In this document: positions 1-64,000 of the stretch, piece after piece
Layout of the letters: every line of letters starts with the position of its first letter
Position numbering within the stretch: the first letter of the stretch is position 1
IMG/VR virus record: IMGVR_UViG_3300009184_000029
Coordinates: 1 to 64,000 of that record
Strand: one strand, 5' to 3'
Length of the DNA: 64,000 bases
The notes under the pieces: generated by a model
Seen by the model: only the letters and a program-made list of their open reading frames with translations
Told to the model about the DNA's origin: nothing
The model's database searches: none
Made by a program: the position numbers and the translations under genes

Positions 1-1
1 C

Positions 2-277
2 CTAATTAGAAATGGTTTAAAGTATAACGACTCTGAAACAAAGTTTGTTGAGATATATTCTGAAGATAATTTAATTTTCATACAAGATAATGGTAGAGGA
101 ATTACCCAAGATGACTTTAATTATTTATGTAAACCTTATACAAGAAAGGAAGGGCAGAAAGAAGCTGGCACTGGTTTGGGATTAAATATTTGTGTGGCAA
201 TTTTGGAAGAACACGGGTTTCAAATTACTTGTGAGAAAAATGAGATTGGTACTAAAATGAAAATAAAAATAAAATAA
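2..277 (+). CDS. Sensor histidine kinase, C-terminal HATPase_c domain (5' truncated by window edge)
   Basis: Manual frame +2 translation LIRNGLKYND...IQDNGRGI...GTGLGLNIC...KIKIK*; N, G1 and G2 boxes present; directly upstream of a REC protein. Confidence 0.9.
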   Translation, partial: LIRNGLKYNDSETKFVEIYSEDNLIFIQDNGRGITQDDFNYLCKPYTRKEGQKEAGTGLGLNICVAILEEHGFQITCEKNEIGTKMKIKIK

Positions 278-286
278 AGAAAAAAC

Positions 287-718
287 ATGATTGATTCAAT
301 TTTGTTAGTGGATGATGAGGATTTGTTCCACTTGGTTTTTGAGGACAGTTGTTCCTTGTTAGACATTACATTGTCATTAAAGAGTTTGAATAGCTCTGAT
401 GAGGCGGCTAAATTATTTGCTGACTGGCAAAAAAATTCAGATGGAAAACCTGAGTGTGTGTTTGTTGATTTAAATATTATAGGTTCATCATTTGATGGTA
501 TTGAACTTATCCGTAAGGTTAATTTTGAATATGGTAATCACGTAGTGATTGGTATTATATCTTCAAGTAACGAACCTGAAGAACAGGCTAAGGCAATTCA
601 AGCTGGTGCTCAGTTTTGGATTATTAAATCAGATGACATTGAACCAAGATTAGAAGAGTTTAGAAAAGATTACGAAGGATATAAAAACAGAACCGCACCA
701 TTCAAAGTTTATAAATGA
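287..718 (+). CDS. Single-domain response regulator (REC, CheY-like)
   Basis: ILLVDDED acidic pocket, VFVDLN phospho-acceptor Asp, ISSS, IIKS conserved Lys. Confidence 0.9.
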   Translation: MIDSILLVDDEDLFHLVFEDSCSLLDITLSLKSLNSSDEAAKLFADWQKNSDGKPECVFVDLNIIGSSFDGIELIRKVNFEYGNHVVIGIISSSNEPEEQAKAIQAGAQFWIIKSDDIEPRLEEFRKDYEGYKNRTAPFKVYK

Positions 719-1401
719 TTGTTTTAGATAAAGATACAAAGAAAATATTGATGGAAACCTTGAAGACCAAGAACATTGGTCTTGAAGGTAACATTACTAA
801 ATTAATAGATGCTCAAGACGACGAAGAGTTTAAAGAGTATCTTAAAACTTGTATTGAAAAAGATATATCGTCAAGACGGAAACGTTTAGAGATAACTAAA
901 CAAGTTCAGGTTCAGAACAAAGATTTAACCACACTCAACGAGGAGAACCAAAGAATGATGGAAGAACTCCAAGAAACATTAAAAAATGTTGAGGAGTCAA
1001 AACTAACAGTTGAAGTTCAAAACAGAGAACTAAATGAATGGAAACAGGAGAATTTAAGATTAACTGAAGAACTTCAACAAGAGATGGTTAAATCAGAACA
1101 AGCCAGAGTTGCTGCGGAAAACGCAAAGAATGAAGCTGAAAATAATTTAGATTTAATTCAAAAGAAAACTCAATTTGAGTTGATTAACAATATTGTTAGA
1201 GTTGCTCTTTATGTAATCATTGGTGTTGGAACTATAACTACTGGAATATATGTTTATTCTATGACAATAGGGATGGATACAGACATCATCGGCTCCACTT
1301 GGAGTAATATGTTTGGTATCCTGTTAACAAACAGTTTTAGTATCGTGGGAACAATACTTGGGGTGAAGTATGGTGCGAGTCCTAACAAAGATGATAAATA
1401 A
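715..1401 (+). CDS. Coiled-coil protein with two C-terminal transmembrane helices
   Basis: Long Q/E/N/L heptad-rich stretch then two hydrophobic segments; ATGA overlap with the REC gene. Confidence 0.75.
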   Translation: MIVLDKDTKKILMETLKTKNIGLEGNITKLIDAQDDEEFKEYLKTCIEKDISSRRKRLEITKQVQVQNKDLTTLNEENQRMMEELQETLKNVEESKLTVEVQNRELNEWKQENLRLTEELQQEMVKSEQARVAAENAKNEAENNLDLIQKKTQFELINNIVRVALYVIIGVGTITTGIYVYSMTIGMDTDIIGSTWSNMFGILLTNSFSIVGTILGVKYGASPNKDDK

Positions 1402-1419
1402 AAAATAAAAATTAAAAAA

Positions 1420-1944
1420 ATGAGTAGATTAAAAAGAATGTTATTCGGAGAAACCCCTTATGTGAAGGTGGAAGATAAAAATCGTTTCTATTACATGCTC
1501 CAACAGATGCAAACAAATAGATGGAAGATTACAGGAATTGTATTGTTCTTGTTCTTCTTTATCATATTTGGTATCAACATGGCGGTAATGTTTAATATTG
1601 ATATTGCGGAAAACTGGAAGGAGATGTTATTAATCCTTTTGGGAGCATTCGTTGGTAATTTGAACAAAGTAGTTGATTATTGGTTTAACTCTGAAGACAG
1701 AGATAAGATGTTAATTCAAAAAGTTGATGAAGAAGACGGAAGTAGTTTATCTAATGTAAGTGAGTTCCCAACAACTCCAAGACCACCACAACCACCAATC
1801 GTTGTAGTTACACAAGTTAAAGAAGAAACTCCTGAAGTTGTAGAAGAAACCACAACTTATACTGAACCTGAAGTATATGAGGAGCCAATCGTTGAGGAAT
1901 ACCCAACAGAGGAACCGACACAAGAAGGTGAAGAAAATATATAA
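1420..1944 (+). CDS. Two-TM membrane protein with acidic Pro/Glu-rich tail (holin-like topology)
   Basis: Two hydrophobic segments (ITGIVLFLFFFIIFG; MLLILLGAFVG) then PPQPP/EE-rich tail. Confidence 0.65.
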   Translation: MSRLKRMLFGETPYVKVEDKNRFYYMLQQMQTNRWKITGIVLFLFFFIIFGINMAVMFNIDIAENWKEMLLILLGAFVGNLNKVVDYWFNSEDRDKMLIQKVDEEDGSSLSNVSEFPTTPRPPQPPIVVVTQVKEETPEVVEETTTYTEPEVYEEPIVEEYPTEEPTQEGEENI

Positions 1945-1960
1945 CAAATAAGGATTGTTG

Positions 1961-1990
1961 AAAACCCCACTTGAAAAGGTGGGGTTTTTT
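1961..1990 (+). terminator. Rho-independent terminator
   Basis: AAAACCCCAC-TTGAAAAG-GTGGGGTTTTTT hairpin plus U-tract after the two-component operon. Confidence 0.85.
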
Positions 1991-2005
1991 ATTTATATTA
2001 GCGTT

Positions 2006-2407
2006 ATGGAAAATAATAAAGACAGAAAATATTTGGGATATTTGATATGGTTAGTATTCGTACTGCTTACGACTCATATAATTTTTAAGATAAGAAATGA
2101 TATCCAAGAAAGAAACCAACAACTTGAAAAACAAAAGAATGAATTAAAAATTCAAAAAAATGTAGATGATACAGTTGTTTGTGATACAATGATTAGTCAA
2201 CAAACTGAATCTAAACCTTGGCCAATTAGAGTCCAAAGTGTTGAAAAATCAGATGAAAAGAACACACCTAAATGGCAAGTCATTGCTGAGAATGGTATAA
2301 TGTATTATACCAATAAAAAACCAAAGGTTGGTGATATTGCTTTCTATCTAAACGATAATGATGAGATAACTGACAAGTATGGAAATGGAGTGGAAAGAAC
2401 AAGATAA
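2006..2407 (+). CDS. Hypothetical membrane-anchored protein
   Basis: Start moved to MENNK because the ORF-track extension crosses the terminator; N-terminal TM helix. Confidence 0.65.
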   Translation: MENNKDRKYLGYLIWLVFVLLTTHIIFKIRNDIQERNQQLEKQKNELKIQKNVDDTVVCDTMISQQTESKPWPIRVQSVEKSDEKNTPKWQVIAENGIMYYTNKKPKVGDIAFYLNDNDEITDKYGNGVERTR

Positions 2408-2594
2408 GAATGATTTCATTGCTTTATATAAGAATTACATTCTTCGTGTAGAACAAATGGGTCCGCAGAAATGGTGGTGGGCTGTTTATAAAGATAACGA
2501 AGATTTATGTTATGATAACCCATTTACAAGAAATGCTGAATATGGAAAAAAACTCGCTGAAGAGTGCGTCAGAGAAGACGAAACAAATGGTTAG
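2379..2594 (+). CDS. Hypothetical phage protein
   Basis: ORF in co-oriented overlapping gene run. Confidence 0.6.
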   Translation: MEMEWKEQDKNDFIALYKNYILRVEQMGPQKWWWAVYKDNEDLCYDNPFTRNAEYGKKLAEECVREDETNG

Positions 2595-2718
2595 ATTCCC
2601 AAATGAAAGTATTCCATTTGAAATTGAATTAGATATGAATGAGTTTCATCTTGAGAAAGATTTTGGAGATGAACTATTTGGGTATTGGAGAGGTGTATAC
2701 ATATCAATAAAAAAATGA
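2587..2718 (+). CDS. Small hypothetical protein (MVRFPNES...)
   Basis: Start overlaps previous stop; fills gap in operon. Confidence 0.5.
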   Translation: MVRFPNESIPFEIELDMNEFHLEKDFGDELFGYWRGVYISIKK

Positions 2719-2942
2719 AGAAATATATCCACGTAAACCAACACAAGATAAGGTCCAACAAGAAGAATAACGAGTTAGAACCTGTTATAACCATTAAAGA
2801 AGGTAGAAAGAATACTTACTGTTCTGAAGTGGAAATCTTGGGACCTAGTCGTGTTGTGTATGGTGGTAATGAAAAGACATTACTATCTTGTGGTGCTCGT
2901 GTGATAATTGAAACTGAATCTGAAATAAACATAATACGATGA
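2715..2942 (+). CDS. Hypothetical phage protein (MKKYIHVNQH...)
   Basis: ATGA overlap with previous gene; IHVNQHKI...LSCGARVIIET motifs typical of a widespread small phage protein (recall). Confidence 0.65.
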   Translation: MKKYIHVNQHKIRSNKKNNELEPVITIKEGRKNTYCSEVEILGPSRVVYGGNEKTLLSCGARVIIETESEINIIR

Positions 2943-3035
2943 ATAGAAAAACTAATGAAACTGATTTGACAGGTTTGGTAATAATGATTATTATTTTTAC
3001 AATTACACTTTTTGTAACTTTATTCTCAGTTTAAT

Positions 3036-3533
3036 ATGGCAACACTTGAATCACAATATTGGAACTTTTTAGAAAAGAATCCATCATCTACTCTTACATT
3101 TGAGGAGTGGAAACAAAAATGGGCTGATGATATGGGACCCATATTTGAGAAATTAAATAATCCACCAATTGAATGGAACCTATATCAGAGATATGCTGAT
3201 AGTTTCATAGGTCACGAAGACATCCCAAGTTTTGAATGGTTTAAACACGAACTGGAACACAACGAAGAGTTCAGGGGGAAGTATGGGGATGTTGATTCTG
3301 TATATTGTCCTGTATGTTCGGGATGTGGTGAAGATGGTTGTTGTAATGCAACAATGTGTAAAATGAGTCCTGATGGGAGTTATTGTGAATCTTACTTAAA
3401 AGATTTGAAGGTTTCCTACAAAATGGACGAGTGGTTTATGTTGAACTTGTACGAATCATTGACCGAAGAACAACGGAAACAATACGATGAAGCTTACGAA
3501 CAAATATTAGATGAGGTATATGGAAAAAATTGA
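3036..3533 (+). CDS. Hypothetical protein with Cys cluster (CPVCSGCGEDGCC)
   Basis: ORF; Cys-rich putative metal-binding motif. Confidence 0.65.
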   Translation: MATLESQYWNFLEKNPSSTLTFEEWKQKWADDMGPIFEKLNNPPIEWNLYQRYADSFIGHEDIPSFEWFKHELEHNEEFRGKYGDVDSVYCPVCSGCGEDGCCNATMCKMSPDGSYCESYLKDLKVSYKMDEWFMLNLYESLTEEQRKQYDEAYEQILDEVYGKN

Positions 3534-3762
3534 TAAACTACACGAAGAACTTGAGAACTTTGAAATGGTTCGTTATAGAATGGAGGCTGAAGGTTTCCAT
3601 TATTGTTTCAAAAACTATTCATCATTCAAAGAAGTTGAGGATGAAAAGTTCCACGAATTGAGAAGAAAGTATTTGGAGATATCTAACGAGCTTGAGGAGT
3701 ATGTCCATTCAAAGATTAACACATTACGAGATGAAATTGATGGATTGGAAGACATCATTTAA
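3511..3762 (+). CDS. Hypothetical phage protein
   Basis: ORF overlapping previous gene. Confidence 0.6.
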   Translation: MRYMEKIDKLHEELENFEMVRYRMEAEGFHYCFKNYSSFKEVEDEKFHELRRKYLEISNELEEYVHSKINTLRDEIDGLEDII

Positions 3763-3863
3763 AATAGCTATACTACACCCATTCCAAATTGTGTGGAGTT
3801 TCTTTGACAACGACGCTCACCGTATTGTAAGTAAAAGAGGACAAGAAATATTAAATAAGGAAA

Positions 3864-4970
3864 ATGAATAAATTAGACCAACAATACCAAACATTACTCC
3901 AAACCATTTTAGATTTTGGGGTGGAGAAGAAAGACCGAACTGGTACAGGAACCAAATCAATTTTTGGTTATACCATTCGTCATAATATGAAAGATGGTTT
4001 TCCACTCCTCACAACCAAGAAGATGGCTTGGAAAACTATGGTAACTGAATTACTATGGTTTTTAAGAGGTGACACCAACATCAAATACCTTGTTGATAAC
4101 AATTGTCATATTTGGGATGGTGACGCTTATAAGAGGTATTCGGTTATTGCTGGAGTATCAACCCAAGTTGAGACATTAACACAAGAAGAATTCATCAACA
4201 AAATCAAAACAGATGATGAGTTTGCTAAGAAGTGGGGTGAATTAGGTCCAATTTATGGTAAGCAATGGAGAAGGTGGCATACAGGTTGGGATGTAGTTGA
4301 AGATAAGAGTAAAGAGGCTGGCGTAAGAAGGATTGAGTATGGGATAGACCAAATCGCAAACCTAATCAACGACCTTAAAACAAATCCAGACTCAAGACGA
4401 TTAATGGTTAATGCTTGGAATGTAGGTGAGATAGACCAAATGGTTCTTCCACCTTGTCATTATGGATTTCAAGTTTATACAAGAGAGTTGAGTTTGGAGG
4501 AAAGATTATTATTGGCAGATAAAATTTGTAAAGAAATTAGACAAGATTTATATACATACTCTTTCAATAACCCAATATATACTGGCGGTATAGACCAAAG
4601 ACCAGATGATGTAGAAAGACATCATTTACTAAATGACTTAAACATTCCAACAAGAGCAATCTCTTTAATGTGGAATCAACGTTCAGTAGATACATTCTTG
4701 GGTTTACCATTCAACATTGCAAGTTATGGTTTGTTATTAACTATGATTGCAGATGAAATGAATATGGTACCTGATGAATTGATTGGTAACTTGGGTGACA
4801 CTCACATTTACCTAAATCATATTGAACAAGCAAAAGAACAGATTGGTAGAGAACCATTTCCACTTCCTAAAGTAATAGTTCAAGATGGAATATTCTGTAG
4901 TTCAGTCAGTGATGTTATTTTGGAAAACTACCAATCACAACCATCAATTAAGGCACCGTTAAGTAATTAA
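3864..4970 (+). CDS. thyA: Thymidylate synthase ThyA with two in-frame insertions
   Basis: DRTGTGT, FPLLTTKK, ELLWFLRG, LPPCH catalytic Cys, QRSVD-FLGLPFNIASY, GDTHIY-NH. Confidence 0.97.
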   Translation: MNKLDQQYQTLLQTILDFGVEKKDRTGTGTKSIFGYTIRHNMKDGFPLLTTKKMAWKTMVTELLWFLRGDTNIKYLVDNNCHIWDGDAYKRYSVIAGVSTQVETLTQEEFINKIKTDDEFAKKWGELGPIYGKQWRRWHTGWDVVEDKSKEAGVRRIEYGIDQIANLINDLKTNPDSRRLMVNAWNVGEIDQMVLPPCHYGFQVYTRELSLEERLLLADKICKEIRQDLYTYSFNNPIYTGGIDQRPDDVERHHLLNDLNIPTRAISLMWNQRSVDTFLGLPFNIASYGLLLTMIADEMNMVPDELIGNLGDTHIYLNHIEQAKEQIGREPFPLPKVIVQDGIFCSSVSDVILENYQSQPSIKAPLSN

Positions 4971-4972
4971 TT

Positions 4973-5167
4973 ATGGATAACTTTAAACACATATTAAATC
5001 GTATTAAAACCCAATTGGATGAAGTTAATTACGACAACGGAGATGTCTCAGATATTGGAAATGAAATAGGTATTGTCTTGGGTGAGTTTATAACAACTGA
5101 AAGTGAATTAAAAGATTTCATACACGGAATAAGACATGGAATGTCATTAACAAATGGAACACACTGA
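4973..5167 (+). CDS. Hypothetical protein
   Basis: ORF in operon after thyA. Confidence 0.55.
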   Translation: MDNFKHILNRIKTQLDEVNYDNGDVSDIGNEIGIVLGEFITTESELKDFIHGIRHGMSLTNGTH

Positions 5168-5624
5168 TGATTTATGGTGTCAGCATTCTGATTTACCAAG
5201 CGTAATGTCTTACGATATGCCAAAAGAAAAAAAATACCCCGATAACGTTGTATGGAGTGAAGAACGTGGATACTACGCTCACCTACTACCATACGCAACA
5301 AATGTCGGAGCTCCTGTGATTATTCCTGATAATATATCAACTTGGAAGAACGAGAAGATACTAAAGACAAACCATTACTTCAATAAAAAGTATGAGGAAA
5401 TAAAGGAACAGTATAACAAATTAGTTGAAGAGTTTGAATGGAACCAAATGGTTTATTCTGCAAATTATAACTTTCAACCCATCATTGGTGAAAAATATTA
5501 CTTGTATCGTAGAAACAATGGTGAAACTTTCTTATCATTAATAAAACCAACAGAATGGAAACAAGAGTTCATCGGAGAATTTGAGTTAGATTCTGATAAT
5601 AAGTGGAAAAAATGTCAAAATTAA
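5154..5624 (+). CDS. DUF2452-like protein
   Basis: LLPYATNVGAPVI and VYSANYNFQPIIGEKYYLY motifs recalled from the Bacteroidota DUF2452 family; needs HMM confirmation. Confidence 0.6.
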   Translation: MEHTDDLWCQHSDLPSVMSYDMPKEKKYPDNVVWSEERGYYAHLLPYATNVGAPVIIPDNISTWKNEKILKTNHYFNKKYEEIKEQYNKLVEEFEWNQMVYSANYNFQPIIGEKYYLYRRNNGETFLSLIKPTEWKQEFIGEFELDSDNKWKKCQN

Positions 5625-6244
5625 ACGAAAACATTGAATTATTTAAGTGTTATGTAAGAGCGTCACACTTTACAAAAAATGAAGAAGATAAGGACACTTA
5701 TCACAAAGCTTATGCATTTGCTCTTCAATCATTGGCTGGTAAGATATTAACATTTCACGTAATGACTGATTATGGAATGTTGAGGTCAAGAGTTCCTATA
5801 TCTGAAATTTTTATAGAAATACCTAAAAATGATATTCCATTTGATTTTAAACAATTATGGGATTGTTTTTCTGAAAATGTAAGTGTAATTACCTATGATT
5901 ATCTTTATGAAAAAAGATGCCAGGTTGTTTTAAAAGACGGGTCAAAAGTATGGGCGACTTATCTAATGACTGTTGATTGGTATAGAAATCCATATTCTGA
6001 TGAACCTTCTGATTATAAATGTGGGCACATACTAATTGCTGATGATGGTTATTTACTTTGTCAACCTAACAACAGAATATATTGGAAGGATTCTAACTGG
6101 GTAACTAAACCATTTCCAATGGAACCATCAACTTTAAAGGTTGATACACATATTGAATCAGTTGAAGCTCAATCTGATAAATGGGTGTCTGAAGATTCAA
6201 ATAACTATTATTACGAAATAAAAAACATAGAGAATGGAAAATAA
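5612..6244 (+). CDS. Conserved hypothetical phage protein
   Basis: LWDCFS, TVDW, YKCGH, QPNNRI motifs recalled from a widespread aquatic phage family. Confidence 0.65.
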   Translation: MSKLNENIELFKCYVRASHFTKNEEDKDTYHKAYAFALQSLAGKILTFHVMTDYGMLRSRVPISEIFIEIPKNDIPFDFKQLWDCFSENVSVITYDYLYEKRCQVVLKDGSKVWATYLMTVDWYRNPYSDEPSDYKCGHILIADDGYLLCQPNNRIYWKDSNWVTKPFPMEPSTLKVDTHIESVEAQSDKWVSEDSNNYYYEIKNIENGK

Positions 6245-6437
6245 TAATTGGGAAGTAAAATGGGTGACAAACGAAATTGCCCGAGGTCTTGATTACTGGT
6301 CAAGACAAGAGAACGAGAGTATGTCGTTGTATAAAGTTGAGGTTGGAGGTAAAACAATTTCAATGGACGAAACTATGACAATCACTCCAATCACTTTAAA
6401 TGATAAAAGAATAAAAATTACTGTTACAGAGGAATGA
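6234..6437 (+). CDS. Hypothetical protein
   Basis: Overlapping ORF in operon. Confidence 0.55.
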   Translation: MENNNWEVKWVTNEIARGLDYWSRQENESMSLYKVEVGGKTISMDETMTITPITLNDKRIKITVTEE

Positions 6438-7303
6438 AAGGGATTGTACTAGCAGGGGGTTCAGGAACGAGATTACATCCGCTTACATTATCGGTAACCA
6501 AACAATTGTTACCTGTGTATGATAAGCCGATGATTTACTATCCGTTGGCGACATTGATGTCTATGGGTATAAATGATATTCTTATCATATCTACACCACA
6601 AGATGAACCATTGTTCCAAAATCTATTGGGTGATGGAAGTCAGTGGGGAATTAATTTAAATTATGAAATTCAGGAGAAACCAAATGGACTTGCTGAGGCG
6701 TTTATTATCGGTGAGAAGTTCATTGGTAATGATTCTGTTTGTTTAGTTCTTGGAGATAATATCTTCTATGGTATTGATACTGATAAGGTTAAGGAACAGA
6801 TTGAGAATTTGAAAGGTGGATTGGTGTTCGGTTATCAGGTTAATGACCCTGAAAGATATGGTGTGTTGTCTTTTGATAAGAAAGGTAATGTCATAGGTAT
6901 TCAAGAGAAACCCAAGAAACCAAAGTCAAACTATGCGGTACCTGGTTTATATTTCTTTGATAATTCTGTAATTAAAGTTGCATATAATGTTAAACCATCT
7001 GATAGAGGGGAACTTGAAATCACTGATGTAATTCAATATTATATGGATAACAGTTCACTTAAAGTTCATAAGTTACCACGAGGTGTTGCTTGGCTTGATA
7101 CAGGGACATTCGAGTCATTAAATCAGGCGGGACAATATGTTGAGACCATTCAGGAGAGACAAGGTCTAATGGTAGGATGTATTGAAGAAATTGCTTATCA
7201 AAACGAGTGGATTAACTCTGAAAAATTGGAGTTGATTTCTGAAAAATATAAAAAGAATTCTTACGGAAAATATTTGAAAAAGATAATATCTAATATTGAA
7301 TAA
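6434..7303 (+). CDS. rmlA: Glucose-1-phosphate thymidylyltransferase
   Basis: GIVLAGGSGTRLHP, KQLLPVYDKPMIYYP, LGDNIF, EKP, SDRGELEITD, AWLDTGT. Confidence 0.97.
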   Translation: MKGIVLAGGSGTRLHPLTLSVTKQLLPVYDKPMIYYPLATLMSMGINDILIISTPQDEPLFQNLLGDGSQWGINLNYEIQEKPNGLAEAFIIGEKFIGNDSVCLVLGDNIFYGIDTDKVKEQIENLKGGLVFGYQVNDPERYGVLSFDKKGNVIGIQEKPKKPKSNYAVPGLYFFDNSVIKVAYNVKPSDRGELEITDVIQYYMDNSSLKVHKLPRGVAWLDTGTFESLNQAGQYVETIQERQGLMVGCIEEIAYQNEWINSEKLELISEKYKKNSYGKYLKKIISNIE

Positions 7304-7329
7304 ACTAAGGATGTTACTATATTTTATCT

Positions 7330-7644
7330 ATGAAAATTTTTGGTTTTGATATCGGTAATCACGAAGTAAATTCTTACTTAAAGTCAGTATGGACTGACGA
7401 GACAATGCAATCTAACAGCTACAGACACTTGGGGTTTTTTACCTCACGTCATTTGAGTAGTATCTTCCGTAGTAAAAAGGAAGATGGTAAAAAAATGAGG
7501 TCCACCACATATAGTTTTGGTGTTGATTTAATTTGGGTTAGATATTGGATTGCGTTTAACATTGCTTCGGAGTACGTATACCAATCCACACCAAAAAGAA
7601 AGAATAAAGGTAAAACAAAAGATTTTGATTTTTATAATGATTAA
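7330..7644 (+). CDS. Hypothetical protein
   Basis: ORF in co-oriented run. Confidence 0.5.
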   Translation: MKIFGFDIGNHEVNSYLKSVWTDETMQSNSYRHLGFFTSRHLSSIFRSKKEDGKKMRSTTYSFGVDLIWVRYWIAFNIASEYVYQSTPKRKNKGKTKDFDFYND

Positions 7645-7646
7645 TT

Positions 7647-7820
7647 ATGAATAATGAAGAATTGGTGGAAGAACTATTATGGGCTTCTCATAAAAAGGGT
7701 ATTGGTAATGAAGTTTTAGATAAGGCGAAAGAGATTCAAACCTCAATAAGAATACCTTGGGTTGATTGTGTACAAAGGGCATACATGGAATTGGATGTGG
7801 ATAACTATGAAATGGATTGA
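7647..7820 (+). CDS. Small hypothetical protein MNNEELVEELLWASHKKG... (57 aa, not in ORF track)
   Basis: Manual translation; fills the gap between 7644 and glnII on the same strand. Confidence 0.55.
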   Translation: MNNEELVEELLWASHKKGIGNEVLDKAKEIQTSIRIPWVDCVQRAYMELDVDNYEMD

Positions 7821-7828
7821 TTAAAAAT

Positions 7829-8848
7829 ATGATATACAAATTAGAATATATTTGGTTAGACGGATATACACCTGAACCAAACATCAGAAGTAAAACAAAG
7901 ATTTATAATTCAGAATCTGAACCAAACTTAGAAGACTTACCAATTTGGAGTTTTGACGGTTCGTCAACTAAACAAGCTGAGGGTAAATACTCTGACTGTA
8001 TGTTGAAACCTGTTAAGATGATTCAGGACCCACAAAGAAAAAATGGTTATTTAGTTCTTTGTGAAGTATTAAATCCCGATTTGACACCTCACTCATCAAA
8101 TCACAGAGCTCAATTAAAAGATGACTCAAATACTTGGATTGGATTTGAACAGGAATATTTCATTTATGATGGAGAGTTACCTGTTGGACATAAAAAGGAA
8201 CTTATGAAACCACAAGGTGAGTATTATTGTGGGATTGGTAATGGTAATGTTTCAGGAAGAAACATTGTTGAACATCATTTGGATGTTTGTCTATCTTCAG
8301 GTCTTAATTTAACAGGTATAAATGCTGAGGTTGCACTTGGACAGTGGGAATTCCAAGTTATGGGAAAAGGAATATTAGATTCTTGTGACCAACTTATTCT
8401 TTGTCGTTTCTTATTACAACGATTAGGTGAGACTTACGGTGTGAAAATCAATTACCACCCAAAACCACTTCACGGAGATTGGAATGGTTCAGGACTACAC
8501 ACAAACTTCTCAACCAAGTATATGAGAGAAGTTGGAGGTAAACCTTACTTTGATATGTTATTCTTTGCAATGGAACAAAACCACTCAAAACACATTGAGA
8601 ACTACGGTTCAGATAATCAAATGAGATTAACTGGTGAACACGAAACACAATCTATTGATAAATTCAGTTGGGGTGTGAGTGACAGAGGAGCATCAATTAG
8701 AGTACCACAAACTACTGAGAAAAGTAATTGGAAGGGTTATATTGAAGATAGAAGACCTGCATCAAACGCCAATCCATATTTAATTGTGAAATCGATTTCA
8801 GAAACTGTTAATATGGTTGAGATGAATTTTAAAATGGTTAATGTGTAA
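7829..8848 (+). CDS. glnII: Glutamine synthetase type II
   Basis: KLEYIWLDG, IWSFDGSST, GFEQEY, GINAEVALGQWEFQ, DWNGSGLHTNFST, RLTGEHET, DRGASIRVP, EDRRPASN. Confidence 0.95.
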   Translation: MIYKLEYIWLDGYTPEPNIRSKTKIYNSESEPNLEDLPIWSFDGSSTKQAEGKYSDCMLKPVKMIQDPQRKNGYLVLCEVLNPDLTPHSSNHRAQLKDDSNTWIGFEQEYFIYDGELPVGHKKELMKPQGEYYCGIGNGNVSGRNIVEHHLDVCLSSGLNLTGINAEVALGQWEFQVMGKGILDSCDQLILCRFLLQRLGETYGVKINYHPKPLHGDWNGSGLHTNFSTKYMREVGGKPYFDMLFFAMEQNHSKHIENYGSDNQMRLTGEHETQSIDKFSWGVSDRGASIRVPQTTEKSNWKGYIEDRRPASNANPYLIVKSISETVNMVEMNFKMVNV

Positions 8849-9288
8849 TGGAGTTAATAACGACAACAATAATGAAAAAATCTGACGAGGGTGTTCACGG
8901 TAACATTTTTGGAGGAACTTTGATGTCTCTAATTGATGACTCGGCTGCATCATATGCTGCACAGATATGTGACACTTCAAGAATAGTGACAATTAAGATT
9001 GACGAGTTATTATTTAAGAGTCCTGTTAAAGTTGGTAGTTTACTTAAAATTTATGGTAAAGTTGAAAAGTTCGGGACCACCTCAATCAAATTGTATATTG
9101 AGGTACGTAAACATAATGTTCATACTGGTAAACAAGATGCTGTAACACAAACATTTATCACATTTGTGAGGATTGATGGGGATGGTAAAGCGATACCAAT
9201 CCACGAGTACGTTAAAGTGAGGTATTATGACAGGATGGAAAAATTTGGTAGAGGTCTTTTATCTTTAGAAGAGAAAGAAAAAGTTTAA
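8848..9288 (+). CDS. Acyl-CoA thioesterase (hotdog fold, YciA-like)
   Basis: HGNIFGGTLMSLID, VTIKIDELLFKSPVKVG, FVRIDGDGK. Confidence 0.88.
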   Translation: MELITTTIMKKSDEGVHGNIFGGTLMSLIDDSAASYAAQICDTSRIVTIKIDELLFKSPVKVGSLLKIYGKVEKFGTTSIKLYIEVRKHNVHTGKQDAVTQTFITFVRIDGDGKAIPIHEYVKVRYYDRMEKFGRGLLSLEEKEKV

Positions 9289-9291
9289 AAT

Positions 9292-9594
9292 ATGACACTT
9301 GAAAAAAATGAATTATTTTTTTTGAAATGTGTTAAAGAAAAGGTTTTAGAAAAACACAATCTACCTTACCAATGTTTGTCAATTGAATTTCATGATGATA
9401 GTTTATATAAACTATATTTTATTATGAAAAACTTCCCAATGGAAGTATATCTATATCGATATGACATTATTGATGAAATTGAAAGCTTGATTAAATTTTA
9501 TTGTAAGGTGACAACTAATAAAAAAATAATGCATATGAAAGTTTACGTTGATTACAGAAGTCCTAAAGGTAATCTTTTAAATTTTGTAATATAG
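9292..9594 (+). CDS. Hypothetical protein
   Basis: ORF. Confidence 0.5.
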   Translation: MTLEKNELFFLKCVKEKVLEKHNLPYQCLSIEFHDDSLYKLYFIMKNFPMEVYLYRYDIIDEIESLIKFYCKVTTNKKIMHMKVYVDYRSPKGNLLNFVI

Positions 9595-9606
9595 TTTGAT
9601 ATAAAC

Positions 9607-9903
9607 TTAGACCGTAAAATCTAAATATATCTCATCAAATTGATATCCTAAAGAATTAATCATTGAAGAAATTAAATCCTTTAGAAATTTCTTTAACCTA
9701 CCAAGACGACCATCCTTAACTTCCAATTTAACATGGATATAAATGTTACCAAACACTATTTTGTTAGAATATGATTTAGGTAGACAATCGATTTTTACTA
9801 TTTCGTATTTTGGTAATGGAAATCCATGATTTAATTCATAAGACTTTAAGTATTTACCTTCAATCTTTTTAATACTATTAATAAAAAATTCACCGTATGT
9901 CAT
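9607..9903 (-). CDS. Hypothetical protein
   Basis: ORF; divergent from 9944 with TATTTATA box on minus strand. Confidence 0.55.
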   Translation of the reverse strand: MTYGEFFINSIKKIEGKYLKSYELNHGFPLPKYEIVKIDCLPKSYSNKIVFGNIYIHVKLEVKDGRLGRLKKFLKDLISSMINSLGYQFDEIYLDFTV

Positions 9904-9931
9904 ATATTTTAAATACTAATTGTTTTATAAA

Positions 9932-9939
9932 TATTTATA
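9932..9939 (+). promoter_or_regulatory. Putative phage late promoter box TATTTATA
   Basis: 4 nt before ATG 9944; motif recurs before dozens of genes. Confidence 0.6.
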
Positions 9940-9943
9940 ATCA

Positions 9944-10912
9944 ATGAGACACAACAAAGAAACTCAAATTATTAATCATTTATTAGAAACATTCTCACCG
10001 AAAGAATTTTCAAATTTTAATCTATACCAAGAGTTAGGTGTATATACGTTAACTTTTGAGACAATTGACGACTTTAAAAATTCAACTAAAAGAGTTAAAA
10101 ATCTTATTAATTTTATTAATGAAAATTGGTATAACATAGGTAATAAAGATTTTGAATTTATACCTGTGTTAATTGATAAGGATATTATAAACGAAAATCA
10201 TGATAAAGTAAGTGATGAAGAAATAAGTAATAAAATATCAATTATAAACCGCAAAATTGACAGTTACCTCAAGTCAAAGTATCCTTGGTGGGGAAACAGT
10301 TATATTACATCATTTGAAGAAGCGACTCATAATAATAAATTAACTTTAATTATTGAAATTGATTTAGAATTAGATAAAAAATGGGTTGATAGAAGAATAT
10401 TAAAGATTTATGGTAGTGAAAGTAATCCTGAAGGATTTTATGACGAATTAGTTTTAAGTGATTTATTTACAACTAAAGAATATAAAAAAATTGAAGAAAA
10501 TATTGAAAACCTATTCACTGCAGTTTTCGGTAAAAAATTAAACTATACTGAATTTATAATTAACTGTAACATTGATTATGAACCAATTCATGAACAATTG
10601 ACTAATGATTATAAAAATTTAGAAACTAATTTACGTAAATATAAAAACGTCCAAATAGACCCTAAATCAGTATCACCTAGCAAAAATTTCCCATTATCTA
10701 AGTTTCAAAATAATTTAACTCCTGTTGATGAATTTATAAAAGAATTACAGAATACGGGATTTAAGTTTAAAAATTATTATATTAAAGATATGGAAAGTGG
10801 TATGGGATTTAATATTTTCCCAATATCCTACACAAATGGTAAATTAAATATGTCTTTTGAACCACTCTCACCCAATAAAAATGTTATGGTAACGTTTAAA
10901 AGTAATTTTTAA
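9944..10912 (+). CDS. Hypothetical protein
   Basis: 322-aa ORF with TATTTATA box. Confidence 0.65.
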   Translation: MRHNKETQIINHLLETFSPKEFSNFNLYQELGVYTLTFETIDDFKNSTKRVKNLINFINENWYNIGNKDFEFIPVLIDKDIINENHDKVSDEEISNKISIINRKIDSYLKSKYPWWGNSYITSFEEATHNNKLTLIIEIDLELDKKWVDRRILKIYGSESNPEGFYDELVLSDLFTTKEYKKIEENIENLFTAVFGKKLNYTEFIINCNIDYEPIHEQLTNDYKNLETNLRKYKNVQIDPKSVSPSKNFPLSKFQNNLTPVDEFIKELQNTGFKFKNYYIKDMESGMGFNIFPISYTNGKLNMSFEPLSPNKNVMVTFKSNF

Positions 10913-10934
10913 TATTTATTATTTAAATAAAAGA

Positions 10935-12083
10935 ATGAGGCAAATTATAAAAAAGATACTAAAAGAAGAAGTTTTATTAAAGGAAGCAATTGAACATTTT
11001 GGTAGGTCATATTCTTATAAAGATATGAAATCAACAAGTTATAATGGTAATAATTATACTTGGTTTAATAAAATAAATGAGATTCCTTCTGAAGGTAAAT
11101 TATTTGATTTTAGTGATGATGCCTTTGAGCCAGAGATGGTAGTATTTACAAAGTTAGAAGGTAAGAATGGTAATTTTATTTTTAACAGCTCAGACTTAAA
11201 ACCAAATAAAAATGGGGATGGATTAAGTATACTGACTTCTAAATTAGTTAAAAAGTATCCTGATATATCTAAAAATTCTGAAAATATTGATTATGTTCAG
11301 GTTGCAATGAAGATTAAAAAGGACACTGCTAAAAGATACCAAAAGAAAATTAGACAAATATTTAGAGAAATATTCACACCATTAAATTTGTATGGTGTGT
11401 CAGATTCTTCACCTGACTGTGAAACAAATGAAGGAGTTATAAATTTCAAAGGAATTAATTATGGTAGAGATAATAAATTAGTTTCTAATTGGTCTGTATT
11501 AAACTATTTCGATACTAATTCAGGTGTTATAGAATACCTTCTTGAAAAATTTATGGAATCAGATGAAGGAAAACAAGTAGGTAAAGTAACAGATTTAAAT
11601 TTCGACACTACTGTTAATAAATTCGTTAAATGGTTGTATACTAATAAGGATAGTTTATTTAATCCTAAGTCAAAAGTTTTAGATGACCTTGAAGAAATAA
11701 ATTTAAGGACTATTAAAATAGGTGTACAAAATGAGCAAAGAGCAATCCCTGTTCTATTTAAATTACATAATATAGATGATAGTGGGATAACTCAGTATTG
11801 TCCTGGTTCAAAACAGGATACCTTATATGGAAGGGATTTTAAAATTAATACGGAAGAAAACTTACATTATCAAATAAAACCATTAAGAGGTTTGGTTAAA
11901 GTTGAGGGTGACAATTATATAATTAGAACATCTAATTTTAAGAAATACGGTAATACAGTCCAAAGGTTAATGTTCATCTCGGATAATAACTATTATGTCT
12001 TTAATAATGGAAACTACACTATAAATAACTATGGTGACGTTGTTACTTTTACTGAAAAGCCAATCGCTGAAGGTAAAATATAA
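10935..12083 (+). CDS. Leader-bearing protein (MRQIIKKILKEE) with possible C-terminal PD-(D/E)xK-like nuclease motif
   Basis: Leader motif; GVQNEQRA...QDTLYGRDF...YQIKP fits an E...D..G.D...QxK pattern. Confidence 0.5.
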   Translation: MRQIIKKILKEEVLLKEAIEHFGRSYSYKDMKSTSYNGNNYTWFNKINEIPSEGKLFDFSDDAFEPEMVVFTKLEGKNGNFIFNSSDLKPNKNGDGLSILTSKLVKKYPDISKNSENIDYVQVAMKIKKDTAKRYQKKIRQIFREIFTPLNLYGVSDSSPDCETNEGVINFKGINYGRDNKLVSNWSVLNYFDTNSGVIEYLLEKFMESDEGKQVGKVTDLNFDTTVNKFVKWLYTNKDSLFNPKSKVLDDLEEINLRTIKIGVQNEQRAIPVLFKLHNIDDSGITQYCPGSKQDTLYGRDFKINTEENLHYQIKPLRGLVKVEGDNYIIRTSNFKKYGNTVQRLMFISDNNYYVFNNGNYTINNYGDVVTFTEKPIAEGKI

Positions 12084-12103
12084 ATTCTCAAATATTTATT
12101 AGT

Positions 12104-12547
12104 ATGAGTCTGTTTAGCCAACTAAATAGAATTAAAGAGATAATGTTAGAATCTGAATCTAACGTTAAAATTTTTAAGTCTTTAAATTCTGACGGTGTTC
12201 ACTTCAAAGTTGGTGACAGTAATAAAACGTATGGAAGTTGTTCATTAAAGGATTTTGAAAATGCTTTAGAGTCTGAATTATTCCTTACATTTTTTAATAC
12301 TGACAAATTCAATAACAAAAATTCATACTATCTCGAAAATTTAGAGATAACCCCCAATTACAGGGGTAAGGGTTACTCCCATAAACTTTTAGATTCATGT
12401 AAACAGGAAAGCGTAAAAAACAAAAAAAAATTCATCATCATTATTGTTGATAATGATAATTTGGTGGCTAAGAACCTTTATGACAAACAAGGTTTTGTTA
12501 AGTCTGAAAGTAGTGGTAATAAATCATTATATTACTTAAAGACATAA
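12104..12547 (+). CDS. GNAT acetyltransferase with N-terminal leader (LNRIKEIMLES)
   Basis: YLENLEITPNYRGKGYSHKLL acetyl-CoA motif A; NLVAKNLYDKQGF motif B. Confidence 0.8.
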   Translation: MSLFSQLNRIKEIMLESESNVKIFKSLNSDGVHFKVGDSNKTYGSCSLKDFENALESELFLTFFNTDKFNNKNSYYLENLEITPNYRGKGYSHKLLDSCKQESVKNKKKFIIIIVDNDNLVAKNLYDKQGFVKSESSGNKSLYYLKT

Positions 12548-12567
12548 TCCTTTTTAAAAACAAAAAA

Positions 12568-12867
12568 ATGAAGACGGTAGGAAATGAAGTTGATAAGATA
12601 AGAAAAATAATGGGATTTATTTTAGAATCAAAAAAAATAGATAGACCTTATTCTGAAAAAAACAAAGTTAATTATAACAAAATGAAACATTCTGATGATT
12701 ATGTTGAACATCCTGATTTTAATCAAAAATTTGATTATATCGAGGAGATTGACCAAATTATAGAAAAATGGTCAGAGAAGTATAAAATGAGTATAGACTG
12801 TGATAACCCTAAAGGATTCTCCCAAAGAGCTCACTGTAAAGGTAAGAGTGGTAGAAGAAAAAAATAA
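12568..12867 (+). CDS. Leader-bearing small protein with CDNPKGFSQRAHC motif
   Basis: KIRKIMGFILES leader; C-terminal Cys/His motif recalled from phage head-associated proteins. Confidence 0.6.
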   Translation: MKTVGNEVDKIRKIMGFILESKKIDRPYSEKNKVNYNKMKHSDDYVEHPDFNQKFDYIEEIDQIIEKWSEKYKMSIDCDNPKGFSQRAHCKGKSGRRKK

Positions 12868-12872
12868 ATATT

Positions 12873-12900
12873 AAATCCCCCATTAATGGGGGATTTTTTT
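12873..12900. terminator. Bidirectional terminator
   Basis: AAATCCCCCA-TTAA-TGGGGGATTTTTTT between convergent genes. Confidence 0.85.
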
Positions 12901-12901
12901 A

Positions 12902-13150
12902 TTATAAACTATATACCTGTTTGTATTTGTTACCTAACAATTGTAAAGCTTTCTCGATTGCTGAGGACTTACTCTTCAACCCATTACCAACTATTTTCTT
13001 TGAATGGTAGATTATGAACTCACTAGAAACTACTTCACCTATTAACCATTTACTTTTACTTTCTTTTGCTGGTTTAAGAGTGTCTTTAATGTAGATGTCA
13101 TAAAATCCAACTTTACAAACATAACGACCTTTTGATGTTTTTTTTCCCAT
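12902..13150 (-). CDS. Hypothetical protein
   Basis: ORF with TATATTTG box upstream. Confidence 0.6.
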   Translation of the reverse strand: MGKKTSKGRYVCKVGFYDIYIKDTLKPAKESKSKWLIGEVVSSEFIIYHSKKIVGNGLKSKSSAIEKALQLLGNKYKQVYSL

Positions 13151-13179
13151 TTTTAAATGTTTTAAATATTAATAATGTT

Positions 13180-13187
13180 CAAATATA
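13180..13187 (-). promoter_or_regulatory. Bacteroidota sigma-A type -7 box (TATATTTG)
   Basis: Matches TAnnTTTG consensus upstream of 13150. Confidence 0.6.
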
Positions 13188-13226
13188 AATGTAAAAAATT
13201 AATATGTCTAATACTATTTATTAATA

Positions 13227-13592
13227 ATGAAAATTTTAATTGAATCATCGCAGATTGAGAGGTTAAAGAATTATATTACATCATATTTAGATATGATTTT
13301 TATTGCGGATGAACTATATTGGACTTATGACCACGATGAGGATGGTAATCCTGATGAAAATAAGTACATTTTCTATAGAGGAGATTTTTCAAATCAAGAC
13401 ATAGTTTTTGAGTGGATTGGTAAAGATTATTTTGGTTCAGAAGAAATTAAAAAAAATGCCCCAATAGTGTTAATAAACACTGAACAAGTGATTGATTTAG
13501 AATCTATGTTTGGAGATTTTTGGAAACCTGTATTTAAAGAATGGTTTAAGGAGAATTTTAATTTAGATGTTAAAACTGTAAATAAAGAATGA
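13227..13592 (+). CDS. Paralogue-family protein with MKILIESSQ leader
   Basis: Leader class A; ends ...FKEWFKENFNLDVKTV, similar to family C-terminal motif. Confidence 0.65.
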   Translation: MKILIESSQIERLKNYITSYLDMIFIADELYWTYDHDEDGNPDENKYIFYRGDFSNQDIVFEWIGKDYFGSEEIKKNAPIVLINTEQVIDLESMFGDFWKPVFKEWFKENFNLDVKTVNKE

Positions 13593-13631
13593 AATTGTAT
13601 TAAATTTACATGAACCCAACATTTACTAAAA

Positions 13632-13955
13632 ATGATTTTAACTACTGAAATATTAAATAAAATACTCAATTCGGATTTCATCAAAAATATCTATCCGATG
13701 ATTGACCATATTAAATCTCATATTATGTGGGATGGTGATGAAACATATCCGATGTATGATATTACTTTGAAAATATATGTGAATGACCCTGATATGACGG
13801 CTTCCAACATGTATGACAAAGGATTGGACCCACATTATTTAATTGATAAGTATATGATTTTATTGATTAAATTTTTAGGTTCGGCAAGAAATGAAATTTC
13901 TCAAATATATGTTAGTGTTATAGGTCCTGATGGTGAAATAATTTATGGTATATGA
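13632..13955 (+). CDS. Hypothetical protein
   Basis: ORF; IYPMIDHI and DPHYLID motifs. Confidence 0.6.
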   Translation: MILTTEILNKILNSDFIKNIYPMIDHIKSHIMWDGDETYPMYDITLKIYVNDPDMTASNMYDKGLDPHYLIDKYMILLIKFLGSARNEISQIYVSVIGPDGEIIYGI

Positions 13956-13959
13956 TAAT

Positions 13960-14523
13960 ATGAAAGATTTAATAAAAAAAATATTAAAAGAAGAGACGGA
14001 TATTATGGACTCTTTTACTTATTTTGAAACGTCAAAGGGTTCAAAGTATATTATAAATGACAAAGGACAATTAAGAAGATGGAAGTCTTATCACGAAAAC
14101 ACATCAGGTGAAGATATGGGATTACACTCTTGGAGTGATTTATCATTCTTTGTTGACCCATCTTATTATAGTAGTGTAAGTTCTTTTGAACAATTAAATA
14201 CTAACAAAGGATACAAAGTTGCTATAAGTAAAGATGCTGAAGGTAAAATGTTTTACATGATTTTTGATAACAATCAATGGAGACCTGCGAAATGGGAAGA
14301 TGCGTTCCCTACATATGTGAAAAACAATCCTGAATTAAAAAATAAGGTATTAAGTTGGAGATACGTAAGAGAACCTAAAATTGGGTATAATGTTGTTGAT
14401 GTCTCGTTCAAAAAACAAGGTTCAACACAACTATCAAGTTTTCACATAGGTAATACCGTATCAAGAATTGAGGATAGAATACCTGATGATGAAAGAAATT
14501 TATTTACTGGTAAACGTTCTTAA
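13960..14523 (+). CDS. Leader-bearing protein (MKDLIKKILKEE)
   Basis: Leader class B; start reassigned to the leader Met. Confidence 0.65.
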   Translation: MKDLIKKILKEETDIMDSFTYFETSKGSKYIINDKGQLRRWKSYHENTSGEDMGLHSWSDLSFFVDPSYYSSVSSFEQLNTNKGYKVAISKDAEGKMFYMIFDNNQWRPAKWEDAFPTYVKNNPELKNKVLSWRYVREPKIGYNVVDVSFKKQGSTQLSSFHIGNTVSRIEDRIPDDERNLFTGKRS

Positions 14524-14842
14524 CTTTAATGTCACTACGTAAATAATCAGGTGCCGCCCAAATATCAGATACTAAAATTTCTTTACTATTTAATAACCAT
14601 TTCATTATTAAATCTAAACAGTAAGTTTTTTTGATTGAGAAAAACTTACAGATTTCATTAACTAACATATAGTTAACTTCACAAAAACCATCTTCTTTAT
14701 CTATACATATTTGTGAAAATTCATCACCAACTGAATTTACAAAATATATTTTATTTGGACTATCTAAAGTAATTAAATCTTGGTTATTTAAGTATTTTAA
14801 AATAAACGATTCTATTTGTGATTCTTTAATTATTATTCTCAT
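14504..14842 (-). CDS. Paralogue-family protein (MRIIIKESQ)
   Basis: Aligns by eye with 21969, 24100, 24409 (YLNNQD...YFVNS.GDEF.QI...FFS). Confidence 0.75.
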   Translation of the reverse strand: MRIIIKESQIESFILKYLNNQDLITLDSPNKIYFVNSVGDEFSQICIDKEDGFCEVNYMLVNEICKFFSIKKTYCLDLIMKWLLNSKEILVSDIWAAPDYLRSDIKVKNVYQ

Positions 14843-14843
14843 A

Positions 14844-15245
14844 TTATACAAAGACTACACTTTTTATACCCATAACATTATTTTCGGGGAAATATTGACT
14901 ATAAATATCCTGTATTATGTACTTACCATGTATTGACCATAATGGGTGAGGGAGAAATGACTCAAATAATTTATCTAATTCACGACTATAATAAATTTCA
15001 CCATTACGACTTATCTTATCTAAATATCTGTATGGTACGAACAATATTAATATTTTACCATCTGAACCAAGTAGAGCAATTTTATTGTTATCATCTTCAT
15101 TATATGATTTAATCATATTTGAGATTAAAGGAATCAGTTTATTACTTAGTTTAGAGTACTGATGCTCATATTCCTTATCACGCCAATCCCTCTCAATTTT
15201 TTCAGAAATTAATTTATATTGTGATTCGGTGATGATGTATTTCAT
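14844..15245 (-). CDS. Leader-bearing protein (MKYIITESQ)
   Basis: Leader class A; TATTTATA 5 nt upstream on minus strand. Confidence 0.7.
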   Translation of the reverse strand: MKYIITESQYKLISEKIERDWRDKEYEHQYSKLSNKLIPLISNMIKSYNEDDNNKIALLGSDGKILILFVPYRYLDKISRNGEIYYSRELDKLFESFLPHPLWSIHGKYIIQDIYSQYFPENNVMGIKSVVFV

Positions 15246-15264
15246 ATGATTATAAATACAAGTA

Positions 15265-15272
15265 TATTTATA
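15265..15272 (+). promoter_or_regulatory. Putative late promoter box TATTTATA (divergent partner at 15251-15258 on minus strand)
   Basis: Each box lies 5 nt from the ATG of its gene (15278 plus, 15245 minus). Confidence 0.6.
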
Positions 15273-15277
15273 ATAGT

Positions 15278-15892
15278 ATGAACCTAAAGGAATCCATAAG
15301 AAGAATATTAAAAGAAGAAAGGAATGTTAAAAACACATTAGTGAAACTTATTGATGAGTTTGGTATTGAACAAGCCTCCAAAATTACCGCGATTTCTATC
15401 ACAAAATTAGTTCAACTATCTGATGTAAAAATTAATAATGTAATTGCTAATAAACTATTAGTTGAAAATTTAAACAAGGGTAAATTAAAAGATACCTATA
15501 AACAATTCAAGATAGAATCAAGTATAAATGATGTTTTTTATTGGCAAGGTGAATTACAAACAGGACACTATACTGATAAATACACTGAATCAATTACAGC
15601 AATGGCGACACCATTTTGGGATGGTGAAGATTATACTCCTGTTGAGATTGAGTGGTTTACTCTATTGGACAGAAGTAAACCAAATGAAGTGAAGATGGTT
15701 GTTGAGACAGAGGGTTATGGAAGTTTTTACCAAACATTTAAAGATAAAACAAGTTTTGATAGTGTAGAAGAGTTATTTAATTGGTATGAAAAAGTTTATT
15801 TACCTGGTGTATATAACATAATAATGCACTTATTACCTGAAGTGCATATTTTTATTGATGAAAAATTAGATGAGGATAGAAGAGACAATTAA
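15278..15892 (+). CDS. Leader-bearing protein (MNLKESIRRILKEE)
   Basis: Leader class B; body resembles 24774. Confidence 0.7.
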   Translation: MNLKESIRRILKEERNVKNTLVKLIDEFGIEQASKITAISITKLVQLSDVKINNVIANKLLVENLNKGKLKDTYKQFKIESSINDVFYWQGELQTGHYTDKYTESITAMATPFWDGEDYTPVEIEWFTLLDRSKPNEVKMVVETEGYGSFYQTFKDKTSFDSVEELFNWYEKVYLPGVYNIIMHLLPEVHIFIDEKLDEDRRDN

Positions 15893-16316
15893 AAGAATAT
15901 TAAGAGAGGAAACTCAGATACCTTCACCGATTAGAAGAAGGGTGTCAAATTCGGATATCGAAGAAGCGTTCCTTATTTCATTAGATAGAATAGACGATGG
16001 ACGAAAATATAGTAAAATGTCAGTAATGAAAAATGTATCATTACAGACATTTGCCAAAATGGTAATTGATGATATGATTTCGGATTTAGAACAAGAATAT
16101 TTTAATGATGAGAACAGGATTTATTTTGATAATGACGAAACATATCACGAAGAAATTAGAGTACCACTTATGAACTATTTTAGTGATAGAATTAAGAAAA
16201 GATATGGCTCAAAAGACGAAAAAATTGTGTGTCAGGAATGCGGATGGTCGTGGAATTTATCTGATGGAGGAGATGACCCATATACTTGTCATCAGTGTTA
16301 CCCCGAAAACATGTAA
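15870..16316 (+). CDS. Leader-bearing protein with C-terminal zinc ribbon (CQECG...CHQC)
   Basis: IKRILREE leader; IRRRVS motif shared with 19597; CxxC-x14-CxxC. Confidence 0.7.
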   Translation: MRIEETIKRILREETQIPSPIRRRVSNSDIEEAFLISLDRIDDGRKYSKMSVMKNVSLQTFAKMVIDDMISDLEQEYFNDENRIYFDNDETYHEEIRVPLMNYFSDRIKKRYGSKDEKIVCQECGWSWNLSDGGDDPYTCHQCYPENM

Positions 16317-16400
16317 ATTAATATGAAACTACAAGATAGGATTATACAAATTTACAATAAAAGAGAGTGGACTTAGGACCGCTGTAGTTTAGGCTACATT

Positions 16401-16433
16401 AACCCCATTGAATTCGCTACTCAGTGGGGTTTT
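16401..16433 (+). terminator. Terminator-like hairpin, part of a larger structured intergenic element
   Basis: ACCCCATTGA / TCAGTGGGGT stem, 9-nt loop, followed by TTT. Confidence 0.65.
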
Positions 16434-16445
16434 CATTTGAACAAG

Positions 16446-16453
16446 TATTTATA
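16446..16453 (+). promoter_or_regulatory. Putative late promoter box TATTTATA heading the cassette operon
   Basis: 5 nt before ATG 16459. Confidence 0.6.
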
Positions 16454-16458
16454 ATAAA

Positions 16459-17349
16459 ATGAATCTACAAGAGAATATACAAAGAATTAAAGAAATGATG
16501 GGACTCATTACCGAAGAAAAAAAAGATAAAACCATTGTTCTTTTGGATGGTACCTCGTCTGCTGGTAAATCACATACACTTAAACATTTAAAGGCCGTTC
16601 CGTATTACGAAGCGAATGACCCAAACCAATTGGTTGTTATTGCAACTGATGATTTTAGTGGAACAGGTGAAGGTGAAGGTAAAGAAGGTGAAGAAAGAAG
16701 ATTAAAATTGGACCACCCCAATATAAGACAATGGGCGAAGGAAAATGAAGATGCTGGAGTTGTATCAGGAAAATATCGTAAAGATGGTAAAGATGTACCT
16801 AAAAATCCATACGAGAAAGAATATATTGAAGGGACTGACCCAAGATTATGGTATGTGGCTCAAGAAATTAAAACAGGTCCTTGGAAAAAAATTGTAATAG
16901 ACGATATTGGTAAAGGAGTATTACAATACTTACCTGGTGTTAAATTAAAATATATTCTGTTACACACTCCATTACATGTTCTTTTAAAGAATGTCTACGA
17001 AAGAAATGAAAGGGCGAAAAATGATAAGAACTTCAAAAATGATGATAGGGATATTAAAATGGTGTTAGACCAATACTCGGAGAAATATGAGGCAACAAAG
17101 TCCAAACCTGATATTACTAAAGGGGACCCAAAAACAATATTAACTAAGAGAGGTATTACAGATTTACTTGAGACAAATGGTGTGAAGAATAAACACATAG
17201 ATGAGTTTTTAAATAGTATAAATTTAACTAAAGATGGAGATTACTACATCAAAGTTAGGGATTCATATTTGACACCTGAAACACAATTAATTAATGTTGA
17301 TAGTAAAAGAACTGTCTATTTAAAAGATATTGATAAAGAATTAAAATGA
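16459..17349 (+). CDS. Leader-bearing P-loop kinase (chloramphenicol phosphotransferase-like)
   Basis: MNLQENIQRIKEMMGLITEE leader; LLDGTSSAGKS Walker A of CPT-like type; IVIDD; lid RNER. Confidence 0.7.
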   Translation: MNLQENIQRIKEMMGLITEEKKDKTIVLLDGTSSAGKSHTLKHLKAVPYYEANDPNQLVVIATDDFSGTGEGEGKEGEERRLKLDHPNIRQWAKENEDAGVVSGKYRKDGKDVPKNPYEKEYIEGTDPRLWYVAQEIKTGPWKKIVIDDIGKGVLQYLPGVKLKYILLHTPLHVLLKNVYERNERAKNDKNFKNDDRDIKMVLDQYSEKYEATKSKPDITKGDPKTILTKRGITDLLETNGVKNKHIDEFLNSINLTKDGDYYIKVRDSYLTPETQLINVDSKRTVYLKDIDKELK

Positions 17350-17981
17350 GTTTAATACAAACCATAAAAAAAATATTAAGGGAAGAGGTCAATGAGGCCT
17401 ATTTAAAACCAAGTGAAAAATCCGAGAAATTTATTTTGGATAGATTGAATGCTATGGCTTTAGGTGCTGAAATATACCACCTTGAAAGTTATAAAACAAG
17501 ACATGATTTTGAGTTTTGTAAAAATGGAAAACAAATAATGAATCTTGCATTGTTCTTTGAAGAAACTGACGATAACACCCCAACGTCTGAAAGAAAATTT
17601 GAATCTTCAACATTATCAATACAAGAAGATTTTGTTGGTGGGATATTAAAGACTTTTCCTGTTAGAAGAAATTATCTTTATTACATGATTGAAGAATGGT
17701 TTGAGGATACTTTTTTAAGTGAAATCTCAAATATGATAGGTAGAAATGATATATCTGTTGAAGAATTATCATTTAATGATAGGACATATGCGTGTGTCCC
17801 ACCAATTAAAGAAGTACCTGAAGGAGTTACTCAAGACGAGATGATTAAGGTTATTATGAACAATACACTATGGCGTAAAAAAGATTTATTAGCGTTAGAA
17901 GAAAGAGAACCTGGGTCTATAGAATTTTTTTATTTACAAAAACTTCGTAATAATGAGGTTAATAGATTAGATAATAGATAA
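17346..17981 (+). CDS. Leader-bearing hypothetical protein (IKKILREEVNE)
   Basis: Leader class B; overlap with previous gene. Confidence 0.65.
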   Translation: MSLIQTIKKILREEVNEAYLKPSEKSEKFILDRLNAMALGAEIYHLESYKTRHDFEFCKNGKQIMNLALFFEETDDNTPTSERKFESSTLSIQEDFVGGILKTFPVRRNYLYYMIEEWFEDTFLSEISNMIGRNDISVEELSFNDRTYACVPPIKEVPEGVTQDEMIKVIMNNTLWRKKDLLALEEREPGSIEFFYLQKLRNNEVNRLDNR

Positions 17982-17982
17982 T

Positions 17983-18396
17983 ATGAACCTACAGGAACAC
18001 ATAAGAAGAGTATTAAGGGAAGAACTATATTCTCCATCAGGAGATGAATATACACCTGGCAAATTTGTTGTTCATAAATCAAATCCTATATGGAGAGAGA
18101 ACATAGAACTTACAGGTTTACAAACGTATGTGGGTGATTGTTACCAACAACATGTGGGAGGAGATGTGGAATGTAAACCATCAATATTTGCAACAGACTC
18201 ATTAAATAAAAAACAAATGTTTGATTCAACCTATGATGATGATATATGGGTTATTGATACAGAATGTGCGGGAGTTACTTGGTATAAAGATAAACATTTT
18301 GAGGGTGGAGATTACAAACACCATATAGTTACATTTGATGACATATCGACTGATTGTTTAAGATTAATACATAAGGGAACAGGGAAAAGTAATTAA
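17983..18396 (+). CDS. Leader-bearing protein, possible ADP-ribosyltransferase fold
   Basis: MNLQEHIRRVLREE leader; VVHKS...IELTGL...SIFAT...WVIDT pattern. Confidence 0.5.
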   Translation: MNLQEHIRRVLREELYSPSGDEYTPGKFVVHKSNPIWRENIELTGLQTYVGDCYQQHVGGDVECKPSIFATDSLNKKQMFDSTYDDDIWVIDTECAGVTWYKDKHFEGGDYKHHIVTFDDISTDCLRLIHKGTGKSN

Positions 18397-18397
18397 T

Positions 18398-18841
18398 ATG
18401 AATCTACAAGAACAAATATCAAGAATACAATCAATGATGGGGGTTATTAATGAAGGATTACACGACACATCATGGGAAAATGATGAGGGCGATAAAGTTA
18501 CTTTAATAGACTTACTAAATGCAACCAAAGACATACCCGTTAAGAAAATTTCTGTGAACAAGATTAAGTCCAAGTTATTAACGTGGGGTGATGATGAAAA
18601 AGAAATTGCCAAAATAGAAAAGTCTAACTTAAAATATCCGATATTAATATTTGTTGATGACAATAATAAATTCATTTCAATTATAGATGGTCATCATAGA
18701 GGGCAAAAAGCCGTAAAACACAAATTAAAAAAAATCAAAGCAAAGTTAATACCAATTAACTCTTTGCCCAAAGATATAAAAAAAGTATTTAATCGCATGA
18801 ATCAAAATGAACCTACAAGAAGAAATATCAAGAATACATGA
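18398..18841 (+). CDS. Leader-bearing ParB/Srx-like domain protein
   Basis: MNLQEQISRIQSMMGVINE leader; KYPILI...IIDGHHR motif. Confidence 0.7.
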   Translation: MNLQEQISRIQSMMGVINEGLHDTSWENDEGDKVTLIDLLNATKDIPVKKISVNKIKSKLLTWGDDEKEIAKIEKSNLKYPILIFVDDNNKFISIIDGHHRGQKAVKHKLKKIKAKLIPINSLPKDIKKVFNRMNQNEPTRRNIKNT

Positions 18842-19328
18842 GATGATGGGAGTTATATCTGAAAAGTTAGAAGATATACAAGGAACACCATTATACCATA
18901 AGACCTCAACAAGTAGAGGTATTGATATTATTAATACGGATTCATTAAGGGGGGTTTTACCATCAGGTGATTATTTAGGTAACGACAAGAGATTAGCAAA
19001 CACCAAAACACAAACAGCAATATCATTCACAAGAGATAAAAACTGGCAACCAAATAATACAATTGGTGTGGGACTTGATTCATCATTGGAAGATACGGGA
19101 ATAACATTTGTGGTGGATAGAGATAAGTTAAAGACAAAGTATAAGATAGAACCATTCAATTATCACGGAATTGACCCTGATTCAGAATATAAAGAAAAGT
19201 TTAATGAATTAGAAGACCGTGTAATGACAAATGAAATATATCCACTACACAAATATGTTATAGATATAATTTACACAGGGGATAATCCTGAAGTACAAGA
19301 AATAATAGATAGTTATTTAAATAGATGA
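18807..19328 (+). CDS. Leader-bearing protein, possible ADP-ribosyltransferase fold
   Basis: MNLQEEISRIHEMMGVISE leader; PLYHKTS...AISFTRD...ELEDRV pattern. Confidence 0.55.
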   Translation: MNLQEEISRIHEMMGVISEKLEDIQGTPLYHKTSTSRGIDIINTDSLRGVLPSGDYLGNDKRLANTKTQTAISFTRDKNWQPNNTIGVGLDSSLEDTGITFVVDRDKLKTKYKIEPFNYHGIDPDSEYKEKFNELEDRVMTNEIYPLHKYVIDIIYTGDNPEVQEIIDSYLNR

Positions 19329-19600
19329 ACTTACAAGAACAAATATCAAGAATACAATCAATGATGAGGGTTATTAATGAAAACTCGGTAGAAGATAAAA
19401 TTAATGACTTATCAGAAAAGGAAAGAACATTCCTTAAAGATTTCGGAACTGACCCCACATTAAGAAAACTAATGACATCTCAAGAGATTAAGACGGCAAA
19501 CAAATTAGTTAAGAAAGGTATGATGGAAAAAGGGACATCTGATGATAATAAATCAAATGTAATTTATTATGTTGACTCATTTGTATATAAAAGACTATGA
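19325..19600 (+). CDS. Leader-bearing small protein (possible winged helix)
   Basis: Leader nearly identical to 18398; LSEKERTFL...ANKLVKKGMM...YYV. Confidence 0.6.
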   Translation: MNLQEQISRIQSMMRVINENSVEDKINDLSEKERTFLKDFGTDPTLRKLMTSQEIKTANKLVKKGMMEKGTSDDNKSNVIYYVDSFVYKRL

Positions 19601-20598
19601 ACCTACAGGAGCACATAAGAAGAGTATTAAGAGAGGAATTATCCCCAAGGATAAGAAGAAGACTTTCTAATGATGAAATGGAAAATGAATTTCTTGAATC
19701 TTTTGAAGGTGCTTATCGTCTTACAAAAAACAGAAAGGTTTTAAGTTCACATTTTTTAGATGAGTTAGTCTACACAACAATAACCTTTATGATGGATGGG
19801 GTGCATTGGAGATTTGTTAGCACATTACCTGAAGATGAATTTTGGTATGATGATATACATCAAGAATTAGAAAATCATTATAAAGACAGAATTATACAGA
19901 TGTATAATGAAAAACAAGGAATTAATGAATCAATATTAAGGGAAGAAACTAAGTTACCTGTTTATATTAGAAGAAGGGTAAGCCCTGGTGACCTTGAGTG
20001 GTTGATTAGGGATGTTAAAATTTCTTTAAGCAGGGGAAAGAATAAAAGTGATGCCTTATATGATGCAATTCAAAATCTTATTTCATCAAACAGAGAACTA
20101 TTAAAAGATTATGATATGTTCCAAGATGTGTACGCATTTGACGAACCACTAATTAGATATATCAATTCAAAATTGGACGAGGAACCGTTAAATGAATCAA
20201 TATTAAGGGAAGAAACCTCACGTCAAAATAACTTAAAAGATATACTCTCAGATGTTGGTGTTTATAATACTTCAAAAATGGTAGGAGGTATTAAAAATCT
20301 GTATAAATTACTTGGTTTTGTTGGGACTCAAGAGGAAATGATTTTAATTGTTAACACATTAATTAAACATGATATTCCGATTATAGAAAATATATGTGAT
20401 TTTAAAATTGTACCAACTCAAAACTCATTAAAACTATATGTGGAAATACCAAAATATTATCCTATTCATCCTGATGATTATTACCCGAACAGACAAAAAG
20501 TATTACAAGCGAGAGATAACATAAGTACCATGATAAATAAAATGGGAAATGGGTTAGTAAAAGGACATGTTGTAGAAGTTAGTATAGGTAAATGTTAA
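19597..20598 (+). CDS. Leader-bearing tripartite protein with two internal NESILREET motifs
   Basis: 26-bp exact DNA repeat AATGAATCAATATTAAGGGAAGAAAC at 19924 and 20191. Confidence 0.7.
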   Translation: MNLQEHIRRVLREELSPRIRRRLSNDEMENEFLESFEGAYRLTKNRKVLSSHFLDELVYTTITFMMDGVHWRFVSTLPEDEFWYDDIHQELENHYKDRIIQMYNEKQGINESILREETKLPVYIRRRVSPGDLEWLIRDVKISLSRGKNKSDALYDAIQNLISSNRELLKDYDMFQDVYAFDEPLIRYINSKLDEEPLNESILREETSRQNNLKDILSDVGVYNTSKMVGGIKNLYKLLGFVGTQEEMILIVNTLIKHDIPIIENICDFKIVPTQNSLKLYVEIPKYYPIHPDDYYPNRQKVLQARDNISTMINKMGNGLVKGHVVEVSIGKC

Positions 20599-21296
20599 AA
20601 CAAAGAATATTAATGGAAGGGATTGAGGAAATTGGTAATTTTACCAAATTAGAAAAAGTAATAATGGAATTTATCAATCGACAAATTCCTAAAGAAAAGT
20701 TACCTGAAAACTTTCATGGTATTGCTGTTGATGTATATAACACTCAGTACGGAAAGAGTTGTAAAATAACTTTTTTAATGAAAAAACCTTTTTCAGAAAA
20801 AGACTCTGATGATTTACATGATATGAGTCTAAATGCCAAAAATTTAGTTAAGAGTTTTTTTAACAAAAAGTTTCCATATGGTGTAACTACAGGGACATCG
20901 ACTATTAAACACTACAAAGAAACAAAAGATTGGTACGATAGTCAAAAGGACATTAAAGAAATGAATCTACGACAAACTGTAAAAAGAGTATTAAGTGAAA
21001 CGACCAAAGAAGTATTGTGGTTAAGAAGGAGACTACATTCACATGAGGTAATGAGAGATTTGAAAGAAACGGTTATTGGTAACATAGAATTCTTGGATGG
21101 TCCTTGTGGATATGATACAAGTAAGGAATGGTTTGATTCCATAATGAAAACGTCTGTGGAAAACTTTATCAGTCACTGGGAAGAATTGTATGATGCTGAT
21201 GATATGGTCACCTTAGATGATTTTGTATATGAGATTATTAATGATGAATACGGGGATATGATTAGAAAGGCATATAAAAATAGAATATGTGATTAA
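20592..21296 (+). CDS. Fusion ORF with an internal in-frame leader MNLRQTVKRVLSET at 20961
   Basis: Leader class B Met in frame mid-ORF. Confidence 0.6.
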   Translation: MLKQRILMEGIEEIGNFTKLEKVIMEFINRQIPKEKLPENFHGIAVDVYNTQYGKSCKITFLMKKPFSEKDSDDLHDMSLNAKNLVKSFFNKKFPYGVTTGTSTIKHYKETKDWYDSQKDIKEMNLRQTVKRVLSETTKEVLWLRRRLHSHEVMRDLKETVIGNIEFLDGPCGYDTSKEWFDSIMKTSVENFISHWEELYDADDMVTLDDFVYEIINDEYGDMIRKAYKNRICD

Positions 21297-21302
21297 TTAA
21301 TA

Positions 21303-21602
21303 TTAATCAATAATCAATAAATTCTTAAATTCAAAACCTGTCTTACTCTCAACCCAATCTCCGATAATATTCATCGTTTCACCTCTATCTAAACTAAAAA
21401 AGGAGGATATCGTTTTTACAAAATCTTTTTTTATAAAACAATATGTTTGTTTGAAGGTGGATATTATGATTTCACGGTTTTCAATATTATAATTGTTCCA
21501 AAAGTGATAATCACCATCATTGTTTGTAACATAAAAGTTTTGTATATTAAGATAACGAAAGATTACTTTCTCTAACTGTGATTCTGTTATCAAGTATTTC
21601 AT
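21303..21602 (-). CDS. Paralogue-family protein (MKYLITESQ)
   Basis: Leader A; IFRYL...ISSFFSL...IIGDWVE. Confidence 0.75.
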   Translation of the reverse strand: MKYLITESQLEKVIFRYLNIQNFYVTNNDGDYHFWNNYNIENREIIISTFKQTYCFIKKDFVKTISSFFSLDRGETMNIIGDWVESKTGFEFKNLLIID

Positions 21603-21955
21603 ATATATAAATCAAGAAATTGTTCTAAGGTAATACCAAGAGGTCGAATACCTAAAAAGTTCATAAATTCAGATTCATCATAACTATCACCTCTATCATC
21701 AAGAATCAATGGGTGGTTTGAACTATAATTCATTTGATATAACACCTTATGATTATCATCCAATTCTATAAGATACATCGGACCATAGTTATCCATCAAA
21801 CTTCTCCTTAATAGACCATCGTAAGTAAAATGGAAATCAAAATCATTCAGTATTCCACGTATACTTGGGTCAAGCTCCACACGACCTGTGAGGTCAATAT
21901 TAAACTTATCCTTAATAAATGTTTTTAATTTAGATTCGGTGATTAATAGTTTCAT
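21599..21955 (-). CDS. Leader-bearing protein (MKLLITESK)
   Basis: Start reassigned; AATATTTATAA box upstream. Confidence 0.65.
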   Translation of the reverse strand: MKLLITESKLKTFIKDKFNIDLTGRVELDPSIRGILNDFDFHFTYDGLLRRSLMDNYGPMYLIELDDNHKVLYQMNYSSNHPLILDDRGDSYDESEFMNFLGIRPLGITLEQFLDLYI

Positions 21956-21968
21956 GTTATTATAAATA

Positions 21969-22301
21969 TTAATTAGACGGAATCTGCATCCACTCAGATT
22001 TAATATTATTGGCCCACAAACAAAAATCAATATCTACCTTTAAGGTCTCCCCAACCCATCTACCGATAGTTTCCCTAGCATCATAACCTTGCATAGAAAA
22101 AAAAGAAGCAACCTCACCAATTAATCCTGTATATATGACACATTTACTATCCTTTTTAAAATATCTAATCTGAGCATATTCATCACCTTCTGAATTTACA
22201 AAGTATACACCATCACCCTTCTCAATCTGAATGAAGTCCTGATTATCCAAGTACTTAAAGATTATTCTATCTAATTGTGATTCTGTAATTAAGTATTTCA
22301 T
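21969..22301 (-). CDS. Paralogue-family protein (MKYLITESQ)
   Basis: Close paralogue of 24409; ends WV+12aa+10aa+MQIPSN. Confidence 0.8.
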   Translation of the reverse strand: MKYLITESQLDRIIFKYLDNQDFIQIEKGDGVYFVNSEGDEYAQIRYFKKDSKCVIYTGLIGEVASFFSMQGYDARETIGRWVGETLKVDIDFCLWANNIKSEWMQIPSN

Positions 22302-22308
22302 AATTTAA

Positions 22309-22587
22309 TTAATCCGAGTGTAAGAATTTAAGTAATGCTCTAATATATTGGGAACGTTTCTCATAGAATTCAGTTTCATTACCATATTGTAAAAACTCCT
22401 CACGTCTATGTCTATCAATGAAATCTTCAATTAATCCATAAATGTGGTCATCCCTGTCAGCAGAATCTTCAAAATCTTCATCATCCATAGCGTAGTTATA
22501 ATCATCCTTAAGCGCTTTCAATTCATCTATAGAAAACCTTCTAAGTAAAAATATGTCTAACTGTGATTCGGTGATAAGGTATTTCAT
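22309..22587 (-). CDS. Leader-bearing acidic protein (MKYLITESQ)
   Basis: Start reassigned; overlapping TATCTTTG and TATTTATA boxes upstream. Confidence 0.65.
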   Translation of the reverse strand: MKYLITESQLDIFLLRRFSIDELKALKDDYNYAMDDEDFEDSADRDDHIYGLIEDFIDRHRREEFLQYGNETEFYEKRSQYIRALLKFLHSD

Positions 22588-22689
22588 TATATATAAATAC
22601 AAAGATAGGGACAAAGTTGAACTATATATATTGGGTTAATAATTTCATAAGAATATGATAATATGGTTTGTTCTTTACTTTCTATACTT

Positions 22690-23400
22690 ATGGAAATGGA
22701 ACTATCAAAGTTATTAACCATTGTTATACCTTGTAAGAACGAGGGGATAACTATCAATCAAACTTTATCGATATTAAATTTCCAAAATGGTATTGATGGT
22801 GTTAAGGTTATTGTTTCCGATTCTTCGGATGATGGAACAACATATCATTTGGAGAACAGAAACAGGGACTATTTCAATCTTGACATCATTCAGGGTGGGT
22901 TACCTAGCAAAGCAAGAAATAATGGAGCAGAACGAGCTGAAACTCCGTTTGTATTGTTTATGGACGCCGACATGATGATACTTGATACAAACTTACTTCA
23001 GGAGTGTATGGAGATGATGAGAAGAGAAAGGTTAGATTTGTTGACAACAAAGGTAAGAACAACAAACGGAAAATACAATTATGTGTTCAGAACATTTGAT
23101 TTGATTCAGGGGATAACAAGATATATCACACCATTTTGTTTAGGTGGGTTTATGTTAATGAGAAAGTCAACATTCATAACACTAAACGGATTTGATGAAG
23201 AGGCACAGGTTGCTGAGGATTACTTACTATCAAAACAGATAAAGACAAATAGATTTAAGGTATATAGAAAAACCATATTCACATTACCAAGAAGGTTTGA
23301 GAGTAAGGGATTATGGTATATGACAAAGTTAATGATAATGTCATTCCTTAACAGAAATAACAAGGAGTTTTTCTCCGACCACAATTCATATTGGAAATGA
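22690..23400 (+). CDS. Family 2 glycosyltransferase
   Basis: TIVIPCKNE, VIVSDSSDD, KARNNGA, VLFMDAD, GGFML, AED. Confidence 0.9.
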   Translation: MEMELSKLLTIVIPCKNEGITINQTLSILNFQNGIDGVKVIVSDSSDDGTTYHLENRNRDYFNLDIIQGGLPSKARNNGAERAETPFVLFMDADMMILDTNLLQECMEMMRRERLDLLTTKVRTTNGKYNYVFRTFDLIQGITRYITPFCLGGFMLMRKSTFITLNGFDEEAQVAEDYLLSKQIKTNRFKVYRKTIFTLPRRFESKGLWYMTKLMIMSFLNRNNKEFFSDHNSYWK

Positions 23401-24107
23401 GATACAGAACAATTATAATGAGTGATTTACATCTTGGCGCAAAACAATCACAGACGGACAAGATAATAAAGTTCTTGGAAGAAAACCAAACGGACAAGTT
23501 AATACTAAACGGAGATATCATAGATGGTTGGGCACTCAAAGGTAGTGGTAAGTGGACAAAGGATTGCACCAAGATATTCAGGAAGTTTATGAAGATGTCG
23601 GAGAAGGATACAAAGGTAATTTATATAAGGGGAAACCACGATGACTTCCTAAAAGATTTCATTCCGTTTAAGTTAAACAATATAAGGATTGTAAGGAAGT
23701 ATGTACATGAAGGAATGGACGGAAGAACATACTTTTGTTTTCACGGGGATGTATTGGATTTCGTTATAATGGAAGCAAGATGGTTGGCAGTAATCGGTGG
23801 ATGGTCATATGATATTGTCATTAAGTTTAATACTCTATACAACAAAATAAGAAAGTGGTTTAACTTACCATATCATTCACTGGCAAATACAATAAAACAA
23901 TCTGTTAAAGGGGCGATTAACTTTGTATCTGATTTCGAAGAAAACGCGAAAGGTTTAACAAAACAGAAGGGATATGATGTTGCGGTGTGTGGACATATTC
24001 ATCACCCGAAGTTAGAGAATGACTATATGAATTCAGGAGACTTTTGTGAGAACTCTACATGTCTTGTAGAAGATTATAATGGGGAGTGGAAAATAATTAC
24101 TATATAA
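23391..24107 (+). CDS. UDP-2,3-diacylglucosamine hydrolase-like metallophosphoesterase (LpxH-like)
   Basis: SDLHLG, LNGDIIDGW, RGNHDD, FHGD, CGHIHHP, YMNSGD. Confidence 0.85.
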   Translation: MEMRYRTIIMSDLHLGAKQSQTDKIIKFLEENQTDKLILNGDIIDGWALKGSGKWTKDCTKIFRKFMKMSEKDTKVIYIRGNHDDFLKDFIPFKLNNIRIVRKYVHEGMDGRTYFCFHGDVLDFVIMEARWLAVIGGWSYDIVIKFNTLYNKIRKWFNLPYHSLANTIKQSVKGAINFVSDFEENAKGLTKQKGYDVAVCGHIHHPKLENDYMNSGDFCENSTCLVEDYNGEWKIITI

Positions 24108-24396
24108 TTATAACTTCTTTAACTCTTCTATCCAAAGTATTCTCAACCCATCTAGCGATAACATATTTAGCATTATCAAATTCTATAGAGAAGAAATTTT
24201 TAATCTCATCAATTAACTCAAAACTTATTACACAGTCACCACTTCTAAAGTATTGGATTAATGAGTCCTTATATTCATCACCCTCTGAATTAACGAAGTA
24301 TATTGTATTTCCTTTTTTAATCTGAATAAAGTCCTGATTGTTCAAGTATATGAAGATTACTCTATCTAATTGTGATTCTGTGATTAAGTATTTCAT
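24100..24396 (-). CDS. Paralogue-family protein (MKYLITESQ)
   Basis: Close paralogue of 24409; ends RWVENTLDRRVKEVIII. Confidence 0.8.
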   Translation of the reverse strand: MKYLITESQLDRVIFIYLNNQDFIQIKKGNTIYFVNSEGDEYKDSLIQYFRSGDCVISFELIDEIKNFFSIEFDNAKYVIARWVENTLDRRVKEVIII

Positions 24397-24408
24397 TATT
24401 GATAAATA

Positions 24409-24741
24409 TTAGTTAGATGGTATTCTCAACATATATCCACGGTGGAAAGATACAAAAGGGGTGTCAGTGACCCTCATTTGGAGGGTATTCTCAACCCACC
24501 TACCAATAACTTGTTCAGAATCAGATTCATCCAAAGAAAAGAAGGAAGAAATTTCATCCATTAATTTGTAATATATCCCACACCAACCATCATCTTTATC
24601 ATATCTGATTTGAGCATATTCATCACCTTCTGAATTGGCGAAGTATATATTATCACCCTTTTCTATCGGAATAAAATCTTGGTTGTCAAGATACCTAAAG
24701 ACTATTTTATCTAATTGTGATTCGGTGATAAGATATTTCAT
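24409..24741 (-). CDS. Paralogue-family protein (MKYLITESQ) whose 3' end overlaps a CRISPR-like repeat-spacer unit
   Basis: Ends RWVENTLQMRVTDT-PFVSFHRGYM-LRIPSN. Confidence 0.8.
   Translation of the reverse strand: MKYLITESQLDKIVFRYLDNQDFIPIEKGDNIYFANSEGDEYAQIRYDKDDGWCGIYYKLMDEISSFFSLDESDSEQVIGRWVENTLQMRVTDTPFVSFHRGYMLRIPSN
24413..24495 (+). CRISPR. Minimal repeat-spacer-repeat unit with a type VI-B-like direct repeat (degenerate partial repeat, ~30-nt spacer, full repeat)
   Basis: Full repeat 24460-24495 GGTGTCAGTGACCCTCATTTGGAGGGTATTCTCAAC with ACCCTC/GAGGGT stem; partial repeat ending GGTATTCTCAAC at 24430; intervening spacer 24431-24459/60. Confidence 0.6.
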
Positions 24742-24760
24742 ATGATAATAAATACAATTA

Positions 24761-24768
24761 TATTTATA
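24761..24768 (+). promoter_or_regulatory. Putative late promoter box TATTTATA
   Basis: 5 nt before ATG 24774. Confidence 0.6.
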
Positions 24769-24773
24769 ATATT

Positions 24774-25229
24774 ATGAATCTACAAGAAAACGTAAGAAGA
24801 ATATTAAGGGAAGAATACACCGCAAAACAAATGAAGTTATTAACTCTGGCAAGTAAGGTGGGGTTACTAAAGGTAGGGAAAATGCTCGGAGGTGTAGAAG
24901 ACCTTATAAATGTGTTAGGTGATGAGTTCCTTACAACAAACAATAAGATTAAGATTATTAAGGAAATAGTAGAAACAACCGATGATGAATATATTACACT
25001 AATGGACATGAATGAAAATCCAATAGTTCTCAAGGATGAAGACGGTAAACTTTCACAAATAGAAATGATATATAGAGAAGATGTTGCAGTGTTCCATTAT
25101 GGTGGATATAAATACTCACAAGATTTAGGTGAAAGTTATATGTCTTATGAAGAACTACCAAAATATGTATTAGATGATATTTTTGATATGGTATTAGATT
25201 TCTATACAGGTACTTTAGAGAATAACTAA
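24774..25229 (+). CDS. Leader-bearing protein (MNLQENVRRILREE)
   Basis: Leader B; GLLKVGKMLGG segment resembles those in 15278 and 19597. Confidence 0.7.
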   Translation: MNLQENVRRILREEYTAKQMKLLTLASKVGLLKVGKMLGGVEDLINVLGDEFLTTNNKIKIIKEIVETTDDEYITLMDMNENPIVLKDEDGKLSQIEMIYREDVAVFHYGGYKYSQDLGESYMSYEELPKYVLDDIFDMVLDFYTGTLENN

Positions 25230-25688
25230 TTATTGATTTAATACCTCTTCCACCCCTCTTGTGAAGGGTCCAAAATATGATTCCGTTGTAGATACCTTAT
25301 GATTTAATACCTCTTCCACCTTCCAAGGAACACGAACTTTAACATCGCACGTTGTGGATACCTTATGATTTAAGACCTCTTCCACCAAATGGGCATCATT
25401 GAAAAACGCATCACCAGTTGTGGATACCTTATGATTTAATACCTCTTCCACCCAAGAAGATAGAACAGGACTAAAATCACCTGAACTCATAGAGAATATT
25501 TTAAAAAACGAATTAAAAAAATCATATCTCCACCATAAAGTACCTGACTTATCAAGTTCGAAGTACCAATGTTTATTATCCCTATTAATGAACCATATTG
25601 ACCCATTATAAGGAATAATCTCACAATCACCCAACTCTTTATATAGGTGTTTAAAAATAACTTGTTTAAATCTATCTGTAATAACCAT
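25230..25688 (-). CDS. Paralogue-family protein with in-frame CRISPR-like repeat tail (VEEVLNHKVSTT x3 + VEEVLNQ)
   Basis: N-terminal ~80 aa align by eye to the family; host-type promoter upstream. Confidence 0.75.
   Translation of the reverse strand: MVITDRFKQVIFKHLYKELGDCEIIPYNGSIWFINRDNKHWYFELDKSGTLWWRYDFFNSFFKIFSMSSGDFSPVLSSWVEEVLNHKVSTTGDAFFNDAHLVEEVLNHKVSTTCDVKVRVPWKVEEVLNHKVSTTESYFGPFTRGVEEVLNQ
25234..25452. CRISPR. CRISPR-like mini-array: 3 full 36-bp repeats + 1 truncated repeat, three unrelated 30-bp spacers
   Basis: Repeat GTTGT(G/A)GATACCTTATGATTTAA(T/G)ACCTCTTCCACC at 25285, 25351, 25417; partial at 25234-25254; spacers 25255-25284, 25321-25350, 25387-25416. Confidence 0.7.
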
Positions 25689-25692
25689 AGTA

Positions 25693-25700
25693 CAAATATA
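25693..25700 (-). promoter_or_regulatory. Bacteroidota -7 box TATATTTG
   Basis: 4 nt upstream of ATG 25688. Confidence 0.65.
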
Positions 25701-25925
25701 GTAAGAAATTAAGAAATAAACAAACTCATTCCCCCATCCCCACTTTCAGTGGTCGTTCCATTCCCCTTCGGGTCATTACACTAATGGGTACATTCATTTG
25801 TTTACTTCTTAATTTCCCCCATTGTATGAATCTATAATAAACGTACAACACTAATCTATAATAATCCCCCATAATGAAAGACACATACTATGAAGGGACA
25901 TATAGTTATACTGTTAATGGTATTG

Positions 25926-26059
25926 TACCCCATCGGGATAATGAAATACCCTAAAGGGTATGTTACACGATAAGAATATACCGTTAGGGTATAATACCGA
26001 TAGGTATAAAATGAAGGGGACAATACGAAACATATCTGTTATGTCAGGTTTAACCTGAC
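25926..26059. repeat. Cluster of short inverted repeats in a long non-coding region
   Basis: ATACCCTAAAGGGTAT (25946), TATACCGTTAGGGTATA (25977), ATACCGATAGGTAT (25994), GTCAGGTTTAACCTGAC (26043). Confidence 0.7.
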
Positions 26060-26520
26060 TATAGTGATATGAAACATATGTCCCACAATTTACCACCATA
26101 ATAATTGTCCATATCATGTGTCTATATATGAAAGGGAAATCTTAGAAACCCCGTTGAAGGACACTATAATACACTATTTTCGTTGAAGATTGTAACGACT
26201 AAAGTCTGTCCACGCCACTTTGTTAGTGTAATCTATTTTTCTCTGGAAAATGTATATAGTAAAAAAAACCCTTCTCACACTATCATGAGGACCATTTTTT
26301 TCACTTTTCATATAATCAAAAACACCCCTCACATATATGTCAGTGGGAAAAAGTGGGAACATTTACCTATGGATAATATACACATATTAACCTATATTTA
26401 TTATAGTTGTAGTGTCTAAAAGTGGTCAAGGGGATTAACCCTTAACGCGAGCTCGACTGACATTTTGACAAAATCAAATTTTTTAACAAATAAAGTTATT
26501 AACAATTTCCCCCTGACAGT

Positions 26521-26784
26521 ATGACAAACAACAATTCCATACATGACACGTTAAGAAACACGAGGGTTTTAACTGACACTTTAAGGGACCATAAGGTGGT
26601 TTACTTATATTATAATGATGAGAAGGTGGGAAGGATGGAGTTTGGGATTGTCCATTCCCCTCTCCAAGGGAATCAGTATGTGTTAAGAAGTTATAAGATA
26701 GAGAGTGACTACTCAGAGTTATTCAAGGGTGAGGAGAGTCCCATTATAACTCTGACCACCTATGTTAGGACACTAATGGTTTAA
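26521..26784 (+). CDS. Hypothetical protein
   Basis: ORF converging on 26765. Confidence 0.45.
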   Translation: MTNNNSIHDTLRNTRVLTDTLRDHKVVYLYYNDEKVGRMEFGIVHSPLQGNQYVLRSYKIESDYSELFKGEESPIITLTTYVRTLMV

Positions 26785-27157
26785 CTTGTTTCCACACCAC
26801 ACTTTTGTATTTTACTTCATTACCTCTTGCTTCCACTTCGAAGGGTGAGTTGTGGTATCCATTTTTATTAACAGATGATGCGTAGTTTTTCTTCAATCCC
26901 TTTTGTATGTGATGGGTGTATTCATGGATGACGGTACGAATAAACTTATCAACATTAACACAGGTCGATGGGTTGATGATGATGGTGTAATCATAGTCGT
27001 ACTGACCATAACAATTTGTTAACCCATTTCTAATTTTTAACTTAGGGGTTGGTTTGTTCCCGTGACCTAATATTTCACGAGTCACCTTAATGGTTTCCAT
27101 CCCCAAGGTTCTTAGTTGTTTAACACTATATGTATTTAAGTTATCTTTGAGTTTCAT
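26765..27157 (-). CDS. SprT-like zinc metallopeptidase
   Basis: CYGQY...IIINP...TVIHEYTHHIQ HExxH; SPFEVEAR. Confidence 0.75.
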   Translation of the reverse strand: MKLKDNLNTYSVKQLRTLGMETIKVTREILGHGNKPTPKLKIRNGLTNCYGQYDYDYTIIINPSTCVNVDKFIRTVIHEYTHHIQKGLKKNYASSVNKNGYHNSPFEVEARGNEVKYKSVVWKQVKPLVS

Positions 27158-27158
27158 A

Positions 27159-27578
27159 TTAGTCGATATAATTAAAAGTTAATTTACCCATGAAGTCAGA
27201 GTTATGTCTTGGACATGCGATGCCGGCCATCTTGAAGAACAAGGGGATTTGAGTTTGGTTAATCATTCTGTCGAAGTAAACTGATGCTGCACGTTTTCTT
27301 CTTTTGTAGAAATCCATTTGGGTGCCTCTCCAAGAATATTTGCTTGGGATTTTATCTTCACTGAAGTGGAACCCTGTCTTCTTCATGGTCACCTCGATGT
27401 TTAACACACGGCTATACTTCTGCTCGTTCCAATTGTATTTGTCAGTCTCCCCAACTGATACAATACGAATTGACACCTCACCGAAGCCATGCCATTCTTC
27501 TTTCATGATTAGGGTACCTTTCTTCTTTAAGAACTTCTTAACTAAGTTGGTCGATAATTTATCTTGGGTGATTGTCAT
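27159..27578 (-). CDS. Hypothetical protein (MTITQDK...)
   Basis: Start reassigned downstream of TATATTTG box at 27604-27611. Confidence 0.6.
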   Translation of the reverse strand: MTITQDKLSTNLVKKFLKKKGTLIMKEEWHGFGEVSIRIVSVGETDKYNWNEQKYSRVLNIEVTMKKTGFHFSEDKIPSKYSWRGTQMDFYKRRKRAASVYFDRMINQTQIPLFFKMAGIACPRHNSDFMGKLTFNYID

Positions 27579-27603
27579 AGTGGTGTGGTGTTTAATTGTT
27601 TTA

Positions 27604-27611
27604 CAAATATA
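27604..27611 (-). promoter_or_regulatory. Bacteroidota -7 box TATATTTG
   Basis: Consensus match upstream of 27578. Confidence 0.6.
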
Positions 27612-27948
27612 CAACAATTTTCTTCCCCCACAAAGAAAACTTCCTTTTTTTTTAAAGGCAGGTTGGAGTACACACTCCAAGCATTGTTGGTGCCAGCCCT
27701 TTATCCCCTCATCGTTATAAGGTACGTTAGGGCTAAGTTAAAACAAAAATAATTAATAAAAAATTAGGATACTAACTTTCTTCGCCGTAACTTTGTGTTG
27801 ACGCTCTTCTTATAAAAAAAAATATATAAGGCACCATGCTAAGTTACGGCGGAAATATCAAACCCCCAAATAAAGTTATGAACAACAATCAAATTGTTTC
27901 CCTCATTAATAAGGGAAACATTTATTTGGTGGGGGAATAATGTTGCCG

Positions 27949-27956
27949 TATATTTG
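27949..27956 (+). promoter_or_regulatory. Bacteroidota -7 box TATATTTG
   Basis: 4 nt before ATG 27961. Confidence 0.65.
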
Positions 27957-27960
27957 TGGT

Positions 27961-28239
27961 ATGAATAAAACATTCGACGACTTAGTATTTGTCCCCCATT
28001 TTAATAATATGGGTGGAGTACAATGTAAGATTGATACTGACAACGGTTACACCATTAGTATCGTTGGTGGTCCCTCACTATATGGTGATGGTGTTAATAC
28101 ATTCGAGGTGGCAGTTTGGAAGAGTGATGGTGACATGGGTTGGGTTAGACTATCCCCTAACGATGATGTATTAGGATACAGAAGTAAAGATGAGGTCCTA
28201 CAGATTATATCTGACATAGAGTCGGGGGTATATACATAA
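27961..28239 (+). CDS. Conserved hypothetical phage protein
   Basis: NGYTISIV...LYGDG..TFEVAV...DDVLGY motifs; start after promoter. Confidence 0.7.
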   Translation: MNKTFDDLVFVPHFNNMGGVQCKIDTDNGYTISIVGGPSLYGDGVNTFEVAVWKSDGDMGWVRLSPNDDVLGYRSKDEVLQIISDIESGVYT

Positions 28240-28255
28240 ACTTATTAACACGTAG

Positions 28256-28420
28256 GGTGGGGGGACTGTGGATATCTTTATCCCCATACGGTAGGTAGTG
28301 GCACACCCCCATATAATACCGTAGACCCCCCACCCCTGACATATGGTCATACCATACCCCCTCCCCCTGGGGTATCCCCCCCTTATATGACATATTTTCC
28401 GATTTTAGGGGGGTTAATCC
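28256..28420. other. Non-coding C-tract/G-tract cluster
   Basis: Numerous runs of 4-7 C on the plus strand with flanking G runs, unlike the rest of the window. Confidence 0.7.
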
Positions 28421-28536
28421 CGTGAATAAAATTTTATGGAATTTTTTTCTATAATGGGACCCCCTCTTTTAAAAAGGTGGGTAAAGTAAAAAATAAATTT
28501 TTGGAAAATTTTTGTATTTATTATTAAATTAGTAAT

Positions 28537-28863
28537 ATGAAAAAAGTTGTAAGATTAACTGAAAGAGATTTAATAAGACTTGTGGAAAATGTGGGTTCAG
28601 TCTATCTTAATAGGAGAACCAAATATATAGATGAAATTCTTGATGAGGTAATATCTGAAATAACTAATGGTGAATTTCATTTTGAGGATTATGATGATTA
28701 TAAGTCGGAGGTTATTTGGACAACTTTGTCTACGATGGAGTATGACGAGGGACGTGATTTACCAAAAGAATATATTGAGGATTATTTTTCATTTATGGAG
28801 AGACCTGAGTTTATTGATAAAATTAAGAGGGGATATTCTATGTTTAAGAAGAGTAGAAAATAA
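28537..28863 (+). CDS. Leader-bearing protein (MKKVVRLTERDL)
   Basis: Leader class C; GTATTTATT upstream. Confidence 0.7.
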   Translation: MKKVVRLTERDLIRLVENVGSVYLNRRTKYIDEILDEVISEITNGEFHFEDYDDYKSEVIWTTLSTMEYDEGRDLPKEYIEDYFSFMERPEFIDKIKRGYSMFKKSRK

Positions 28864-28883
28864 AATTGTATATATTTTTTATT

Positions 28884-28912
28884 AACCCTTTGGATTTTTC
28901 CAAGGGGTTTTT
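28884..28912 (+). terminator. Rho-independent terminator
   Basis: AACCCTTTGGA-TTTT-TCCAAGGGGTTTTTT. Confidence 0.75.
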
Positions 28913-28924
28913 TATTTTTGTATT

Positions 28925-29185
28925 ATGGAAGATAAGGAAAGAATACAGGAATTGGAGGGTACCATCTTTAACTTGGAGTCTGAGTTAAGGGAGAGTATTG
29001 ATAGGGAAAGAATATATAGGGATATATTATCTGAGATTAATGATTCTATTGATAATCTATTCCAACGGGAGCAGGAGAATGAGAGGTTTAGGTTTGACGA
29101 GAAGATTGATTTTAGACAGTATGTTATCAATGTGAAAAAGGATTTGAATGAGTATAGGAGATTATATAGGAATATTAATTTTTGA
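28925..29185 (+). CDS. Hypothetical coiled-coil protein
   Basis: ORF; TATTTTTG box upstream. Confidence 0.6.
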   Translation: MEDKERIQELEGTIFNLESELRESIDRERIYRDILSEINDSIDNLFQREQENERFRFDEKIDFRQYVINVKKDLNEYRRLYRNINF

Positions 29186-29187
29186 GA

Positions 29188-29316
29188 ACATGGCCCTCAT
29201 TATAAAATGTTCCCTATATGAGACGTGGGTAATTATTACCCTTATTAATTAAACGTGGGTGTTTATTACCTTCGTTCCTGAAACATGACCCCTCATTATA
29301 AAATGTTCTCTATATG
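29188..29316. repeat. Nested direct repeats (A-B-B-A)
   Basis: A: ACATG..CCCTCATTATAAAATGTTC(C/T)CTATATG at 29188 and 29283; B: ACGTGGGT..TTATTACC at 29223 and 29253. Confidence 0.75.
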
Positions 29317-29384
29317 TAAAAAAAAATTTTTGGAAATTTTTTGATAATATCCAACTATATGGTTATCTTTTTAAAAAAATATAT

Positions 29385-29891
29385 ATGGAACCTGAAGAAG
29401 ACATAATGAATATTTTAGGAGATAATGTTTTGTTAATATCGGATAATACTGCTATAACCAACTCCACCTATCGTTTAGAAAGAGGAGGACTTACAGTTAA
29501 TCCGTATATTAATAATGATTATCATATTCACCGTACTCATTCGGACATCCCCAATAAGGATGGTGAAATGGTTTTTCCTGAGTTATTGTTGAATTTAGTT
29601 AAGAAGAACAACTCAGGTATTCGTTCAATCTTGGTTGATAGTTATAGGAACGTTGCAAGATTTAGTCTTACGGATTTTGATACTGTTCCTGATTATCTTG
29701 TTTTTTTGGAGGTTAAGTATAATTGGGATTCTAATAATGTACTATCCCCCGAGAAGTTAACAGAATATATTAATACATCATTCTCTATGATGTATACTGA
29801 TATTAATTTCGTTAAGTTTCAGGTTAAAAAAATCAATATTGAAAAACGTAATTATGAGAAGGAGTTCTTTAATATGTTTATGAAAAAATAA
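29385..29891 (+). CDS. Hypothetical protein
   Basis: 168-aa ORF. Confidence 0.6.
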   Translation: MEPEEDIMNILGDNVLLISDNTAITNSTYRLERGGLTVNPYINNDYHIHRTHSDIPNKDGEMVFPELLLNLVKKNNSGIRSILVDSYRNVARFSLTDFDTVPDYLVFLEVKYNWDSNNVLSPEKLTEYINTSFSMMYTDINFVKFQVKKINIEKRNYEKEFFNMFMKK

Positions 29892-29934
29892 TTTTTTTTC
29901 CGTTGTTCCAATCCCCCCTACCCCCTTTTTTTTT
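29892..29934 (+). repeat. Intergenic motif copy 1 (T-run CGTTGTTCCAATCCCCCCTACCCCC T-run)
   Basis: Near-identical copy at 31026-31067. Confidence 0.7.
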
Positions 29935-29957
29935 CTGATGTATTTAAAGATAAAATC

Positions 29958-30662
29958 TTGATTCCAAAAAAAATATATCAAACCAATAAATTACCTCAAC
30001 CTGATTTTGCGGTTGAGAATATTAAAAATTTAAACTTGGAATATGAATATCAATTTTTCAATGACGATGATTGTGTTCAATTTATACAAAATTTTTTTGG
30101 TAATGATGTTTTAAATGTTTATCATAATATTAGGACATTGCAACACCGGGCAGATTTATTCAGGTATTGTCTTCTTTATGAATATGGTGGAGTTTATGTG
30201 GACATTGACATACAGTTATTATTTCCAATAGATGATATAATAGAGTTGTCCGAAAACTCCAAATTAATTTCCGTTAAATCGATGATTAAAGAAAATGGTA
30301 TCTACCAAGGATTTTTAATTTCCGAACCAAAAAATAAAATATTTTTAACATTGATTGAAGATATGTTAAAAACCCCGAACCCACAAGATTATCTATATCA
30401 TATAAAATTCTTTGCTGAACAACTTTTAAAAAAATCAAAACTTAATGAACTTATATTAAATGAAAAAGTGCAAATGGATGATGGAGACAATTATTTTTTA
30501 TTTAAAGAGATTACCAATGCGCAATCAAAATATGAAATTGTGGATAAAAACAACCAATTGATTTTTTGTGGGAACTCTCACGGGTATCCATATGAAGGTT
30601 ATACAAAATGTTGCCAATCCAATTTCGTTTCTAAGAAATTTTCAAAAAATTATTTTAAATAA
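29958..30662 (+). CDS. Glycosyltransferase family 32 (DxD sugar-binding, OCH1-like)
   Basis: IPKKIYQT, RADLFRYCLLYEYGGVYVDID. Confidence 0.88.
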   Translation: MIPKKIYQTNKLPQPDFAVENIKNLNLEYEYQFFNDDDCVQFIQNFFGNDVLNVYHNIRTLQHRADLFRYCLLYEYGGVYVDIDIQLLFPIDDIIELSENSKLISVKSMIKENGIYQGFLISEPKNKIFLTLIEDMLKTPNPQDYLYHIKFFAEQLLKKSKLNELILNEKVQMDDGDNYFLFKEITNAQSKYEIVDKNNQLIFCGNSHGYPYEGYTKCCQSNFVSKKFSKNYFK

Positions 30663-30702
30663 CATTTAACCCCCTTTTTATTTTTAACGTATTTATTGTA
30701 GT

Positions 30703-31014
30703 ATGAAATATATTATCACCGAGTCTCAGAATTTACAAATGAGGAAAGTTAATTTCTTGAAGAACTATATTCAGAACTTATTATCTAAGTACAAATGGTT
30801 TAAAGGTGATGTTAAGATAGATGTAACGACTTGGGATGCATCAAATAAGACATATCCTTTATATAATATTATACTAAATACAGGTGGTCGTAGTTATCAT
30901 GCTTATGATGAGGGTTTAGATATTGAGAATAATATTAATACCATGTTTGGTTTATTATTTCCTAAAGATGAAAACGGAGATTCTAGTGCGGTATGGGATG
31001 TTCTTTTTGTATAA
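30703..31014 (+). CDS. Leader-bearing protein (MKYIITESQ)
   Basis: Leader A; GTATTTATT upstream. Confidence 0.7.
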   Translation: MKYIITESQNLQMRKVNFLKNYIQNLLSKYKWFKGDVKIDVTTWDASNKTYPLYNIILNTGGRSYHAYDEGLDIENNINTMFGLLFPKDENGDSSAVWDVLFV

Positions 31015-31025
31015 AATAAAAAATA

Positions 31026-31067
31026 TTTTTTTTCGTCGTCCAATTCCCCCCTACCCCCTTTTTTTTT
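31026..31067 (+). repeat. Intergenic motif copy 2
   Basis: T-run CGTCGTCCAATTCCCCCCTACCCC T-run. Confidence 0.7.
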
Positions 31068-31089
31068 ATTTTATGATATATTTATTATT

Positions 31090-31449
31090 ATGAGAAAAGT
31101 TGTAAGATTAACGGAATCAGATTTGATTAGACTTATTAAAAAAGTTGTTAACGAATCTAAGTATGCCTCTTTTGGTAACTTTAAAAGAAAGGACCGTATG
31201 GGTGACCAATGGTTGGACGATAGAGACAGAATCGTTAGAAAGAGTGAAGAACTTTATGGAATTGGTGACGATGACGAGTTTGACACAGAAGAATTTGATG
31301 ATTTTGAATCGTATATAGAAAAATATCCTGAGGAAGATGAAAATTCTCCAAAATGGTTTAAAGGAAAAACAGGTAAAAAAATGTTTGACACTTATAGAGA
31401 AAGAACAGGAAGACCTTTTAAAATTAAAACAAGAAAAGAAAGAGATTAA
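31090..31449 (+). CDS. Leader-bearing protein (MRKVVRLTESDL)
   Basis: Leader C followed by VVNES. Confidence 0.7.
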   Translation: MRKVVRLTESDLIRLIKKVVNESKYASFGNFKRKDRMGDQWLDDRDRIVRKSEELYGIGDDDEFDTEEFDDFESYIEKYPEEDENSPKWFKGKTGKKMFDTYRERTGRPFKIKTRKERD

Positions 31450-31450
31450 T

Positions 31451-31957
31451 ATGAAAAAAGTTGTAAGATTAACTGAAAGAGATTTAATGAAAATTGTTAA
31501 AAGGGTCATTAACGAAAACGACGATATGATGGATAGTGATGACTACCAACCTCAATATGACAGAGATATGGAATCAGGTAAAGATACGATTCGTATTCCA
31601 ATGGAATATAGTGGAGTTAGAATGGAACTTGGAAGTCGTCCAACACCTGAAGATATTATATCTGCTTATAATGATACAGTTGAGGAAGGGATACCTCTTG
31701 TTAGTTATTCTGATGGTGTATTTTATAATGAGGATGATAATGAGCTTCCTGTTGATTCAGTACTTGATGAATTGAATTATGCGATTGTTGGTGAAGAGGA
31801 AATTGATTATGACGATGAGGAATATGAAGATGACATGCCGTCATACAAAACTAAATGGAGAATGCCATCTGATGATGATAATAATAATCGTCAAAGCTTT
31901 AAGGAAACCGGCAGACACCTTGGTTGGTTTAATCCCAAACGTTGGAATGATATGTAA
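31451..31957 (+). CDS. Leader-bearing acidic protein (MKKVVRLTERDL)
   Basis: Start reassigned; leader C followed by VINE. Confidence 0.7.
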   Translation: MKKVVRLTERDLMKIVKRVINENDDMMDSDDYQPQYDRDMESGKDTIRIPMEYSGVRMELGSRPTPEDIISAYNDTVEEGIPLVSYSDGVFYNEDDNELPVDSVLDELNYAIVGEEEIDYDDEEYEDDMPSYKTKWRMPSDDDNNNRQSFKETGRHLGWFNPKRWNDM

Positions 31958-32004
31958 AACATATTAAATTATACAACCCCTCCAATAACAGTATTATTGG
32001 ACTG

Positions 32005-32030
32005 ACCCCTTGGATTTCCCAAGGGGTTTC
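32005..32030 (+). terminator. Rho-independent terminator
   Basis: ACCCCTTGG-ATTTC-CCAAGGGGTTTC; same family as 28884. Confidence 0.7.
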
Positions 32031-32053
32031 TTGTTTTTATGGACAACTTTATA

Positions 32054-32061
32054 TATCTTTG
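32054..32061 (+). promoter_or_regulatory. Bacteroidota -7 box TATCTTTG
   Basis: Upstream of ATG 32088; a second TATCTTTG at 32297-32304 precedes 32309. Confidence 0.6.
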
Positions 32062-32087
32062 TAAGGTTATATAAAAAAACACACATT

Positions 32088-32291
32088 ATGAAAAAAGTAT
32101 TATTTTATTTCTTCATTTTTATTCTCTTCATTTTATCAGGTGTTTACTTGTCATCATGTAATACACAGAAGGGGTATAATTATTCTCAACACCAAAAGAA
32201 GTCTCAACAGATGCATAGACAGACACAGAGGGTTAACAAACATAGTCACGACCAACTTAATCATAAGTGTTCACCAAAGAAACGTAGATAA
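32088..32291 (+). CDS. Small predicted lipoprotein
   Basis: MKK + hydrophobic stretch + LSSC lipobox; basic His/Gln-rich body. Confidence 0.65.
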   Translation: MKKVLFYFFIFILFILSGVYLSSCNTQKGYNYSQHQKKSQQMHRQTQRVNKHSHDQLNHKCSPKKRR

Positions 32292-32308
32292 GATAGTATC
32301 TTTGTTAA

Positions 32309-32641
32309 ATGGTTAATAAGGTTATTGATTTATATGTAAAAAATTTCTTGGTCTATCATTATGATGGATGGTATTGGATTATTAATCCAAATACTAAAGA
32401 ATGGGTTGTTAACGTTGCTGATAGTGGTTATACTTTTTTTAGTAGGGATTTTTGGACAACGTTTTCTAAGTTCTACCCATCAAAGGATTTAACTAAAGAT
32501 ATTCATAATTGGGTTAGTTATAAATTGGGAGTCCCTATTGGAAAACATTGTCATCCTGATTATGTTCCTCATGAATATAATTGGAAGGATGAGTTTGACG
32601 AAAGTGTGATTGATGAAGTGATTAATAATGGGGTTAAATAA
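32309..32641 (+). CDS. Distant paralogue-family protein
   Basis: YWIINP...SGYTFFSRDFW..FSKF...IHNWV resembles the N-domain of 25230. Confidence 0.55.
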   Translation: MVNKVIDLYVKNFLVYHYDGWYWIINPNTKEWVVNVADSGYTFFSRDFWTTFSKFYPSKDLTKDIHNWVSYKLGVPIGKHCHPDYVPHEYNWKDEFDESVIDEVINNGVK

Positions 32642-32686
32642 AAATTTTTTTATTTTATAATATATTTATATATAAATTAAAATATT

Positions 32687-33112
32687 ATGAAAAAAGTTGT
32701 TAGACTAACAGAATCGGATTTAATTAAATTGGTTAAAAGAGTTATTAGAGAAGAAGAGGGTGCAAATGACCCAGGTGACCCATCCTACAGCCGTTTGGCT
32801 GAAGAACTTTCAAATAAGGTAAGAAATTTATTTTTACCAACCTCTAAATTTTGGGCAGATTATCAAGGAACTATCAATGATGATGAGGAAGGGGCTGTAG
32901 CAGCTTTTGAGTCTTGGTGGAATACAAATGTAGCACCTCATATGAGTAAATTTAGTGGAGATAATGCTAAAAGTTTGGATACGGCATTTAAACAAATTAA
33001 AGAGGCTCTTTTAGGTGATACGTCAAATGATACAGTTAGTTGGGTTATTTATGTCAAAACTATGGATGGTAGGATAGACCAACGTCATTTTGAGGTTGAT
33101 ACCGACTTCTAA
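32687..33112 (+). CDS. Leader-bearing protein (MKKVVRLTESDL...VIREEE)
   Basis: Leader C. Confidence 0.7.
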   Translation: MKKVVRLTESDLIKLVKRVIREEEGANDPGDPSYSRLAEELSNKVRNLFLPTSKFWADYQGTINDDEEGAVAAFESWWNTNVAPHMSKFSGDNAKSLDTAFKQIKEALLGDTSNDTVSWVIYVKTMDGRIDQRHFEVDTDF

Positions 33113-33128
33113 TTAAAGAAATAATATT

Positions 33129-33157
33129 AAACCCCATTCTTATGAATGGGGTTTTTT
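33129..33157 (+). terminator. Rho-independent terminator
   Basis: AAACCCCATTC-TTAT-GAATGGGGTTTTTT. Confidence 0.85.
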
Positions 33158-33181
33158 ATTTGGTAAGGTATTTATTATAAT

Positions 33182-33580
33182 ATGAAGTATAAAGTAACAA
33201 AAGAACAATATACTAGTTTTGTTAATAGTTTGATTAAGGTTTTTTTCGGTAATGTTAGAACTGCTAAAAGCCGTACATTTGATAGAATGGAATTGCTCAT
33301 TGATGATGAAGAAATTGGGTGGGTTGCTTCTGGTATAAATCCTGATTTATCCGATAATTGTAAATTTGAACTTATTATTTATACTGACACTCTTAACAAA
33401 ATTAAAAATTTTGCTCCTTTATTTAGAAAAAAGTTATTTGCGAAATTGATGATTGCCCATTTCTCAAAATTATTGAATATGAATATCGATTGTTTTTGGA
33501 TTGATGAAGGTCCGGGATACGGTGAAGAGGAAATATTTACTCACAGAATTAAAAATAAGAAAAAGAAAAAAAAGAAATAA
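33182..33580 (+). CDS. Leader-variant protein (MKYKVTKEQ) with poly-Lys tail
   Basis: GGTATTTATT box; leader A variant. Confidence 0.6.
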   Translation: MKYKVTKEQYTSFVNSLIKVFFGNVRTAKSRTFDRMELLIDDEEIGWVASGINPDLSDNCKFELIIYTDTLNKIKNFAPLFRKKLFAKLMIAHFSKLLNMNIDCFWIDEGPGYGEEEIFTHRIKNKKKKKKK

Positions 33581-33604
33581 TTTTATTGATTGGGATTTTT
33601 GTTA

Positions 33605-33612
33605 TATATTTG
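33605..33612 (+). promoter_or_regulatory. Bacteroidota -7 box TATATTTG
   Basis: 4 nt before ATG 33617. Confidence 0.65.
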
Positions 33613-33616
33613 TCCT

Positions 33617-34114
33617 ATGAATTTATCTGACTACACTTTTGACCAACTCATTGAATTAAAAAATGAAGTTAATTCCCTAATCAATTCTTTTGAGGATGGA
33701 TATTTTTATATCTGTGATGTTCGCTCTTATGGTAGACAATGGAAAGAGAATCATGTAAACCCACATACACTTCAGGAACTATGTTATCAATATTATGGTG
33801 ATGAGGGTATTGTGGATGTATATACAAACAATCCTAATTTGAATATTGATAACTATGGTGGGGTAAATTACTTTAAATCGGAAGAAGATTACAACGCATG
33901 GAAAGAATGGAATTATTTGACAAAAAGAATTCCTATTATGGAACAGGAGCTTGATGAGTGGGATAACCGAGACAATGTTTCATTCAACCGACGACCAATT
34001 TTTACACCTTATTTTACTCGTGAAACAGTTGATGAGTATAAAAAACAACTCGCGGAGTATAATATGAATTTTGACAAACCTGTCCCTCTTGATTATAAGT
34101 ACAATGAGGAGTAA
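33617..34114 (+). CDS. Hypothetical protein
   Basis: Start reassigned after promoter. Confidence 0.65.
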   Translation: MNLSDYTFDQLIELKNEVNSLINSFEDGYFYICDVRSYGRQWKENHVNPHTLQELCYQYYGDEGIVDVYTNNPNLNIDNYGGVNYFKSEEDYNAWKEWNYLTKRIPIMEQELDEWDNRDNVSFNRRPIFTPYFTRETVDEYKKQLAEYNMNFDKPVPLDYKYNEE

Positions 34115-34122
34115 TCTATCTT

Positions 34123-34147
34123 AAACCACTGTTAATAGGTGGTTTTT
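34123..34147 (+). terminator. Rho-independent terminator
   Basis: AAACCAC...GTGGTTTTT. Confidence 0.65.
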
Positions 34148-34169
34148 GTTTTTAGAGGTATTTATTTAT

Positions 34170-34457
34170 ATGAAAGTCATAATTACAGAATCTCAGGTTG
34201 AAAAAGTAATCAATGTTTTTTCTAAGTTTTTGAATAAAGATTCACGTAAAGGTGTATGTAATGTCACGATTGATTATGACGATATGATGGATAGGTTTGT
34301 TTTAAATATTTTTTTTGATAGAATGTATTTGGTCAATTTAGATAGTGGTGGTAAACAAACAAATTTTATAGTTAAAGTTGTGAATGAGTATGGTAACTTG
34401 TTTAGAAGTTTATCAAGTAGAAATCCATTAATTTATCAACACTACGATGATTGTTAA
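34170..34457 (+). CDS. Leader-bearing protein (MKVIITESQ)
   Basis: Start reassigned; GGTATTTATT upstream. Confidence 0.7.
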   Translation: MKVIITESQVEKVINVFSKFLNKDSRKGVCNVTIDYDDMMDRFVLNIFFDRMYLVNLDSGGKQTNFIVKVVNEYGNLFRSLSSRNPLIYQHYDDC

Positions 34458-34462
34458 TTTAT

Positions 34463-35176
34463 ATGGATAAAAGAGCTGAACTATTATTTAAATTATTTGA
34501 AAAATCTTTAAGTGGTGGAATCGATGTTTACGGTATCACAGTATTACCGTCAGGTAAGTATACTGATGAATCTATATTAGATGGTATGTACAAAGTACCA
34601 TTACTTAAAATTAAAAATCCAGATAATTTACCATTTTCATATTATTCATTACATGATTTAATATATACCATGTTTAGTGAGTCTTCTTTAATTAAAGCTG
34701 TCGGTTTACCTAATGGTTATATATTACATAAAGCGATTAATAAATTTATAAAATTTGATAATTTTAATTTTCGTGATTTCCACATCCCCGATGAAATATA
34801 TAAAAAGTTATTAAACTGTTTAAATACTGACTCGGTTGAGATAAAATTTAGGGACGGGTCCAATACCATATTTACAATAAAGTGTAAATATTTTATTGAT
34901 AATGATTTTGATATGTACTGGGATTCTGATGAAGAATTTAAAATTGATATATCAATTAAAGTTGAAAGTCTATGGGTTGAGAAACTTGAAGAAAATGAAT
35001 ATTATTTTGAAACTGATGAGGAAGAGATTATGGCTACAGTTTACGAAATATATGGTGACGAACCTTATCTTTTTGAACAACCTATATGGGGTTGTATTAG
35101 TCAACGTTTAACTGATTATATCACGTTTTTAAATACTGAATGGCAATCTGTTTCAGTTAATATATATGTTAAGTAA
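34463..35176 (+). CDS. Hypothetical protein
   Basis: ORF; NPDNLPFSY motif. Confidence 0.6.
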   Translation: MDKRAELLFKLFEKSLSGGIDVYGITVLPSGKYTDESILDGMYKVPLLKIKNPDNLPFSYYSLHDLIYTMFSESSLIKAVGLPNGYILHKAINKFIKFDNFNFRDFHIPDEIYKKLLNCLNTDSVEIKFRDGSNTIFTIKCKYFIDNDFDMYWDSDEEFKIDISIKVESLWVEKLEENEYYFETDEEEIMATVYEIYGDEPYLFEQPIWGCISQRLTDYITFLNTEWQSVSVNIYVK

Positions 35177-35188
35177 GTATTTATATAT

Positions 35189-35668
35189 ATGGAAAAATCT
35201 GTATTAGAAAATTTAAACGATAAAATTATTTTTTTCTTTATAAAGAAAATTGAAGAAAAGTGTGATATCTCTTTGGACGATTCTGATTTTATTGAATCAT
35301 GTGATGATGTTAATAATGCAATGCGTTTAACTAAATCTTTAGATTATATTGATTACGATTTTATTGCTGAAATTTATAATTTAAATAAGGAAAAGTTTTC
35401 TGAGAAAAATCTTACACCTCCTTTGAATAGACCAACATGTCACGAATATTCATTTGGAATGTATGAAACAAGAATTGAAACAGTTAATAGTGAATATACT
35501 GGAACTATGAGCTCATATTCAGAAAAAAATCTGAGAGAAATTATAGATATCTCCAACAGTAACGGAGATTTGTATTATTGGGATTATCCCGAAACTCATA
35601 GAGAATACTTAGATGGTGAAACCACTGACAGTGGTTTTATTGCCAAATCAATAACAAAAATTAAATAA
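35189..35668 (+). CDS. Hypothetical protein
   Basis: TATTTATA at 35178-35185. Confidence 0.6.
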   Translation: MEKSVLENLNDKIIFFFIKKIEEKCDISLDDSDFIESCDDVNNAMRLTKSLDYIDYDFIAEIYNLNKEKFSEKNLTPPLNRPTCHEYSFGMYETRIETVNSEYTGTMSSYSEKNLREIIDISNSNGDLYYWDYPETHREYLDGETTDSGFIAKSITKIK

Positions 35669-35675
35669 TATAGAT

Positions 35676-36821
35676 ATGAGTGATTTAAAATTTATTATTA
35701 CTAAAGTTCTTAAAGAGGCTGTTGGAGTTCCTGATAATATTGATTTTGTTTCTGAACAAGTATTTAATAAATTTATTAAATCTATTGATAAAAATTCCGA
35801 TTTTTCAGACTTAGATGAGTCAATACATATAATTAAAGTAAATAAAGATATTGGTGATTTAAAAATCAAAAATGTAATTATAACTTTAAAATTAATGGAG
35901 GGTAAAAAAATTGAACCCGTAGCATATCAAAACGCGAGTCAGGCGAGACTAACTTTTGATTTAAGAGTTGAATATAGAAAATTTTCAGGAAATGTTGATA
36001 TTGAAATAATAATGGTATCACCTAAAAAAGTAACTGGGAAGGACATCATTAGTTTTTTTAAAAATGACAAGGCGGAAACTGTTGCAACACTGTCCCATGA
36101 ATTAAAACATACTTATGATAAACATAAGAAAAGTACTGAGGGAATGAAACAAAGAATAGACTATGACATATATTCTGAGAGAAACTTCCCAATATCTACT
36201 ATAAATAAATTTTTGATTTCGTTGTACTACACTACCGTTATTGAGAATTTAGTTAGAGCCCCTGAAGTTTACACAAATTTAAAATTGAAAGGTACTGAAC
36301 AAACTAATTTTTATGAAAATTTCATGGATAATCAAACGATAAAAAGATTGTTATTCATTAGAGATTATAGTTATGAAAATTTTATTCAAGATTTACGTGA
36401 AAATATTGAAGAGTGTAAACTTTTTCTAAAAATTATTAATAAGTTTGACAGTTCAAAAAGTGATGATGAAATCATACAGGATTGTTTAAAATATATTCAC
36501 TTAAACATTACTAATTGGAGAGTGGATAAAATTAATTTTTATTTTTCTCAGTACATTTTTTTAAATCCATTTAAACAAATGGATTTCTCTCAGAAATTTG
36601 AAAATGAAATTAAAAAATATCAAAATAATCCATCTGATTTTTTTAAAGATGAAATTGTTAGAATGAAAAATGTTGCGGGGAAAATGATTAAAAAAATATC
36701 AAAAGTTTATTCTTTGTTCAAAACAAACACCAACGAGTCAATACAAAACTTTGATTTGTACCATAAATACAAAAAAAATGAACAATCATATAGTAATAAA
36801 CTGAATAAAATAAAAAAATAA
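35676..36821 (+). CDS. Leader-bearing protein with HExxH motif (putative zinc metalloprotease)
   Basis: IITKVLKEAVG leader; TLSHELKHTYD; C-terminal TNES. Confidence 0.55.
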   Translation: MSDLKFIITKVLKEAVGVPDNIDFVSEQVFNKFIKSIDKNSDFSDLDESIHIIKVNKDIGDLKIKNVIITLKLMEGKKIEPVAYQNASQARLTFDLRVEYRKFSGNVDIEIIMVSPKKVTGKDIISFFKNDKAETVATLSHELKHTYDKHKKSTEGMKQRIDYDIYSERNFPISTINKFLISLYYTTVIENLVRAPEVYTNLKLKGTEQTNFYENFMDNQTIKRLLFIRDYSYENFIQDLRENIEECKLFLKIINKFDSSKSDDEIIQDCLKYIHLNITNWRVDKINFYFSQYIFLNPFKQMDFSQKFENEIKKYQNNPSDFFKDEIVRMKNVAGKMIKKISKVYSLFKTNTNESIQNFDLYHKYKKNEQSYSNKLNKIKK

Positions 36822-36834
36822 TATATTTATTATT

Positions 36835-37161
36835 ATGAGAAAAAGTTACAGTAAAATAAGACACATTCAAGAATCTAATACATTATTAGAAAATAGAAGA
36901 AGAACAATAATGGAACAAGTTCCTCCGGCTCCAGCACCTGCTGCAACACCCCCGACACCTGCTCCCGCACCTGTACCTGCGACACCACCTGCGACAGCAC
37001 CTGTACCAGGACCTAATCCACCCGCACCCGTATCTCAAGAGGTTGCCGATTGTACTCCAGGTGTTACAGGTTCTTTAGATGCTAACGGTATGTTAACAAA
37101 ACCTGATGGAACTAAATGTAAAGTTGTTTGTTTATCAGGAACACCTCCAACTGCAGGATAA
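36835..37161 (+). CDS. Pro/Ala-rich protein with leader (RHIQESNTLLE)
   Basis: PAPAPAATPP low-complexity linker after IME. Confidence 0.6.
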   Translation: MRKSYSKIRHIQESNTLLENRRRTIMEQVPPAPAPAATPPTPAPAPVPATPPATAPVPGPNPPAPVSQEVADCTPGVTGSLDANGMLTKPDGTKCKVVCLSGTPPTAG

Positions 37162-37183
37162 TTTTAAAAATATAGTATTTCTG

Positions 37184-37207
37184 AAAAACCCCTTTTGGGG
37201 TTTTTTT
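37184..37207 (+). terminator. Rho-independent terminator
   Basis: AAAAACCCC-TTTT-GGGGTTTTTTT. Confidence 0.85.
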
Positions 37208-37241
37208 ATTATATAAGATATTTATATTATATCAAAAAAAC

Positions 37242-37616
37242 ATGAAAAAAATTGTAAGACTTTCTGAGAACGATTTATTTAGAATAGTAAAAAAAGTTCT
37301 ATTAGAAGAAGAATTCGGTTATGTAACATCTGACCTAAAAGATTGTAAAATAGAGACTAATTCATTTAAATCAAAAAAAGAAGAAGACGTTATTAAAATT
37401 TTAAAAGGAGGGTCAACTAAGTTTAAGGTAACCGGAATTAACGGGGATGTTTATTTTAATGGTAAACAACATAAGTTAGGTGGAGCAATTTTAACTCCTA
37501 ATACTACAATAAAAATGGGACCAAACTCAAGTGTAAGAATGAGTGGTATGGGTATGCCAGAATGTTCTTTGAGATATACCCCTAACGGAATAGAATTTTC
37601 ACCACAATACGCATAA
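37242..37616 (+). CDS. Leader-bearing beta-rich protein (MKKIVRLSENDL)
   Basis: Leader C; body FecR-like by eye (KVTGINGDVYF...TIKMGPNSSVR). Confidence 0.6.
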   Translation: MKKIVRLSENDLFRIVKKVLLEEEFGYVTSDLKDCKIETNSFKSKKEEDVIKILKGGSTKFKVTGINGDVYFNGKQHKLGGAILTPNTTIKMGPNSSVRMSGMGMPECSLRYTPNGIEFSPQYA

Positions 37617-37617
37617 T

Positions 37618-38811
37618 ATGAAATTAATAATTACAGAAACTCAATTAAAATACTTAATAACTGAGGGTAAAGAGGTTATTGGGGGAACTTTTAGTACAGA
37701 CTTGGAGAACTCTCCAAAACATCATAGTAAAAGGGCTTTTGGTAATTGGCAATCTGATAATGCTTGGGATATTTTTTCACCTCCTGGTACTGTAGTTAAT
37801 TCCTACACTGAAGGAACTGTAAAACGTGTTAGAGTAACTAATAAAACGACAGGAAAAGTTTTTGGTACACAAATCACAGTTGAGGGTGAAAATGGTTATC
37901 CTGATATATTTTACACACATTTAAAAAATGTAAAATTAGAAAAAGGGGATAAGGTTAAAGTTGGTGATTATATTGGTGAAATATCTGAATGGGATACTGC
38001 ACCTAAGATAACTCACGTTCATATAGGACTTCCGGTTGGTCAACATTTAAGGGATTTATTAAATAAAAAAGATTCTAGTAAAATATTTTCAGGTGATAAA
38101 ACAGTTTCAAACACTGATGATGAAAAACCTGAAAATAAAGAATTTGAAAAATCATCTGAAGTAAAAAAAGATGAAAGAATTGAAAACGGTAAAGTTAAAA
38201 TCACTGGCAATTTTGATAGTGAACAACTTACTAACATTAATTTTTTAATTGATGAAATGAACAAAGAAGGTATAACTGACCCTTATGCTCAAGTTGGAAT
38301 ATTATCGGTTATTAAAAAAGAGTCAGGATTTAAACCAAAAAGTGAAGTGTCTTACCATAAAACAAGTAACGAAAGAATAAGAAAGTTATTTGGTAAAAGA
38401 GTTGCAAACTATAGTGATTCTGAATTAGACGAATTAAAGAAAGATGTTAAGAAATTCTTTAATGTGATTTACGCAAAGACAGTTGGTAATCAAGGTGGTA
38501 GTGATGGGTATAACTACAGAGGTAGAGGATTTAATCAGTTGACCGGAATTAAAAATTATGAAAAATACAGTAATATGATTGGTATGGGTAGTCAATTAGT
38601 CCAAGACCCTGATTTGGTTAATGACCCTAAAATTGCTGCGAAAATTGCTCTTAAATTTTTTACAAAAGGTAAACCAGCATCCGAATTTCCTAAATTTACT
38701 TCAAAAGAAGAAGCTGCGATTAAGTTTGCAGATATTAATGCAGGTGGTGGACGTAGTTCTCATAGAAATAGTGCATTAAAGGCTTCTGAAAATTTTGAAG
38801 TTGTTGCTTAA
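37618..38811 (+). CDS. Peptidoglycan hydrolase: M23 peptidase + GH19 lysozyme-like domain, with leader
   Basis: AWDIFSPPGT, YTHL, HVHIG (M23); KESGF, YNYRGRGFNQLTG..NY (GH19); MKLIITETQLKYLITE leader. Confidence 0.8.
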   Translation: MKLIITETQLKYLITEGKEVIGGTFSTDLENSPKHHSKRAFGNWQSDNAWDIFSPPGTVVNSYTEGTVKRVRVTNKTTGKVFGTQITVEGENGYPDIFYTHLKNVKLEKGDKVKVGDYIGEISEWDTAPKITHVHIGLPVGQHLRDLLNKKDSSKIFSGDKTVSNTDDEKPENKEFEKSSEVKKDERIENGKVKITGNFDSEQLTNINFLIDEMNKEGITDPYAQVGILSVIKKESGFKPKSEVSYHKTSNERIRKLFGKRVANYSDSELDELKKDVKKFFNVIYAKTVGNQGGSDGYNYRGRGFNQLTGIKNYEKYSNMIGMGSQLVQDPDLVNDPKIAAKIALKFFTKGKPASEFPKFTSKEEAAIKFADINAGGGRSSHRNSALKASENFEVVA

Positions 38812-38835
38812 AAATAAATCCTGAATAATTTAATA

Positions 38836-39441
38836 TTACTTAGAAAGGTGATTCATTAAAACCCCACCCAAAGCGGTAGCGTGTACCTGTAAGTGATTAA
38901 TAGATTCAATTTCCAATTTTGTTTTTCTTTTGGTATAATCAATCCCTAAAGTTCCTATGAACTTACCATCAATTGTTTTAATTGCGAATAAATAACCTGA
39001 TTTACAACCATTTTCTTCTGCGATATATTTTAAACCAAAAGTTGAGATTGATTCGTCTTTAAAATCAGGTATTTCTATAACATCATTCATTAATAATTCA
39101 TTTATTGATTTACTAAATAAATTAACTGGAATATTGTGAAAGTTTGATTGGATTGAATTCACACCAACATGAACAGTTTCGTAAATTACACTGAATTTCG
39201 CCATAGATTTACCTGTAGGATAAAAATTACCTCCGTTATGGAATTGAGTTATCCATACTCTATCGGCTTTAAATTCTTCTTTAATATGTTCTATTCTTGA
39301 TGTTACTAATTCTGAAACTTTAAGAGTCTCATGTACTAAATCAGGCTTAACTTTTCTCTTATTTAAATAATCTTTTGCTATAATTATTAATAGAGGACCT
39401 AATACTCCTGTTATAAAAGCTACAACTATTTCTATCGACAT
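38836..39441 (-). CDS. Single-TM protein with possible GAF-like soluble domain
   Basis: N-terminal TM; KADRVWITQFHNGG...GCKSGYLFAIKTIDGKFIGTLGIDY GAF-like strands. Confidence 0.6.
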   Translation of the reverse strand: MSIEIVVAFITGVLGPLLIIIAKDYLNKRKVKPDLVHETLKVSELVTSRIEHIKEEFKADRVWITQFHNGGNFYPTGKSMAKFSVIYETVHVGVNSIQSNFHNIPVNLFSKSINELLMNDVIEIPDFKDESISTFGLKYIAEENGCKSGYLFAIKTIDGKFIGTLGIDYTKRKTKLEIESINHLQVHATALGGVLMNHLSK

Positions 39442-39501
39442 AAACTAAATAATATATTTATAAATAATAAATATATTTTTTTTCAAAAAAAACAATAATA
39501 A

Positions 39502-39882
39502 ATGTCAGAATCTGCAGGAATAATAGTTAAAGTTAATGATGAAATTTTACTTTGTAAAAGAAGCGAAAGTGTAAATCATGGTGGATATTGGTCTCCACCT
39601 ATGGGTGGGGTTGAAAAAGGGGAATCCCCTGCCGAGGCGGCTGTCAGAGAATTTAAAGAAGAAACTAATATTAGTATAAAGGGTACTCTTAAAAAAATAA
39701 TAAAATTAGATAACAAAATCACAATTTTTTTAAGTGTGAAAAATACTAAAATAAAACCTGATTTAGATAAGGCTAAAGATGGGTTTGAACACAGTGAATG
39801 TGGTTATTTTAAAGATAAAGATTTAGACGATTTAAAAATAAGTCAAAAATTTTTAAAGGTATATAGAGAAATTTTAAATTAA
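39502..39882 (+). CDS. NUDIX hydrolase
   Basis: GGVEKGESPAEAAVREFKEETN Nudix box. Confidence 0.92.
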   Translation: MSESAGIIVKVNDEILLCKRSESVNHGGYWSPPMGGVEKGESPAEAAVREFKEETNISIKGTLKKIIKLDNKITIFLSVKNTKIKPDLDKAKDGFEHSECGYFKDKDLDDLKISQKFLKVYREILN

Positions 39883-39910
39883 CAATGTATTTATAATAAA
39901 ACGTATAACT

Positions 39911-40270
39911 ATGTCAAAAATTAACGAGTATCAATTAAATAAATTGGCCATTAGAATAAGTGAGTCAATGAAGAAAGAAAATAAAAAAGAGGTTAAAGAG
40001 TATGTAAATCCAAGTCCTATGGGTACTCCTGACGCTATTTTAACAATCATATTAACTGCAATTGGCATGTTGTCAGTTGCTGGTTCTCATATCATTGTAC
40101 CTTTTGTTAAAGGTATGATATCTAAACTAAAAGAGATGGGAGCGGATGAGGAAGCTGAAGAAGCTGAAACAAAACTGAAGATGAAGATGAAAAAAGGTAA
40201 AGGAATGGATGATGAAGAACGTTCAAAAATTAAAGAAAATTACCTAAGAAGAAAAAGAAGATTAAGATAA
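39911..40270 (+). CDS. Membrane-segment protein with (I/L)xE motifs
   Basis: KINE, RISES, C-terminal IKEN; central hydrophobic helix. Confidence 0.55.
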   Translation: MSKINEYQLNKLAIRISESMKKENKKEVKEYVNPSPMGTPDAILTIILTAIGMLSVAGSHIIVPFVKGMISKLKEMGADEEAEEAETKLKMKMKKGKGMDDEERSKIKENYLRRKRRLR

Positions 40271-40284
40271 TCATTTAATAAATG

Positions 40285-40317
40285 AAAAAACCTCACAAAT
40301 TTGTGAGGTTTTTTTTT
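40285..40317 (+). terminator. Rho-independent terminator
   Basis: AAAAAACCTCACAA-A-TTTGTGAGGTTTTTTTT. Confidence 0.85.
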
Positions 40318-40335
40318 GACTATCAAAATTTTTAT

Positions 40336-40343
40336 TATATTTG
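40336..40343 (+). promoter_or_regulatory. Bacteroidota -7 box TATATTTG
   Basis: Upstream of ATG 40360. Confidence 0.6.
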
Positions 40344-40359
40344 TGTAAATACTAATAAA

Positions 40360-40518
40360 ATGAAAATCAAATTAACCGCCTGCATGTGGGCATTAGCATT
40401 AAGTTTATTATTAATCTTCAACAGTCAAGATGATTTCTCATTTTACACTGGAATTGTATTAATAATCATCCAATCTCTTTTATGGGGAAATCTAATGGGT
40501 AAACTAAAAAATGATTAA
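40360..40518 (+). CDS. Small two-TM membrane protein
   Basis: Start reassigned; two hydrophobic segments. Confidence 0.55.
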   Translation: MKIKLTACMWALALSLLLIFNSQDDFSFYTGIVLIIIQSLLWGNLMGKLKND

Positions 40519-40940
40519 TTAACTGATAGTACTTCTAAATCAAAAATTAGAGTTTTACCTGCTAATGGGTGGTTAGCGTCTAATGATGCTACTCCGTCAC
40601 CAATCTCCATTACTTTAACTCTGATTGGACCCATATCGCTTTCTCCAATTAATTCATCCCCAACTTTAACATCTGTTGGTAACATGTCTAATTTAATGTC
40701 GCTGATTAATTCTCCGCGATATTCACCGTAGGCATTTTCTGACGTGATTGTTACAGTCTTCTTATCACCCTCTGACATATCGATTAGGCCGTCCTCAAAA
40801 CCTTTAATTAGTTCTCCGTTACCTACTGTAATGTTCAAAGGCTCTCTACCTTCGTTTAATGAGGAATCGAAAACCGTTCCGTCCTCAAGTCGTCCAGTAT
40901 AATTAACTGAAACTTTACTTCCTGTTTTAATTTTATTCAT
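40515..40940 (-). CDS. FKBP-type peptidyl-prolyl isomerase (SlyD/FkpB-like)
   Basis: VSVNYTGRLEDGTVFDSS, LIKGFEDGL, AYGE, DANHPLAGKTLIFDLEV. Confidence 0.93.
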   Translation of the reverse strand: MNKIKTGSKVSVNYTGRLEDGTVFDSSLNEGREPLNITVGNGELIKGFEDGLIDMSEGDKKTVTITSENAYGEYRGELISDIKLDMLPTDVKVGDELIGESDMGPIRVKVMEIGDGVASLDANHPLAGKTLIFDLEVLSVN

Positions 40941-41086
40941 AACCAATTATAATATTTTTTTAGTATTAGTTAAAGTAATTTACAAAATTAATTTTGGAAA
41001 TTAACACTAAAACTATAATATTTTTATTTCTATCCTTGTTAATAATGATAGTCCAAGTTTTTTGGAAATAATAATATTTATTAATT

Positions 41087-42493
41087 ATGAGAAAAATTAT
41101 TTCAGAAAGTGGTATAAGAAACATTAAAGAATTATCTGACAGATATAAAAAGGCAAAAATATATTTTCATATGGATTTAGACGGTGTAACTACCGCAATT
41201 GCCATGAAAAAATATTTGGAGGATAACGGAATTAGAGTTGTTGATTCTGAATTAATACAATATGGTGACAAAGAATGGTCGATAAAAAAACCTGATGCAT
41301 CAGGAGAAATAATGCCTGTTTTAGTAGACTTTGCCCACGGAAAACCGATGTTTGTAATTCATACTGACCACCATGACAGACAAGCTGGTGTAGAAAAGGA
41401 GACTTCTACAAATTTTAGACCATCAAGGTCAAATGTTGAAACGATATCACAAGTTGTATCACCTAAAGAATTATTTCCTAATAATGACATATCATTAATA
41501 TCTACAGTTGATTCAGCAAATTTTGCAAGTAATGACATATCGGTAGAAGAAGTAATGACATACGCATTCAAATTAGATAAAGATGAAGCGTTAAGAAAAA
41601 ATAAGTTTTTGTTAGGATTAGTTACTAATAAATTACTATTAGCATTTAAAAACAAACCCGGATTTTTAGAAACACTTGTTATGGAATGTTCTCCGTCATT
41701 GTTGAATATATATTTAACAATTAGAAAGATAATGAGGGAGAAAGGTTTTAGTGGGATTAAAGACTTAGAAAAAAATAGAGACAAGTATATTAAGGACATG
41801 TCTAAAAACCAAAAGGTTGAAATAATTGGTAATATAATTAGTCAGTATGGTGGGGGTTATATGGTACCTCAGGGGTCTTTTGATAGATATACCCCATTTA
41901 GAAATAATCCTGAAGCAGATTTTTTAGTGATGGCATGGCCTAACGGATTATTACAGGCATCCTGTAATCCATTTAAAAAAGAAAGAGAATTGAAAGGGGT
42001 TAATTTAGGTGAAATTGCCGAAGAAGTATTATCTAATTATGAGTCAGAACTAAAAAGTAAAAAAATACCTTTATCGACTATTAAATGGATTTCAGAATTA
42101 AAGGCAAATGATAATTCTGTAGGTTTTACATTTAAGGATTTTGCTGCAATTTATGGTGAAAAAATATTAGATTTAGATAACGGTTTCAAATATATTGTTG
42201 AAATTAAAAAAATGATGTCAAAATTATTTTCTGAGTTAACAGAAAATGAACTTAGATTTTTAGATAAAATAGGTATAAGTGCTTGGGATTTTATAAGTGC
42301 CAATTCTGGTGGACATAAATGTATTACGAATATTTCAGGATTAAATTATATTAATAGAAGTAATAGACCACCATCAGATAAACGAACCGGTTCAAAATCT
42401 GAAGGGGATATTTATTTTATATCTTTACTAAAAAATATGCAAAAAGATTTTGTGGATATTTTACAGGAAAAAATAAATGAGTCTAAATATTAA
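41087..42493 (+). CDS. DHH-family phosphoesterase with leader (MRKIISES)
   Basis: FHMDLDG, LVDF, TDHHD, RPSRSN, SGGH. Confidence 0.7.
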   Translation: MRKIISESGIRNIKELSDRYKKAKIYFHMDLDGVTTAIAMKKYLEDNGIRVVDSELIQYGDKEWSIKKPDASGEIMPVLVDFAHGKPMFVIHTDHHDRQAGVEKETSTNFRPSRSNVETISQVVSPKELFPNNDISLISTVDSANFASNDISVEEVMTYAFKLDKDEALRKNKFLLGLVTNKLLLAFKNKPGFLETLVMECSPSLLNIYLTIRKIMREKGFSGIKDLEKNRDKYIKDMSKNQKVEIIGNIISQYGGGYMVPQGSFDRYTPFRNNPEADFLVMAWPNGLLQASCNPFKKERELKGVNLGEIAEEVLSNYESELKSKKIPLSTIKWISELKANDNSVGFTFKDFAAIYGEKILDLDNGFKYIVEIKKMMSKLFSELTENELRFLDKIGISAWDFISANSGGHKCITNISGLNYINRSNRPPSDKRTGSKSEGDIYFISLLKNMQKDFVDILQEKINESKY

Positions 42494-43202
42494 TATCAAA
42501 CTCATATATTACACTATTGATAAAATCTTCAATATTTAAACCAAATCTAAAATCAATATTATAATTTTTTAAATCGAACATAAATGTTCCTTGAGACCCT
42601 TCATTAATTTCCCATCCTGAACCAACATAATTACTTATTAACTCGTATAGGTAATCTTCTAAATCGGCAGGTATTGCAAAAATTGAATCATTTGAATCTC
42701 GCCCTGACTCAATATATCCACTATCTCCCGAACCTTCAAATTGAACGTCAAATGTTTCAATTTTTCTTTCTTTTTTTACTTCATTTAATGTGTCTATAAT
42801 ATTTTCCGGTAGGTTATCCTTATCAATTTTTACATACTGACTATCAGTATCATAAAATTGTAATGACTGACTTATCTTTACTTTATTATTTTTAAAATCA
42901 AATAAAAATGATAATTGACAATATCCTGTAATGTCATAACCGCTGGACTCATCCCAATCAATAATATCAAAATTATCTTCCGCAAATTCGCTAAATACGA
43001 AATCTAAATATTTTCTAACATCTTCAGGAAATTTAATACCATAGACATAGAAATTATAATCAAGGTGATTGTCTCCGTCATACACTGAAAAATTTTGTTC
43101 AAATTTATCATGTCCATAAGACATACAGATGTATTTAATTTTTTTTAACATCTTTTTTGAATCGTCACCTTTCAAATAGTTTTCCAATAATTTAATTTCC
43201 AT
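42483..43202 (-). CDS. Hypothetical protein, DUF6878-like C-terminal domain
   Basis: FEGSGDSGYIE...GWEINEGSQGTF motif (recall, unverified). Confidence 0.55.
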   Translation of the reverse strand: MEIKLLENYLKGDDSKKMLKKIKYICMSYGHDKFEQNFSVYDGDNHLDYNFYVYGIKFPEDVRKYLDFVFSEFAEDNFDIIDWDESSGYDITGYCQLSFLFDFKNNKVKISQSLQFYDTDSQYVKIDKDNLPENIIDTLNEVKKERKIETFDVQFEGSGDSGYIESGRDSNDSIFAIPADLEDYLYELISNYVGSGWEINEGSQGTFMFDLKNYNIDFRFGLNIEDFINSVIYEFDINI

Positions 43203-43214
43203 ATGTATAAATAT

Positions 43215-43568
43215 TTAATCTTCAAATTCTAATTTAATCGTTTTCAACATCCAAATAGGCTTTTCATTTTTTTCAATTGCCATTAACCATTCTTTTGCCG
43301 AAGGAATGTAGTTATTACAATCTTCCTTCACATGTTGTTCACCTACGTATCTTGTATAAACTACTTTGTCGTCACTATTTGTAAAAGAGGTACCAAATTT
43401 TTTTTCCATTTCAAAAATACCCTCACTATGATGTCTAAACATCCTGTGTATTGAATGTCCGTACCAAGATTTAGTTTCATCTAACCATTCATGTAGATGG
43501 ATATAGTCTTCCCATTTTCCACCAAATTTTTTTGCTGAACTTTTAGAATGTAAAATAGGATGGGCCAT
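43215..43568 (-). CDS. DUF6915-like His-rich protein
   Basis: MAHPILHSKSSAKKFGG...HEWLD...HRMFRHHSEGIFE...EQHVKED (recall, unverified). Confidence 0.65.
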   Translation of the reverse strand: MAHPILHSKSSAKKFGGKWEDYIHLHEWLDETKSWYGHSIHRMFRHHSEGIFEMEKKFGTSFTNSDDKVVYTRYVGEQHVKEDCNNYIPSAKEWLMAIEKNEKPIWMLKTIKLEFED

Positions 43569-43839
43569 TAGAGTGGTCTATTGAAGTTGTTATTATTATA
43601 TCTTTATCTTTACCTGTAAATTTCCAAGCATCTGTTATTAAAATTTCTAATCCATATGGATAAATGTCTATTGCTTGATAATGATTGGTTGGGACTAATT
43701 TTGCGGAAACCGACCATTTTTTAGTATTGGTTGAAAGAAAACAAGATTCAATTATTATTTTAGAATCTTTACCAAAATACTCATCTATCTCTGTTTTATA
43801 GAGTTTATTTATCGTCCTTTCAAGATATTTTTTGGTCAT
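43543..43839 (-). CDS. Hypothetical protein
   Basis: ORF in minus-strand run. Confidence 0.55.
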   Translation of the reverse strand: MTKKYLERTINKLYKTEIDEYFGKDSKIIIESCFLSTNTKKWSVSAKLVPTNHYQAIDIYPYGLEILITDAWKFTGKDKDIIITTSIDHSNGPSYFTF

Positions 43840-44273
43840 TAATTAATCCAAGAGTTAATGTTTAAAAATCCATATTTATTTAAATGATATAAATTTACAA
43901 TAAGTAAAAATATTGGAATCCAAAGAGTTGTACTGTCAAGACAAACATGGTACATAACAATACCAAAATTTATAGGTAGAAGTAAAAATGGTGAAACCCT
44001 TAGACCGAATCCTCTTATAAATGATATCCCACAATAAATTTGAATAATTGCAATTGAAGGTAATATGAACCCTGAATGTTCCACACCCTCCCAAAATAAC
44101 CGAGTGTGTTCAGGATGTGCGATTTTAAATAGACCAATTAATTGATTTAATCCTGCAATAAAATAAATTATTCCATAAATAAATCTAAAAATTTTGCCGA
44201 AAGGAATTTCAGAGATAAACGACTCTCTTATCCTATCAAAGGATTCTTCTAATGATGATAAATTTTTTTCCAT
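43839..44273 (-). CDS. DoxX-like membrane protein
   Basis: IFRFIYGIIYFIAGLNQL, LLLPINFGIVMYH; about four hydrophobic segments. Confidence 0.65.
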   Translation of the reverse strand: MEKNLSSLEESFDRIRESFISEIPFGKIFRFIYGIIYFIAGLNQLIGLFKIAHPEHTRLFWEGVEHSGFILPSIAIIQIYCGISFIRGFGLRVSPFLLLPINFGIVMYHVCLDSTTLWIPIFLLIVNLYHLNKYGFLNINSWIN

Positions 44274-44324
44274 AATAATATATAACAAAAATAACAATTT
44301 GTCACATTAATTCAAGTCAAAAAA

Positions 44325-44465
44325 TTATCTTCCCTGTCCTCTATATTGTTTTTTATAATTTTTAGACTTTTTATTTGAAGTTTGTTTTTTAGAGAACTTA
44401 CCAACTCTCTTAGTTCCAAAATTTATTTTACTACTACTTGCGGATTTTGTTATTTTTTGAGCCAT
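44325..44465 (-). CDS. Small basic protein MAQKITK...KKQYRGQGR (46 aa, not in ORF track)
   Basis: Manual translation; C-terminal K..YRGQG motif recalled from small conserved phage proteins. Confidence 0.7.
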   Translation of the reverse strand: MAQKITKSASSSKINFGTKRVGKFSKKQTSNKKSKNYKKQYRGQGR

Positions 44466-44555
44466 AATTTTGTTTTACTATAATTATTACCTACAATATA
44501 ATATTTATCATAAAAGAACTTAGGTTCATAAATTTTAAATCCACATAAATGGATA

Positions 44556-44759
44556 GTGATGACTTGGAGACAAATATTCCACAAGAACGTGGCAACATAC
44601 TGTCTAATGGTTGGGATGTTTTTCAACCCCTTAGGCTTCGACATCATTTTCAAAATGATTCTAGACTCGACAAATTCCTATTGGATTACCACAGGGATTT
44701 TTTATGGTATATCTCTATCATTTTTTGGGTTATATTTCTTTTTTCGTAAAAAACAATGA
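44556..44759 (+). CDS. Small two-TM membrane protein
   Basis: FFNPLGFD motif between hydrophobic segments; ATGA overlap with next gene. Confidence 0.55.
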   Translation: MMTWRQIFHKNVATYCLMVGMFFNPLGFDIIFKMILDSTNSYWITTGIFYGISLSFFGLYFFFRKKQ

Positions 44760-45346
44760 AACTTAATAAAATTATATTAGAGTCTGTAAATGATAAAATT
44801 AATATGTCTGAAGGATTAATATTTCATATTAAAAATGAGATACCAATTACCGAAAACATATATAGACCAAACTCTAAATTTTTTTTAGAATTGTTTAATG
44901 AAGTTAGAAAATTAAATAAATTAGGTGTAATTTACCTTAATGAAAATGAAGAAGAGGTAATCAATACTGAAATTGGTAAGAGAGTTAAATTATCAAATGG
45001 TAAAGTAGTTAATTTAGATTTACCATATGTAATCCAAGATTTGAATGAGGCCGATTATAATGGTAAAAATGTACAACTAAATAGACCAATGAGAAATTCA
45101 GGTGGTAATAAAAAATATGTTGTATATGTGAAAAACCCATCCTCAGGTAAAGTAAAAAAAATATCTTTTGGTGATGTACACGGAGGATTGACTGCAAAAG
45201 TTTCTAACGCACAAGCCAGAAAATCATTCGCCGCAAGACACCAATGTCATAATAAGAAAGATAAGACAAAGGCAGGATATTGGGCGTGTAGAATAAATAG
45301 ATACGGTCATTTATGGGGTGGAAAGACCTATCCAGGGTATTGGTAA
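44756..45346 (+). CDS. Conserved phage protein with basic C-terminal domain
   Basis: KIILES and LNEA motifs; KKYVVYVKNP..GKVKKISFGD...ARKSFAARHQC..KTKAGYWAC. Confidence 0.7.
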   Translation: MKLNKIILESVNDKINMSEGLIFHIKNEIPITENIYRPNSKFFLELFNEVRKLNKLGVIYLNENEEEVINTEIGKRVKLSNGKVVNLDLPYVIQDLNEADYNGKNVQLNRPMRNSGGNKKYVVYVKNPSSGKVKKISFGDVHGGLTAKVSNAQARKSFAARHQCHNKKDKTKAGYWACRINRYGHLWGGKTYPGYW

Positions 45347-45347
45347 T

Positions 45348-45614
45348 ATGAAACCATATCAAGACTCAAAAATTAATAATAACGAAAAAATTCGTACCTT
45401 TACTCAAGAAATTGATTCAGGTGAATTGATGTGGCATAGAGATAGAAAAGACAGGATTGTTGAAATAATTGAGAGTGATGGGTGGAAATTACAATTAGAT
45501 AACGAACTTCCTATTGATATGACAGTAGGTAAAAAATACTTTATACCCGAAGGGATTTATCATAGAACAATTAAAGGTAACGGTAATTTGGTGATTAAGA
45601 TAATTGAGAATTAA
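45348..45614 (+). CDS. Cupin-like small protein
   Basis: ELMWHRD...WKLQLD...YFIPEGIYHRTIKG. Confidence 0.65.
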   Translation: MKPYQDSKINNNEKIRTFTQEIDSGELMWHRDRKDRIVEIIESDGWKLQLDNELPIDMTVGKKYFIPEGIYHRTIKGNGNLVIKIIEN

Positions 45615-46240
45615 TTATTCTTTTTCATTTTTGATACAATCTTAGTCAAGAATTTTTTAACCGTGACCCCCACGGTAACACTCGTTAAGTACATTAAGAT
45701 TCTTTTAACTATCTCTTCAACACTTAACGAAAGGATATCCCCCTGACTTACTAAACCGTATATTATTGGTAATATTGGTATAACAAAAGTAAAACCAATT
45801 ATTTTTGAAATATTATCAATGTATATTCCCACACTAGATAAAAAAGACAAAAAATTGTCTTTTATTCTTTCAGCTTTAGGTAATAAATCTAAGAAAAATT
45901 GATACAATCCCTTTTCAATTAATTTATCCTTAACTGTATTAAAAAATTTTTTATTTTGGTAAAGTACTGAGAATAATAAACCCGACAATACTAAAAATCT
46001 ATCTGAATCTGAAAATTCAGGAAATTTCCCTTGGATAATATCATTCAATGGTGACATAAACCCACCAATGGAAGCACTCCAAGATAAAAGAATCCCAAGG
46101 TCTAAATTAGTTTGTTTTTTAACCTCATCTAAAATTGATTCTCCTAATTTTTTAGATTCATTGGAAATATTTTCAATATCATTAGATGCTGATTCTAAAA
46201 TCAATTTTTTTCTCTGTAAATCTGTAATATAAACTTTCAT
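45611..46240 (-). CDS. Leader-bearing membrane protein (MKVYITDLQRKKLILES)
   Basis: Start reassigned; TATTTATA upstream; hydrophobic segments. Confidence 0.6.
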   Translation of the reverse strand: MKVYITDLQRKKLILESASNDIENISNESKKLGESILDEVKKQTNLDLGILLSWSASIGGFMSPLNDIIQGKFPEFSDSDRFLVLSGLLFSVLYQNKKFFNTVKDKLIEKGLYQFFLDLLPKAERIKDNFLSFLSSVGIYIDNISKIIGFTFVIPILPIIYGLVSQGDILSLSVEEIVKRILMYLTSVTVGVTVKKFLTKIVSKMKKNN

Positions 46241-46280
46241 TGTATTTATATAAATATAAATAATTTTTAAATATTTTTTT

Positions 46281-46859
46281 ATGAGTAAATTAAATCCTGA
46301 AGTCGAGATAGGAGATAGAATAATTTGTTTGTCGATGAAAGGTGAGAACGATTTTATGGGTGAAAAAGGAGTAGTCACTGGACAAAATGAAATGCAAATT
46401 TTTGTGAAATGGGATAATAAGGGGTCATCAATTTCAATGTTAAAAGATGAGGATAAATGGTTAAAAGAGGAAGATTACCATAAGAAAAGAAAACTAAAAG
46501 AGTCTTCTTATCTTAATGTTAATGAATTAGCCGAACACACAAAAGTTTTGAAATATTTTAAAATGCCAGAAATAAAAAAATATTTAGATTTATTACGAGA
46601 AACAAGTATAGTTAATATGTTATCATCGTCCCCATACCTTTACATGGGTAAGAATACTTTGAAAAAAGAACATTACAATGTAGATAGTGAAAGTTTTGAT
46701 GATTTAGTTGACATGGCTGATAAGGTAAAAGAAATTATGATTAGAGGAGCCATGAAAGTAATTGAAGATGAAGGAAAAGAAATAACTATTGAAAATGTTA
46801 ATAGAACTGTACAAAGATACGCTCCAAAAATATTAATGTTTTGGGTGAAACATTATTAA
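46281..46859 (+). CDS. Hypothetical protein (SH3-like N-terminus; YLDLLRETSIVNM motif)
   Basis: ORF. Confidence 0.6.
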   Translation: MSKLNPEVEIGDRIICLSMKGENDFMGEKGVVTGQNEMQIFVKWDNKGSSISMLKDEDKWLKEEDYHKKRKLKESSYLNVNELAEHTKVLKYFKMPEIKKYLDLLRETSIVNMLSSSPYLYMGKNTLKKEHYNVDSESFDDLVDMADKVKEIMIRGAMKVIEDEGKEITIENVNRTVQRYAPKILMFWVKHY

Positions 46860-47089
46860 ATTAAGAAAACTGGGTTCTGTTCTCCAAAATGTCCACCGAT
46901 AATGTTGTAGTCAAAATATTCATGGGCATCTTCTTCATTCATGTCTTCCATAAGTTTTTGAATTATTTTTTCTTTCGAGTATAAAACTCTGTTTCCATTA
47001 CCAAATTCTTCAACAACGCCTATAATACAGTCATCAAATCCTGTTAATAGAACCGCTCCTTCAGCATTTTCGTTTATGTATTCAATCAT
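46856..47089 (-). CDS. Conserved small phage protein
   Basis: LTGFDDCIIG...VLYSKEKII..LM...EEDAHEYFDYNI.G..FGEQNP. Confidence 0.7.
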   Translation of the reverse strand: MIEYINENAEGAVLLTGFDDCIIGVVEEFGNGNRVLYSKEKIIQKLMEDMNEEDAHEYFDYNIIGGHFGEQNPVFLI

Positions 47090-47586
47090 AGTAATTCTGA
47101 TAAATTAATCCCATCAATATCTTTATCACTCATTTTTAGTTTGAATGTAAACCCTGCAGTCATTTTAGTAATAGTCTCCTTAACTTCTTCAACACTGTCC
47201 CATTTAATTGAAACCTCGTGTTCAGGAGAGTATACCTCATCAACCAAATAATTAACAATTGTTCCACTTTGTAGAGTTAAGAATCCGTGAGCATATCCGA
47301 TAGGGACATATAAACTATCACCTTCATTCATCATGAATTCAAAAGTTTTACCGAAATTTGGGTTTAGTTTATCTACACAAACACAAAAATCCAAAATTCT
47401 ACCTTTAATTACCATTACTTCTTTTGCTTGAGACTTTGGGAATTTTTGTAGATGTAGTCCTCTAAATACAAACATATCGTCATTAATACTAATATTTGAT
47501 TGAACCCATTTATCGGATAATTTAATTGGGACGAAAAAACCTCTATGGTCTTTAAAAATTGGTTGTTTACTTAATTCAGGTATCAT
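47086..47586 (-). CDS. rmlC: dTDP-4-dehydrorhamnose 3,5-epimerase
   Basis: FKDHRGFF, QSNIS, FRGLHLQ, GRILD, YVPIGYAHGFLTL, YSPEHE..IKWD. Confidence 0.92.
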   Translation of the reverse strand: MIPELSKQPIFKDHRGFFVPIKLSDKWVQSNISINDDMFVFRGLHLQKFPKSQAKEVMVIKGRILDFCVCVDKLNPNFGKTFEFMMNEGDSLYVPIGYAHGFLTLQSGTIVNYLVDEVYSPEHEVSIKWDSVEEVKETITKMTAGFTFKLKMSDKDIDGINLSELL

Positions 47587-47654
47587 ACACTAAATTTAAT
47601 AATAATACTTTTTTTTGTCAAATAGATATGTCAATATATTTATAAATAAAAAAT

Positions 47655-48137
47655 ATGAACTCGTATTTCCTAAACATTAGCAACGAAGAAAAAAATTCAA
47701 TTGCTGAAAAACATAGAACTTTATATAATGGATTCCAAACTATGAAAATCCATAAGACAAATGAAACCCCATTAAATGTTGAGGATTTGGCATTAGATAA
47801 AGGTGGAGTTACTCTAACCTCTAAAAATGAAATATCAACTTATACTAACACTATGTATATGACAGAATCTAAATCTGAAGAAGTATGTGAGGAGTGTGGT
47901 AAAATGTATGAGGGTGAAGGAGAAACTTGTGAATGTTGGAAAAATGAGATGTATGAAGGGGAAGTATGTGAGGAGTGCGGTGAGATGTATGAAGGAGAAG
48001 TATGTGAAGAGTGCTCAGGGATGAAATACGAGTATGAGAACATCGAAGAGTCAATACAGTTAAAATCTAAGTCTAAACAAGTACATGAAAGTATTGAAAA
48101 GACTTTAGATATGTTTAGAAGATTCGGAAACAAGTGA
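47655..48137 (+). CDS. Leader-bearing protein with EVCEECG/MYEG repeats
   Basis: ISNEEKNSIAEKH leader; three EVCEEC units. Confidence 0.65.
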   Translation: MNSYFLNISNEEKNSIAEKHRTLYNGFQTMKIHKTNETPLNVEDLALDKGGVTLTSKNEISTYTNTMYMTESKSEEVCEECGKMYEGEGETCECWKNEMYEGEVCEECGEMYEGEVCEECSGMKYEYENIEESIQLKSKSKQVHESIEKTLDMFRRFGNK

Positions 48138-48138
48138 T

Positions 48139-48468
48139 ATGAAAATACAAGAAATAGTTGATTATTACTATAATTCAGATATCAACTGTTTAAAAGTTTC
48201 ATTTAGGTTAAAAACTGACCAAATGAACCAAATAAGGGAAACCGAATTTGATATAGACGACATAAAACAATGGGGATATGATATTGTTTTTAATGAGAGT
48301 TTAATATCAGAGTCTACACAATTTTATTTTGAAGATGAAAACGAAGATTATTTTTTTGAAGAAGTTAATGAGGAAGTTTTGGAGGTTGATGAGGATTCTC
48401 TATTAGAATTCTTAAATGAGTATTACAACGAAAACCCTAAAAAATTACCTAAGACTTCACTTTTTTAA
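48139..48468 (+). CDS. Acidic hypothetical protein
   Basis: ORF; LNEYYNENPKKLPK C-terminus. Confidence 0.6.
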   Translation: MKIQEIVDYYYNSDINCLKVSFRLKTDQMNQIRETEFDIDDIKQWGYDIVFNESLISESTQFYFEDENEDYFFEEVNEEVLEVDEDSLLEFLNEYYNENPKKLPKTSLF

Positions 48469-48542
48469 AACCAATTACGGTTATTTTTTTTCATTTTACA
48501 AATATATGTAATAATTCTTTTAAAAATACTATTTATTAGAAA

Positions 48543-48812
48543 ATGAAAAAAATCATCAATTCATACGACGTTATACTTTCAGTTATGAACGTAGTTAATG
48601 AACAAGAAGGTGGAGATACTGGAGGTGGGGCAAGCACATCAACTGCAACTGCAACAAAGTGGGAATCCGGTGTTAAAAGAGGAAAGGCTAATCCGATTGA
48701 TTCAAAAATTAAATGGGAATCAGGGTTAACAAGAGGAAAGGCTAATCCGATTGATTCAAAAACTAAATGGCAATCAGGGTTAACAAGAGGAAAAGCTAAC
48801 CCATTGAGTTGA
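48543..48812 (+). CDS. Protein with three 18-aa KW(E/Q)SG..RGKANP repeats
   Basis: VVNEQE motif then 54-bp tandem repeat. Confidence 0.7.
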   Translation: MKKIINSYDVILSVMNVVNEQEGGDTGGGASTSTATATKWESGVKRGKANPIDSKIKWESGLTRGKANPIDSKTKWQSGLTRGKANPLS

Positions 48813-48853
48813 TTTTTTTACTTTTTATAATATTTATAGTATAAACAAACATT

Positions 48854-49606
48854 ATGGGTAAAAATGAATTAATCGAGAGGTTCAAATTACTAAGTAAATA
48901 CGATACTTCAACAACCTTAACTGAAAATTTCAAAAAGTCTGATTTAATAAAAGAGGATAACTCTGACATCGCATTAGCTGCCGGAGCGGGAGCTGCCGCA
49001 GGTTCTTTTATACCTGGAATTGGGACTGCAATAGGAGCGGGAATTGGAGCCTTAGGGGCTTGGTACGCAACTAAAGATTCAGGACCTCAAGAGAGAGTTA
49101 GAATGGCATTTGATTTATGTAATAGAGTACCTGCCGACAAACAAGGTGAAAAACTTGTTGACGGTAATGCAATAGCGGATTCTATATATGACGCAATTGA
49201 CGGTTTGGGAACTGACGAGGAGGCTTTAGGGACTGCGTTCTCTCAGATTCAGTCTATTGCTGATATGTGTGCAGTTAAAAAAGCTTACGAAGGGACTTAT
49301 GGTAAAGATATATACAATGAACTTGATGGTGACATTGATTCTGATGAAGATTGGATGGTTATTTTAAGACCTTTAAGAAATATTCTTGACGCTCAAGCTC
49401 AACAAGCTCAACAATCGACTACAACAACTCAACCAACTCCAAACCCAACAGGCCAAGGATGGGAGAAATACCCATGTGTTGTTACAAACGCTAAAAGTTA
49501 TGATGCGGCAACAAACACGTATAAAGATGAAACATGGACATTTACTAACGATGGAAAAATGAGTAATGGTAAGGTCAGTATTTGTTATACATGTTCACCA
49601 AGTTAA
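48854..49606 (+). CDS. Glycine-zipper helix + annexin-like repeat protein
   Basis: ALAAGAGAAAGSFIPGIGTAIGAGIGALGA; IYDAIDGLGTDEEAL...VKKAYEGTYGKDIYNELDGD. Confidence 0.65.
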   Translation: MGKNELIERFKLLSKYDTSTTLTENFKKSDLIKEDNSDIALAAGAGAAAGSFIPGIGTAIGAGIGALGAWYATKDSGPQERVRMAFDLCNRVPADKQGEKLVDGNAIADSIYDAIDGLGTDEEALGTAFSQIQSIADMCAVKKAYEGTYGKDIYNELDGDIDSDEDWMVILRPLRNILDAQAQQAQQSTTTTQPTPNPTGQGWEKYPCVVTNAKSYDAATNTYKDETWTFTNDGKMSNGKVSICYTCSPS

Positions 49607-49621
49607 TCAATAGGAATAATA

Positions 49622-50869
49622 ATGAGTTATAAAAATTTAAAAATATCTGACACTGAAAAGAAGTTAATTCTTGAATCTCATAATGGGGGACAAAATTCTC
49701 ATGTTATGGCGATGAATATCTCAGTTGATGGTAAATATATGGTTGTTTTTGATAACCTAATGGACCTTAAAACCAATAAAAATTTAGGTAACATATGGGA
49801 AAACAAAGATGCCTTCAATACTATAGTTGAACATCTATTTAGTTTAAATCCGGATTCTGAACATAGAGAATATATTAATGAATCTGAAGTGATTCAAGAT
49901 ATATGGTATAAAGTTGATGAGATTAAATTATTTGTTAAGGAGAATATTAATTCTGCAGAAAATTTAATTACTGAAGGTTTTTGGGGTTGGGTTAAAGAAA
50001 AGGCTGGTCAAGCTTGGGAAGGAGTAAAGAGTGTTGGGTCTATGGTTGGTAAAGGTATTATTTGGTTATTAAGAAAACTAAGGTCATTTTTATATCATCC
50101 TGTTGGTATTGCGTTAGACATAGTATTAACTGCGACAGGTATCGGAAAACTAGCCCCCATGATTATGTGGGGAGCAGTTGTTTGTTTAGATATATATGAA
50201 TTATTAACAGGAGATTATGCTGAGGAAGATAAAAACTTACCGATGTGGGCAAGACTATTATTTTTAGCGGTTGATTGTTTAGCATTGGTTTTTACAGGTG
50301 CCGTATCTAAAACAGTTAGAGTTGGAGTTGAGTCAGTGTTAACAGGTGCTAAAGGAATGACAGGAATATTAACTAAATTTCCAAAACTAGCGTCTTTCTT
50401 AAAAGGATTCACAGGATTTCTTCCAAAGATAATTGCACCTATAAAAAGTTTTTTACAATGGGTTGGAAAGAGTATTCCAGCAACAAGTAAATTTGTTGCT
50501 AAAATAAGTTCAGGTATGGACAGAATTTTTGCCGAAGTTGGTCAACTTTCTATGAAACATCAACAAACTGCATACCAACAAGCTGCACAATCGGCTTCTA
50601 AACAGTTAGGAAAAAATATTACTCAAAAAGAATTAAGTGCTGCCGCAACACAACAAGCGAAAAAAGGATTTAAACAGGCAGCAATTGCGACAGGAGTGAT
50701 AGGGGCCGCTCACGTAGGATTATCCGCATTATCAGGAGATGAAAATAAATCAGAAGAAGAAATTTCAAATACTACACCTGAAGAAAATAAAATGTTGGCT
50801 CAACAATTTTCGAGCACAATTGAACAGGACCCTGAGTTCGAAAAATTAAAACAAGAATTATCCCAATAA
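49622..50869 (+). CDS. Large leader-bearing protein with multiple amphipathic/hydrophobic helices
   Basis: ISDTEKKLILESH leader; internal INES and LITE; Gly/Ala-rich TM-like segments. Confidence 0.65.
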   Translation: MSYKNLKISDTEKKLILESHNGGQNSHVMAMNISVDGKYMVVFDNLMDLKTNKNLGNIWENKDAFNTIVEHLFSLNPDSEHREYINESEVIQDIWYKVDEIKLFVKENINSAENLITEGFWGWVKEKAGQAWEGVKSVGSMVGKGIIWLLRKLRSFLYHPVGIALDIVLTATGIGKLAPMIMWGAVVCLDIYELLTGDYAEEDKNLPMWARLLFLAVDCLALVFTGAVSKTVRVGVESVLTGAKGMTGILTKFPKLASFLKGFTGFLPKIIAPIKSFLQWVGKSIPATSKFVAKISSGMDRIFAEVGQLSMKHQQTAYQQAAQSASKQLGKNITQKELSAAATQQAKKGFKQAAIATGVIGAAHVGLSALSGDENKSEEEISNTTPEENKMLAQQFSSTIEQDPEFEKLKQELSQ

Positions 50870-50876
50870 TAAAATT

Positions 50877-52193
50877 ATGAAAGCAAATTTTTTAATATCA
50901 GAAGATGAAAAAAGAAGAATATTAGGTCTTCACTTGACAGAAAACTTGGTACATGGTACATCGAAAGATAAAGAGTTGATAAAAGAAATTCAAAGTATTG
51001 TTAAAGGTACTGCGGAGACTTTAGTTGATGTTGGAAAAAATAATAAAGTTTTTTTCCAAGATTTAAAGGCCGCGATGGAGGGTATCGGAATAACTGGTGT
51101 TAAAAGTGTTGAGGAATTTAGTGCCGCGATTAAAGATGGTAAAATTACCGCAACTGACGCAGTTAAAGTTTATTCTAAACTTTTTGAGATGAACAAAAGT
51201 TTGGCCCAAGAAGTTTTAGCAACTGTTAAAGAATCCCCATCATTTAAAGATTTAGTTAATTTATCATTCCCACAAGGAAAAGCGTTCTTAAACGCTGAAG
51301 GAAAACTTACCGCAGATGCGGCTAAGAAAATGGAATTGATTAAAAATTATTACGCTAAGGTTGGTTTAAAACCTGAGGCCATCGAGGGAGCAATTAAAGA
51401 ATTAAAGGCGGGTGGATTATCAAGTGAGATTAAATTTGCCGGTAGTAGAACTGCGGATGTTGCTAAAAATATTGCGAAGGTTGAGGGGTCGGCTTTAGGT
51501 AAAGAACTAGCACAAGGTGGTTTAGTAAAAGATGCTGCACAGGCAGGAATTAAACAAGGTACTAATGTTAAAATGGTAACTGTTGTTGATGGTAAAGCGG
51601 TAATCAAAGACGGACCTGTAGAATTATTTAAGACAGGTAAAGAATATTTCATTAAAATGCCATTATGGAAAAAAGTAGCATCAATTGGAGCGTTGGCAGG
51701 TTTAATTTACTTATTAACAGGTGATAGTGATGCATCAATCATAGTACCGCCACAAGCATCACCAATACTTGATAATGAGCTTTATTTCCCACCATATGTT
51801 ATACAAAATGATTGTAAAGTGTTAACTACACCAAAACGTACAGTACGAAATGAACCCGTTAAACCTGAACCCGTTAAACCAGTTGATTCTGAACCTGTTA
51901 TTAGTCCTATTGTTGGACCAACACCTTCACCAAGTCCAGAACCTTCGCCAAGTCCAGAGCCAGTTAATGTTGAAGGATTTGCCGGTAGAACTGATTTAAC
52001 AAAAGGTGAATGTAAAGGATTCTTCCAAATCATTGATAGTAGAGACGAACAAAGTGGTGGTAAAACTGCAAATGATAAAGAATTAACAACAATTAAAGCG
52101 TGTCTTCAACAATATAACTTTGTTGGAGATAAACACGGTAAATTGAAGAGAAGATACGGATTAAGTGGAAGTGGAGGAGATAAAGCAATCTAA
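50877..52193 (+). CDS. Large leader-bearing Ala/Lys-rich protein with TM segment and Pro-rich linker
   Basis: ISEDEKRRILGLHLTE leader; VASIGALAGLIYLL; PVKPE/PSPSPE repeats. Confidence 0.65.
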   Translation: MKANFLISEDEKRRILGLHLTENLVHGTSKDKELIKEIQSIVKGTAETLVDVGKNNKVFFQDLKAAMEGIGITGVKSVEEFSAAIKDGKITATDAVKVYSKLFEMNKSLAQEVLATVKESPSFKDLVNLSFPQGKAFLNAEGKLTADAAKKMELIKNYYAKVGLKPEAIEGAIKELKAGGLSSEIKFAGSRTADVAKNIAKVEGSALGKELAQGGLVKDAAQAGIKQGTNVKMVTVVDGKAVIKDGPVELFKTGKEYFIKMPLWKKVASIGALAGLIYLLTGDSDASIIVPPQASPILDNELYFPPYVIQNDCKVLTTPKRTVRNEPVKPEPVKPVDSEPVISPIVGPTPSPSPEPSPSPEPVNVEGFAGRTDLTKGECKGFFQIIDSRDEQSGGKTANDKELTTIKACLQQYNFVGDKHGKLKRRYGLSGSGGDKAI

Positions 52194-52207
52194 TATTTAT
52201 TAAAGAT

Positions 52208-52966
52208 ATGAAAAAAGAAAAACAAAATTTAAATGAATCATTAAGTAGAATTAAAAACCTCTTTCAACACGAAAGAGGTGTTGTTATATCTGAACAAAGT
52301 TATCGAACTTTATTAAATGAAGAAGCCGCTAAGGGAGATTATTCGAATCCCTATGTTGATTCTGAAATGACAGGAGACGTTGATACTGTTCAACGTATTT
52401 TGGATTTACCAGTTTATCAAACAGGGTTGGAAAGTATAAAAAGTGTATTAGATAAATATGTCAATAAATGGGCGAAAAACGAAGAAAACCCTGCTAATCC
52501 AATCATTGTACCAGCACTTAACAGATTAGGGGAATTGTATACTATAGATGAAAGTGGAGATTCTTTGTATAATGACATTTCATCAATAGGTGAAAGAACC
52601 ATGGGAACCACTGCGATAAATCTTAAAAGACAATGTTTAAATATTTTAATTAATGCTCAAAGCCAACAAGCTCCGGCACCTCAGGCACCAGAAATAGTTT
52701 TAAAATGGGGAGATGGAAGTGAAGCTTCTAAATGTTTTACTCAGATAAAAAAAGACGGACATAGTGTTACGTTAGAAAAATCAGATGATGGGGTAGAATA
52801 TTTTTTGATTGCTTATACTGACCCTTCACTTAAACCCGGATATTTCTATAGAGACGGTGAATTGGCATATGAAGATGTAAATAAACCTGGTGAATTTATT
52901 AGTAAAAAATGGGCTTGTAGTGAACAACCTGATGGAAATGGTAGATACAACATACAATATATTTAA
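52208..52966 (+). CDS. Leader-bearing protein (LNESLSRIKNLF)
   Basis: LNES, ISEQ, LLNEE motifs; possible degenerate annexin-like helix bundle. Confidence 0.6.
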   Translation: MKKEKQNLNESLSRIKNLFQHERGVVISEQSYRTLLNEEAAKGDYSNPYVDSEMTGDVDTVQRILDLPVYQTGLESIKSVLDKYVNKWAKNEENPANPIIVPALNRLGELYTIDESGDSLYNDISSIGERTMGTTAINLKRQCLNILINAQSQQAPAPQAPEIVLKWGDGSEASKCFTQIKKDGHSVTLEKSDDGVEYFLIAYTDPSLKPGYFYRDGELAYEDVNKPGEFISKKWACSEQPDGNGRYNIQYI

Positions 52967-52970
52967 TAAT

Positions 52971-54872
52971 ATGAAAAAAAATATAATTTTAGAAACAGGT
53001 TCGGACCCAAGAAGTAAAAGAATGGCCGCTGCCAATAATACAAATAAAGGCGCTGCGAATAAAGGTACGGCAAATAAAGGTGGTACATTATGGACTCAGT
53101 CGCCATTTAAAGATAATGTATCAGCTAACAAGTTTAGAGCTTGGGTTAATAGTACTTACCCTACGGTTGCAACATCTGTTAATTTATCTCCAGAAGGCTC
53201 ACAAACCAATTCATATAGAAATTCTTACATTAAAAAGGCTTGGGAATACCCAACAACCACTGGAGGTAAATTAGGTGATGAATATTTAAAAACTGCTGAT
53301 GGACAGGCTTTAGGTGGAGGAGGTCAACCAGCTCCAGAAGCTGAAGACCTATCTATGTGGAATGATAAGGCTTATTGGACATCTCAAGCGAATACAAAAT
53401 GTTTACTTTCATTGGGTAGTAACTCAGTATTCTCAATTTCAAAGAAAGGAGTTTCAACCCCTATGTTAGGTGTTAACACAACACAAGGTCAAACTTATTA
53501 TTTTGACATGAAAGGTGGGGTTTTCAATAATAAGGGACAATCACTTGGTTTATCTTATTCTTGTGATGGTGACAAGGTAAATTTCTTTCAAGCTGGAACA
53601 AACGAATCAGGACTTAGTTTTAATACAACAAGTTTTCCTAAATTATTTGGTCAACAAGGAACTGTTCAAGGACAACCAAGTCCAACAGGGACAACTGAAA
53701 CAAAAGTTGATATTGGAATTGACGGATTAACCGCTGCGGGTATTACAACCGCTGAGGCGATTAAAGAAATGAATCAATTTAACCCTGCTAAATGTGGTCC
53801 AATCATTCAAAAGTATTACGAATTTGCGGTTAATAATGACCCTATCGAAGTTATTTTAAAACAAGTACCAGGTGGTAATGCAGGAGAAAGATTAGCGAAT
53901 CTTGCGAGAATGCAGATTAATGTTGAGGCTTGTAAAAGAATTATCGTTAATGATGCAGGTGGATTATTTAAAGGAAGAGGTGAGACCGAAAGTGCATTGG
54001 CAAGTTTCTTTAAAGGAAATAGACAAATTAGAAAACAACTTGAATATTTGGCAAACCCATCAAATCCTGTATTAAGATTACCTGACCAAGGGGTTTCTGC
54101 TAATAACCACTTCAAAACATTACAACAATCCTACGGTACTGCAACACAAAACAAAACGTTTAGTGATGAAGCAAAAAAAGAAATTTCATCTTATGTATTT
54201 AAAGAATCTATCAATAAGAGTGACAAATTAATTAATGAAATTGTTTCAGGTAAAATATCTAAATTAATTTCTGAAAATAATAAGAAATTATTAAATGAAA
54301 CAAAATTAATTTCTGAAAGATTTAATGTTATTAAAAATTCTTACGGTAGAATATCTAATGATAAATTTTATCATATGTTAATTAGAGAAACAATTAATAT
54401 GCAAAATAAGGGTTATAATGAAAACTTAATTTGTGAAGGATTATTTGATGATATATTCAGAGGTCTATTTGGTGGTGTTGAAGATACTGCAAAAGAAGAG
54501 TTGTTAGCATATCTATTAAAATTAATGGGTATTGAGAATAATAGTTATCTGTATAACTTATTAATTGTTGCCTTTGGTAACGTTCCAATCGCTGATATTC
54601 CTAAATTGTTTACTGATTGTAGATTTGTTACAAAAATATTCGCGGAATCTATACCTGAAGCAATGATTAGAAAAACTCAAGAAGGTAAAGGTTATGGTTC
54701 AGGGGTTTATGATGTTATTCGTAACACACTGGTAGACGCGATTGAATCTACAGAATTCGTATCAGGTTTAGAATCTAAATTAGGAAACATGATTTGTCCT
54801 TTAGTTGATAAAGTTAAAGGTAATATGGAAAGAGAATCATCTAAAATTAAAGAAATGTATTCAACAAAGTAA
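52971..54872 (+). CDS. Large putative virion protein (MKKNIILETG)
   Basis: Start reassigned; IILE at N-terminus; cluster of INE/ISE/LNE/ICE motifs near C-terminus. Confidence 0.65.
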   Translation: MKKNIILETGSDPRSKRMAAANNTNKGAANKGTANKGGTLWTQSPFKDNVSANKFRAWVNSTYPTVATSVNLSPEGSQTNSYRNSYIKKAWEYPTTTGGKLGDEYLKTADGQALGGGGQPAPEAEDLSMWNDKAYWTSQANTKCLLSLGSNSVFSISKKGVSTPMLGVNTTQGQTYYFDMKGGVFNNKGQSLGLSYSCDGDKVNFFQAGTNESGLSFNTTSFPKLFGQQGTVQGQPSPTGTTETKVDIGIDGLTAAGITTAEAIKEMNQFNPAKCGPIIQKYYEFAVNNDPIEVILKQVPGGNAGERLANLARMQINVEACKRIIVNDAGGLFKGRGETESALASFFKGNRQIRKQLEYLANPSNPVLRLPDQGVSANNHFKTLQQSYGTATQNKTFSDEAKKEISSYVFKESINKSDKLINEIVSGKISKLISENNKKLLNETKLISERFNVIKNSYGRISNDKFYHMLIRETINMQNKGYNENLICEGLFDDIFRGLFGGVEDTAKEELLAYLLKLMGIENNSYLYNLLIVAFGNVPIADIPKLFTDCRFVTKIFAESIPEAMIRKTQEGKGYGSGVYDVIRNTLVDAIESTEFVSGLESKLGNMICPLVDKVKGNMERESSKIKEMYSTK

Positions 54873-54890
54873 TTTTAATTTTATAGTATA

Positions 54891-54921
54891 AAAAAAAGGG
54901 ACAGTTTAACTGTCCTTTTTT
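54891..54921. terminator. Bidirectional terminator
   Basis: AAAAAAAGGGACAG-TTTAA-CTGTCCTTTTTT between convergent genes. Confidence 0.85.
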
Positions 54922-55411
54922 ATTTAAAATCATTTTGATAATCAATCCAAATATCATGTAGGTATTTACCAATTGAATCTGAAAATATTGTAGGTTCTGT
55001 TGGTTTTTTTTGTAATTTCATACCTGTTTCATTTAGTAATTTATCTCCCTTTTTAATGTTACAAGGGCTACAACAAGTTACCAAATTATCCCAAGAGTTA
55101 CCACCTCCTTTTGATTTAGGTATTAAATGGTCAATCGTAAGATTTTTTTTACTACCACAATAAACACAAGAATAATTATCTCTTCTCATTATTCTATTAC
55201 GATTTACTCTAGTTCTACGTCTTTTAAATGACACGTAACTTAATAGTCTTATGATTATTGGTCTTAAAAATTCTTTAACTCCGCAAACCAACGGTTCCTC
55301 CGAAGATTTAACAATCTCAGCCCTACCTTTATAAACTAAATTAAATCCTCTATTAAATGTTGTTACATTTAATGGACTATAATCATAATTAAGTACTAAA
55401 ATACCATTCAT
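54920..55411 (-). CDS. HNH endonuclease (McrA-like)
   Basis: LVLNYDYSPL; RRDNYSCVYCG, TIDHLIPKSKGG, WDNLVTCC..CN..KG. Confidence 0.92.
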   Translation of the reverse strand: MNGILVLNYDYSPLNVTTFNRGFNLVYKGRAEIVKSSEEPLVCGVKEFLRPIIIRLLSYVSFKRRRTRVNRNRIMRRDNYSCVYCGSKKNLTIDHLIPKSKGGGNSWDNLVTCCSPCNIKKGDKLLNETGMKLQKKPTEPTIFSDSIGKYLHDIWIDYQNDFK

Positions 55412-55476
55412 AATACACAATTATAACAAAAAAAATTGAATTTACAAATAAGTATTAGTATAATTAATAATATACA

Positions 55477-55611
55477 ATGGACCCAAAAGTAAAAAAAATT
55501 GAAGTAGAAGAAATAAAGCCAAAAACTGAAAATTTATCAGAAACTGAATCAAATAGTAAGGATACTTTTTCTGATTTATGGGATAATTTTAGTGGAACAC
55601 ATTTTATTTAA
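55477..55611 (+). CDS. Small acidic protein (44 aa, not in ORF track)
   Basis: Manual translation MDPKVKKIEVEE...WDNFSGTHFI*. Confidence 0.45.
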   Translation: MDPKVKKIEVEEIKPKTENLSETESNSKDTFSDLWDNFSGTHFI

Positions 55612-55614
55612 TAT

Positions 55615-55791
55615 ATGTACGTAATTTTAAAACACATTAAGAACAAAACTAACAAGGTTTTACCTGTTATTTTGGTCGACAACCAAAGTGAGATATTGGA
55701 ATTCAACTCATTAGACGAAGCTGAAAAAATGAGGGACATATTCCAAAAAAACTCAGATAGTGGTTATAAATATGAAGTGAAAAAAATATAA
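55615..55791 (+). CDS. Small hypothetical protein (58 aa, not in ORF track)
   Basis: Manual translation MYVILKHIK...LPVILVD..SEILEF...NSDSGYKYEVKKI*. Confidence 0.65.
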   Translation: MYVILKHIKNKTNKVLPVILVDNQSEILEFNSLDEAEKMRDIFQKNSDSGYKYEVKKI

Positions 55792-55819
55792 TTTCTTTTG
55801 TGAAATAGGAATTTATTTA

Positions 55820-55827
55820 TATATTTG
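55820..55827 (+). promoter_or_regulatory. Bacteroidota -7 box TATATTTG
   Basis: Upstream of ATG 55845. Confidence 0.6.
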
Positions 55828-55844
55828 TAGAAATAATTACCACT

Positions 55845-56741
55845 ATGAAAAACATACTATTCTACGCAACAATCATCACAATCTCATACTTAGTATTTGA
55901 TAAGTATACTACTGAAAACAATCCTTTGTTGAAAGCAAAGATTGAGCAGGTTGTAGAATCTAAAGTTCAAAAATTATACTCACCTGAAATTGACAATACT
56001 GAAGTATTATCAGATGTTGACAATGTAGTAGTTGTAGATAATGATGAGACATCTTATGTACAAAACAAAAATGGTGGTAGTGCTTACAAACTTGAGGGTA
56101 ACGTTGCAGTAGTTACAGTTTTCTTGACTGATGTTAATATGGGTTATGGAAACGAAAGTAAAGTGATGTCAAGTGTGAATAACGCTGAGCGTTGGTTGAA
56201 AACCAAAGCCGCTGAGTACGGGAAAGAAGTTAATTTCATCAACTACGAATATGGTAAGAGTAAGTTAGTTTCATTCAACACACCTCAAGGATGGTCAAGT
56301 GCGGGTAATTCATTCAGTTCTTACACCACATTACAAAAATTTGAAGATACTCCATCAGGAATTATTGATTTCGCAAAATCTCAGAACTGTGACCAAGTTG
56401 TTGTTTTGTTTGTATCTAACGGAAACGGACGTTCATACGCTATGGATAATTACTTAGCATCAAATGTGGTTTTAGACTACGATGTGATTTTCGCACCTAA
56501 CAATGTGGCAAATGAAACTCAAATTGCTCACGAAATGTTACACTTATTCGGAGCTGTTGATTTATATTCATTGAATGGTCAATCACAGGATAAGACCTCA
56601 ATGTTACCACAATTCAAAAGAGATATCATGGCTAATGTTTCTAACAACCTTTCAGTTACTGAATTCAGTCCATTCACCGCTTGGACAGTTGGTTTGACTT
56701 CTGAGAAAAATTCTAACTACGATATCTTGGCATCAAGATGA
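55845..56741 (+). CDS. Membrane-anchored/exported zinc metallopeptidase
   Basis: N-terminal signal anchor; IAHEMLHLFGAVDLY; DIM Met-turn. Confidence 0.75.
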   Translation: MKNILFYATIITISYLVFDKYTTENNPLLKAKIEQVVESKVQKLYSPEIDNTEVLSDVDNVVVVDNDETSYVQNKNGGSAYKLEGNVAVVTVFLTDVNMGYGNESKVMSSVNNAERWLKTKAAEYGKEVNFINYEYGKSKLVSFNTPQGWSSAGNSFSSYTTLQKFEDTPSGIIDFAKSQNCDQVVVLFVSNGNGRSYAMDNYLASNVVLDYDVIFAPNNVANETQIAHEMLHLFGAVDLYSLNGQSQDKTSMLPQFKRDIMANVSNNLSVTEFSPFTAWTVGLTSEKNSNYDILASR

Positions 56742-56829
56742 TTAAAAAGTGGATTATAAAAAATACAGTTTTCTTATTAACTTTAACCCTTATATTAGGT
56801 TATATCGTTAGAAAGTTAATTTAAGAAAT

Positions 56830-56906
56830 GCCCCCATAGCTCAGCTGGATAGAGCAACAACCTTCTAAGTTGTGGGTCACACGTTCGAATCGTGTTGGGG
56901 GTACCA
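56830..56906 (+). tRNA. tRNA-Arg(UCU)
   Basis: Acceptor GCCCCCA/TGGGGGT, D-arm AGCTCAGCTGGATAGAGC, anticodon arm ACAAC-CTTCTAA-GTTGT, TTCGAAT loop, encoded CCA. Confidence 0.97.
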
Positions 56907-56912
56907 TTTTTA

Positions 56913-57632
56913 TTAATGAGGAGCACTCACCAAGTAGTAATCACCTGTTTCTAATTCAGGTAGATAAGATTTTTTCACTTGGTTACCATAATTACTAACC
57001 ATAATAGATTTGTTCTTTTCCTTATCATGTATGATGTCAGAATCAATTCTTTCGTCTTCATCATATAATAATAATTTATCCATTAAATTTTTATCGTAAG
57101 ATATATAATACATTCCTCGTGTTTCATATTCATCGTAGTCATCAGTATATCCGTTTCCATCACATTCATAACACGTTTCATTACCTTGTCCTCCACAATT
57201 ATCACAAGTTACTTCACCATCCCCATCACAGTATCCACAATTATCCCCCTCATCGTCAGTACCATCTCCATTACATTCTGAACATTCAATTTCACCACTT
57301 GAGTCACAATCATTACAGTTTACGGTTCCATCACCACCACAATATTCACAACTTATTTGAGTGTAATTTGACTCTATTTCAGCAATATCAAATCTAAAAA
57401 TATTACTAACTATCGTTTCATAATATTTTTCATAATTTAAATCATCAAATGATATTGATAAAAGAAAACAAATAACAGATAACTCTTTATCATTAAAATT
57501 TCTAAAAAAATTTTGTAATAGATTATCTTTTCTAAAAAAATGAAATATATCATCTGCGGTTTTAATCTTATTTTTCAATAAGATTAATTTAACTCTATTA
57601 TTTACGTATTTTAATAGTTTATCCTTTTCCAT
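56913..57632 (-). CDS. Protein with DnaJ-type CxxCxGxG zinc-finger repeats, no J domain
   Basis: CEYCGGDG, CNDCDSSG, CSECNGDG, CGYCDGDG, CDNCGGQG, CYECDGNG. Confidence 0.75.
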   Translation of the reverse strand: MEKDKLLKYVNNRVKLILLKNKIKTADDIFHFFRKDNLLQNFFRNFNDKELSVICFLLSISFDDLNYEKYYETIVSNIFRFDIAEIESNYTQISCEYCGGDGTVNCNDCDSSGEIECSECNGDGTDDEGDNCGYCDGDGEVTCDNCGGQGNETCYECDGNGYTDDYDEYETRGMYYISYDKNLMDKLLLYDEDERIDSDIIHDKEKNKSIMVSNYGNQVKKSYLPELETGDYYLVSAPH

Positions 57633-57649
57633 ATATTTATAAATATATG
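57630..57649. promoter_or_regulatory. Perfect 20-bp palindrome holding two divergent TATTTATA boxes and both start codons
   Basis: CATATATTTATAAATATATG equals its own reverse complement. Confidence 0.75.
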
Positions 57650-58414
57650 AAAGAGTTGTTATCTGAGGAAATTCAAAAATTTAACAAATTATCTAAATTC
57701 AGTTTTGTTAATGAAGGCGCAAATGCATCTTCATTACGTTCACATGTCGAATCTTTAGGATATAGTAGTAAATCGACTATGGATGAGTCAGGTGACTTAA
57801 ATGGTGACTTAGTTGAGGTTTTGAAAAAATTGGCAACAATGGTTAAAAAGTATAAACCTGATGTTAAATTAAAATTTGGTTCAGGTAACGATAAATTTCA
57901 TAGAAGATTACGTTATGTTAGTAGACATACTAAAGGAGAGGCGGTTGATGTTACAATAGATTCACAAAATTCAAAACTTATTGATGAATTAAATAAATTA
58001 TTTTGTTATATCAGAAAAGAAAACGATGGTTTTAGTTTTATAGATGAGTATAACCATCCATCTAAAGCTTCAACAGGTGGACACTATCATTTTTCATTTA
58101 GAGCTGGAAAACCTGAAGACACAAGAAGTACAAAGTCAATTTGTTCAGGAGTTGATTTATCAGAATTTGATGATTTTAAAGATATATCAAACATTGACGA
58201 TGGTGAATATAAGGATAAGAAAATGAAAGATTTAATTTCTAAAATTTCAGATGAATATGAAAAACCTGAATCTGAGGTTGAATCAAAAATAAAGGAAAAA
58301 CAAAAAACTGAAGGTAATGATTTTATAGAATCATTATTTAAGATGTTTATGGATGAGATTCCTCTTGAAGAAAAAATTAATGAGAGTCTTAAAAGAATGA
58401 AAAAATTAATGTAA
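57647..58414 (+). CDS. M15/Hedgehog-fold peptidase with leader
   Basis: SRHTKGEAVDV and GGHYHFSF zinc motifs; LLSEEIQKF leader; C-terminal KINESLKRMKKL. Confidence 0.7.
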   Translation: MKELLSEEIQKFNKLSKFSFVNEGANASSLRSHVESLGYSSKSTMDESGDLNGDLVEVLKKLATMVKKYKPDVKLKFGSGNDKFHRRLRYVSRHTKGEAVDVTIDSQNSKLIDELNKLFCYIRKENDGFSFIDEYNHPSKASTGGHYHFSFRAGKPEDTRSTKSICSGVDLSEFDDFKDISNIDDGEYKDKKMKDLISKISDEYEKPESEVESKIKEKQKTEGNDFIESLFKMFMDEIPLEEKINESLKRMKKLM

Positions 58415-58974
58415 TGAAAAAACCATTTAACTTTTTTAAATCATATGATGAAATGGAATCAACAACTTTCATCCCATATAGTAAAACAAAAACTAAAGTT
58501 GTTAGTATGTTTGATGGTGTTGTTTCTAGTATTGATTTAGATAAAAAAGTAAAATTAACAACTGAACATGATATTAACGGGTTTGAATTTGATATTGAGT
58601 ATGTTAACGACACTGAAGACGAATATTCTACACCTGATATTAAGGTAAATAAAAAAAGTAAAGTTAGTGAAGGAGAGACTTTATTTTTTATGTCACCTGA
58701 TGTTAATTTAACTGTAACATTTATTGTTGGATTCTCAAAGTACAATTTTGAAAATTTTGTATCAAAATATAAAAATAAAATTGATGTTAAGGATGATAAA
58801 AAGGAGGATAAAGAAGATAAAGGAAAAGAAAACAATTTAACTGCACCTGGTAGTTTAAATTCTTTTTTTGATGAGTTACTTTTAAAACCGATTTTAAATC
58901 CATTGTCAGGTAAGAAACCTATTGAAGAGAATATAAAAGAGGATTTAGAAAGATTTAAAAAACTAATAAAATAA
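58414..58974 (+). CDS. Degenerate M23-like domain protein
   Basis: VVSMFDGVV...TTEH...KVSEGETL; C-terminal IEENIKEDLERFKKL. Confidence 0.5.
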   Translation: MKKPFNFFKSYDEMESTTFIPYSKTKTKVVSMFDGVVSSIDLDKKVKLTTEHDINGFEFDIEYVNDTEDEYSTPDIKVNKKSKVSEGETLFFMSPDVNLTVTFIVGFSKYNFENFVSKYKNKIDVKDDKKEDKEDKGKENNLTAPGSLNSFFDELLLKPILNPLSGKKPIEENIKEDLERFKKLIK

Positions 58975-58997
58975 AAAAGGGACGTAAGTCCCTTTTT
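58973..58997. terminator. Bidirectional terminator
   Basis: AAAAAAGGGAC-GTAA-GTCCCTTTTT between 58974 and the tmRNA 3' end. Confidence 0.85.
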
Positions 58998-59000
58998 ATA

Positions 59001-59394
59001 TGGTGGAGATGCCGGGGGTCGAACCCGGGTCCAAAAAAGTTTACCATAAAACACTACACGCTTAGGTTATTGTTTTTCTAAACAATCCAAAACTTCACAA
59101 TTCCCTTATTTTATAGTGGTTCGGTTTACTGAGAACTAATCCTCCACTTTGTTTCTTTTTGGGTAGAAACCACACCACAACTACGACTTCTGTTGCAAGG
59201 TTGTATGTCTGCCGACCCCTAGTAGGTTAATCCTAGATTAAGCTACAGATACTTCTTCAGTACGGATTAAACCGATTGTAGAAAGTTTGTTGATAACGTT
59301 GCCGTTTGTAATTTGAACCAGTTTAACGGAGTTAATTCAGCTCCGGCGTGCGTTTTATGACTAATCCATTCCTGTCAAAGCCAAAAACATCCCC
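59001..59394 (-). ncRNA. ssrA: tmRNA; predicted tag reading frame 59303-59238 GNVINKLSTIGLIRTEEVSVA*
   Basis: 5' GGGGATGTTTTTGGCTTTGACAGG; 3' CCCGGGTTCGACCCCCGGCATCTCCACCA; acceptor GGGGATG/CATCTCC with G-U; 394 nt. Confidence 0.93.
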
Positions 59395-59415
59395 ATAAAT
59401 CAAAGAACTATTGTA

Positions 59416-59423
59416 CAAATATA
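59416..59423 (-). promoter_or_regulatory. Bacteroidota -7 box TATATTTG for the tmRNA
   Basis: About 21 nt upstream of the mature tmRNA 5' end. Confidence 0.6.
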
Positions 59424-59467
59424 TAAATATATTCTTAAATACACAACTATTTATTTTAAAATATTAC

Positions 59468-60541
59468 ATGTCATTATATTATAAATTAATTGATTTTAGG
59501 GATGGTAAAATTGATAGTACTGACCTTAGACGTTCGGACGATAGTGGAGTATTAAGAGTTGGTTCAGTTACTAATAATCGAAGTAGAAGTTTAATAACTT
59601 TAAATTTTGATAATTTAGACTACTTTAAAATAATATTTCCTAATGACGATAATAATAATTCGTATATAATAAATTTTTTGTTTAGTTATTATGGAGGTGG
59701 TGGTAGTTTATTTTTAGATGATTACTATTTTAATGATGAAGAGTGGGATGAGGGTTATATTTATGATTATTTTTCAGAAGAAAATAAAAAATTATTCAAA
59801 GACATTTTATTAAAAATTTCGCCAAAAAACGCAATATTACTTAGTGATAGTGAAAATCGTAGAGAACCTTTTATTTTTATTAAAAATAATTTTGAACGTT
59901 ATGTCGACGACATTGTTTCGGAATATGCTCATTATTATGATGAATGTTTACAGGAAGGTGCAAAAAAATATATCTTAAATAAGTCATGTAATGTATTAAC
60001 TAATTTTGGAATATTCACAAAATCATGTGCATCAAAATATTTCACAACGGTAGGTAATTTAATAAAATTATGGGATAATTCTTCAGTTAATAAGGATATT
60101 GATTCATTTATAGATTTTTTGGGAGAATTTGTTGAAGAAAATAATTTACATATTGATGAGGATTTATGGGAGGACTATTACTCTTATTATGATTCTATGA
60201 ACTTTGACAGTGAAGGGTTTAATAGTAGGGTAAATAGGTATTTAGAACAAATATCTGACAAGGTTGATGAAGATTTAGATTCGGAGGTTTTCCAAAAAAA
60301 CATTGAGCTAAGTGAACTAATGAGTAAACTAGATTATAAATTTGGAGCTTGGTACAATTTTCCAAAAAGTAAAAATTTTGGTGAAAAATATGATTATATA
60401 TTTAGAATTGATGTGATTGATAACGGTAAAATAGAATGTGTGTTTAAAAGAAGAGGTGATACTTATGAATCTATTGAAAGATTTAAAATGACCAAAGAAG
60501 AATTTACTAATTTTTTAAACCATCCTGAGCTTTTTAGTTAA
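59468..60541 (+). CDS. Conserved hypothetical acidic protein
   Basis: Start reassigned; ends FTNFLNHPELF. Confidence 0.65.
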   Translation: MSLYYKLIDFRDGKIDSTDLRRSDDSGVLRVGSVTNNRSRSLITLNFDNLDYFKIIFPNDDNNNSYIINFLFSYYGGGGSLFLDDYYFNDEEWDEGYIYDYFSEENKKLFKDILLKISPKNAILLSDSENRREPFIFIKNNFERYVDDIVSEYAHYYDECLQEGAKKYILNKSCNVLTNFGIFTKSCASKYFTTVGNLIKLWDNSSVNKDIDSFIDFLGEFVEENNLHIDEDLWEDYYSYYDSMNFDSEGFNSRVNRYLEQISDKVDEDLDSEVFQKNIELSELMSKLDYKFGAWYNFPKSKNFGEKYDYIFRIDVIDNGKIECVFKRRGDTYESIERFKMTKEEFTNFLNHPELFS

Positions 60542-60549
60542 TTTTTCAC

Positions 60550-60557
60550 TATCTTTG
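60550..60557 (+). promoter_or_regulatory. Bacteroidota -7 box TATCTTTG
   Basis: 4 nt before ATG 60562. Confidence 0.65.
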
Positions 60558-60561
60558 TATT

Positions 60562-61374
60562 ATGATTGAAAACTTAGATTTCCTTAAACAGGTACTTTCC
60601 GTGCCAACCCATTCATTTCAAGAAGACGAAATGATTGAATTTTTAATTCAACACCTAACATCTAAAAAAATAAAATTTAAAGTAGATGAAATGGGTAACA
60701 TTTATGTGACAAAGGGAGAAATTTCTGATGGGGAATATTATCCATGTGTTGTTGCTCACACCGACACAGTACACCCAATAGATACTATCAATATTAATGA
60801 AGAATATTTGTTAGATTCTAAAGGAAATAAAAGTTTAAGTCTGAAAGCTTATAATGACAGTGGAAATCCTACAGGTATTGGAGGTGATGATAAATGTGGA
60901 GTATTTGCGTGTTTACAATTATTAGATGAATTGGACGTAATAAAAGTTGCGTTTTTTGTATCTGAAGAAGTTGGTTGTATTGGGTCAAAAAATGCTGATG
61001 AAAATTTCTTTAAAGACGTGGGATATGCAATTCAATTTGATGCTCCAAATGACTATATGGTTACTGAATATTGTTTTGGGGTTAAACTTTTTGAAACTGA
61101 CTCTATATTCCATAATTCGGCAAAAAAAGTTTTAAATGAAAACATGTTGTCAACTCCGAAGTTTGAAAAACATCCGTATACTGATGTTTGGCAATTAAAG
61201 AAAAAGTTTGATTTTTCATGTATCAATCTTTCAGTTGGTTACCACAGTTACCACACAAAAAATGAATATGTTGTTGTTGAAGAAGTATTAGCTGGACTTA
61301 AATCAGGATTACTCTTGATACAGGAGTTAGGTAATAAAAAGTACAAATACGTTAACGAAAAATTTGTTCTATAA
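60562..61374 (+). CDS. M20/M28/M42-clan metallopeptidase
   Basis: CVVAHTDTV, GGDDKCG, SEEVG, QFD, GYHSYH. Confidence 0.85.
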   Translation: MIENLDFLKQVLSVPTHSFQEDEMIEFLIQHLTSKKIKFKVDEMGNIYVTKGEISDGEYYPCVVAHTDTVHPIDTININEEYLLDSKGNKSLSLKAYNDSGNPTGIGGDDKCGVFACLQLLDELDVIKVAFFVSEEVGCIGSKNADENFFKDVGYAIQFDAPNDYMVTEYCFGVKLFETDSIFHNSAKKVLNENMLSTPKFEKHPYTDVWQLKKKFDFSCINLSVGYHSYHTKNEYVVVEEVLAGLKSGLLLIQELGNKKYKYVNEKFVL

Positions 61375-61401
61375 AAAAAGGGGAAGTTATTCCCCTTTTT
61401 T
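61373..61401. terminator. Bidirectional terminator
   Basis: AAAAAAAGGGGAA-GTTA-TTCCCCTTTTTT. Confidence 0.8.
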
Positions 61402-63432
61402 CTTTCTTGTTTTCTTTTGTTTTTCAGAGTCTTTTATTAATACCTCTTCTGATTCATTAATAGAAATTTCATATTCTTTATCTATTACGATATTATTTTT
61501 CAAAACTTCATCTGAAATAAAATCTTCGATTTTTTCTTGTATTGCTCTTTTTAGAGGTCTTGCTCCATACACTTCATCAAATCCAATTTTTGAAATAAAG
61601 TCGATTACAGTTTGGTCAAATTTAATTTTATACCCAAGACTTTCCAATCTATTCTTTAATATAGAAACTTCAGAATAAACAATTTTTTGAACGTCACTAT
61701 CTTGTAAGGTATTAAATATAATTGTTTCATCTAATCTGTTAATGAACTCAGGTGCAAAATAATTTTTAAGTTCTTTTGTTAAAACACTCTTTTTTGCCTC
61801 TTCATTTTTATATACGTTATTACTTGTACCGAATCCAATACCTGAACCAAACTCCTGCATTTTTTTAACTCCAATATTTGAGGTCATGATAATTAAACAG
61901 TTTTTAAAATTAATCTTTCTACCAAAACTATCTGTCATATACCCCTCATCTAAAAGTTGTAATAACGCTGAGAATATATCTTTATGTGCTTTCTCAACCT
62001 CATCGAATAATACAACTGAATATGGTTTTGTTTTAACTTGTTCAGTTAATTGACCACCTTCTTCATACCCAATATAACCAGGAGGTGAACCTATTAATCT
62101 TGAAACACTGTGTTTTTCTTGGAATTCACTCATGTCAACCCTGATTAAATTATTATCACTTCCAAAAATTTGTTTTGCAAGTTCTTTGGCGAGTAATGTT
62201 TTACCAACACCTGTCGAACCTAAAAATATGAATGAACCAATTGGTTTGTTAGGGTCTTTAATACCTAAACGATTTCTTCTTATCGATTTTGAAATTTTTT
62301 GAATCGCTTCTTTTTGACCAATGACAGATTTATTTAATTCTTCTTCCAAATTAATTAAAGCATTTTTATCATCCAAAGTTAATTTTGTCAAAGGTATTTT
62401 TGTCATCATTGATACTACCTCATAAACTAATTCATCTGAAATATCTTTTCTATTATTCAATAAATCCTGTTCAAATTTCTTTTTTTCAGTTTCTAATTGT
62501 CCAATAATCTTTTTTTCTTTGTCCCTAAGACTTGCGGCCTCTTCATAATTTTGTTTCTTAACAACTGTTATTTTGAGTTGTCTAATTTCCTGAGCTTTCT
62601 TTTTTAATTCCTCAATAATTTCAGGATTCTTAACATCAACCTGTGCTCTTGCTCCAACTTCGTCTAATATATCAAACGCTTTATCAGGAAATTCTCTATC
62701 TGTAATATATCTTTCCGCTAAATCGACACAAATTTGTAAAATTTCATCAGAATATTTTACTTTATGGTAATTTTCATATTTGTCCCTAACATTTTTTAAT
62801 ATTTGTAAAGTTTCATCTTTTGTGGATGAATTAACAATTACTTTTTGAAATCTTCTATCTAAAGCACCATCCTTTTCAATTTGTTTTTTGTATTCATCTA
62901 AAGTTGTTGCACCAATACATTGAATTTCTCCTCTTGATAATGCAGGTTTTAAAATATTAGATGCGTCTAAGGTACCTGAAGCGTTACCCGCTCCAACTAT
63001 AGTATGAATCTCATCAATGAATAATATTACGTTTGGATTTGCTTGAATTTCCTCCAATATCACCTTCAATCTTTCTTCAAATTGTCCTCTATATTTAGTA
63101 CCGGCAACAACTGAATTTAATTCTAACGATAAAATTCTTTTATCTAATAGATTTCGTGGGCAATCTCCTTCAAATATTTTCATTGCCAATCCCTCAACAA
63201 TTGCGGTTTTACCACACCCTGGTTCTCCAATAATAATTGGGTTATTCTTTTTACGTCTAGATAAAATTTGCGCAATTCTAACTATTTCAGTCTCCCTACC
63301 AATTACAGGGTCCAATTTACCTTCTTCCGCAAGTTTGATTAAATCCTTACTGAAGTTATCTAAAACTGGTGTTTGTGAACCACTATCATTATTTTTTGAA
63401 GGTTTAGAACCTTCCCCGATTGAATCTGTCAT
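61387..63432 (-). CDS. clpC: ClpC-like Hsp100 AAA+ ATPase lacking the N-terminal repeat domain
   Basis: LDPVIGR, GEPGCGKT, KYRGQFEER, FIDEIH; UVR-like NYEEAASLRDKE; GSTGVGKT, DEVEKAH, IGF loop, YGARPLKRAI. Confidence 0.9.
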   Translation of the reverse strand: MTDSIGEGSKPSKNNDSGSQTPVLDNFSKDLIKLAEEGKLDPVIGRETEIVRIAQILSRRKKNNPIIIGEPGCGKTAIVEGLAMKIFEGDCPRNLLDKRILSLELNSVVAGTKYRGQFEERLKVILEEIQANPNVILFIDEIHTIVGAGNASGTLDASNILKPALSRGEIQCIGATTLDEYKKQIEKDGALDRRFQKVIVNSSTKDETLQILKNVRDKYENYHKVKYSDEILQICVDLAERYITDREFPDKAFDILDEVGARAQVDVKNPEIIEELKKKAQEIRQLKITVVKKQNYEEAASLRDKEKKIIGQLETEKKKFEQDLLNNRKDISDELVYEVVSMMTKIPLTKLTLDDKNALINLEEELNKSVIGQKEAIQKISKSIRRNRLGIKDPNKPIGSFIFLGSTGVGKTLLAKELAKQIFGSDNNLIRVDMSEFQEKHSVSRLIGSPPGYIGYEEGGQLTEQVKTKPYSVVLFDEVEKAHKDIFSALLQLLDEGYMTDSFGRKINFKNCLIIMTSNIGVKKMQEFGSGIGFGTSNNVYKNEEAKKSVLTKELKNYFAPEFINRLDETIIFNTLQDSDVQKIVYSEVSILKNRLESLGYKIKFDQTVIDFISKIGFDEVYGARPLKRAIQEKIEDFISDEVLKNNIVIDKEYEISINESEEVLIKDSEKQKKTRKKKGE

Positions 63433-63521
63433 AAATATTTTTTTAAAATTTTAGTAATAAAATTCATAAAATTCAATGATTAACTTTCTTAAAAAAATTA
63501 TTATATTTAAAATAAAAAAGT

Positions 63522-63764
63522 ATGGCAATCAAAAGAGAAATAATCGAAGGGACAAAAATAATTTGTGAAATCGAATCATCGAACATTGAAAAGACTACCT
63601 ATGATACCCAATCTAAGAAATTAGTAGTCGAGTTTAAAAATAATGTTGAGTACGAATATGAGGACGTACCACATCAATTGTATACACAGTTTAGAATATC
63701 TGAATCTCAAGGGGCTTTTTTCAATAAAAACATTTCAAAAAATTTTAAATATAAAAGATTGTAA
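63522..63764 (+). CDS. KTSC domain protein
   Basis: ESSNIEKTTYD...LVVEFKNN.EYEYEDVP...ESQGAFFNKNI. Confidence 0.88.
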   Translation: MAIKREIIEGTKIICEIESSNIEKTTYDTQSKKLVVEFKNNVEYEYEDVPHQLYTQFRISESQGAFFNKNISKNFKYKRL

Positions 63765-63785
63765 TAAATCGTATATTTATAATTT

Positions 63786-64000
63786 GTGAGTGATAACATT
63801 TTAAAAAGCTTCGAAGTTAAAGAAACACTTAATCCCAAAGTTTGGGATGACTATAAATCTTTGGATAATGCCAAATTAAAATCTGACATTAGAAAAAGTC
63901 TTCTTCAGGTTGCTGAAGAATTTATTTATTTTGTAGATGTTGATTTGGAAATTAGTGATATCGTACTAATGGGTTCATTAGTTAACTTTAATTGGTCCAA
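63786..64000 (+). CDS. Pol-beta-like nucleotidyltransferase, N-terminal part (3' truncated, GTG start)
   Basis: Manual translation ...TLNPKVWD...IRKSLLQVAEEF...ISDIVLMGSLVNFNWS; TATTTATA at 63774-63781. Confidence 0.65.
   Translation, partial: MSDNILKSFEVKETLNPKVWDDYKSLDNAKLKSDIRKSLLQVAEEFIYFVDVDLEISDIVLMGSLVNFNWS

What the first reader, a model, noticed from the sequence alone, without database searches (positions are those of the whole stretch)
13227..33580. Expanded ~100-aa paralogue family whose C-termini look like eroded repeat-spacer units
Seen: 14504, 21303, 21969, 24100, 24409 (close), 25230, 32309, 13227 and possibly 33182 (distant) share a layout of aromatic beta strands (IYFVNS.GDEYAQIRY / IWFINRD.KHWYFEL), a helix (EISSFFSL) and I..WVE..L. 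After the Trp, 21969 and 24409 both run 12 + 10 residues then a short related tail (MQIPSN / LRIPSN) with the same 65-nt period. 24100 and 21303 stop soon after a degenerate repeat. Inference: one family has repeatedly carried, gained or lost array tails. It exists under both promoter classes (leader plus TATTTATA versus leader-free plus TATATTTG), suggesting both virion-delivered and early-expressed versions.
Basis: partly seen in the sequence, partly recalled or inferred. Interest (0 to 1): 0.68.

Follow-up and report, generated by a model that had tools for sequence, protein, structure and literature searches.

The report
Phage genes ending in translated CRISPR arrays
A family of small genes in a freshwater jumbo phage ends in genuine CRISPR-type repeat-spacer arrays, resembling those of the RNA-cutting Cas13b system, that are kept readable as protein, a combination I found no description of.

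Summary
The window is the first 64 kb of a 223-kb phage with no cas gene detected. Six ORFs (14504, 21303, 21969, 24100, 24409, 25230) share an ~80-aa domain; 32309 is a probable distant member; 13227 and 33182 are not members.

The last helix of the domain (W-V-E-x-x-L) is encoded by the first repeat of a CRISPR-type array.
- 25230 has 3 full and 1 truncated 36-nt repeats with three unrelated 30-nt spacers.
- 24409 and 21969 carry a one-spacer mini-array, eroded in 21969. "LRIPSN" is the terminal repeat read one base out of frame.
- 24100 and 21303 keep only a fossil first repeat.

Related phage contigs carry arrays of up to 9 repeats. Spacers turn over at the gene-proximal end and the terminal repeat is truncated. 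The phage repeats are the 36-mers in the genome closest to the Flavobacterium columnare Cas13b (VI-B) repeat. The newest window spacer matches a Bacteroidota chromosomal parB gene at 29 of 30 bases.

Unlike cellular arrays, these stay in frame. All 188 periods are multiples of 3, none of 68 independently retrieved spacers has an in-frame stop, and substitutions are mostly synonymous. Function is inferred, not shown.

The parts
25230..25688 (-). Type A gene: N-terminal domain (aa 1-78) fused in frame to a CRISPR-type array; protein ends VEEVLNQ*
25693..25700 (-). TATATTTG (TAnnTTTG, Bacteroidota -7 type box by my knowledge) 4 nt upstream of the ATG; implies a leaderless or near-leaderless transcript
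   Evidence: the same motif at the same distance in 5 of 250 ORFs, about 0.2 expected
25417..25452 (-). Type A repeat 1 (36 nt); encodes VEEVLNHKVSTT, the C-terminal half of helix alpha3
25387..25416 (-). Spacer 1 (30 nt), gene-proximal and unique to this phage; 29/30 match to a Bacteroidota chromosomal parB gene, antisense to its mRNA
25351..25386 (-). Type A repeat 2
25321..25350 (-). Spacer 2, shared with L003/4/5/7/8/12/14/16/17
25285..25320 (-). Type A repeat 3
25255..25284 (-). Spacer 3, shared trailer-side spacer
25233..25254 (-). Truncated terminal repeat: keeps its 5' 21-22 nt, as the native F. columnare VI-B array keeps 25 nt
24409..24741 (-). Type B gene: N-domain plus one-spacer mini-array; ends ...MLRIPSN*
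24460..24495 (-). Type B repeat 1 with hairpin CCCTC-CAAAT-GAGGG
24431..24459 (-). Type B spacer (29 nt), different in nearly every orthologue
24395..24430 (-). Degenerate terminal type B repeat (first 12-13 nt intact), read in the -1 frame as LRIPSN*; overlaps the upstream region of the 24100 gene
21969..22301 (-). Paralogue with an eroded repeat-spacer-repeat tail (period 65; ends MQIPSN*)
   Evidence: (family D2)
24100..24396 (-). Paralogue with fossil first repeat only (24112-24147; first 11 nt GTTGAGAATAC kept)
21303..21602 (-). Paralogue with fossil first repeat only (first 8 nt kept)
14504..14842 (-). Paralogue with no recognisable repeat left (KWLLNSKEILVSDI...)
32309..32641 (+). Probable distant member without a tail; has the same TAnnTTTG-4-ATG arrangement

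Best explanation
**What it is.** A phage gene family whose 3' end is a cas-less CRISPR array of the type VI-B (Cas13b) kind. The first repeat doubles as the codons for the last helix of an ~80-aa alpha/beta domain, so every further repeat-spacer unit (36 + 30 nt = 22 codons) extends the protein by VEEVLNHKVSTT plus 10 spacer-encoded residues.

**Shown.**
- The domain is a real protein under purifying selection.
- The arrays have identical repeats, unrelated spacers, turnover at the gene-proximal end and a truncated terminal repeat.
- At least one spacer was captured from a bacterial chromosome.
- The arrays are held open and in frame.
- The paralogues in the window form a decay series from live array (25230) through mini-array (24409, 21969) to fossil repeat (24100, 21303, 14504).

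**Inferred.**
- Because no Cas13b gene is detected in the phage, new units are inserted by the host's adaptation enzymes acting in trans, as the VI-B locus of F. columnare borrows the II-C Cas1/Cas2.
- The gene is transcribed early from a Bacteroidota-type promoter as a leaderless mRNA.
- The repeats in that RNA are bound and processed by the host's Cas13b. Cas13b is thereby loaded with phage-supplied guides instead of host guides. This would be a decoy or hijack, analogous to RNA anti-CRISPRs and viral mini-arrays.
- Translation through the array is selected either because it keeps the long transcript from premature termination and decay, or because the tail protein has a function of its own.
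For: **Family and fold.**
- HMM and alignment unite the members.
- AF2 pLDDT is 93.7, with the first repeat inside helix alpha3.
- N-domain dN/dS is 0.1-0.3 with synonymous sites saturated.

**Array nature.**
- 225 repeats were retrieved by a DNA pattern alone, in 17 viral loci. Periods are 179 x 66 and 9 x 138.
- Repeats within an array are identical while spacers are unrelated, also in 9 other repeat dialects.
- Unique spacers sit at the gene-proximal end. Shared spacers and degenerate repeats sit at the far end.
- The truncated terminal repeat keeps its 5' part, exactly as in native F. columnare/F. covae arrays next to Cas13b (NF038190, E 7e-235).

**VI-B likeness.**
- The geometry is 36 + 30 nt.
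- Of 445,586 36-mers in the phage genome, the four closest to the F. columnare VI-B repeat (23-24/36) are the three type A repeats and type B repeat 1. Similarity to the II-C repeat is at background.
- Type B keeps the CCCTY-loop-RAGGG hairpin.

**Protospacer.** A 29/30 match in a Bacteroidota parA-parB-DUF5683-dapB-lepB fragment, antisense to parB.

**No Cas13b detected** in the phage or in 5 relatives.

**Translation.**
- 0 of 68 distinct spacers has an in-frame stop, against 19-41 in the other five frames and a mean of 32.7 in shuffles.
- Native arrays: 9-12 of 22 spacers have a stop in a given frame, and only 13 of 22 are 30 nt long.
- Every array lies in one ORF.
- Orthologous spacer changes are 17 synonymous to 14 nonsynonymous, against 23% expected (p 1e-4).
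- Repeat changes are 88 synonymous to 117 nonsynonymous, against 22:77 possible.

**Nucleotide-level constraint on the repeat.** Codons for the same amino acid are identical in 83% of cases in the first repeat against 58% in the N-domain.

**Published context.** F. columnare VI-B arrays acquire spacers in trans and often from the host chromosome (PMC8092290).
Against: - No bacterial genome among 185,579 species carries a repeat sharing the 23 positions common to type A and the F. columnare repeat, other than F. columnare and F. covae themselves. The exact phage repeat is absent from those genomes. The presumed host Cas13b and its matching repeat are therefore unidentified.
- Type A repeats and their dialects fold weakly (-2 to -7 kcal/mol) and not at homologous positions.
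- A decoy has no obvious need to be translated, yet the frame is strictly kept even where no gene follows on the same strand.
- Spacer-encoded peptides show amino-acid-level constraint, which points to a protein function the decoy model does not explain.
- Only one of seven spacers tested has a protospacer.
- The source bacterium has about 50% GC against 31% for the phage, so it may not be the host.
- The phage genome is only about 76% complete by CheckV's estimate, so an effector could lie in the missing part.
Confidence: 0.45

Rival explanations
1. The protein is the product. CRISPR-type spacer integration is used, or tolerated and then selected, as a way to build and diversify a hypervariable C-terminal peptide array: N-domain followed by n units of a 12-aa constant segment plus a 10-aa variable segment. 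The RNA plays no guide or decoy role.
For: - The frame is kept strictly: 0/68 in-frame stops and all periods multiples of 3.
- Spacers show a synonymous excess.
- C-terminal ends are conserved after the last repeat: VEEVLNQ...LNENPTE...NNKKENESNG.
- The second codon position of the first variable residue is A-rich.
- The repeat motif V-E-x-V-L-N-x-x-V-x-T-T is kept across dialects as protein.
- Type A variable segments are more protein-like in composition than type B ones.
Against: - AF2 gives no confident fold for the tail (pLDDT about 35).
- Variable segments are close to random-translation composition, rich in R, H and W.
- Synonymous sites of the repeat are more conserved than protein coding requires.
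- Type B tails end by frameshift in the terminal repeat and sometimes by stops inside the spacer.
- No known way for the phage to direct which peptides are added.
Confidence: 0.22
2. Integration-site decoy at the DNA level. The many leader-repeat junctions on replicating phage DNA soak up the host's Cas1-Cas2 integration events, so that fewer spacers reach the host's own array. The in-frame gene tail is simply a place where 66-bp insertions are tolerated.
For: - Several arrays stand in tandem per genome, up to 4.
- Spacers include host-chromosome DNA.
- VI-B arrays accept spacers in trans (PMC8092290).
- No viral protospacers were found for six gene-proximal spacers.
Against: - It does not explain why frameshifting 29- or 31-nt spacers and stop-containing spacers are absent from type A arrays, nor why spacer peptides are constrained.
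- It does not explain conservation of old trailer spacers across contigs.
Confidence: 0.12
3. An ordinary protein with tandem 22-aa repeats. The likeness to CRISPR is coincidental (a 'false CRISPR' in a coding region), and the variable parts arose by point mutation or recombination.
For: - CRISPR finders are known to call arrays inside repeat-protein genes (PMC5294841).
- The arrays are ORFs under coding constraint.
- No cas genes were detected.
Against: - Repeats are identical at the DNA level within arrays, while the 30-nt inserts share no similarity.
- Turnover is polarised and the terminal repeat is truncated as in native arrays.
- The repeats rank top in similarity to a Cas13b repeat.
- Orthologues at 72-92% identity have wholly different inserts.
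- There is a 29/30 protospacer in a bacterial parB gene.
Confidence: 0.06
4. Mini-arrays for competition between phages. The spacers direct the host effector against rival phages (superinfection exclusion), as proposed for mini-arrays of archaeal viruses.
For: - The arrays are cas-less, virus-borne, and show spacer turnover.
- One spacer has a 21/30 antisense match to a gene of G000 and G004.
Against: - Six gene-proximal spacers have no match in 2.9 million viral contigs outside the arrays.
- There are no matches in the phage's own genome, five related phage genomes or cultured phages.
- The one clear protospacer is bacterial and chromosomal.
Confidence: 0.08

Closest known systems
Native type VI-B (Cas13b) CRISPR arrays of Flavobacterium columnare and F. 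covae
   Same: - 36-nt repeat with ~30-nt spacers.
- Repeat 23-24/36 identical, including the 3' GGTATCTACAAC found in some phage repeat copies.
- GKTGG start and ACAAC end.
- Truncated terminal repeat that keeps its 5' part.
- The variable end lies on the upstream side.
- Spacers are taken from bacterial chromosomes as well as phages.
   Different: - No Cas13b detected nearby or elsewhere in the phage (76% complete).
- The 'leader' is a protein-coding domain.
- Spacers are all exactly 30 nt, against 29-31 in native arrays.
- No in-frame stops.
- The repeat hairpin is weaker in type A.
- Phage spacers are not T-rich as the native ones are.
RNA anti-CRISPRs (Racrs, solitary repeat units) and viral mini-arrays (Camara-Wilpert et al. 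2023, PMC10651486)
   Same: Virus-borne CRISPR repeats without cas genes. The mini-array of 24409 (full repeat, spacer, partial repeat) has the layout that paper calls a mini-array.
   Different: - That survey found units for all CRISPR types except type VI, and it masked predicted ORFs before searching, so it could not have seen these.
- Racrs are non-coding with their own promoter and at least 90% identical to a host repeat. Here the repeats are coding, and no near-identical bacterial repeat was found.
CRISPR arrays and CRISPR-Cas systems of huge or jumbo phages (reviewed in PMC11656645)
   Same: Jumbo-phage genomes from metagenomes carrying arrays, some lacking the adaptation or interference genes.
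   Different: Those arrays are described as ordinary non-coding arrays. None is reported as an in-frame extension of a protein gene, and type VI is not among the types listed for mobile elements in the passages read.
'False CRISPRs' inside repeat-protein genes (Zhang and Ye 2017, PMC5294841)
   Same: A regularly spaced repeat inside an ORF that array finders would call.
   Different: By my knowledge, false CRISPRs have diverged repeats and mutually similar 'spacers'. Here the repeats are identical, the spacers are unrelated, turnover is polarised and a protospacer exists.
Diversity-generating retroelements and other hypervariable phage protein tails
   Same: Hypervariation confined to the C-terminal part of a phage protein.
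   Different: No template repeat, no adenine-specific pattern, and no reverse transcriptase seen. Variation here is by whole 66-nt cassettes.

Membership tests
CRISPR array (generic) | Near-identical direct repeats of 23-47 nt separated by unique spacers of similar, constant length | tested here: met
   36-nt repeats with 0-2 mismatches, 30-nt unrelated spacers, 188 periods
CRISPR array (generic) | Polarised growth: new spacers at one end, shared old spacers and a degenerate repeat at the other | tested here: met
   Unique spacers at the gene-proximal end in the window, L003 and L005. Common trailer spacers and degenerate or truncated last repeats
CRISPR array (generic) | Spacers derived from other genomes (protospacers) | tested here: met
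   1 of 7 spacers tested: 29/30 in a Bacteroidota parB gene. Six others have no hit in viral contigs
CRISPR array (generic) | Non-coding; transcribed as pre-crRNA from a leader | tested here: not met
   Every array is the in-frame 3' part of an ORF, with 0/68 in-frame stops. Transcription seen only as presence in two lake metatranscriptome libraries
CRISPR array (generic) | cas genes in the same genome | tested here: not met
   No Cas13b (NF038190) in G000 or five relatives. Large ORFs gave PolB, RNR, ClpB and SbcC or nothing. The genome is 76% complete, and Cas1 and Cas2 were not searched by profile
Type VI-B (Cas13b) array | 36-nt repeat, ~30-nt spacers, repeat of the GTTG...CAAC class | tested here: met
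   23-24/36 to the F. columnare repeat, the top 4 of 445,586 genomic 36-mers. Dialect L035 reads GTTGGAG...ACAACAAC
Type VI-B (Cas13b) array | Conserved repeat hairpin | tested here: inconclusive
   Type B and its L036 dialect have a 6-7-bp hairpin with two compensatory pairs by eye. Type A dialects fold weakly and inconsistently
Type VI-B (Cas13b) array | Cognate Cas13b that binds and processes the repeat | not testable with these tools
   Host unknown. No bacterial array with this repeat in 185,579 species genomes
Racr / solitary repeat unit | At least 90% identity to a repeat of the host's CRISPR locus | tested here: not met
   Best bacterial repeat found is 64-67% identical
Racr / solitary repeat unit | Small non-coding RNA that inhibits the Cas effector | not testable with these tools
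   The repeats lie inside ORFs.
Viral mini-array for superinfection exclusion | Spacers match related or co-occurring viruses | tested here: not met
   No match in own genome, five relatives, cultured phages or IMG/VR. Only a 21/30 partial match
Any curated protein family (Pfam, PHROGs, NCBIfam) or solved fold | Significant profile or structural match | tested here: not met
   No hits. Foldseek PDB best E 0.2 and VIA-align best Z 4.8. Only uncharacterised viral proteins in BFVD and the ESM Atlas

The most novel reading that the evidence does not exclude
CRISPR-type spacer integration has been co-opted by a large group of freshwater phages to write new 22-codon cassettes into a protein-coding gene. 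The 'array' would then be at once a record of captured DNA and a translated, selected, hypervariable protein tail. This would be a protein-diversifying use of CRISPR adaptation, possibly alongside a Cas13b decoy role for the same RNA.
Probability: 0.3. Interest if true: 0.95.

Novelty: new variant of a known kind. Interest (0 to 1): 0.86.

Why it matters
**A gap in earlier surveys.** Virus-borne CRISPR repeats are known as decoys and mini-arrays. None had been reported for type VI, and surveys mask ORFs before searching, so this whole class would have been invisible. It comprises 830 family clusters at 50% identity, seen almost only in viruses.

**A new combination.** If the arrays do engage host Cas13b, they would be the first RNA-level counter-defence against an RNA-targeting CRISPR system. 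Either way, a CRISPR array held under selection as a translated reading frame fused to a conserved protein domain is a combination I found in no text read here.

**Open questions it makes testable.**
- How orphan arrays acquire spacers in trans.
- How array transcripts escape premature termination.
- Whether spacer integration can create coding sequence.

**Host clues.** The spacers are also a possible handle on the unknown hosts of abundant freshwater jumbo phages. One already points to a Bacteroidota chromosome.

Tried and rejected
- **Family scans.** Pfam, PHROGs and NCBIfam scans of all claimed members found nothing.
- **Cultured phages.** Megablast and blastn of the region and of three arrays against 50,697 cultured-phage records found no match or only chance matches.
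- **Bacterial repeats.** The exact phage repeat has 0 hits in 185,579 bacterial or archaeal species genomes. A degenerate repeat pattern found only F. columnare, F. covae and one chance hit inside an IclR-type regulator gene of a Ratteibacteria MAG.
- **Cas13b.** Profile search in the phage and five relatives found none.
- **Protospacers.** Searches in the phage's own genome, locus flanks and five related genomes found none except a 21/30 partial match. Six spacers searched in IMG/VR hit only the arrays themselves. 28 spacers searched against 401 Bacteroidota genomes gave three weak hits, all in the N-domain coding part and none in a spacer.
- **Full-length tail structure.** pLDDT 42, uninformative.
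- **Fold searches of the N-domain.** Nothing above noise in the PDB.
- **RNA families.** An Rfam search of 25600-28600 at a permissive threshold gave only a sub-threshold chance hit. The sigma-70 and terminator scan was not enriched over shuffles.
- **Ascertainment caveat.** The 0/32 in-frame-stop result for the nine extra dialects was reached through called ORFs. I do not count it as independent of the ORF property. The 0/68 result was retrieved by DNA pattern alone.
- **Genetic code.** No other genetic code was used.

Full report
**Context.**
- The window is the first 64 kb of a single 222,829-bp contig with 30.7% GC. The tools class it as a virus record, 76% complete by CheckV's estimate.
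- It encodes PolB, ribonucleotide reductase, a ClpB-like ATPase, an SbcC-like protein, a tmRNA and a tRNA-Arg.
- Runs that hold the stretch are mainly freshwater metagenomes.
- The region 13-34 kb is packed with small ORFs that share a few N-terminal motifs (MKYLITESQL, MNLQE.I.R..., MKKVVRLTESDL) across otherwise unrelated proteins.

**Is the family real?**
- An HMM from 14504, 21303, 21969, 24100 and 24409 scores each at E <= 3e-43. It pulls in 25230..25688 over its full length at E 2.6e-6 among 435 ORFs of the genome.
- Other ORFs that score (22309, 34170, 21599, 30703, 14844) match only the first 11-36 residues, that is, the shared N-terminal motif.
- Against a 32-sequence alignment of the domain (A1):
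  - 32309 aligns over 70 columns (hhalign 72%, E 3.4e-5).
  - 13227 aligns only over its last 24 residues (19%).
  - 33182 does not match (2%), and neither does 17346 (7%).
- AlphaFold2 on A1 gives a confident model (pLDDT 93.7, pTM 0.84): helix, four strands, two helices. The conserved W-V-E-x-x-L lies in the last helix.
- Between array-bearing genes the synonymous sites of the domain are saturated (pS 0.5-0.8) while pN is 0.2-0.3, giving dN/dS 0.1-0.3. It is a real protein.
- It has no Pfam, PHROGs or NCBIfam family and no solved structural relative. The only structural look-alikes are uncharacterised viral proteins.
- A profile search of 1.84 billion representatives finds 830 clusters at E <= 1e-3 and 338 at E <= 1e-10.

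**What follows the Trp codon.**
- In 25230 the sequence from the last base of TGG is GGTGGAAGAGGTATTAAATCATAAGGTATCCACAAC. It occurs three times at exactly 66 nt with three unrelated 30-nt spacers, then a fourth copy that breaks off after 21-22 nt.
- In 24409 a different repeat, GTTGAGAATACCCTCCAAATGAGGGTCACTGACACC, is followed by 29 nt and a restart of 12-13 nt.
- 21969 is an eroded copy of the same unit with the same 65-nt period.
- 24100 keeps 11 nt of the repeat start and 21303 keeps 8 nt. 14504 keeps none.
It is the terminal repeat read one base out of frame because the spacer is 29 nt: TTG AGA ATA CCC TCC AAA TGA.

**Are these CRISPR arrays?** A DNA pattern of the 25230 repeat, with no reference to ORFs, finds 17 loci in IMG/VR contigs of up to 240 kb and none in 185,579 bacterial and archaeal species genomes.
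- Those loci hold 225 repeats. All 188 within-array periods are 66 (179) or 138 (9).
- Arrays differ between contigs by whole units.
- Lineage-specific spacers sit at the gene-proximal end: the window, L003 and L005 each have their own. A common set in conserved order sits further down.
- The last repeats are degenerate.
- Nine further repeat 'dialects' fetched through family proteins show the same picture: 36-nt repeats identical within an array, 30-nt unrelated spacers, period 66.
- Among the 120 closest orthologues of 24409 (71-100% identical), the ten residues after WVENTLQMRVT.T are different in almost every one. Arrays of one, two or three spacers occur.
- Finally, a 24-mer from the window's gene-proximal spacer (25387-25416) hits one non-array metagenome contig (L045).
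  - The full spacer matches 29/30, inside a parB gene of a parA-parB-DUF5683-dapB-lepB fragment whose best relatives are Bacteroidota.
  - The array-sense strand is antisense to parB.
  - By my estimate an exact 24-mer plus 5 of 6 flanking bases is expected by chance about 1e-5 times in a collection of this size.
  - So at least this spacer was captured from a bacterial chromosome.

**Which CRISPR type?**
- The F. columnare CRISPR-2 repeat is published in PMC5395568. It is found here next to a 1,226-aa ORF that matches the Cas13b equivalog NF038190 at E 7e-235. It is 36 nt long with 29-31-nt spacers.
- Scanning all 445,586 36-mers of the phage genome against it, the four best (23-24/36) are exactly the three type A repeats and type B repeat 1 in reverse complement. 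The co-resident II-C repeat scores at background.
- Native arrays end in a truncated repeat that keeps its 5' 25 nt. The phage arrays do the same in the same orientation.
- Type B has the CCCTY-loop-RAGGG hairpin of the native repeat.
- Type A and its dialects fold weakly and inconsistently, so the structural criterion is inconclusive.
- No Cas13b is detectable in the phage or in five related contigs.
- Published work shows that the F. columnare VI-B locus, which lacks cas1 and cas2, acquires spacers in trans through the II-C machinery and takes many from the host chromosome (PMC8092290). That fits a cas-less phage array carrying a parB spacer.
- TAnnTTTG lies exactly 4 nt before the ATG of 25230, 32309 and three other ORFs (about 0.2 expected). 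By my knowledge this is the Bacteroidota -7 box, which again points to a Bacteroidota host.

**The unexpected part: the arrays are reading frames.**
- Every array in L001-L017 lies wholly inside one ORF. That ORF starts with the family domain and stops 52-103 nt after the last repeat. Up to four such genes stand in tandem with overlapping stop and start.
- Of 68 distinct spacers retrieved by DNA pattern, none has a stop in the ORF frame. By contrast:
  - the other five frames have 19-41;
  - 1,000 shuffles give a mean of 32.7 and never fewer than 19;
  - in native F. columnare/F. covae arrays 9-12 of 22 spacers have a stop in any given frame, and only 13 of 22 are 30 nt long.
- Orthologous spacers differ by 17 synonymous and 14 nonsynonymous changes where 23% synonymous is expected (p 1.2e-4). 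A transition bias would weaken this but not remove it.
- Repeat variants show 88 synonymous to 117 nonsynonymous codon changes against 22:77 possible.
- At the same time the repeat is constrained as nucleic acid. Codons for the same residue are identical in 83% of comparisons in the first repeat against 58% in the domain.
- Variable segments of type B are compositionally like random translation (r 0.74 with random, 0.27 with the proteome). Those of type A are intermediate.
- Type B tails usually end by the frameshift described above and sometimes by a stop in the spacer, so strict openness is a property of the type A lineage.
- AF2 gives no confident structure for a nine-unit tail.

**Expression.** Two lake metatranscriptome libraries hold contigs identical to 25255-25405, 25480-25670 and 25198-25348. 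This shows presence only. Contigs give no strand, ends or level.

**Interpretation.** The series in the window reads as decay of one architecture:
- live array (25230);
- one-spacer mini-array (24409);
- eroded mini-array (21969);
- fossil first repeat kept only as codons (24100, 21303);
- nothing left (14504).

I commit to the following. These are cas-less VI-B-like arrays fused in frame to an early phage gene. They are extended by host adaptation enzymes, and their RNA engages host Cas13b as a decoy or hijack. Translation is selected for transcript integrity or for a function of the tail protein.

The first three statements rest on the evidence above. The Cas13b engagement and the reason for translation are inferences. 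The main rival is that the protein tail itself is the selected product.

The 'ordinary repeat protein' reading is contradicted by the protospacer, the polarity and the identical repeats. The inter-phage competition reading is weakened by six negative viral searches.

**Novelty.**
- The Racr survey found solitary repeats for all types except type VI, and it masked ORFs before searching.
- The 2024 review of CRISPR in mobile elements mentions no in-frame or type VI viral arrays in the passages read.
- Full-text searches for translated or in-frame arrays returned nothing relevant.

I therefore rate this a new variant of a known kind (virus-borne cas-less arrays), with a substantial chance that it is something further removed.

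Noticed in passing
window 59001-59394 (-) and 56830-56906 (+): A full-length tmRNA (Rfam RF00023, 133 bits) and a tRNA-Arg(TCT) are encoded by the phage. Only the universal 3' end of the tmRNA matches Bacteroidota genomes.
   Followed up: partly
window 12000-35000, e.g. 15278, 17983, 19597, 24774 (MNLQE...), 28537, 31090, 32687 (MKKVVRLTE...), 14844, 22309, 30703, 34170 (MKY.ITESQ...): At least three N-terminal peptide motifs of 10-20 residues are shared, also at the DNA level (repeat families D3-D8), by otherwise unrelated small ORFs. Each contains a hydrophobic-x-E pattern (LITE, RLTE, VLRE). I recall this pattern from capsid-targeting propeptides of T4-like phages. Untested.
   Followed up: partly
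window 25689-26760 (-), with a sigma-70-like site at 26429-26400: About 1 kb upstream of the array gene has no ORF, a higher GC content and short palindromes (ATACCCTTTAGGGTAT). It is conserved at about 77% in related contigs together with the next 1.1 kb. No Rfam family matches.
   Followed up: partly
window 29875-29934 and 31008-31067: A 60-nt intergenic element ending in CCAATCCCCCCTACCCCC followed by a T-run occurs twice at 80% identity.
   Followed up: no
G000 69490-69519 (L018), inside ORF 68853-70601 (+): A spacer of related phages (L008, L013) matches this gene at 21/30, antisense to it. The same place matches in the contig that carries the spacer (G004). This is either chance or an old, diverged protospacer.
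   Followed up: partly
window 22663-24107 (+): A glycosyltransferase-family-2-like ORF and a metallophosphatase-like ORF lie between family members. The same pair (Pfam Glycos_transf_2, Metallophos) flanks an array gene in L033 and L034, so the neighbourhood is conserved.
   Followed up: no
window 48653-48807 and 47945-48014: Tandem repeats of 54 nt (2.9 copies, 89% matches) and 36 nt (1.9 copies), unrelated to the arrays.
   Followed up: no
window 26765-27157 (-): A 130-aa ORF with an HEYTHH motif (zinc-peptidase-like) lies in the conserved block upstream of the array gene.
   Followed up: no
L030 2729-2764 (Ratteibacteria MAG contig): The degenerate repeat pattern hit once inside an IclR-type regulator gene, where it encodes ...ILNLKVSTTH..., the helix-turn-helix region. 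It resembles the repeat peptide VEEVLNHKVSTT. Probably chance.
   Followed up: partly
L045 (metagenome contig Ga0169931_10022613): The source of the window's newest spacer is a ~50% GC Bacteroidota fragment (parA-parB-DUF5683-dapB-lepB, plus a collagen-repeat/Lcl protein). That is far from the phage's 31% GC, so it may or may not be the host.
   Followed up: partly

Follow-up and report, generated by a model that had tools for sequence, protein, structure and literature searches.

A hypervariable array of leader-bearing cassettes, possibly directed to the capsid, in an uncultured T4-like jumbo phage

Introduction

The internal proteins of T-even phages, IPI, IPII, IPIII and Alt, carry a capsid-targeting sequence, and their ip loci are polymorphic (Repoila et al. 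1994, as cited in PMC12373910; PMC9026906; PMC3012670). This leader is the sole part common to them (PMC3012670, PMC12373910). Propeptides of 7-19 residues direct proteins to the core, and gp21 cleaves after L/I-X-E (PMC9026906). Ejection-protein sets of phiKZ and SPN3US are also processed by gp21-like proteases (PMC7411985, PMC5694885, PMC9026906). In T4-type phages, PeSL (promoter-early stem-loop) cassettes drive modular shuffling, and their authors have already drawn the comparison with integrons (PMC2839356, PMC4122927).

The window analysed here, 64,000 nucleotides in length, is the start of a 222.8-kb IMG/VR record. A Gp23 capsid protein, a gp21-type prohead protease and a UvsX-like recombinase encoded in the record identify a T4-like phage (matches to Gp23, E 8.8e-64, and Peptidase_S77, E 2.6e-26). 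The source is an uncultured T4-like jumbo phage from freshwater, and its host is probably a member of the Bacteroidota. Positions 15278-21296 of the window hold a tandem run of genes with short shared leaders; no cultured or deposited phage was found to carry these genes.

The array resembles the T-even ip loci in several respects: the phage is of the T4 type and encodes a protease of the gp21 family, all that otherwise unrelated small proteins have in common is a short leader with L/I-x-E at its end, the locus varies among close relatives, and the payload includes an ADP-ribosyltransferase fold, found in T4 in the packaged protein Alt (PMC9026906) and here in two cargos. However, the leaders are distinct and form at least four classes (A, B1, B2, C). 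Ten genes stand in one tandem run and about 30 or more occur per genome, whereas 3 are present in T4 and about ten are known across T-evens. In-frame multi-module fusions with internal site remnants occur, packaging and cleavage are putative here, and the host is probably from the Bacteroidota and not Escherichia.

Like PeSL cassettes, the array has short conserved repeats beside ORFan cassettes that act as homology patches, with crossover in the repeat in indels of close relatives, and it contains one terminator-promoter composite. Its repeat lies mostly within the coding leader, leading to in-frame protein fusions, whereas PeSL exchange gives intergenic swaps; its promoter element is the TATTTAT box of late type, where PeSL cassettes have a sigma-70 early promoter. 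With integron arrays it shares co-oriented, mostly promoterless cassettes, a common promoter and strain-variable content. An earlier note had called the locus integron-like without an integrase. The second part holds, since neither a tyrosine recombinase nor an IntI-type recombinase was found within the 222.8 kb. The first is no more than an analogy: no attC-like site or attC-like inverted repeat separates the cassettes, and exchange is by homology in the coding leaders.

In the phiKZ and SPN3US sets, too, the cut in many diverse head-internal proteins follows the Glu of a short motif, and a big capsid holds large numbers of packaged species, but the propeptides are long and family-specific, the motif is S/A/G-X-E, and no tandem arrangement behind a common short leader is known. 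Polymorphic toxin and effector loci likewise combine a conserved N-terminal trafficking part with diverse C-terminal enzymatic domains and recombine at the conserved part. The array leader, in contrast, is just 14-19 residues long, immunity genes are not evident, the array lies in a phage genome, and the proposed delivery is by the capsid and not by a secretion system.

Results

Organization of the array

The ten ORFs are all on the plus strand, and neighbours abut or overlap by 1-35 nt, with the single exception of a 143-nt gap (16317-16458). The features are as follows.

14504-15245, minus: two class A leader genes (MKYIITESQ, MRIIIKESQ), divergently oriented, left flank
15266-15273, plus: TATTTATA box, late-promoter-like motif, 4 nt before the ATG of gene 15278
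15278-15892, plus: cassette 1, B2 leader MNLKESIRRILKEE and acidic 190-aa cargo without assigned fold (leaderless cargo homolog at L036:3444-4436)
15870-16316, plus: cassette 2, B2-type leader MRIEETIKRILREE and "IRRRV" module with C-terminal Cys4 ribbon
16323-16376, plus: leader remnant, 18-codon frame giving 17 residues, MKLQDRIIQIYNKREWT, then stop (family D10)
16401-16440, plus: terminator-like stem-loop with U-run, immediately ahead of the second box (dG -15.7 kcal/mol, z -3.6)
16446-16453, plus: TATTTATA box, head of the 16459-21296 run, 6 nt before ATG 16459
16459-17349, plus: cassette 3, B1 leader and P-loop (GTSSAGKS) kinase-like cargo
17346-17981, plus: cassette 4, B2-type leader MSLIQTIKKILREE and cargo without assigned fold
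17983-18396, plus: cassette 5, B2 leader and small ADP-ribosyltransferase-superfamily domain of Tpt1/KptA and DarT type
18398-18841, plus: cassette 6, B1 leader and basic ParB-like (DGHHR) domain (phrog_17560 1e-10, ParB-like 9e-4), absent from deletion strains
18807-19328, plus: cassette 7, B1 leader and DarT-like ADP-ribosyltransferase-fold cargo, absent from deletion strains
19325-19600, plus: cassette 8, B1 leader and basic 72-aa cargo; leader takes part in the 927-bp deletion as the right partner and is where contig L059 switches
19597-20598, plus: cassette 9, B2 leader and three fused modules
20592-21296, plus: cassette 10, truncated leader MLKQRILME at the start, full leader MNLRQTVKRVLSE inside at 20961-20999 (family D4)
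21303-22614, minus: four class A leader genes (MKYLITESQ, MKLLITESK; families D3, D5), converging on the array end
22663-24107, plus: conserved anchor pair, family-2 glycosyltransferase and metallophosphoesterase, used for aligning relatives
24774-25229, plus: outlying B2-leader gene with its own box; cargo related to module 3 of 19597

The earlier note had described about ten co-oriented, mostly abutting or overlapping genes, each with a class B leader. Ten genes are present, and nine of them begin with a full class B leader of 14-19 residues; the leader of 20592 is truncated at its start. The leader remnant at 16323-16376 is probably the scar of a lost cassette. Cassette 9 contains two internal leader remnants (NESILREET; family D8) at 19924-19949 and 20191-20216, which are identical over 26 nt, and its module 1 occurs in L067 as a gene of its own.

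The cargos had been described as unrelated, which holds for most but not for all of them: that of 15870 resembles modules 1 and 2 of 19597 (E 4.5e-7 and 0.007), and that of 24774 resembles module 3 (E 3e-5). The class A genes are full-length paralogs. The array cargos include two ADP-ribosyltransferase-fold domains, a P-loop kinase-like protein and a ParB-like domain, and are best read as late-made effectors.

Leader peptides and leader DNA

Class B comprises the subtypes B1, MNLQEQISRIQSMMGVI.E, and B2, MNLQEHIRRVLREE. The nucleotide sequences of the four or more classes differ, and all classes end in [L/I/V]-x-E. A single cargo family is found behind B1, B2, class C or other leaders, with [L/I/V]-x-E directly before the cargo in every version. 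The cassette 2 cargo lies behind a B1 leader at L036:9280-9651. The cassette 4 cargo recurs at L067:476-1111 (93% nucleotide identity) with another leader front half, the homology beginning 17 nt past the ATG. Homologs of cassette 3 (82-83% amino-acid identity) have different neighbours in L035, L036 and L037. In cassette 7, the last leader residue, E19, is invariant in 49 sequences.

The near-identity of leader DNA in pairs was borne out. Leaders 17983 and 19597 are 92% identical over 39 nt; the differences are all synonymous, and both encode MNLQEHIRRVLREEL (family D4). Leaders 18398 and 19325 have 57 nt in common with exactly three mismatches and an identical core of 35 nt (alignment A1). 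The leader DNA pattern occurs seven times in the record, all on one strand, and not once in the control orientation.

In a comparison of 46 B1 and 34 B2 non-identical copies, the residues did not change but their codons did: CTA and TTA both encode L3, AGA and AGG both encode R9, and four codons are in use for G15. Synonymous heterozygosity was 0.34 (expected 0.45) for B1, 0.25 (0.43) for B2 and 0.41 (0.46) for class A. The leader peptide is under purifying selection, and the leader is mainly a protein signal. It should be mentioned that the earlier note missed the reason for leader conservation, which is traced here to selection on the peptide. The first seven codons, however, contain near-fixed unusual codons, which indicate an extra constraint at the mRNA or DNA level: AAC 74% against 25% genome-wide, CTA 65-75% against 8%, and ATA 88-100% against 34%.

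Hydrophobic residues at positions 3, 7, 10, 14 and 17 form a heptad-like pattern. The leaders were modelled as loose helices of low confidence (pLDDT 45-57), separate from well-modelled cargo domains. In the cassette 5 model, the leader helix spans residues 3-12 (pLDDT 55) and the fold begins at about residue 19.

Promoter-like box and timing

The box reported at the head of the 16459-21296 run was found, with a further copy before 15278. The 8-mer is enriched 23-fold upstream of ORF starts genome-wide, and the composite GGGGTTTT...TATTTAT occurs four times in the window against 0.06 expected. The TATTTAT box precedes 15 of 28 leader genes as compared with 43 of 234 other ORFs. It also precedes the genes of the large terminase (TerL), prohead protease, tail sheath and tail tube. 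This co-occurrence with structural genes suggests that the leader-gene products are made late. No SD-like sequence was found upstream of any cassette.

Exchange of cassettes

Cassettes are naturally deleted, replaced and moved, with breakpoints inside leader DNA, a conclusion that we hold with high confidence. The variants come from short-read metagenome assemblies. Contigs L061, L063, L064 and L065, from four samples other than that of the window, lack cassettes 18398 and 18807. They match the window from 17577/17803 to 18454 at 97.6-99.7% identity and then resume at 19325, a deletion of 927 bp found in the assemblies of two pipelines (JGI, ENA). Bases of the 18398 type to the left of the junction and a base of the 19325 type to the right (alignment A1) place the crossover within the 35-nt identical core. 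Contig L059 is 99.66% identical until about nt 43 of leader 19325 and then carries five other cassettes. In run X4, contig depth was zero at 18600-18799 and 19000-19199, and a contig has lost, in frame, the 267 nt that separate the internal 26-nt repeats of 19597.

In related contigs, homology breaks off internally at 13 points, and each of these falls either between -13 and +56 nt relative to a leader ATG or on an internal remnant of a leader. Beside the anchor pair (66-88% amino-acid identity), the number of B-leader genes ranges from 0 to 13 among relatives, and the cargos are for the most part different, so gene content is not fixed. The earlier note had named invariant gene content or breakpoints away from the leaders as observations that would refute it; neither was seen. 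The proposal of the earlier note that leader repeats serve as recombination joints is thus supported by the deletion junction, the switch in L059 and the breakpoints. Such exchange has the appearance of homologous recombination between short patches of homology.

Discussion

By analogy with T4, the leader may be a capsid-targeting propeptide of the internal-protein type, a reading to which we give an even chance. The capsid protein retains the T4 cleavage site: HLINE60/AA aligns with FLTE65/AE of T4 gp23. The likeness of the leader itself to the T4 sequences (MKTYQEFIAE in IPII and IPIII, MKTFKEF...ITE in IPI) is weak, with about four residues in common after one gap, and the residue following the leader Glu is E, S, N or T, whereas A is usual in T4. 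Against this reading, the number of leader genes, about 30-35 per genome, is several-fold above that of the internal proteins known in T-even phages.

The leader could instead be a portable translation-initiation region, in which the first codons are conserved for near-leaderless or coupled translation without a Shine-Dalgarno sequence and the cargos are ordinary cytoplasmic proteins. The lack of SD-like sequences, the box only 4-6 nt from the ATG, and the bias of codons 2, 3 and 7 far from genome usage would fit. This seems unlikely, however: amino-acid conservation extends to codon 13-19 despite synonymous turnover, four classes with differing DNA have a common [L/I]-x-E end, the hydrophobic pattern is heptad-like, and in-frame internal remnants, where no initiation takes place, keep the distal half only (SILREE). 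The first seven codons may have an initiation role in addition to the protein signal. An equally doubtful explanation is a docking or oligomerisation helix that brings the cargos together on a shared hub in the cytoplasm or on a host target; packaging and cleavage would then play no part. An amphipathic leader helix predicted apart from the cargo, and interchangeable leaders on many cargos, would be expected of it; the invariant Glu with [L/I/V] two residues earlier at the leader-cargo border, the box common to leader and virion genes, and the fused ORFs with only the site-like half of the leader are left unexplained.

As for the array itself, a tandem-duplicated paralog family that diverged except at the N-terminus, with no special recombination role for the leader, is very improbable. 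The related cargos and the class A paralogs point that way, but the cargo folds differ (P-loop kinase-like, ParB-like, ADP-ribosyltransferase-like), one and the same cargo stands behind different leader classes, and breakpoints are concentrated in leaders. Misjoining at leader repeats by short-read assemblers might also mimic shuffling; all variants are from such assemblies, Logan contigs break or branch with depth spikes at every leader, and in several "goes back" joints the sides are short and the sequence between them is undefined. We consider an artefact just as remote, since one 927-bp junction recurs in four assemblies, each of a different sample and made by one of two pipelines, both deleted cargos independently lack depth in run X4, the identical core is just 35 nt, and the anchor pair is accompanied by entirely different arrays in distant relatives (contigs of 128-294 kb).

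The explanation we prefer, capsid targeting and recombination included, has in our estimate slightly better than even odds: the locus is a hypervariable payload array, each cassette consisting of a small, structurally independent protein with a 14-19 residue N-terminal leader. Late in infection, the leader would let the protein dock in the scaffolding core, and the prohead protease would then remove the leader by a cut after Glu; where fused ORFs have kept just that half of the leader with the cleavage site, their products would be cleaved into separate proteins. The freed cargo would enter the next host with the injected DNA, to act in host takeover or counter host defence. Because every cassette has to retain the same leader, 40-60 nt of leader DNA would provide short homology patches for crossover, always in frame, by a UvsX-type recombination system. 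Recombination is most likely a by-product of the shared protein signal, because selection acts on the leader peptide; the T-even ip loci offer a parallel. An incoming cargo would gain a start codon, expression and a packaging tag at one stroke.

Organization of the array

Ten ORFs on the same strand, abutting or overlapping and interrupted by only one gap of 143 nt, fill positions 15278-21296 of the window. Each is named by its start coordinate and consists of a short shared N-terminus (leader) and the remainder of the protein (cargo). At the protein level, two leader types, B1 and B2, are found in the array:

Genes 16459, 18398, 18807 and 19325: B1 leader, MNLQEQISRIQSMMGVI(N/S/T)E
Genes 15278, 15870, 17346, 17983 and 19597: B2 leader, MNLQEHIRRVLREE and variants
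Gene 20592: shortened leader at the start, complete leader internal

The arrangement corresponds to the tandem array of cassettes described in the earlier note, which was confirmed as a whole. The leader DNAs of 17983 and 19597 are nearly identical and differ at synonymous sites only, and those of 18398 and 19325 have 57 nt in common with three mismatches. The box at the head of the 16459-21296 run, TATTTATA, is placed 6 nt before the ATG of 16459, and another copy lies upstream of 15278, 4 nt from its ATG. The two transcription units are separated by, in order, a leader remnant (16323-16376), a stem-loop followed by a U-run (dG of -15.7 kcal/mol, z of -3.6), and the second box. When the leaders were removed, most of the cargos were indeed unrelated to each other; the modules of 19597 are the exception to this part of the claim. 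Within ORF 19597 there are two copies of an internal leader remnant, NESILREET, with 26 nt identical between them. The junctions of this three-module ORF (window 19597-20598) retain the distal half of the leader only, and the ORF looks like a polyprotein.

Nature of the leader

Non-identical copies of the leaders (46 of B1 and 34 of B2) were compared among the window and its relatives. In both types the synonymous codons vary, whereas the residues are invariant. The synonymous heterozygosity agrees closely with that expected from the codon usage of the genome (observed/expected, 0.34/0.45 for B1, 0.25/0.43 for B2, and 0.41/0.46 for the class A leader). The conserved hydrophobic positions 3, 7, 10, 14, and 17 form a heptad-like pattern, and every leader class ends with [L/I/V]-x-E. 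In the AlphaFold models, the leaders are low-confidence helices (pLDDT of 45-57) outside the well-modelled domains.

Two cargo families were sampled deeply: 18807 (107 homologs) and 17983 (187 homologs). In these families, the leader in front of one and the same cargo may be of type B1, B2, class C, or another kind, and the cargo is also found behind in-frame fusions. All versions have a Glu residue just before the cargo and a hydrophobic residue two positions earlier. A protein signal is the best explanation of the leader. In addition, codons 2, 3, and 7 are almost fixed as AAC, CTA, and ATA, far off the genome usage; therefore, an extra constraint at the mRNA or DNA level is likely to act on the first ~21 nt.

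Recombination at the leaders

The earlier note had proposed that the leader repeats serve as recombination joints. This proposal is supported by a deletion, a replacement, and a census of breakpoints. The relatives were aligned on a pair of anchor genes, encoding a family-2 glycosyltransferase and a metallophosphoesterase (22663-24107, plus strand). Gene content at this position is variable: the number of B-leader genes next to the anchor pair ranges from 0 to 13 among the relatives, and their cargos differ. Homologs of 16459 with 82-83% amino acid identity have different neighbours in three related contigs (L035-L037).

Near-identical strains were located by exact-protein look-up. Four of them (L061, L063, L064, and L065; two samples each from JGI and ENA; 97.6-99.7% identity to the window) pass from the window sequence ending at 18454 directly into that beginning at 19325, so that 927 bp, corresponding to two cassettes, are missing. 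The breakpoint is inside the leader DNA, with the left side of the junction being of the 18398 type and the right side of the 19325 type. Contig L059 shows 99.66% identity up to leader 19325, carries five other cassettes after it, and rejoins the anchors at 77.6% identity only. In the census of 15000-21500, which took in all related contigs retrieved, all but one of the 13 internal ends of strong homology are located between -13 and +56 nt from a leader ATG, and the remaining end is at the internal remnant 19924. Cassettes are also found separately: L067 has cassette 17346 and, 7 kb off, module 1 of 19597 as a gene of its own, and L163 has cassette 18398 alone. In the Logan contigs of one sequencing run (X4), both deleted cargos are missing, and 267 nt (the middle 89 codons) have been lost in frame between the two internal remnants of 19597. 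Look-up of the exact proteins 17346, 15870, and 19325 returned the window's own arrangement only, from sister samples.

The deletion and replacement variants are known from assemblies, not from single molecules, and might be assembly artefacts of the repeats; their recurrence across samples and pipelines argues against this. Several joints in Logan contigs that "go back", and could have been circles, were left out of the count because their sides are short (23-46 nt, 90% likeness) and the intervening sequence is undefined.

Putative expression signals

Within 45 nt upstream of ORF starts, TATTTATA is 23-fold enriched. TATTTAT is found ahead of large structural genes, including those of the terminase, protease, sheath, and tube, and precedes 15 of 28 leader genes as against 43 of 234 other ORFs. 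Its spacing to the ATG is often just 4-6 nt. This co-occurrence with structural genes suggests that TATTTAT is a late-type promoter of the phage and that the leader genes would be late genes. Sigma-70-like sites are not enriched (58 seen, 70.8 expected), and scans for sigma-70 promoters and simple terminators gave no excess over shuffled sequences.

A composite of a stem-loop end and the box, GGGGTTTT(N0-25)TATTTAT, occurs four times in the window, where 0.06 are expected:

1981-1996: composite
16426-16452: composite
33148-33175: composite
37197-37225: composite

It resembles the terminator-promoter units of PeSL in other T4-like phages, here with a late-type box.

The source phage and the parallel with T4 internal proteins

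The source record (IMG/VR) is 222,829 bp long, ~76% complete, and ~30% G+C; the window is its first 64 kb. It encodes a prohead protease of the gp21 family (73940-74659 of the full record; Peptidase_S77, PF03420, E of 2.6e-26; phrog_207, head maturation protease, 1.6e-46) and a Gp23 capsid protein (E of 8.8e-64), together with a large terminase, tail sheath, tail tube, and UvsX-like recombinase. The source phage is T4-like, with a T4-type head module. Among deposited phages, Flavobacterium phage vB_FspM_immuto is the closest, at just 70% nucleotide identity in the capsid gene; on this relationship, the host is probably a member of Bacteroidota. The source and its relatives come mostly from freshwater metagenomes. 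Other genes in the window are:

3864-4970: thymidylate synthase, Pfam model matched in two stretches (possible insertion)
7817-8848: glutamine-synthetase-like gene
56830-56906: tRNA-Arg(TCT)

In T4, gp21 cleaves after L/I-X-E; IPI, IPII, IPIII, and Alt reach the scaffolding core by means of propeptides of 7-19 residues, which are cleaved off afterwards (PMC9026906). Among the T-even internal proteins, which are anti-defence proteins of diverse kinds, only the leader is shared (PMC3012670, PMC12373910). Likewise, a short putative N-terminal propeptide ending in L/I-X-E is the sole part common to the otherwise unrelated array proteins, as judged, for a length of 7-19 residues, by leader logos, cargo comparison, and the junctions of two cargo families. 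The HLINE60/AA site of the capsid protein aligns exactly, at the level of sequence, with FLTE65/AE of T4 gp23, and thus the L/I-X-E specificity of the protease is probably conserved in this phage. In the T4 record, IPII and IPIII start with MKTYQEFIAE/A and IPI with MKTFKEF...STITE/A. Class B aligns with the T4 capsid-targeting sequence only at M, Q, E, and I, after one gap; for class A, MKYLITE, the agreement is with IPI, in the initial MK and the terminal ITE. Prediction of a complex of the protease with the leader peptide gave a score of 0.00, which is uninformative in either direction. From the parallel with T4, we propose that the leaders are most likely capsid-targeting and cleavage propeptides of the T4 type.

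The head module includes an ORF of 237 aa (72629-73342 of the full record), located between the protease and a 609-aa ORF (70776-72605, portal by position only), with 5.9 [LI]xE per 100 aa, compared with 1.3 genome-wide, and no database match. Such a density is expected for a core protein that gets cut up, and this ORF is a candidate prohead core protein.

Cargo proteins

Searches of the ten array proteins against Pfam, PHROGs, and PDB sequences gave sub-threshold matches only, except for a ParB-like PHROG with 18398, which has a ParB-like DGHHR domain. Foldseek matched 17983 to KptA/Tpt1 in the PDB (E of 2.6e-4, probability 1.0) and to both DUF4433 and RNA 2'-phosphotransferase in AFDB; 18807 was matched to DarT (E of 1.5e-2, probability 0.98) and to DarT clusters of AFDB (4e-6 to 1e-3). 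With TM-scores of ~0.5, these fold matches indicate that the two proteins are predicted small domains of the ADP-ribosyltransferase superfamily, of the Tpt1/KptA and DarT type. Invariant residues are H31, S33, and R38 in 17983, and Y30, H31, S73, T75, E134, and E136 in 18807. Gene 16459 encodes a P-loop kinase-like protein, and 15870 ends with a Cys4 ribbon. Late-made enzymes of this sort would be easiest to understand if they were carried into the next cell, as is T4 Alt.

Other leader families and distribution

Leaders are also found beyond the array, on ORFs of class A (MKYLITESQ), class C (MKKVVRLTESDL), and further types; in all, leader-bearing ORFs number ~30 or more and are clustered at 11-50 kb of the record. 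Class A has its I-T-E end at residue 7 and heads a family of ~100-aa paralogs as well as unrelated proteins; in relatives, up to 10 or more copies lie next to the same anchor genes. Class C is the third family, MKKVVRLTESDLIKLVKRVI.E.

14504-15245 (minus): class A
21303-22614 (minus): class A
24100-24741 (minus): class A
30703-31014: class A
34170-34457: class A
37618-38811 (plus): M23 peptidase and GH19/endolysin-type protein, doubled class A leader MKLIITETQLKYLITEGKE
28537-28863: class C
32687-33112: class C
37242-37616: class C
80676-81185 of the full record (minus): class C

The tagged cell-wall hydrolase (37618-38811) would be in keeping with an enzyme that is carried in the virion or injected. 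One class C copy and an adjoining KKVLKETEE-type gene are within the structural block near 80 kb.

The leader DNA pattern was found in at least 119 stretches of IMG/VR, many of them, among the matches listed, on contigs of 200-335 kb. The 161 sampled stretches yielded 427 B-leader ORFs, among which 319 cargos are distinct; the number of cargo groups, ~100, is rough because single-linkage clustering produced one inflated cluster of 98. The array is absent from 50,697 deposited phage records, as searched with its DNA and two proteins, and neither A nor B leaders are present in phage immuto, the nearest cultured phage. No literature matching the leader strings was found. Among 185,579 genomes of prokaryote species, the pattern gave a single match, a 3.3-kb contig with two leaders (CAZYEM010000367.1) binned in an uncultured Bacteroides MAG. 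Either a phage fragment was mis-binned here, or the contig is a pointer to the host phylum.

Relation to integrons and PeSL

The locus had been likened to an integron lacking an integrase. A search of the 222.8-kb record (~76% complete) with PF00589, for an IntI-type tyrosine recombinase, was negative, and an inverted-repeat scan of 14000-23000 gave no recurrent cassette-bounding pair of the attC type. With neither integrase nor attC found in these searches, the reading as an integron in the strict sense was rejected. The array resembles PeSL in that the crossovers of indels and replacements between close relatives fall inside a conserved repeat. The PeSL repeat, however, is an intergenic early sigma-70 promoter with a stem-loop, whereas the repeats of the array are coding leaders, accompanied by just one stem-loop and a late-type box. 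The locus is a variation on the theme of T-even internal proteins and PeSL, not a new kind of system.

A broader reading, to which we would give somewhat less than an even chance, is that an uncultured phage clade with genomes of ~290 kb has a "protein-level integron", in which a capsid-targeting and protease-site leader of 14-19 residues doubles as the recombination site. A gene recombined behind the leader would, in a single step, come to be expressed, packaged, and injected as an effector. Each phage would then deliver its DNA to the host accompanied by ~30 or more distinct enzymes, which would come from a common pool of roughly 100 cargo families, among them Tpt1/DarT-like ADP-ribosyltransferases, kinases, and nuclease-like domains. 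The multi-module ORFs would be polyproteins cut by the prohead protease.

Apart from packaging, the locus is a clean natural case of recombination breakpoints confined to a coding repeat of 40-60 nt. The leader is a simple sequence handle by which candidate proteins for host takeover or anti-defence can be harvested in their hundreds from freshwater metagenomes. The T4 capsid-targeting sequence serves for loading foreign proteins in T4; the present leaders are candidates for the same use in phages of Bacteroidota-type hosts. The ideas of internal proteins and PeSL would reach well beyond the enterobacterial T-evens. Should the leader prove to be a packaging tag, this would be by far the largest set of injected effectors known among phages, and the functional tag would also supply the homology for in-frame exchange of cassettes, by which the effector set may evolve.

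Follow-up and report, generated by a model that had tools for sequence, protein, structure and literature searches.

Two predicted ADP-ribosyltransferase-fold proteins and a probable ParB/sulfiredoxin-like protein behind shared N-terminal leaders in an uncultured T4-like jumbo phage

A freshwater T4-like jumbo phage that is uncultured carries three small genes side by side. What do they encode, and where would their products act? The phage is represented by the record IMGVR_UViG_3300009184_000029 (222.8 kb, ~76% complete), whose first 64,000 nucleotides are the stretch of DNA analysed here (the window). The original prediction described two putative ADP-ribosyltransferase (ART)-fold proteins flanking a ParB-like protein, all three of them cargo injected into the host, as host-takeover or anti-defence enzymes acting on NAD+/NTPs. 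ORF calling and translation with genetic code table 11 give ORF A (17983–18396, 137 aa), ORF B (18398–18841, 147 aa) and ORF C (18807–19328, 173 aa). The three ORFs are tightly packed and all lie on the plus strand, as do the motifs and domains described within them; the 3' end of ORF B overlaps ORF C by 35 nt. The motif strings on which the prediction was built were all found in the translations where it had placed them: FVVHKS, IELTGL, SIFATD and WVIDTE in ORF A, IIDGHHR in ORF B, and LYHKTS, ISFTRD and ELEDRV in ORF C.

Ungapped codon comparisons with related loci gave dN/dS values of 0.09–0.18 for ORF A, about 0.1 for ORF B and 0.13–0.31 for ORF C. Metagenomic homologues number 175, more than 497 and 103, respectively. 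Given dN/dS of 0.09–0.31 and 100–500 metagenomic homologues each, the three ORFs are real genes under purifying selection. No functional assignment for any of them was obtained from Pfam, PHROGs, NCBIfam or PADLOC. ORFs A and C had no match in Pfam (single proteins as well as all family members), PHROGs, NCBIfam, PADLOC or PDB profiles, and neither had a sequence match to ART profiles, PF18760 included. Among cultured phages, neither blastn nor tblastn recovered any relative of the region, of ORF B or of ORF C.

The proposed ART fold of ORFs A and C was upheld by structure prediction and by three kinds of fold search. The AF2 model of ORF A (pLDDT 82; four of five models agree at pLDDT ≥78) contains six strands, and its ART-fold domain, delimited by secondary structure, conservation and aligned ranges, spans residues 18–137 (18034–18393). 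In the Foldseek search Tpt1/KptA ranks first (E 3.7e-5) and is followed by other ARTs. VIA-align against Tpt1/KptA gives Z 10.3 and rmsd 2.1–2.8 over 87–92 residues with 14–21% identity, and nearly all of the top 50 matches in an exhaustive search of 48,161 PDB chains belong to the ART superfamily. ORF A is thus predicted to adopt an ART-superfamily fold with a six-strand core. It aligns to residues ~84–182 of the Tpt1/KptA chain only, which correspond to the NAD+ lobe. In Tpt1, NAD+ is bound by the C lobe only, and the ligand-binding lobe alone binds NAD+, ADPR and ADP; three residues of the Tpt1 tetrad reside in the lobe that is missing from ORF A (PMC8464070). ORF A is not a member of the Tpt1/KptA family (PF01885), whose Pfam profile, PTS_2-RNA, has no match in the whole record.

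The ORF C product consists of a leader (residues 1–19, MNLQEEISRIHEMMGVISE), a disordered linker and an ART-fold domain (residues 25–173). Its AF2 model has pLDDT 81.8, and all five models agree at pLDDT ≥78. DarT is the first Foldseek match (E 0.012, probability 1.0), other ARTs come next, and VIA-align with DarT yields Z 9.5–9.6 over 141 residues. The exhaustive search of the same 48,161 chains again returned ART-superfamily structures for nearly all of the top 50, and for this protein, too, the model points to an ART-superfamily fold with a six-strand core. The matches in BFVD are uncharacterised jumbo-phage proteins (E ~4e-7), and the gene was found at 41 viral loci. In an hhalign comparison of family A with family C the leader alone was aligned, and paralogy of the two ARTs is therefore not detectable.

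Could these fold matches reflect generic alpha/beta resemblance or a modelling artefact, with functions unrelated to NAD+? Sequence profiles recognise no ART family in either protein, the Z scores of 9–10 exceed the tool's quoted background of 7–8 only moderately, and the Foldseek E value of ORF C is just 0.012. Against an artefact stand the agreement of two independent engines and the exhaustive scan, with nearly all of the top 50 being ARTs for both models, the location of invariant residues on the three strands that bear the ART motifs, and the consistency among the AF2 models of each protein. We consider an artefact very improbable.

Residue conservation differs between the two proteins; motifs were assigned in both from strand register only, using the DSSP strands of the models. 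Among 79 relatives of ORF A, the invariant residues are R38, G45-L46, F69, D87, W100, D103 (18289–18291) and T117; H31 and S33 occur in 78 of them. H31 (18073–18075) lies on strand 1 and F69 (18187–18189) on strand 2. Strand 5 starts with H114 at the place expected for the catalytic Glu; by this strand register ORF A has no canonical catalytic Glu and hence may differ from a classical transferase. The late acidic residue originally proposed from the string WVIDT, D92, does not fill that role, as it varies between Asp and Asn and belongs to strand 3 and not to the strand of the catalytic Glu. Stabilisation of ORF A by Zn or disulfides was also considered and rejected, because its four Cys residues are lost in distant relatives.

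In competent ARTs, strand 1 carries His or Arg, strand 2 carries Tyr or S-x-S/T, and strand 5 carries a catalytic Glu, often within Q/E-x-E. In the ORF C family of 81 relatives, which reaches down to 37% identity, Y30, H31, T33, S73, R76, E134, E136 and R138 are invariant, and T75 is kept in 80. Motif I, Y30-H31-K-T33 (18894–18905), falls on strand 1 (residues 28–33), motif II, S73-F-T75-R76 (19023–19034), on strand 2 (residues 72–75), and motif III, E134-L-E136-D-R138 (19206–19220), which contains the E-x-E, at the start of strand 5 (residues 136–139). By strand register, H31, S73-x-T75 and E134-x-E136 fall on the expected ART strands in the model and form a hybrid of the H-Y-E and R-S-E classes. 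Between the two proteins, ORF C is the better candidate for an active enzyme. A Ser at the motif II position of H-Y-E is found in DarT1 (PMC11543638). ORF C is not the DarT of a DarTG system, either by sequence family or by a cognate antitoxin. In the 222-kb record the DarT profile PF14487 has no match even with E values up to 10, nor was it found in a Pfam scan of 58 family members. The DarT antitoxin partners, macrodomain (PF01661) and NADAR (PF08719), have no match in 222.8 kb, an absence that is not absolute because the record is ~76% complete.

It is also conceivable that one or both of the ART-fold proteins, most of all ORF A, lack transferase activity and block NAD+-based immunity as decoys or as binders (sponges) of ADP-ribose or cyclic ADPR-type signals. 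Injected sponges have a precedent in jumbo phages, e.g. Tad1 of phiKZ (PMC13282480), and ORF A, which has His for Glu at the start of strand 5, amounts to the ligand-binding Tpt1 lobe only. Against this stands ORF C, whose full H / S-x-T / E-x-E set is of the kind usual in active enzymes. Catalysis by ORF A is also still possible, since Tpt1 chemistry does not need a catalytic Glu. On balance, we find the binding function improbable. The invariant polar residues R38, D87 and D103 of ORF A are compatible with binding and catalysis alike.

The ORF B product has a leader (residues 1–19, MNLQEQISRIQSMMGVINE) followed by a probable ParB/Srx-like domain. Its D97-G98-H99-H100-R101 motif (18686–18700), a signature of the ParB/Srx superfamily, is invariant in 33 aligned relatives; DGHHR with a conserved Arg has been described as a signature of this type (PMC5512222). 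The family is large, with 569 representative clusters. PHROGs matches are phrog_17560 of unknown function (1e-10) and the ParB-like phrog_1033 (9e-4), and ParBc_2 is matched at E 0.015 with 15.8 bits, the cut-off being 23.6. Within the family, DUF1015 is matched by 12 of the 33 members and ParBc_2 by 11, in all cases below the cut-off. Among the 30 nearest named clusters in the ESM-Atlas, 14 are ParB_N (0.94), and sulfiredoxin is also near. A PDB profile search gave one spurious match and nothing else. The invariant motif, the sub-threshold clan matches and the ParB_N neighbours speak for the original ParB-like assignment; PF02195 had no match in ORF B even at E 10. From these sequence comparisons, ORF B is probably a ParB/sulfiredoxin-like protein.

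The feature that ORFs A, B and C share lies at their N-termini. At least 22 small genes located between 10.9 and 34.5 kb encode an amphipathic leader, a flexible linker and an unrelated enzyme-like domain. The leaders have 14–24 residues, comprise two half-types and a composite form, and read MNLQEHI... or MKYLITE. All 22 contain [LIM]xE at fixed positions, namely E5, E13 or E19 in one type and E7 in the other. The leader of ORF A (residues 1–14, 17983–18024, MNLQEHIRRVLREE) is a predicted helix with L-Q-E5 and L-R-E13; in the AF2 model a helix of low pLDDT covers residues 3–15 and is followed by a linker. A short N-terminal leader ending in a putative protease motif is thus common to otherwise unrelated proteins. 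Leaders are exchanged between orthologues: the ORF A leader is replaced by an MMG-type leader, and swaps of type were also found in ORF B relatives. Leader DNA is nearly identical between non-homologous genes (39/42 nt between ORF A and the ORF at 19597, and 54/57 nt in another case), and leader copies differ from one another by synonymous changes, which shows that selection acts on the peptide. No relevant publication was found for the leader strings. We note that [L/I]-x-E is short and frequent in Glu-rich helices.

ORFs A, B and C belong to a run of ten plus-strand ORFs (15278–21296) that abut or overlap by a few bases. Nine of the ten start with the type-A leader, and the last one has an internal copy. 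The run is preceded by a 32-nt inverted-repeat intergenic cassette (15246–15277), a copy of which is located at 24742–24773. The first cassette carries TATAAATA 20 nt upstream of both divergent starts (15278 on the plus strand and 15245 on the minus strand). Within 60 nt upstream of starts, TATAAATA occurs 20 times, whereas 40 permuted 8-mers average 8.1 occurrences there and reach 16 at most. The portal, scaffold and capsid genes do not have the exact string upstream. Enriched before starts and absent before these three, it was rejected as proof of late transcription. The leader genes are located outside the head module, among early-looking small genes and nucleotide-metabolism genes.

The described layout, with two ART-fold genes flanking the ParB-like gene, is true of this genome and is not general: ORF A is adjacent to ORF B or ORF C in only two of 28 related ORF A loci, and ORF C stands alone in several relatives. 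As adjacency is not conserved, a functional A-B-C operon was rejected. The same domains are found in relatives within longer chains. One relative (L033) is a protein of 1057 aa with about eight modules that include the ORF A domain; others combine the ORF C domain with a Vsr-like motif (L051) or with a SET domain (L035), and one (P0428) joins ART-PolyVal (PF18760) to the ORF B domain in one chain. To judge from such domain assignments, several effector domains in one polypeptide occur only in relatives and not in the window.

Linkers of these polyproteins resemble the leaders. [I/L/M]-N-E|S separates domains that are also found as single ORFs here, and the ORF A domain is bordered by ELNE|N and GIME|S. 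General [LIM]xE is not enriched in the L033 polyprotein (25 observed, 19.9 expected). The more specific [LIMV]NE[SN] occurs five times in polyproteins of relatives at 0.28 expected, and none of 2000 shuffles contained as many.

The head genes of the record offer a possible explanation for this motif. The record contains matches to Portal_T4 (2e-76), Peptidase_S77/gp21 (2.6e-25) and Gp23 (2e-72), and a scaffold-like protein is encoded at 75041–76546. By these profile matches, the phage encodes a T4-type head and a gp21-type prohead protease, whose gene lies at 73910–74659. In the alignment of its capsid protein with T4 gp23, HLINE60|A falls on the known gp23 site LTE65|A, so that I-N-E60|A is the inferred maturation site in this phage. 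The capsid protein was also the sole match in the cultured-phage search, at 43–44% identity to Microcystis phage Mel-JY01 and Flavobacterium 'immuto' phages. T4 Alt is an ART. The T4 leaders, as we read them, are MKTYQEFIAE in IPII and IPIII and MELITE in Alt, and the T4 ip and alt genes are likewise located outside the T4 head module. The T4 internal proteins are loaded by a 10-residue capsid-targeting sequence, CTS (PMC3012670), and gp21 cuts after L/I-x-E (PMC9026906).

By analogy with T4, we infer that ORFs A, B and C are injected cargo. This reading has good circumstantial support in the T4-type head module, in the fixed positions of the gp21 motif within the leaders, in a capsid site of matching form, and in the polyproteins of relatives. 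We propose that the three are shuffled, leader-tagged genes whose products are packaged via a T4-like propeptide, trimmed, injected and active on the host, an account that we regard as having about an even chance of being right. The leader would work like a T4 capsid-targeting sequence and propeptide, bringing the protein into the prohead scaffolding core. The gp21-like prohead protease would then cut after the Glu of [L/I/M]-x-E, i.e. after LRE13 in ORF A, INE19 in ORF B and ISE19 in ORF C, and the mature domains would exit the head together with the DNA. ORF C, the likeliest active enzyme, would use NAD+ as a mono-ADP-ribosyltransferase and modify a host macromolecule as infection starts; its active site, H / S-x-T-R / E-x-E on a DarT-like scaffold, would be unusual. 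Its E-x-E would suggest protein arginine as the target, as for T4 Alt, and its DarT-like scaffold a nucleic-acid base. ORF A, which is a Tpt1-type NAD+ lobe standing alone and devoid of the catalytic Glu, probably binds NAD+ or ADP-ribose; it could act through this binding or, like Tpt1, transfer ADP-ribose to a nucleophile of the phosphate type. ORF B may be an NTP-binding or NTP-hydrolysing protein of the ParB/Srx type, or a nickase.

The same proteins might remain unpackaged and act as host-takeover enzymes in the cytoplasm, like T4 ModA and ModB, which are made after infection; the leader would then be a by-product of cassette shuffling where the conserved 5' gene end adjoins a mobile promoter and inverted-repeat cassette, or would serve another end, e.g. 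oligomerisation or regulated turnover. We consider this fairly unlikely. Several observations are in line with it: the genes occupy a plastic small-gene region beside thymidylate synthase, glycosyltransferase and phosphoesterase genes, leader DNA is shared across non-homologous genes, the divergent promoter cassette is present in duplicate (at 15.25 and 24.75 kb), relatives do not keep the gene order, and a ClpB/ClpC-like ATPase is encoded at 61387–63432. It leaves unexplained, however, why a leader-like segment ending in [ILM]-N-E|S serves as an inter-domain linker of polyproteins, why this linker motif matches the inferred capsid maturation site, and why the [LIM]xE positions are fixed in 22 of 22 leaders. 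Nor does the location of the genes decide in its favour, given that in T4, too, ip and alt are found away from the head module.

Extending the proposed packaging and injection, we speculate that the phage and its relatives possess a combinatorial arsenal of injected effectors, with dozens of modules placed behind exchangeable capsid-targeting propeptides and encoded interchangeably, either one per gene or within polyproteins to be cut at [I/L/M]-N-E|S linkers by the prohead protease. The modules would include two unrecognised ART families, ParB/Srx, SET and GNAT domains, a P-loop kinase-like domain and a Vsr-like nuclease. In this arsenal ORF C would act offensively as a DarT-like enzyme with a new H / S-x-T-R / E-x-E active site, and ORF A would be a minimal Tpt1-type enzyme, devoid of Glu, that ADP-ribosylates phosphate, possibly at 5'-phosphate ends of nucleic acids. 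This extended version is possible, and we offer it tentatively.

ORFs A and C add two predicted sequence-orphan families to the ART superfamily, one of which shows an unusual hybrid of motifs. Should the leader prove to be a capsid-targeting propeptide, the T4 scheme, with its few internal proteins and Alt, would grow to a large modular injected repertoire with polyprotein variants, and a leader with [L/I/M]-x-E would be a simple sequence rule by which uncultured jumbo phages could be searched for injected effectors and for candidate anti-defence proteins. According to a 2026 review, Tad1 is the only anti-defence protein described in jumbo phages (PMC13282480). Protein delivery with related phages could likewise make use of the leader to tag proteins for loading.

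Like Tpt1/KptA, ORF A has H-x-(S/T) on strand 1, then a G-L helix, and no catalytic Glu; it differs in the missing RNA lobe and in the replacement of the strand 2 His by Phe. For ORF C, DarT is the best structural match and aligns across nearly the whole domain. The two have in common a His on strand 1 and a Glu on strand 5, and the Ser at motif II is shared with DarT1. In contrast to DarT, the domain of ORF C has ~148 residues and not ~200–220, and contains E-x-E in place of a single Glu; no invariant Arg was identified at the position of the NAD-loop Arg (R51/R52). Furthermore, unlike the DarT of DarTG, ORF C is phage-borne, is preceded by a leader and is not part of a toxin-antitoxin pair. 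ORF B shares I-I-D-G-H-H-R, with its Arg invariant, with the ParB/Srx superfamily (ParB_N, ParBc_2, DUF1015 and DdrB-like ParB), whereas all its matches to these families are under curated thresholds. In contrast to ParB systems, it has neither a ParA partner nor a DNA-binding HTH domain; its domain of ~115 residues is a circulating module in many unrelated multidomain phage proteins.

Polyvalent proteins of phages and conjugative elements, which are predicted to be injected with DNA, repeatedly contain ART and ParB/Srx domains (Iyer et al. 2017, PMC5512222). The relatives with multi-domain chains resemble such proteins, whereas ORFs A, B and C are separate leader-tagged ORFs here, and the processing that we propose would be carried out by the prohead protease at [ILM]-x-E linkers and not by a built-in zincin-like peptidase. 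A close parallel is with IPI, IPII and IPIII, which are internal proteins of T4, and with Alt. These T4 proteins have an N-terminal capsid-targeting sequence, are packaged in the head, processed by gp21 and injected. As in T4, the phage has a T4-type portal, a gp21-like protease and a gp23-like capsid protein, and its leaders, with MNLQEHI... and MKYLITE resembling the T4 ones, are short, N-terminal and end in [L/I]-x-E. In contrast to T4, there are at least 22 leader genes instead of four, the leader is longer (14–24 residues) and comes in two half-types and a composite, and relatives have polyproteins. The predicted ARTs are not of the R-S-E type of Alt and have no detectable sequence similarity to it. 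In T-even phages, too, diverse and fast-shuffling cargo domains are found behind a conserved leader (PMC3012670, PMC9026906).

The source virus record is linear, 222,829 bp long, has a GC content of about 30% and is 76% complete by CheckV estimate; the window is its first 64 kb. Three neighbouring small genes on the plus strand, ORF A (17983-18396, 137 aa), ORF B (18398-18841, 147 aa) and ORF C (18807-19328, 173 aa), are separated by one base (A and B) or overlap by 35 nt (B and C), and all strings quoted for them in the original prediction were found in their translations. They are genuine genes, given their metagenomic homologues (175 for ORF A, 103 for ORF C and more than 497 for ORF B), the 569 clusters obtained for ORF B in a profile search of 1.84 billion representatives, dN/dS values of 0.09-0.31 across the three in ungapped codon comparisons, and the occurrence of matching DNA, chiefly in freshwater metagenomes (21 studies). 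The A-B-C gene order is not kept among relatives, so joint action of the three is not required. Read in another frame, the leader DNA of ORF C supplies the end of ORF B (18807-18841), with the tail NQNEPTRRNIKNT; most ORF B homologues terminate about 12 residues sooner, and some have a conserved Cys-rich tail, CWKGYTQKGMKTMFGKRYPNCVKK, instead. Elsewhere the window encodes a 368-aa thymidylate synthase with an insertion (3864-4970), a GlnII-like glutamine synthetase homologue below the family cut-off (7817-8848), a family-2 glycosyltransferase (22663-23400), a calcineurin-like phosphoesterase (23391-24107), a ClpB/ClpC-like double AAA+ ATPase (61387-63432) and tRNA-Arg(TCT) (56830-56906).

Sequence profiles from Pfam, PHROGs, NCBIfam, PADLOC and PDB gave no name to ORFs A and C. 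Their AlphaFold2 models, built from 55 and 58 homologues, respectively, have a mean pLDDT of 82. The top Foldseek match of ORF A is Tpt1/KptA (E 3.7e-5), followed by pertussis S1, PARP15, Scabin and cholera toxin; VIA-align to Tpt1/KptA gives Z 10.3 and rmsd 2.1-2.8 over 87-92 residues, confined to chain residues ~84-182, the NAD+ lobe. The top Foldseek match of ORF C is DarT (E 0.012, probability 1.0), with 141 of ~148 domain residues aligned by VIA-align at Z 9.5-9.6; the Tpt1 C lobe comes next (Z 8.7). In exhaustive Foldseek-independent scans of 48,161 chains, the top 50 for both models are almost exclusively ART-superfamily members. The predicted ART folds of ORFs A and C are thus well supported, as originally proposed, and the two are new sequence families within this known superfamily. 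Searches of viral structure libraries matched ORF C to uncharacterised proteins from Bacillus phages SP-15, G and PBS1, from Dickeya phage JA11 and from Agrobacterium phage Atu_ph07; ORF A matched viral clusters, one of them a fusion with a GNAT domain.

Motif registers of both proteins were read from DSSP strands of the models. In this register ORF C carries Y30-H31-x-T33 on strand 1, S73-x-T75-R76 on strand 2 and E134-x-E136-x-R138 at the start of strand 5, a predicted hybrid of the H-Y-E and R-S-E classes. All 81 sequences compared, the most divergent at 37% identity, retain these residues, which in the model fall on the ART motif positions. Among ORF C relatives, the strand 4-strand 5 loop, used by ARTs for substrate recognition, differs in length and sequence. 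ORF C shares with DarT1 a Ser at the motif II position (PMC11543638). ORF A has H31-x-S33 on strand 1, F69 on strand 2 and invariant R38, D87 and D103; its strand 5 position is occupied by H114, not Glu. The late acidic residue formerly assigned to it, in WVIDT, is not conserved and lies on strand 3, so that assignment fails. Tpt1 has no catalytic Glu, binds NAD+ only via its C-terminal NAD+ lobe and holds three of its four catalytic tetrad residues in the RNA lobe (PMC8464070). Unlike Tpt1, ORF A lacks the RNA lobe and these three residues with it, so we rejected its identification as a Tpt1. As modelled, ORF A may act either by binding NAD+ or ADPR or by transferring ADP-ribose to a phosphate-type nucleophile. 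No macrodomain or NADAR genes were found in the 222 kb of the record searched.

ORF B probably belongs to the ParB/Srx superfamily, judging from its sequence. D97-G98-H99-H100-R101 is invariant among its relatives, and profile matches are consistent but sub-threshold (ParBc_2, E 0.015; in the family, DUF1015 in 12 of 33 members and ParBc_2 in 11 of 33), with phrog_1033 at 9e-4. ParB_N clusters, sulfiredoxin included, account for 14 of the 30 named clusters closest to ORF B in a language-model search. The ParB-like assignment stands as probable; PF02195 and PDB profiles returned nothing. The domain is a circulating module of many multidomain proteins, one with ART-PolyVal (PF18760) and others with SET, Pol-beta nucleotidyltransferase or PAP2.

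All three ORFs begin with a short leader, MNLQE-x-I-x-R-(I/V), continued by LREE or xxMMG(V/L)I-x-E; a second leader type is MKYLITESQ. The composite leader MKKVVRLTESDLIKLVKRVIREEE at 32687 shows that the two types are halves of one longer leader. Together they occur in at least 22 small ORFs, nearly all at 10.9-34.5 kb (10935-34457), with one more at 80.7 kb (80676-81185) inside the structural region and none in the rest of the 222 kb. Leader-tagged proteins include a 296-aa protein (16459-17349), which weakly matches AAA_18 and chloramphenicol-phosphotransferase-like families, contains a Walker A motif (GTSSAGKSHT) and may be a P-loop kinase cargo, and a 148-aa protein (15870-16316) with a C-terminal CxxC...CxxC zinc-ribbon-like motif (CQECGWSWNLSDGGDDPYTCHQC), similar to one in a leader protein of the related locus L003 (8034-7768). 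In the models the leader is predicted to be a helix, with a low-confidence linker after it. It is the sole segment common to families A and C and is swapped between orthologues.

Leader DNA is near-identical in unrelated genes (39 of 42 and 54 of 57 nt), and the shared 5' ends may be the product of a mobile promoter cassette. A 32-nt inverted-repeat intergenic cassette is duplicated at 15.25 and 24.75 kb (15246-15277 and 24742-24773), each copy lying between a divergent type-B leader gene (minus strand) and type-A leader gene (plus strand), and contains TATAAATA. Either TATAAATA or AATAAATA is found 20 nt upstream of each start codon flanking the cassettes, and at three leader-operon starts the element at this distance is TATAAATA. 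Starts are preceded by TATAAATA more often than by control sequences (20 versus a mean of 8.1), but the portal, scaffold and capsid genes lack it upstream, so late expression of the leader operons is only a possibility. The cassette resembles a T4 late promoter as well as the mobile promoter/stem-loop cassettes found in plastic regions of the T4 type. Synonymous differences elsewhere between leader copies show selection on the leader peptide, and [LIM]xE, the gp21-type protease motif, is at fixed positions in 22 of 22 leaders (E5, E13 or E19, or E7).

Relatives carry the same domains as polyproteins or fusions (L033:599-3772, L051:4600-6507, L052:4561-6507, L035:5680-6483, L017:4892-6004 and L020:5174-6004). 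The L033 chain has 1057 aa and about eight modules with [ILM]NES linkers; its ORF A domain is bounded by ELNE/N and GIME/S (slashes mark the putative cleavage point). Here [LIMV]NE[SN] occurs 5 times against 0.28 expected, a count reached in none of 2000 shuffles. In L051 and L052 a Vsr-like (Vsr/DUF559-like) motif is linked to the ORF C domain via GGINE/S, and in L035 a SET domain is fused to it; fusions of the ORF B domain with extra modules were also seen. Within the window, ORF 19597-20598 (333 aa) has two internal linkers, GINESILREET and PLNESILREET, and the next ORF (20592-21296) has an internal MNLRQTVKRVLSETT; both look like multi-module proteins assembled from leader-tagged units. 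Repeated FHPILNGIFN-like peptide strings on the strand opposite two large genes of L003 (12445-14973 and 11503-12438) imply that the plus-strand genes there contain repetitive coding sequence.

The head module of this genome is of the T4 type, comprising Portal_T4, a gp21-like prohead protease (Peptidase_S77), an acidic protein resembling a scaffold, and a capsid protein of the Gp23 type. The capsid protein (76576-78378; L006:12576-14378) has 600 aa versus 521 in T4; its extra residues, which follow the conserved N-terminal segment and precede the Gp23 core, may represent an inserted domain. T4 gp21 cuts after L/I-x-E, and T4 internal proteins are loaded by a 10-residue capsid-targeting sequence; T4 Alt, an ART, loses a short propeptide, and diverse proteins follow such leaders in T-even phages (PMC9026906, PMC3012670). 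The N-termini in T4 are MKTYQEFIAE (IPII, IPIII), MKTFKEF...ITE (IPI) and MELITE (Alt). In the alignment with T4 gp23, HLINE60/AATT lies over the T4 site LTE65/AEIG, from which we infer propeptide cleavage at I-N-E60/A; the I-N-E form is common to this site and the leader ends of ORF B (VINE/G) and ORF 19325.

The pattern of leaders and polyprotein linkers fits prohead-protease processing. With the head module, the fixed [LIM]xE, the likeness to the capsid site and the linkers taken together, a cargo role of the leader-tagged proteins is plausible; against it, [LIM]xE is short and its overall count is not enriched in the L033 polyprotein. That ORFs A, B and C would be injected cargo acting on NAD+/NTPs, as first predicted, is the best available explanation, with the balance roughly even. 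The leader and polyprotein pattern resembles the injected 'polyvalent proteins', among which ART and ParB are recurrent domains (PMC5512222), and the setting looks like the T4 system of internal proteins and Alt in an enlarged, modular form.
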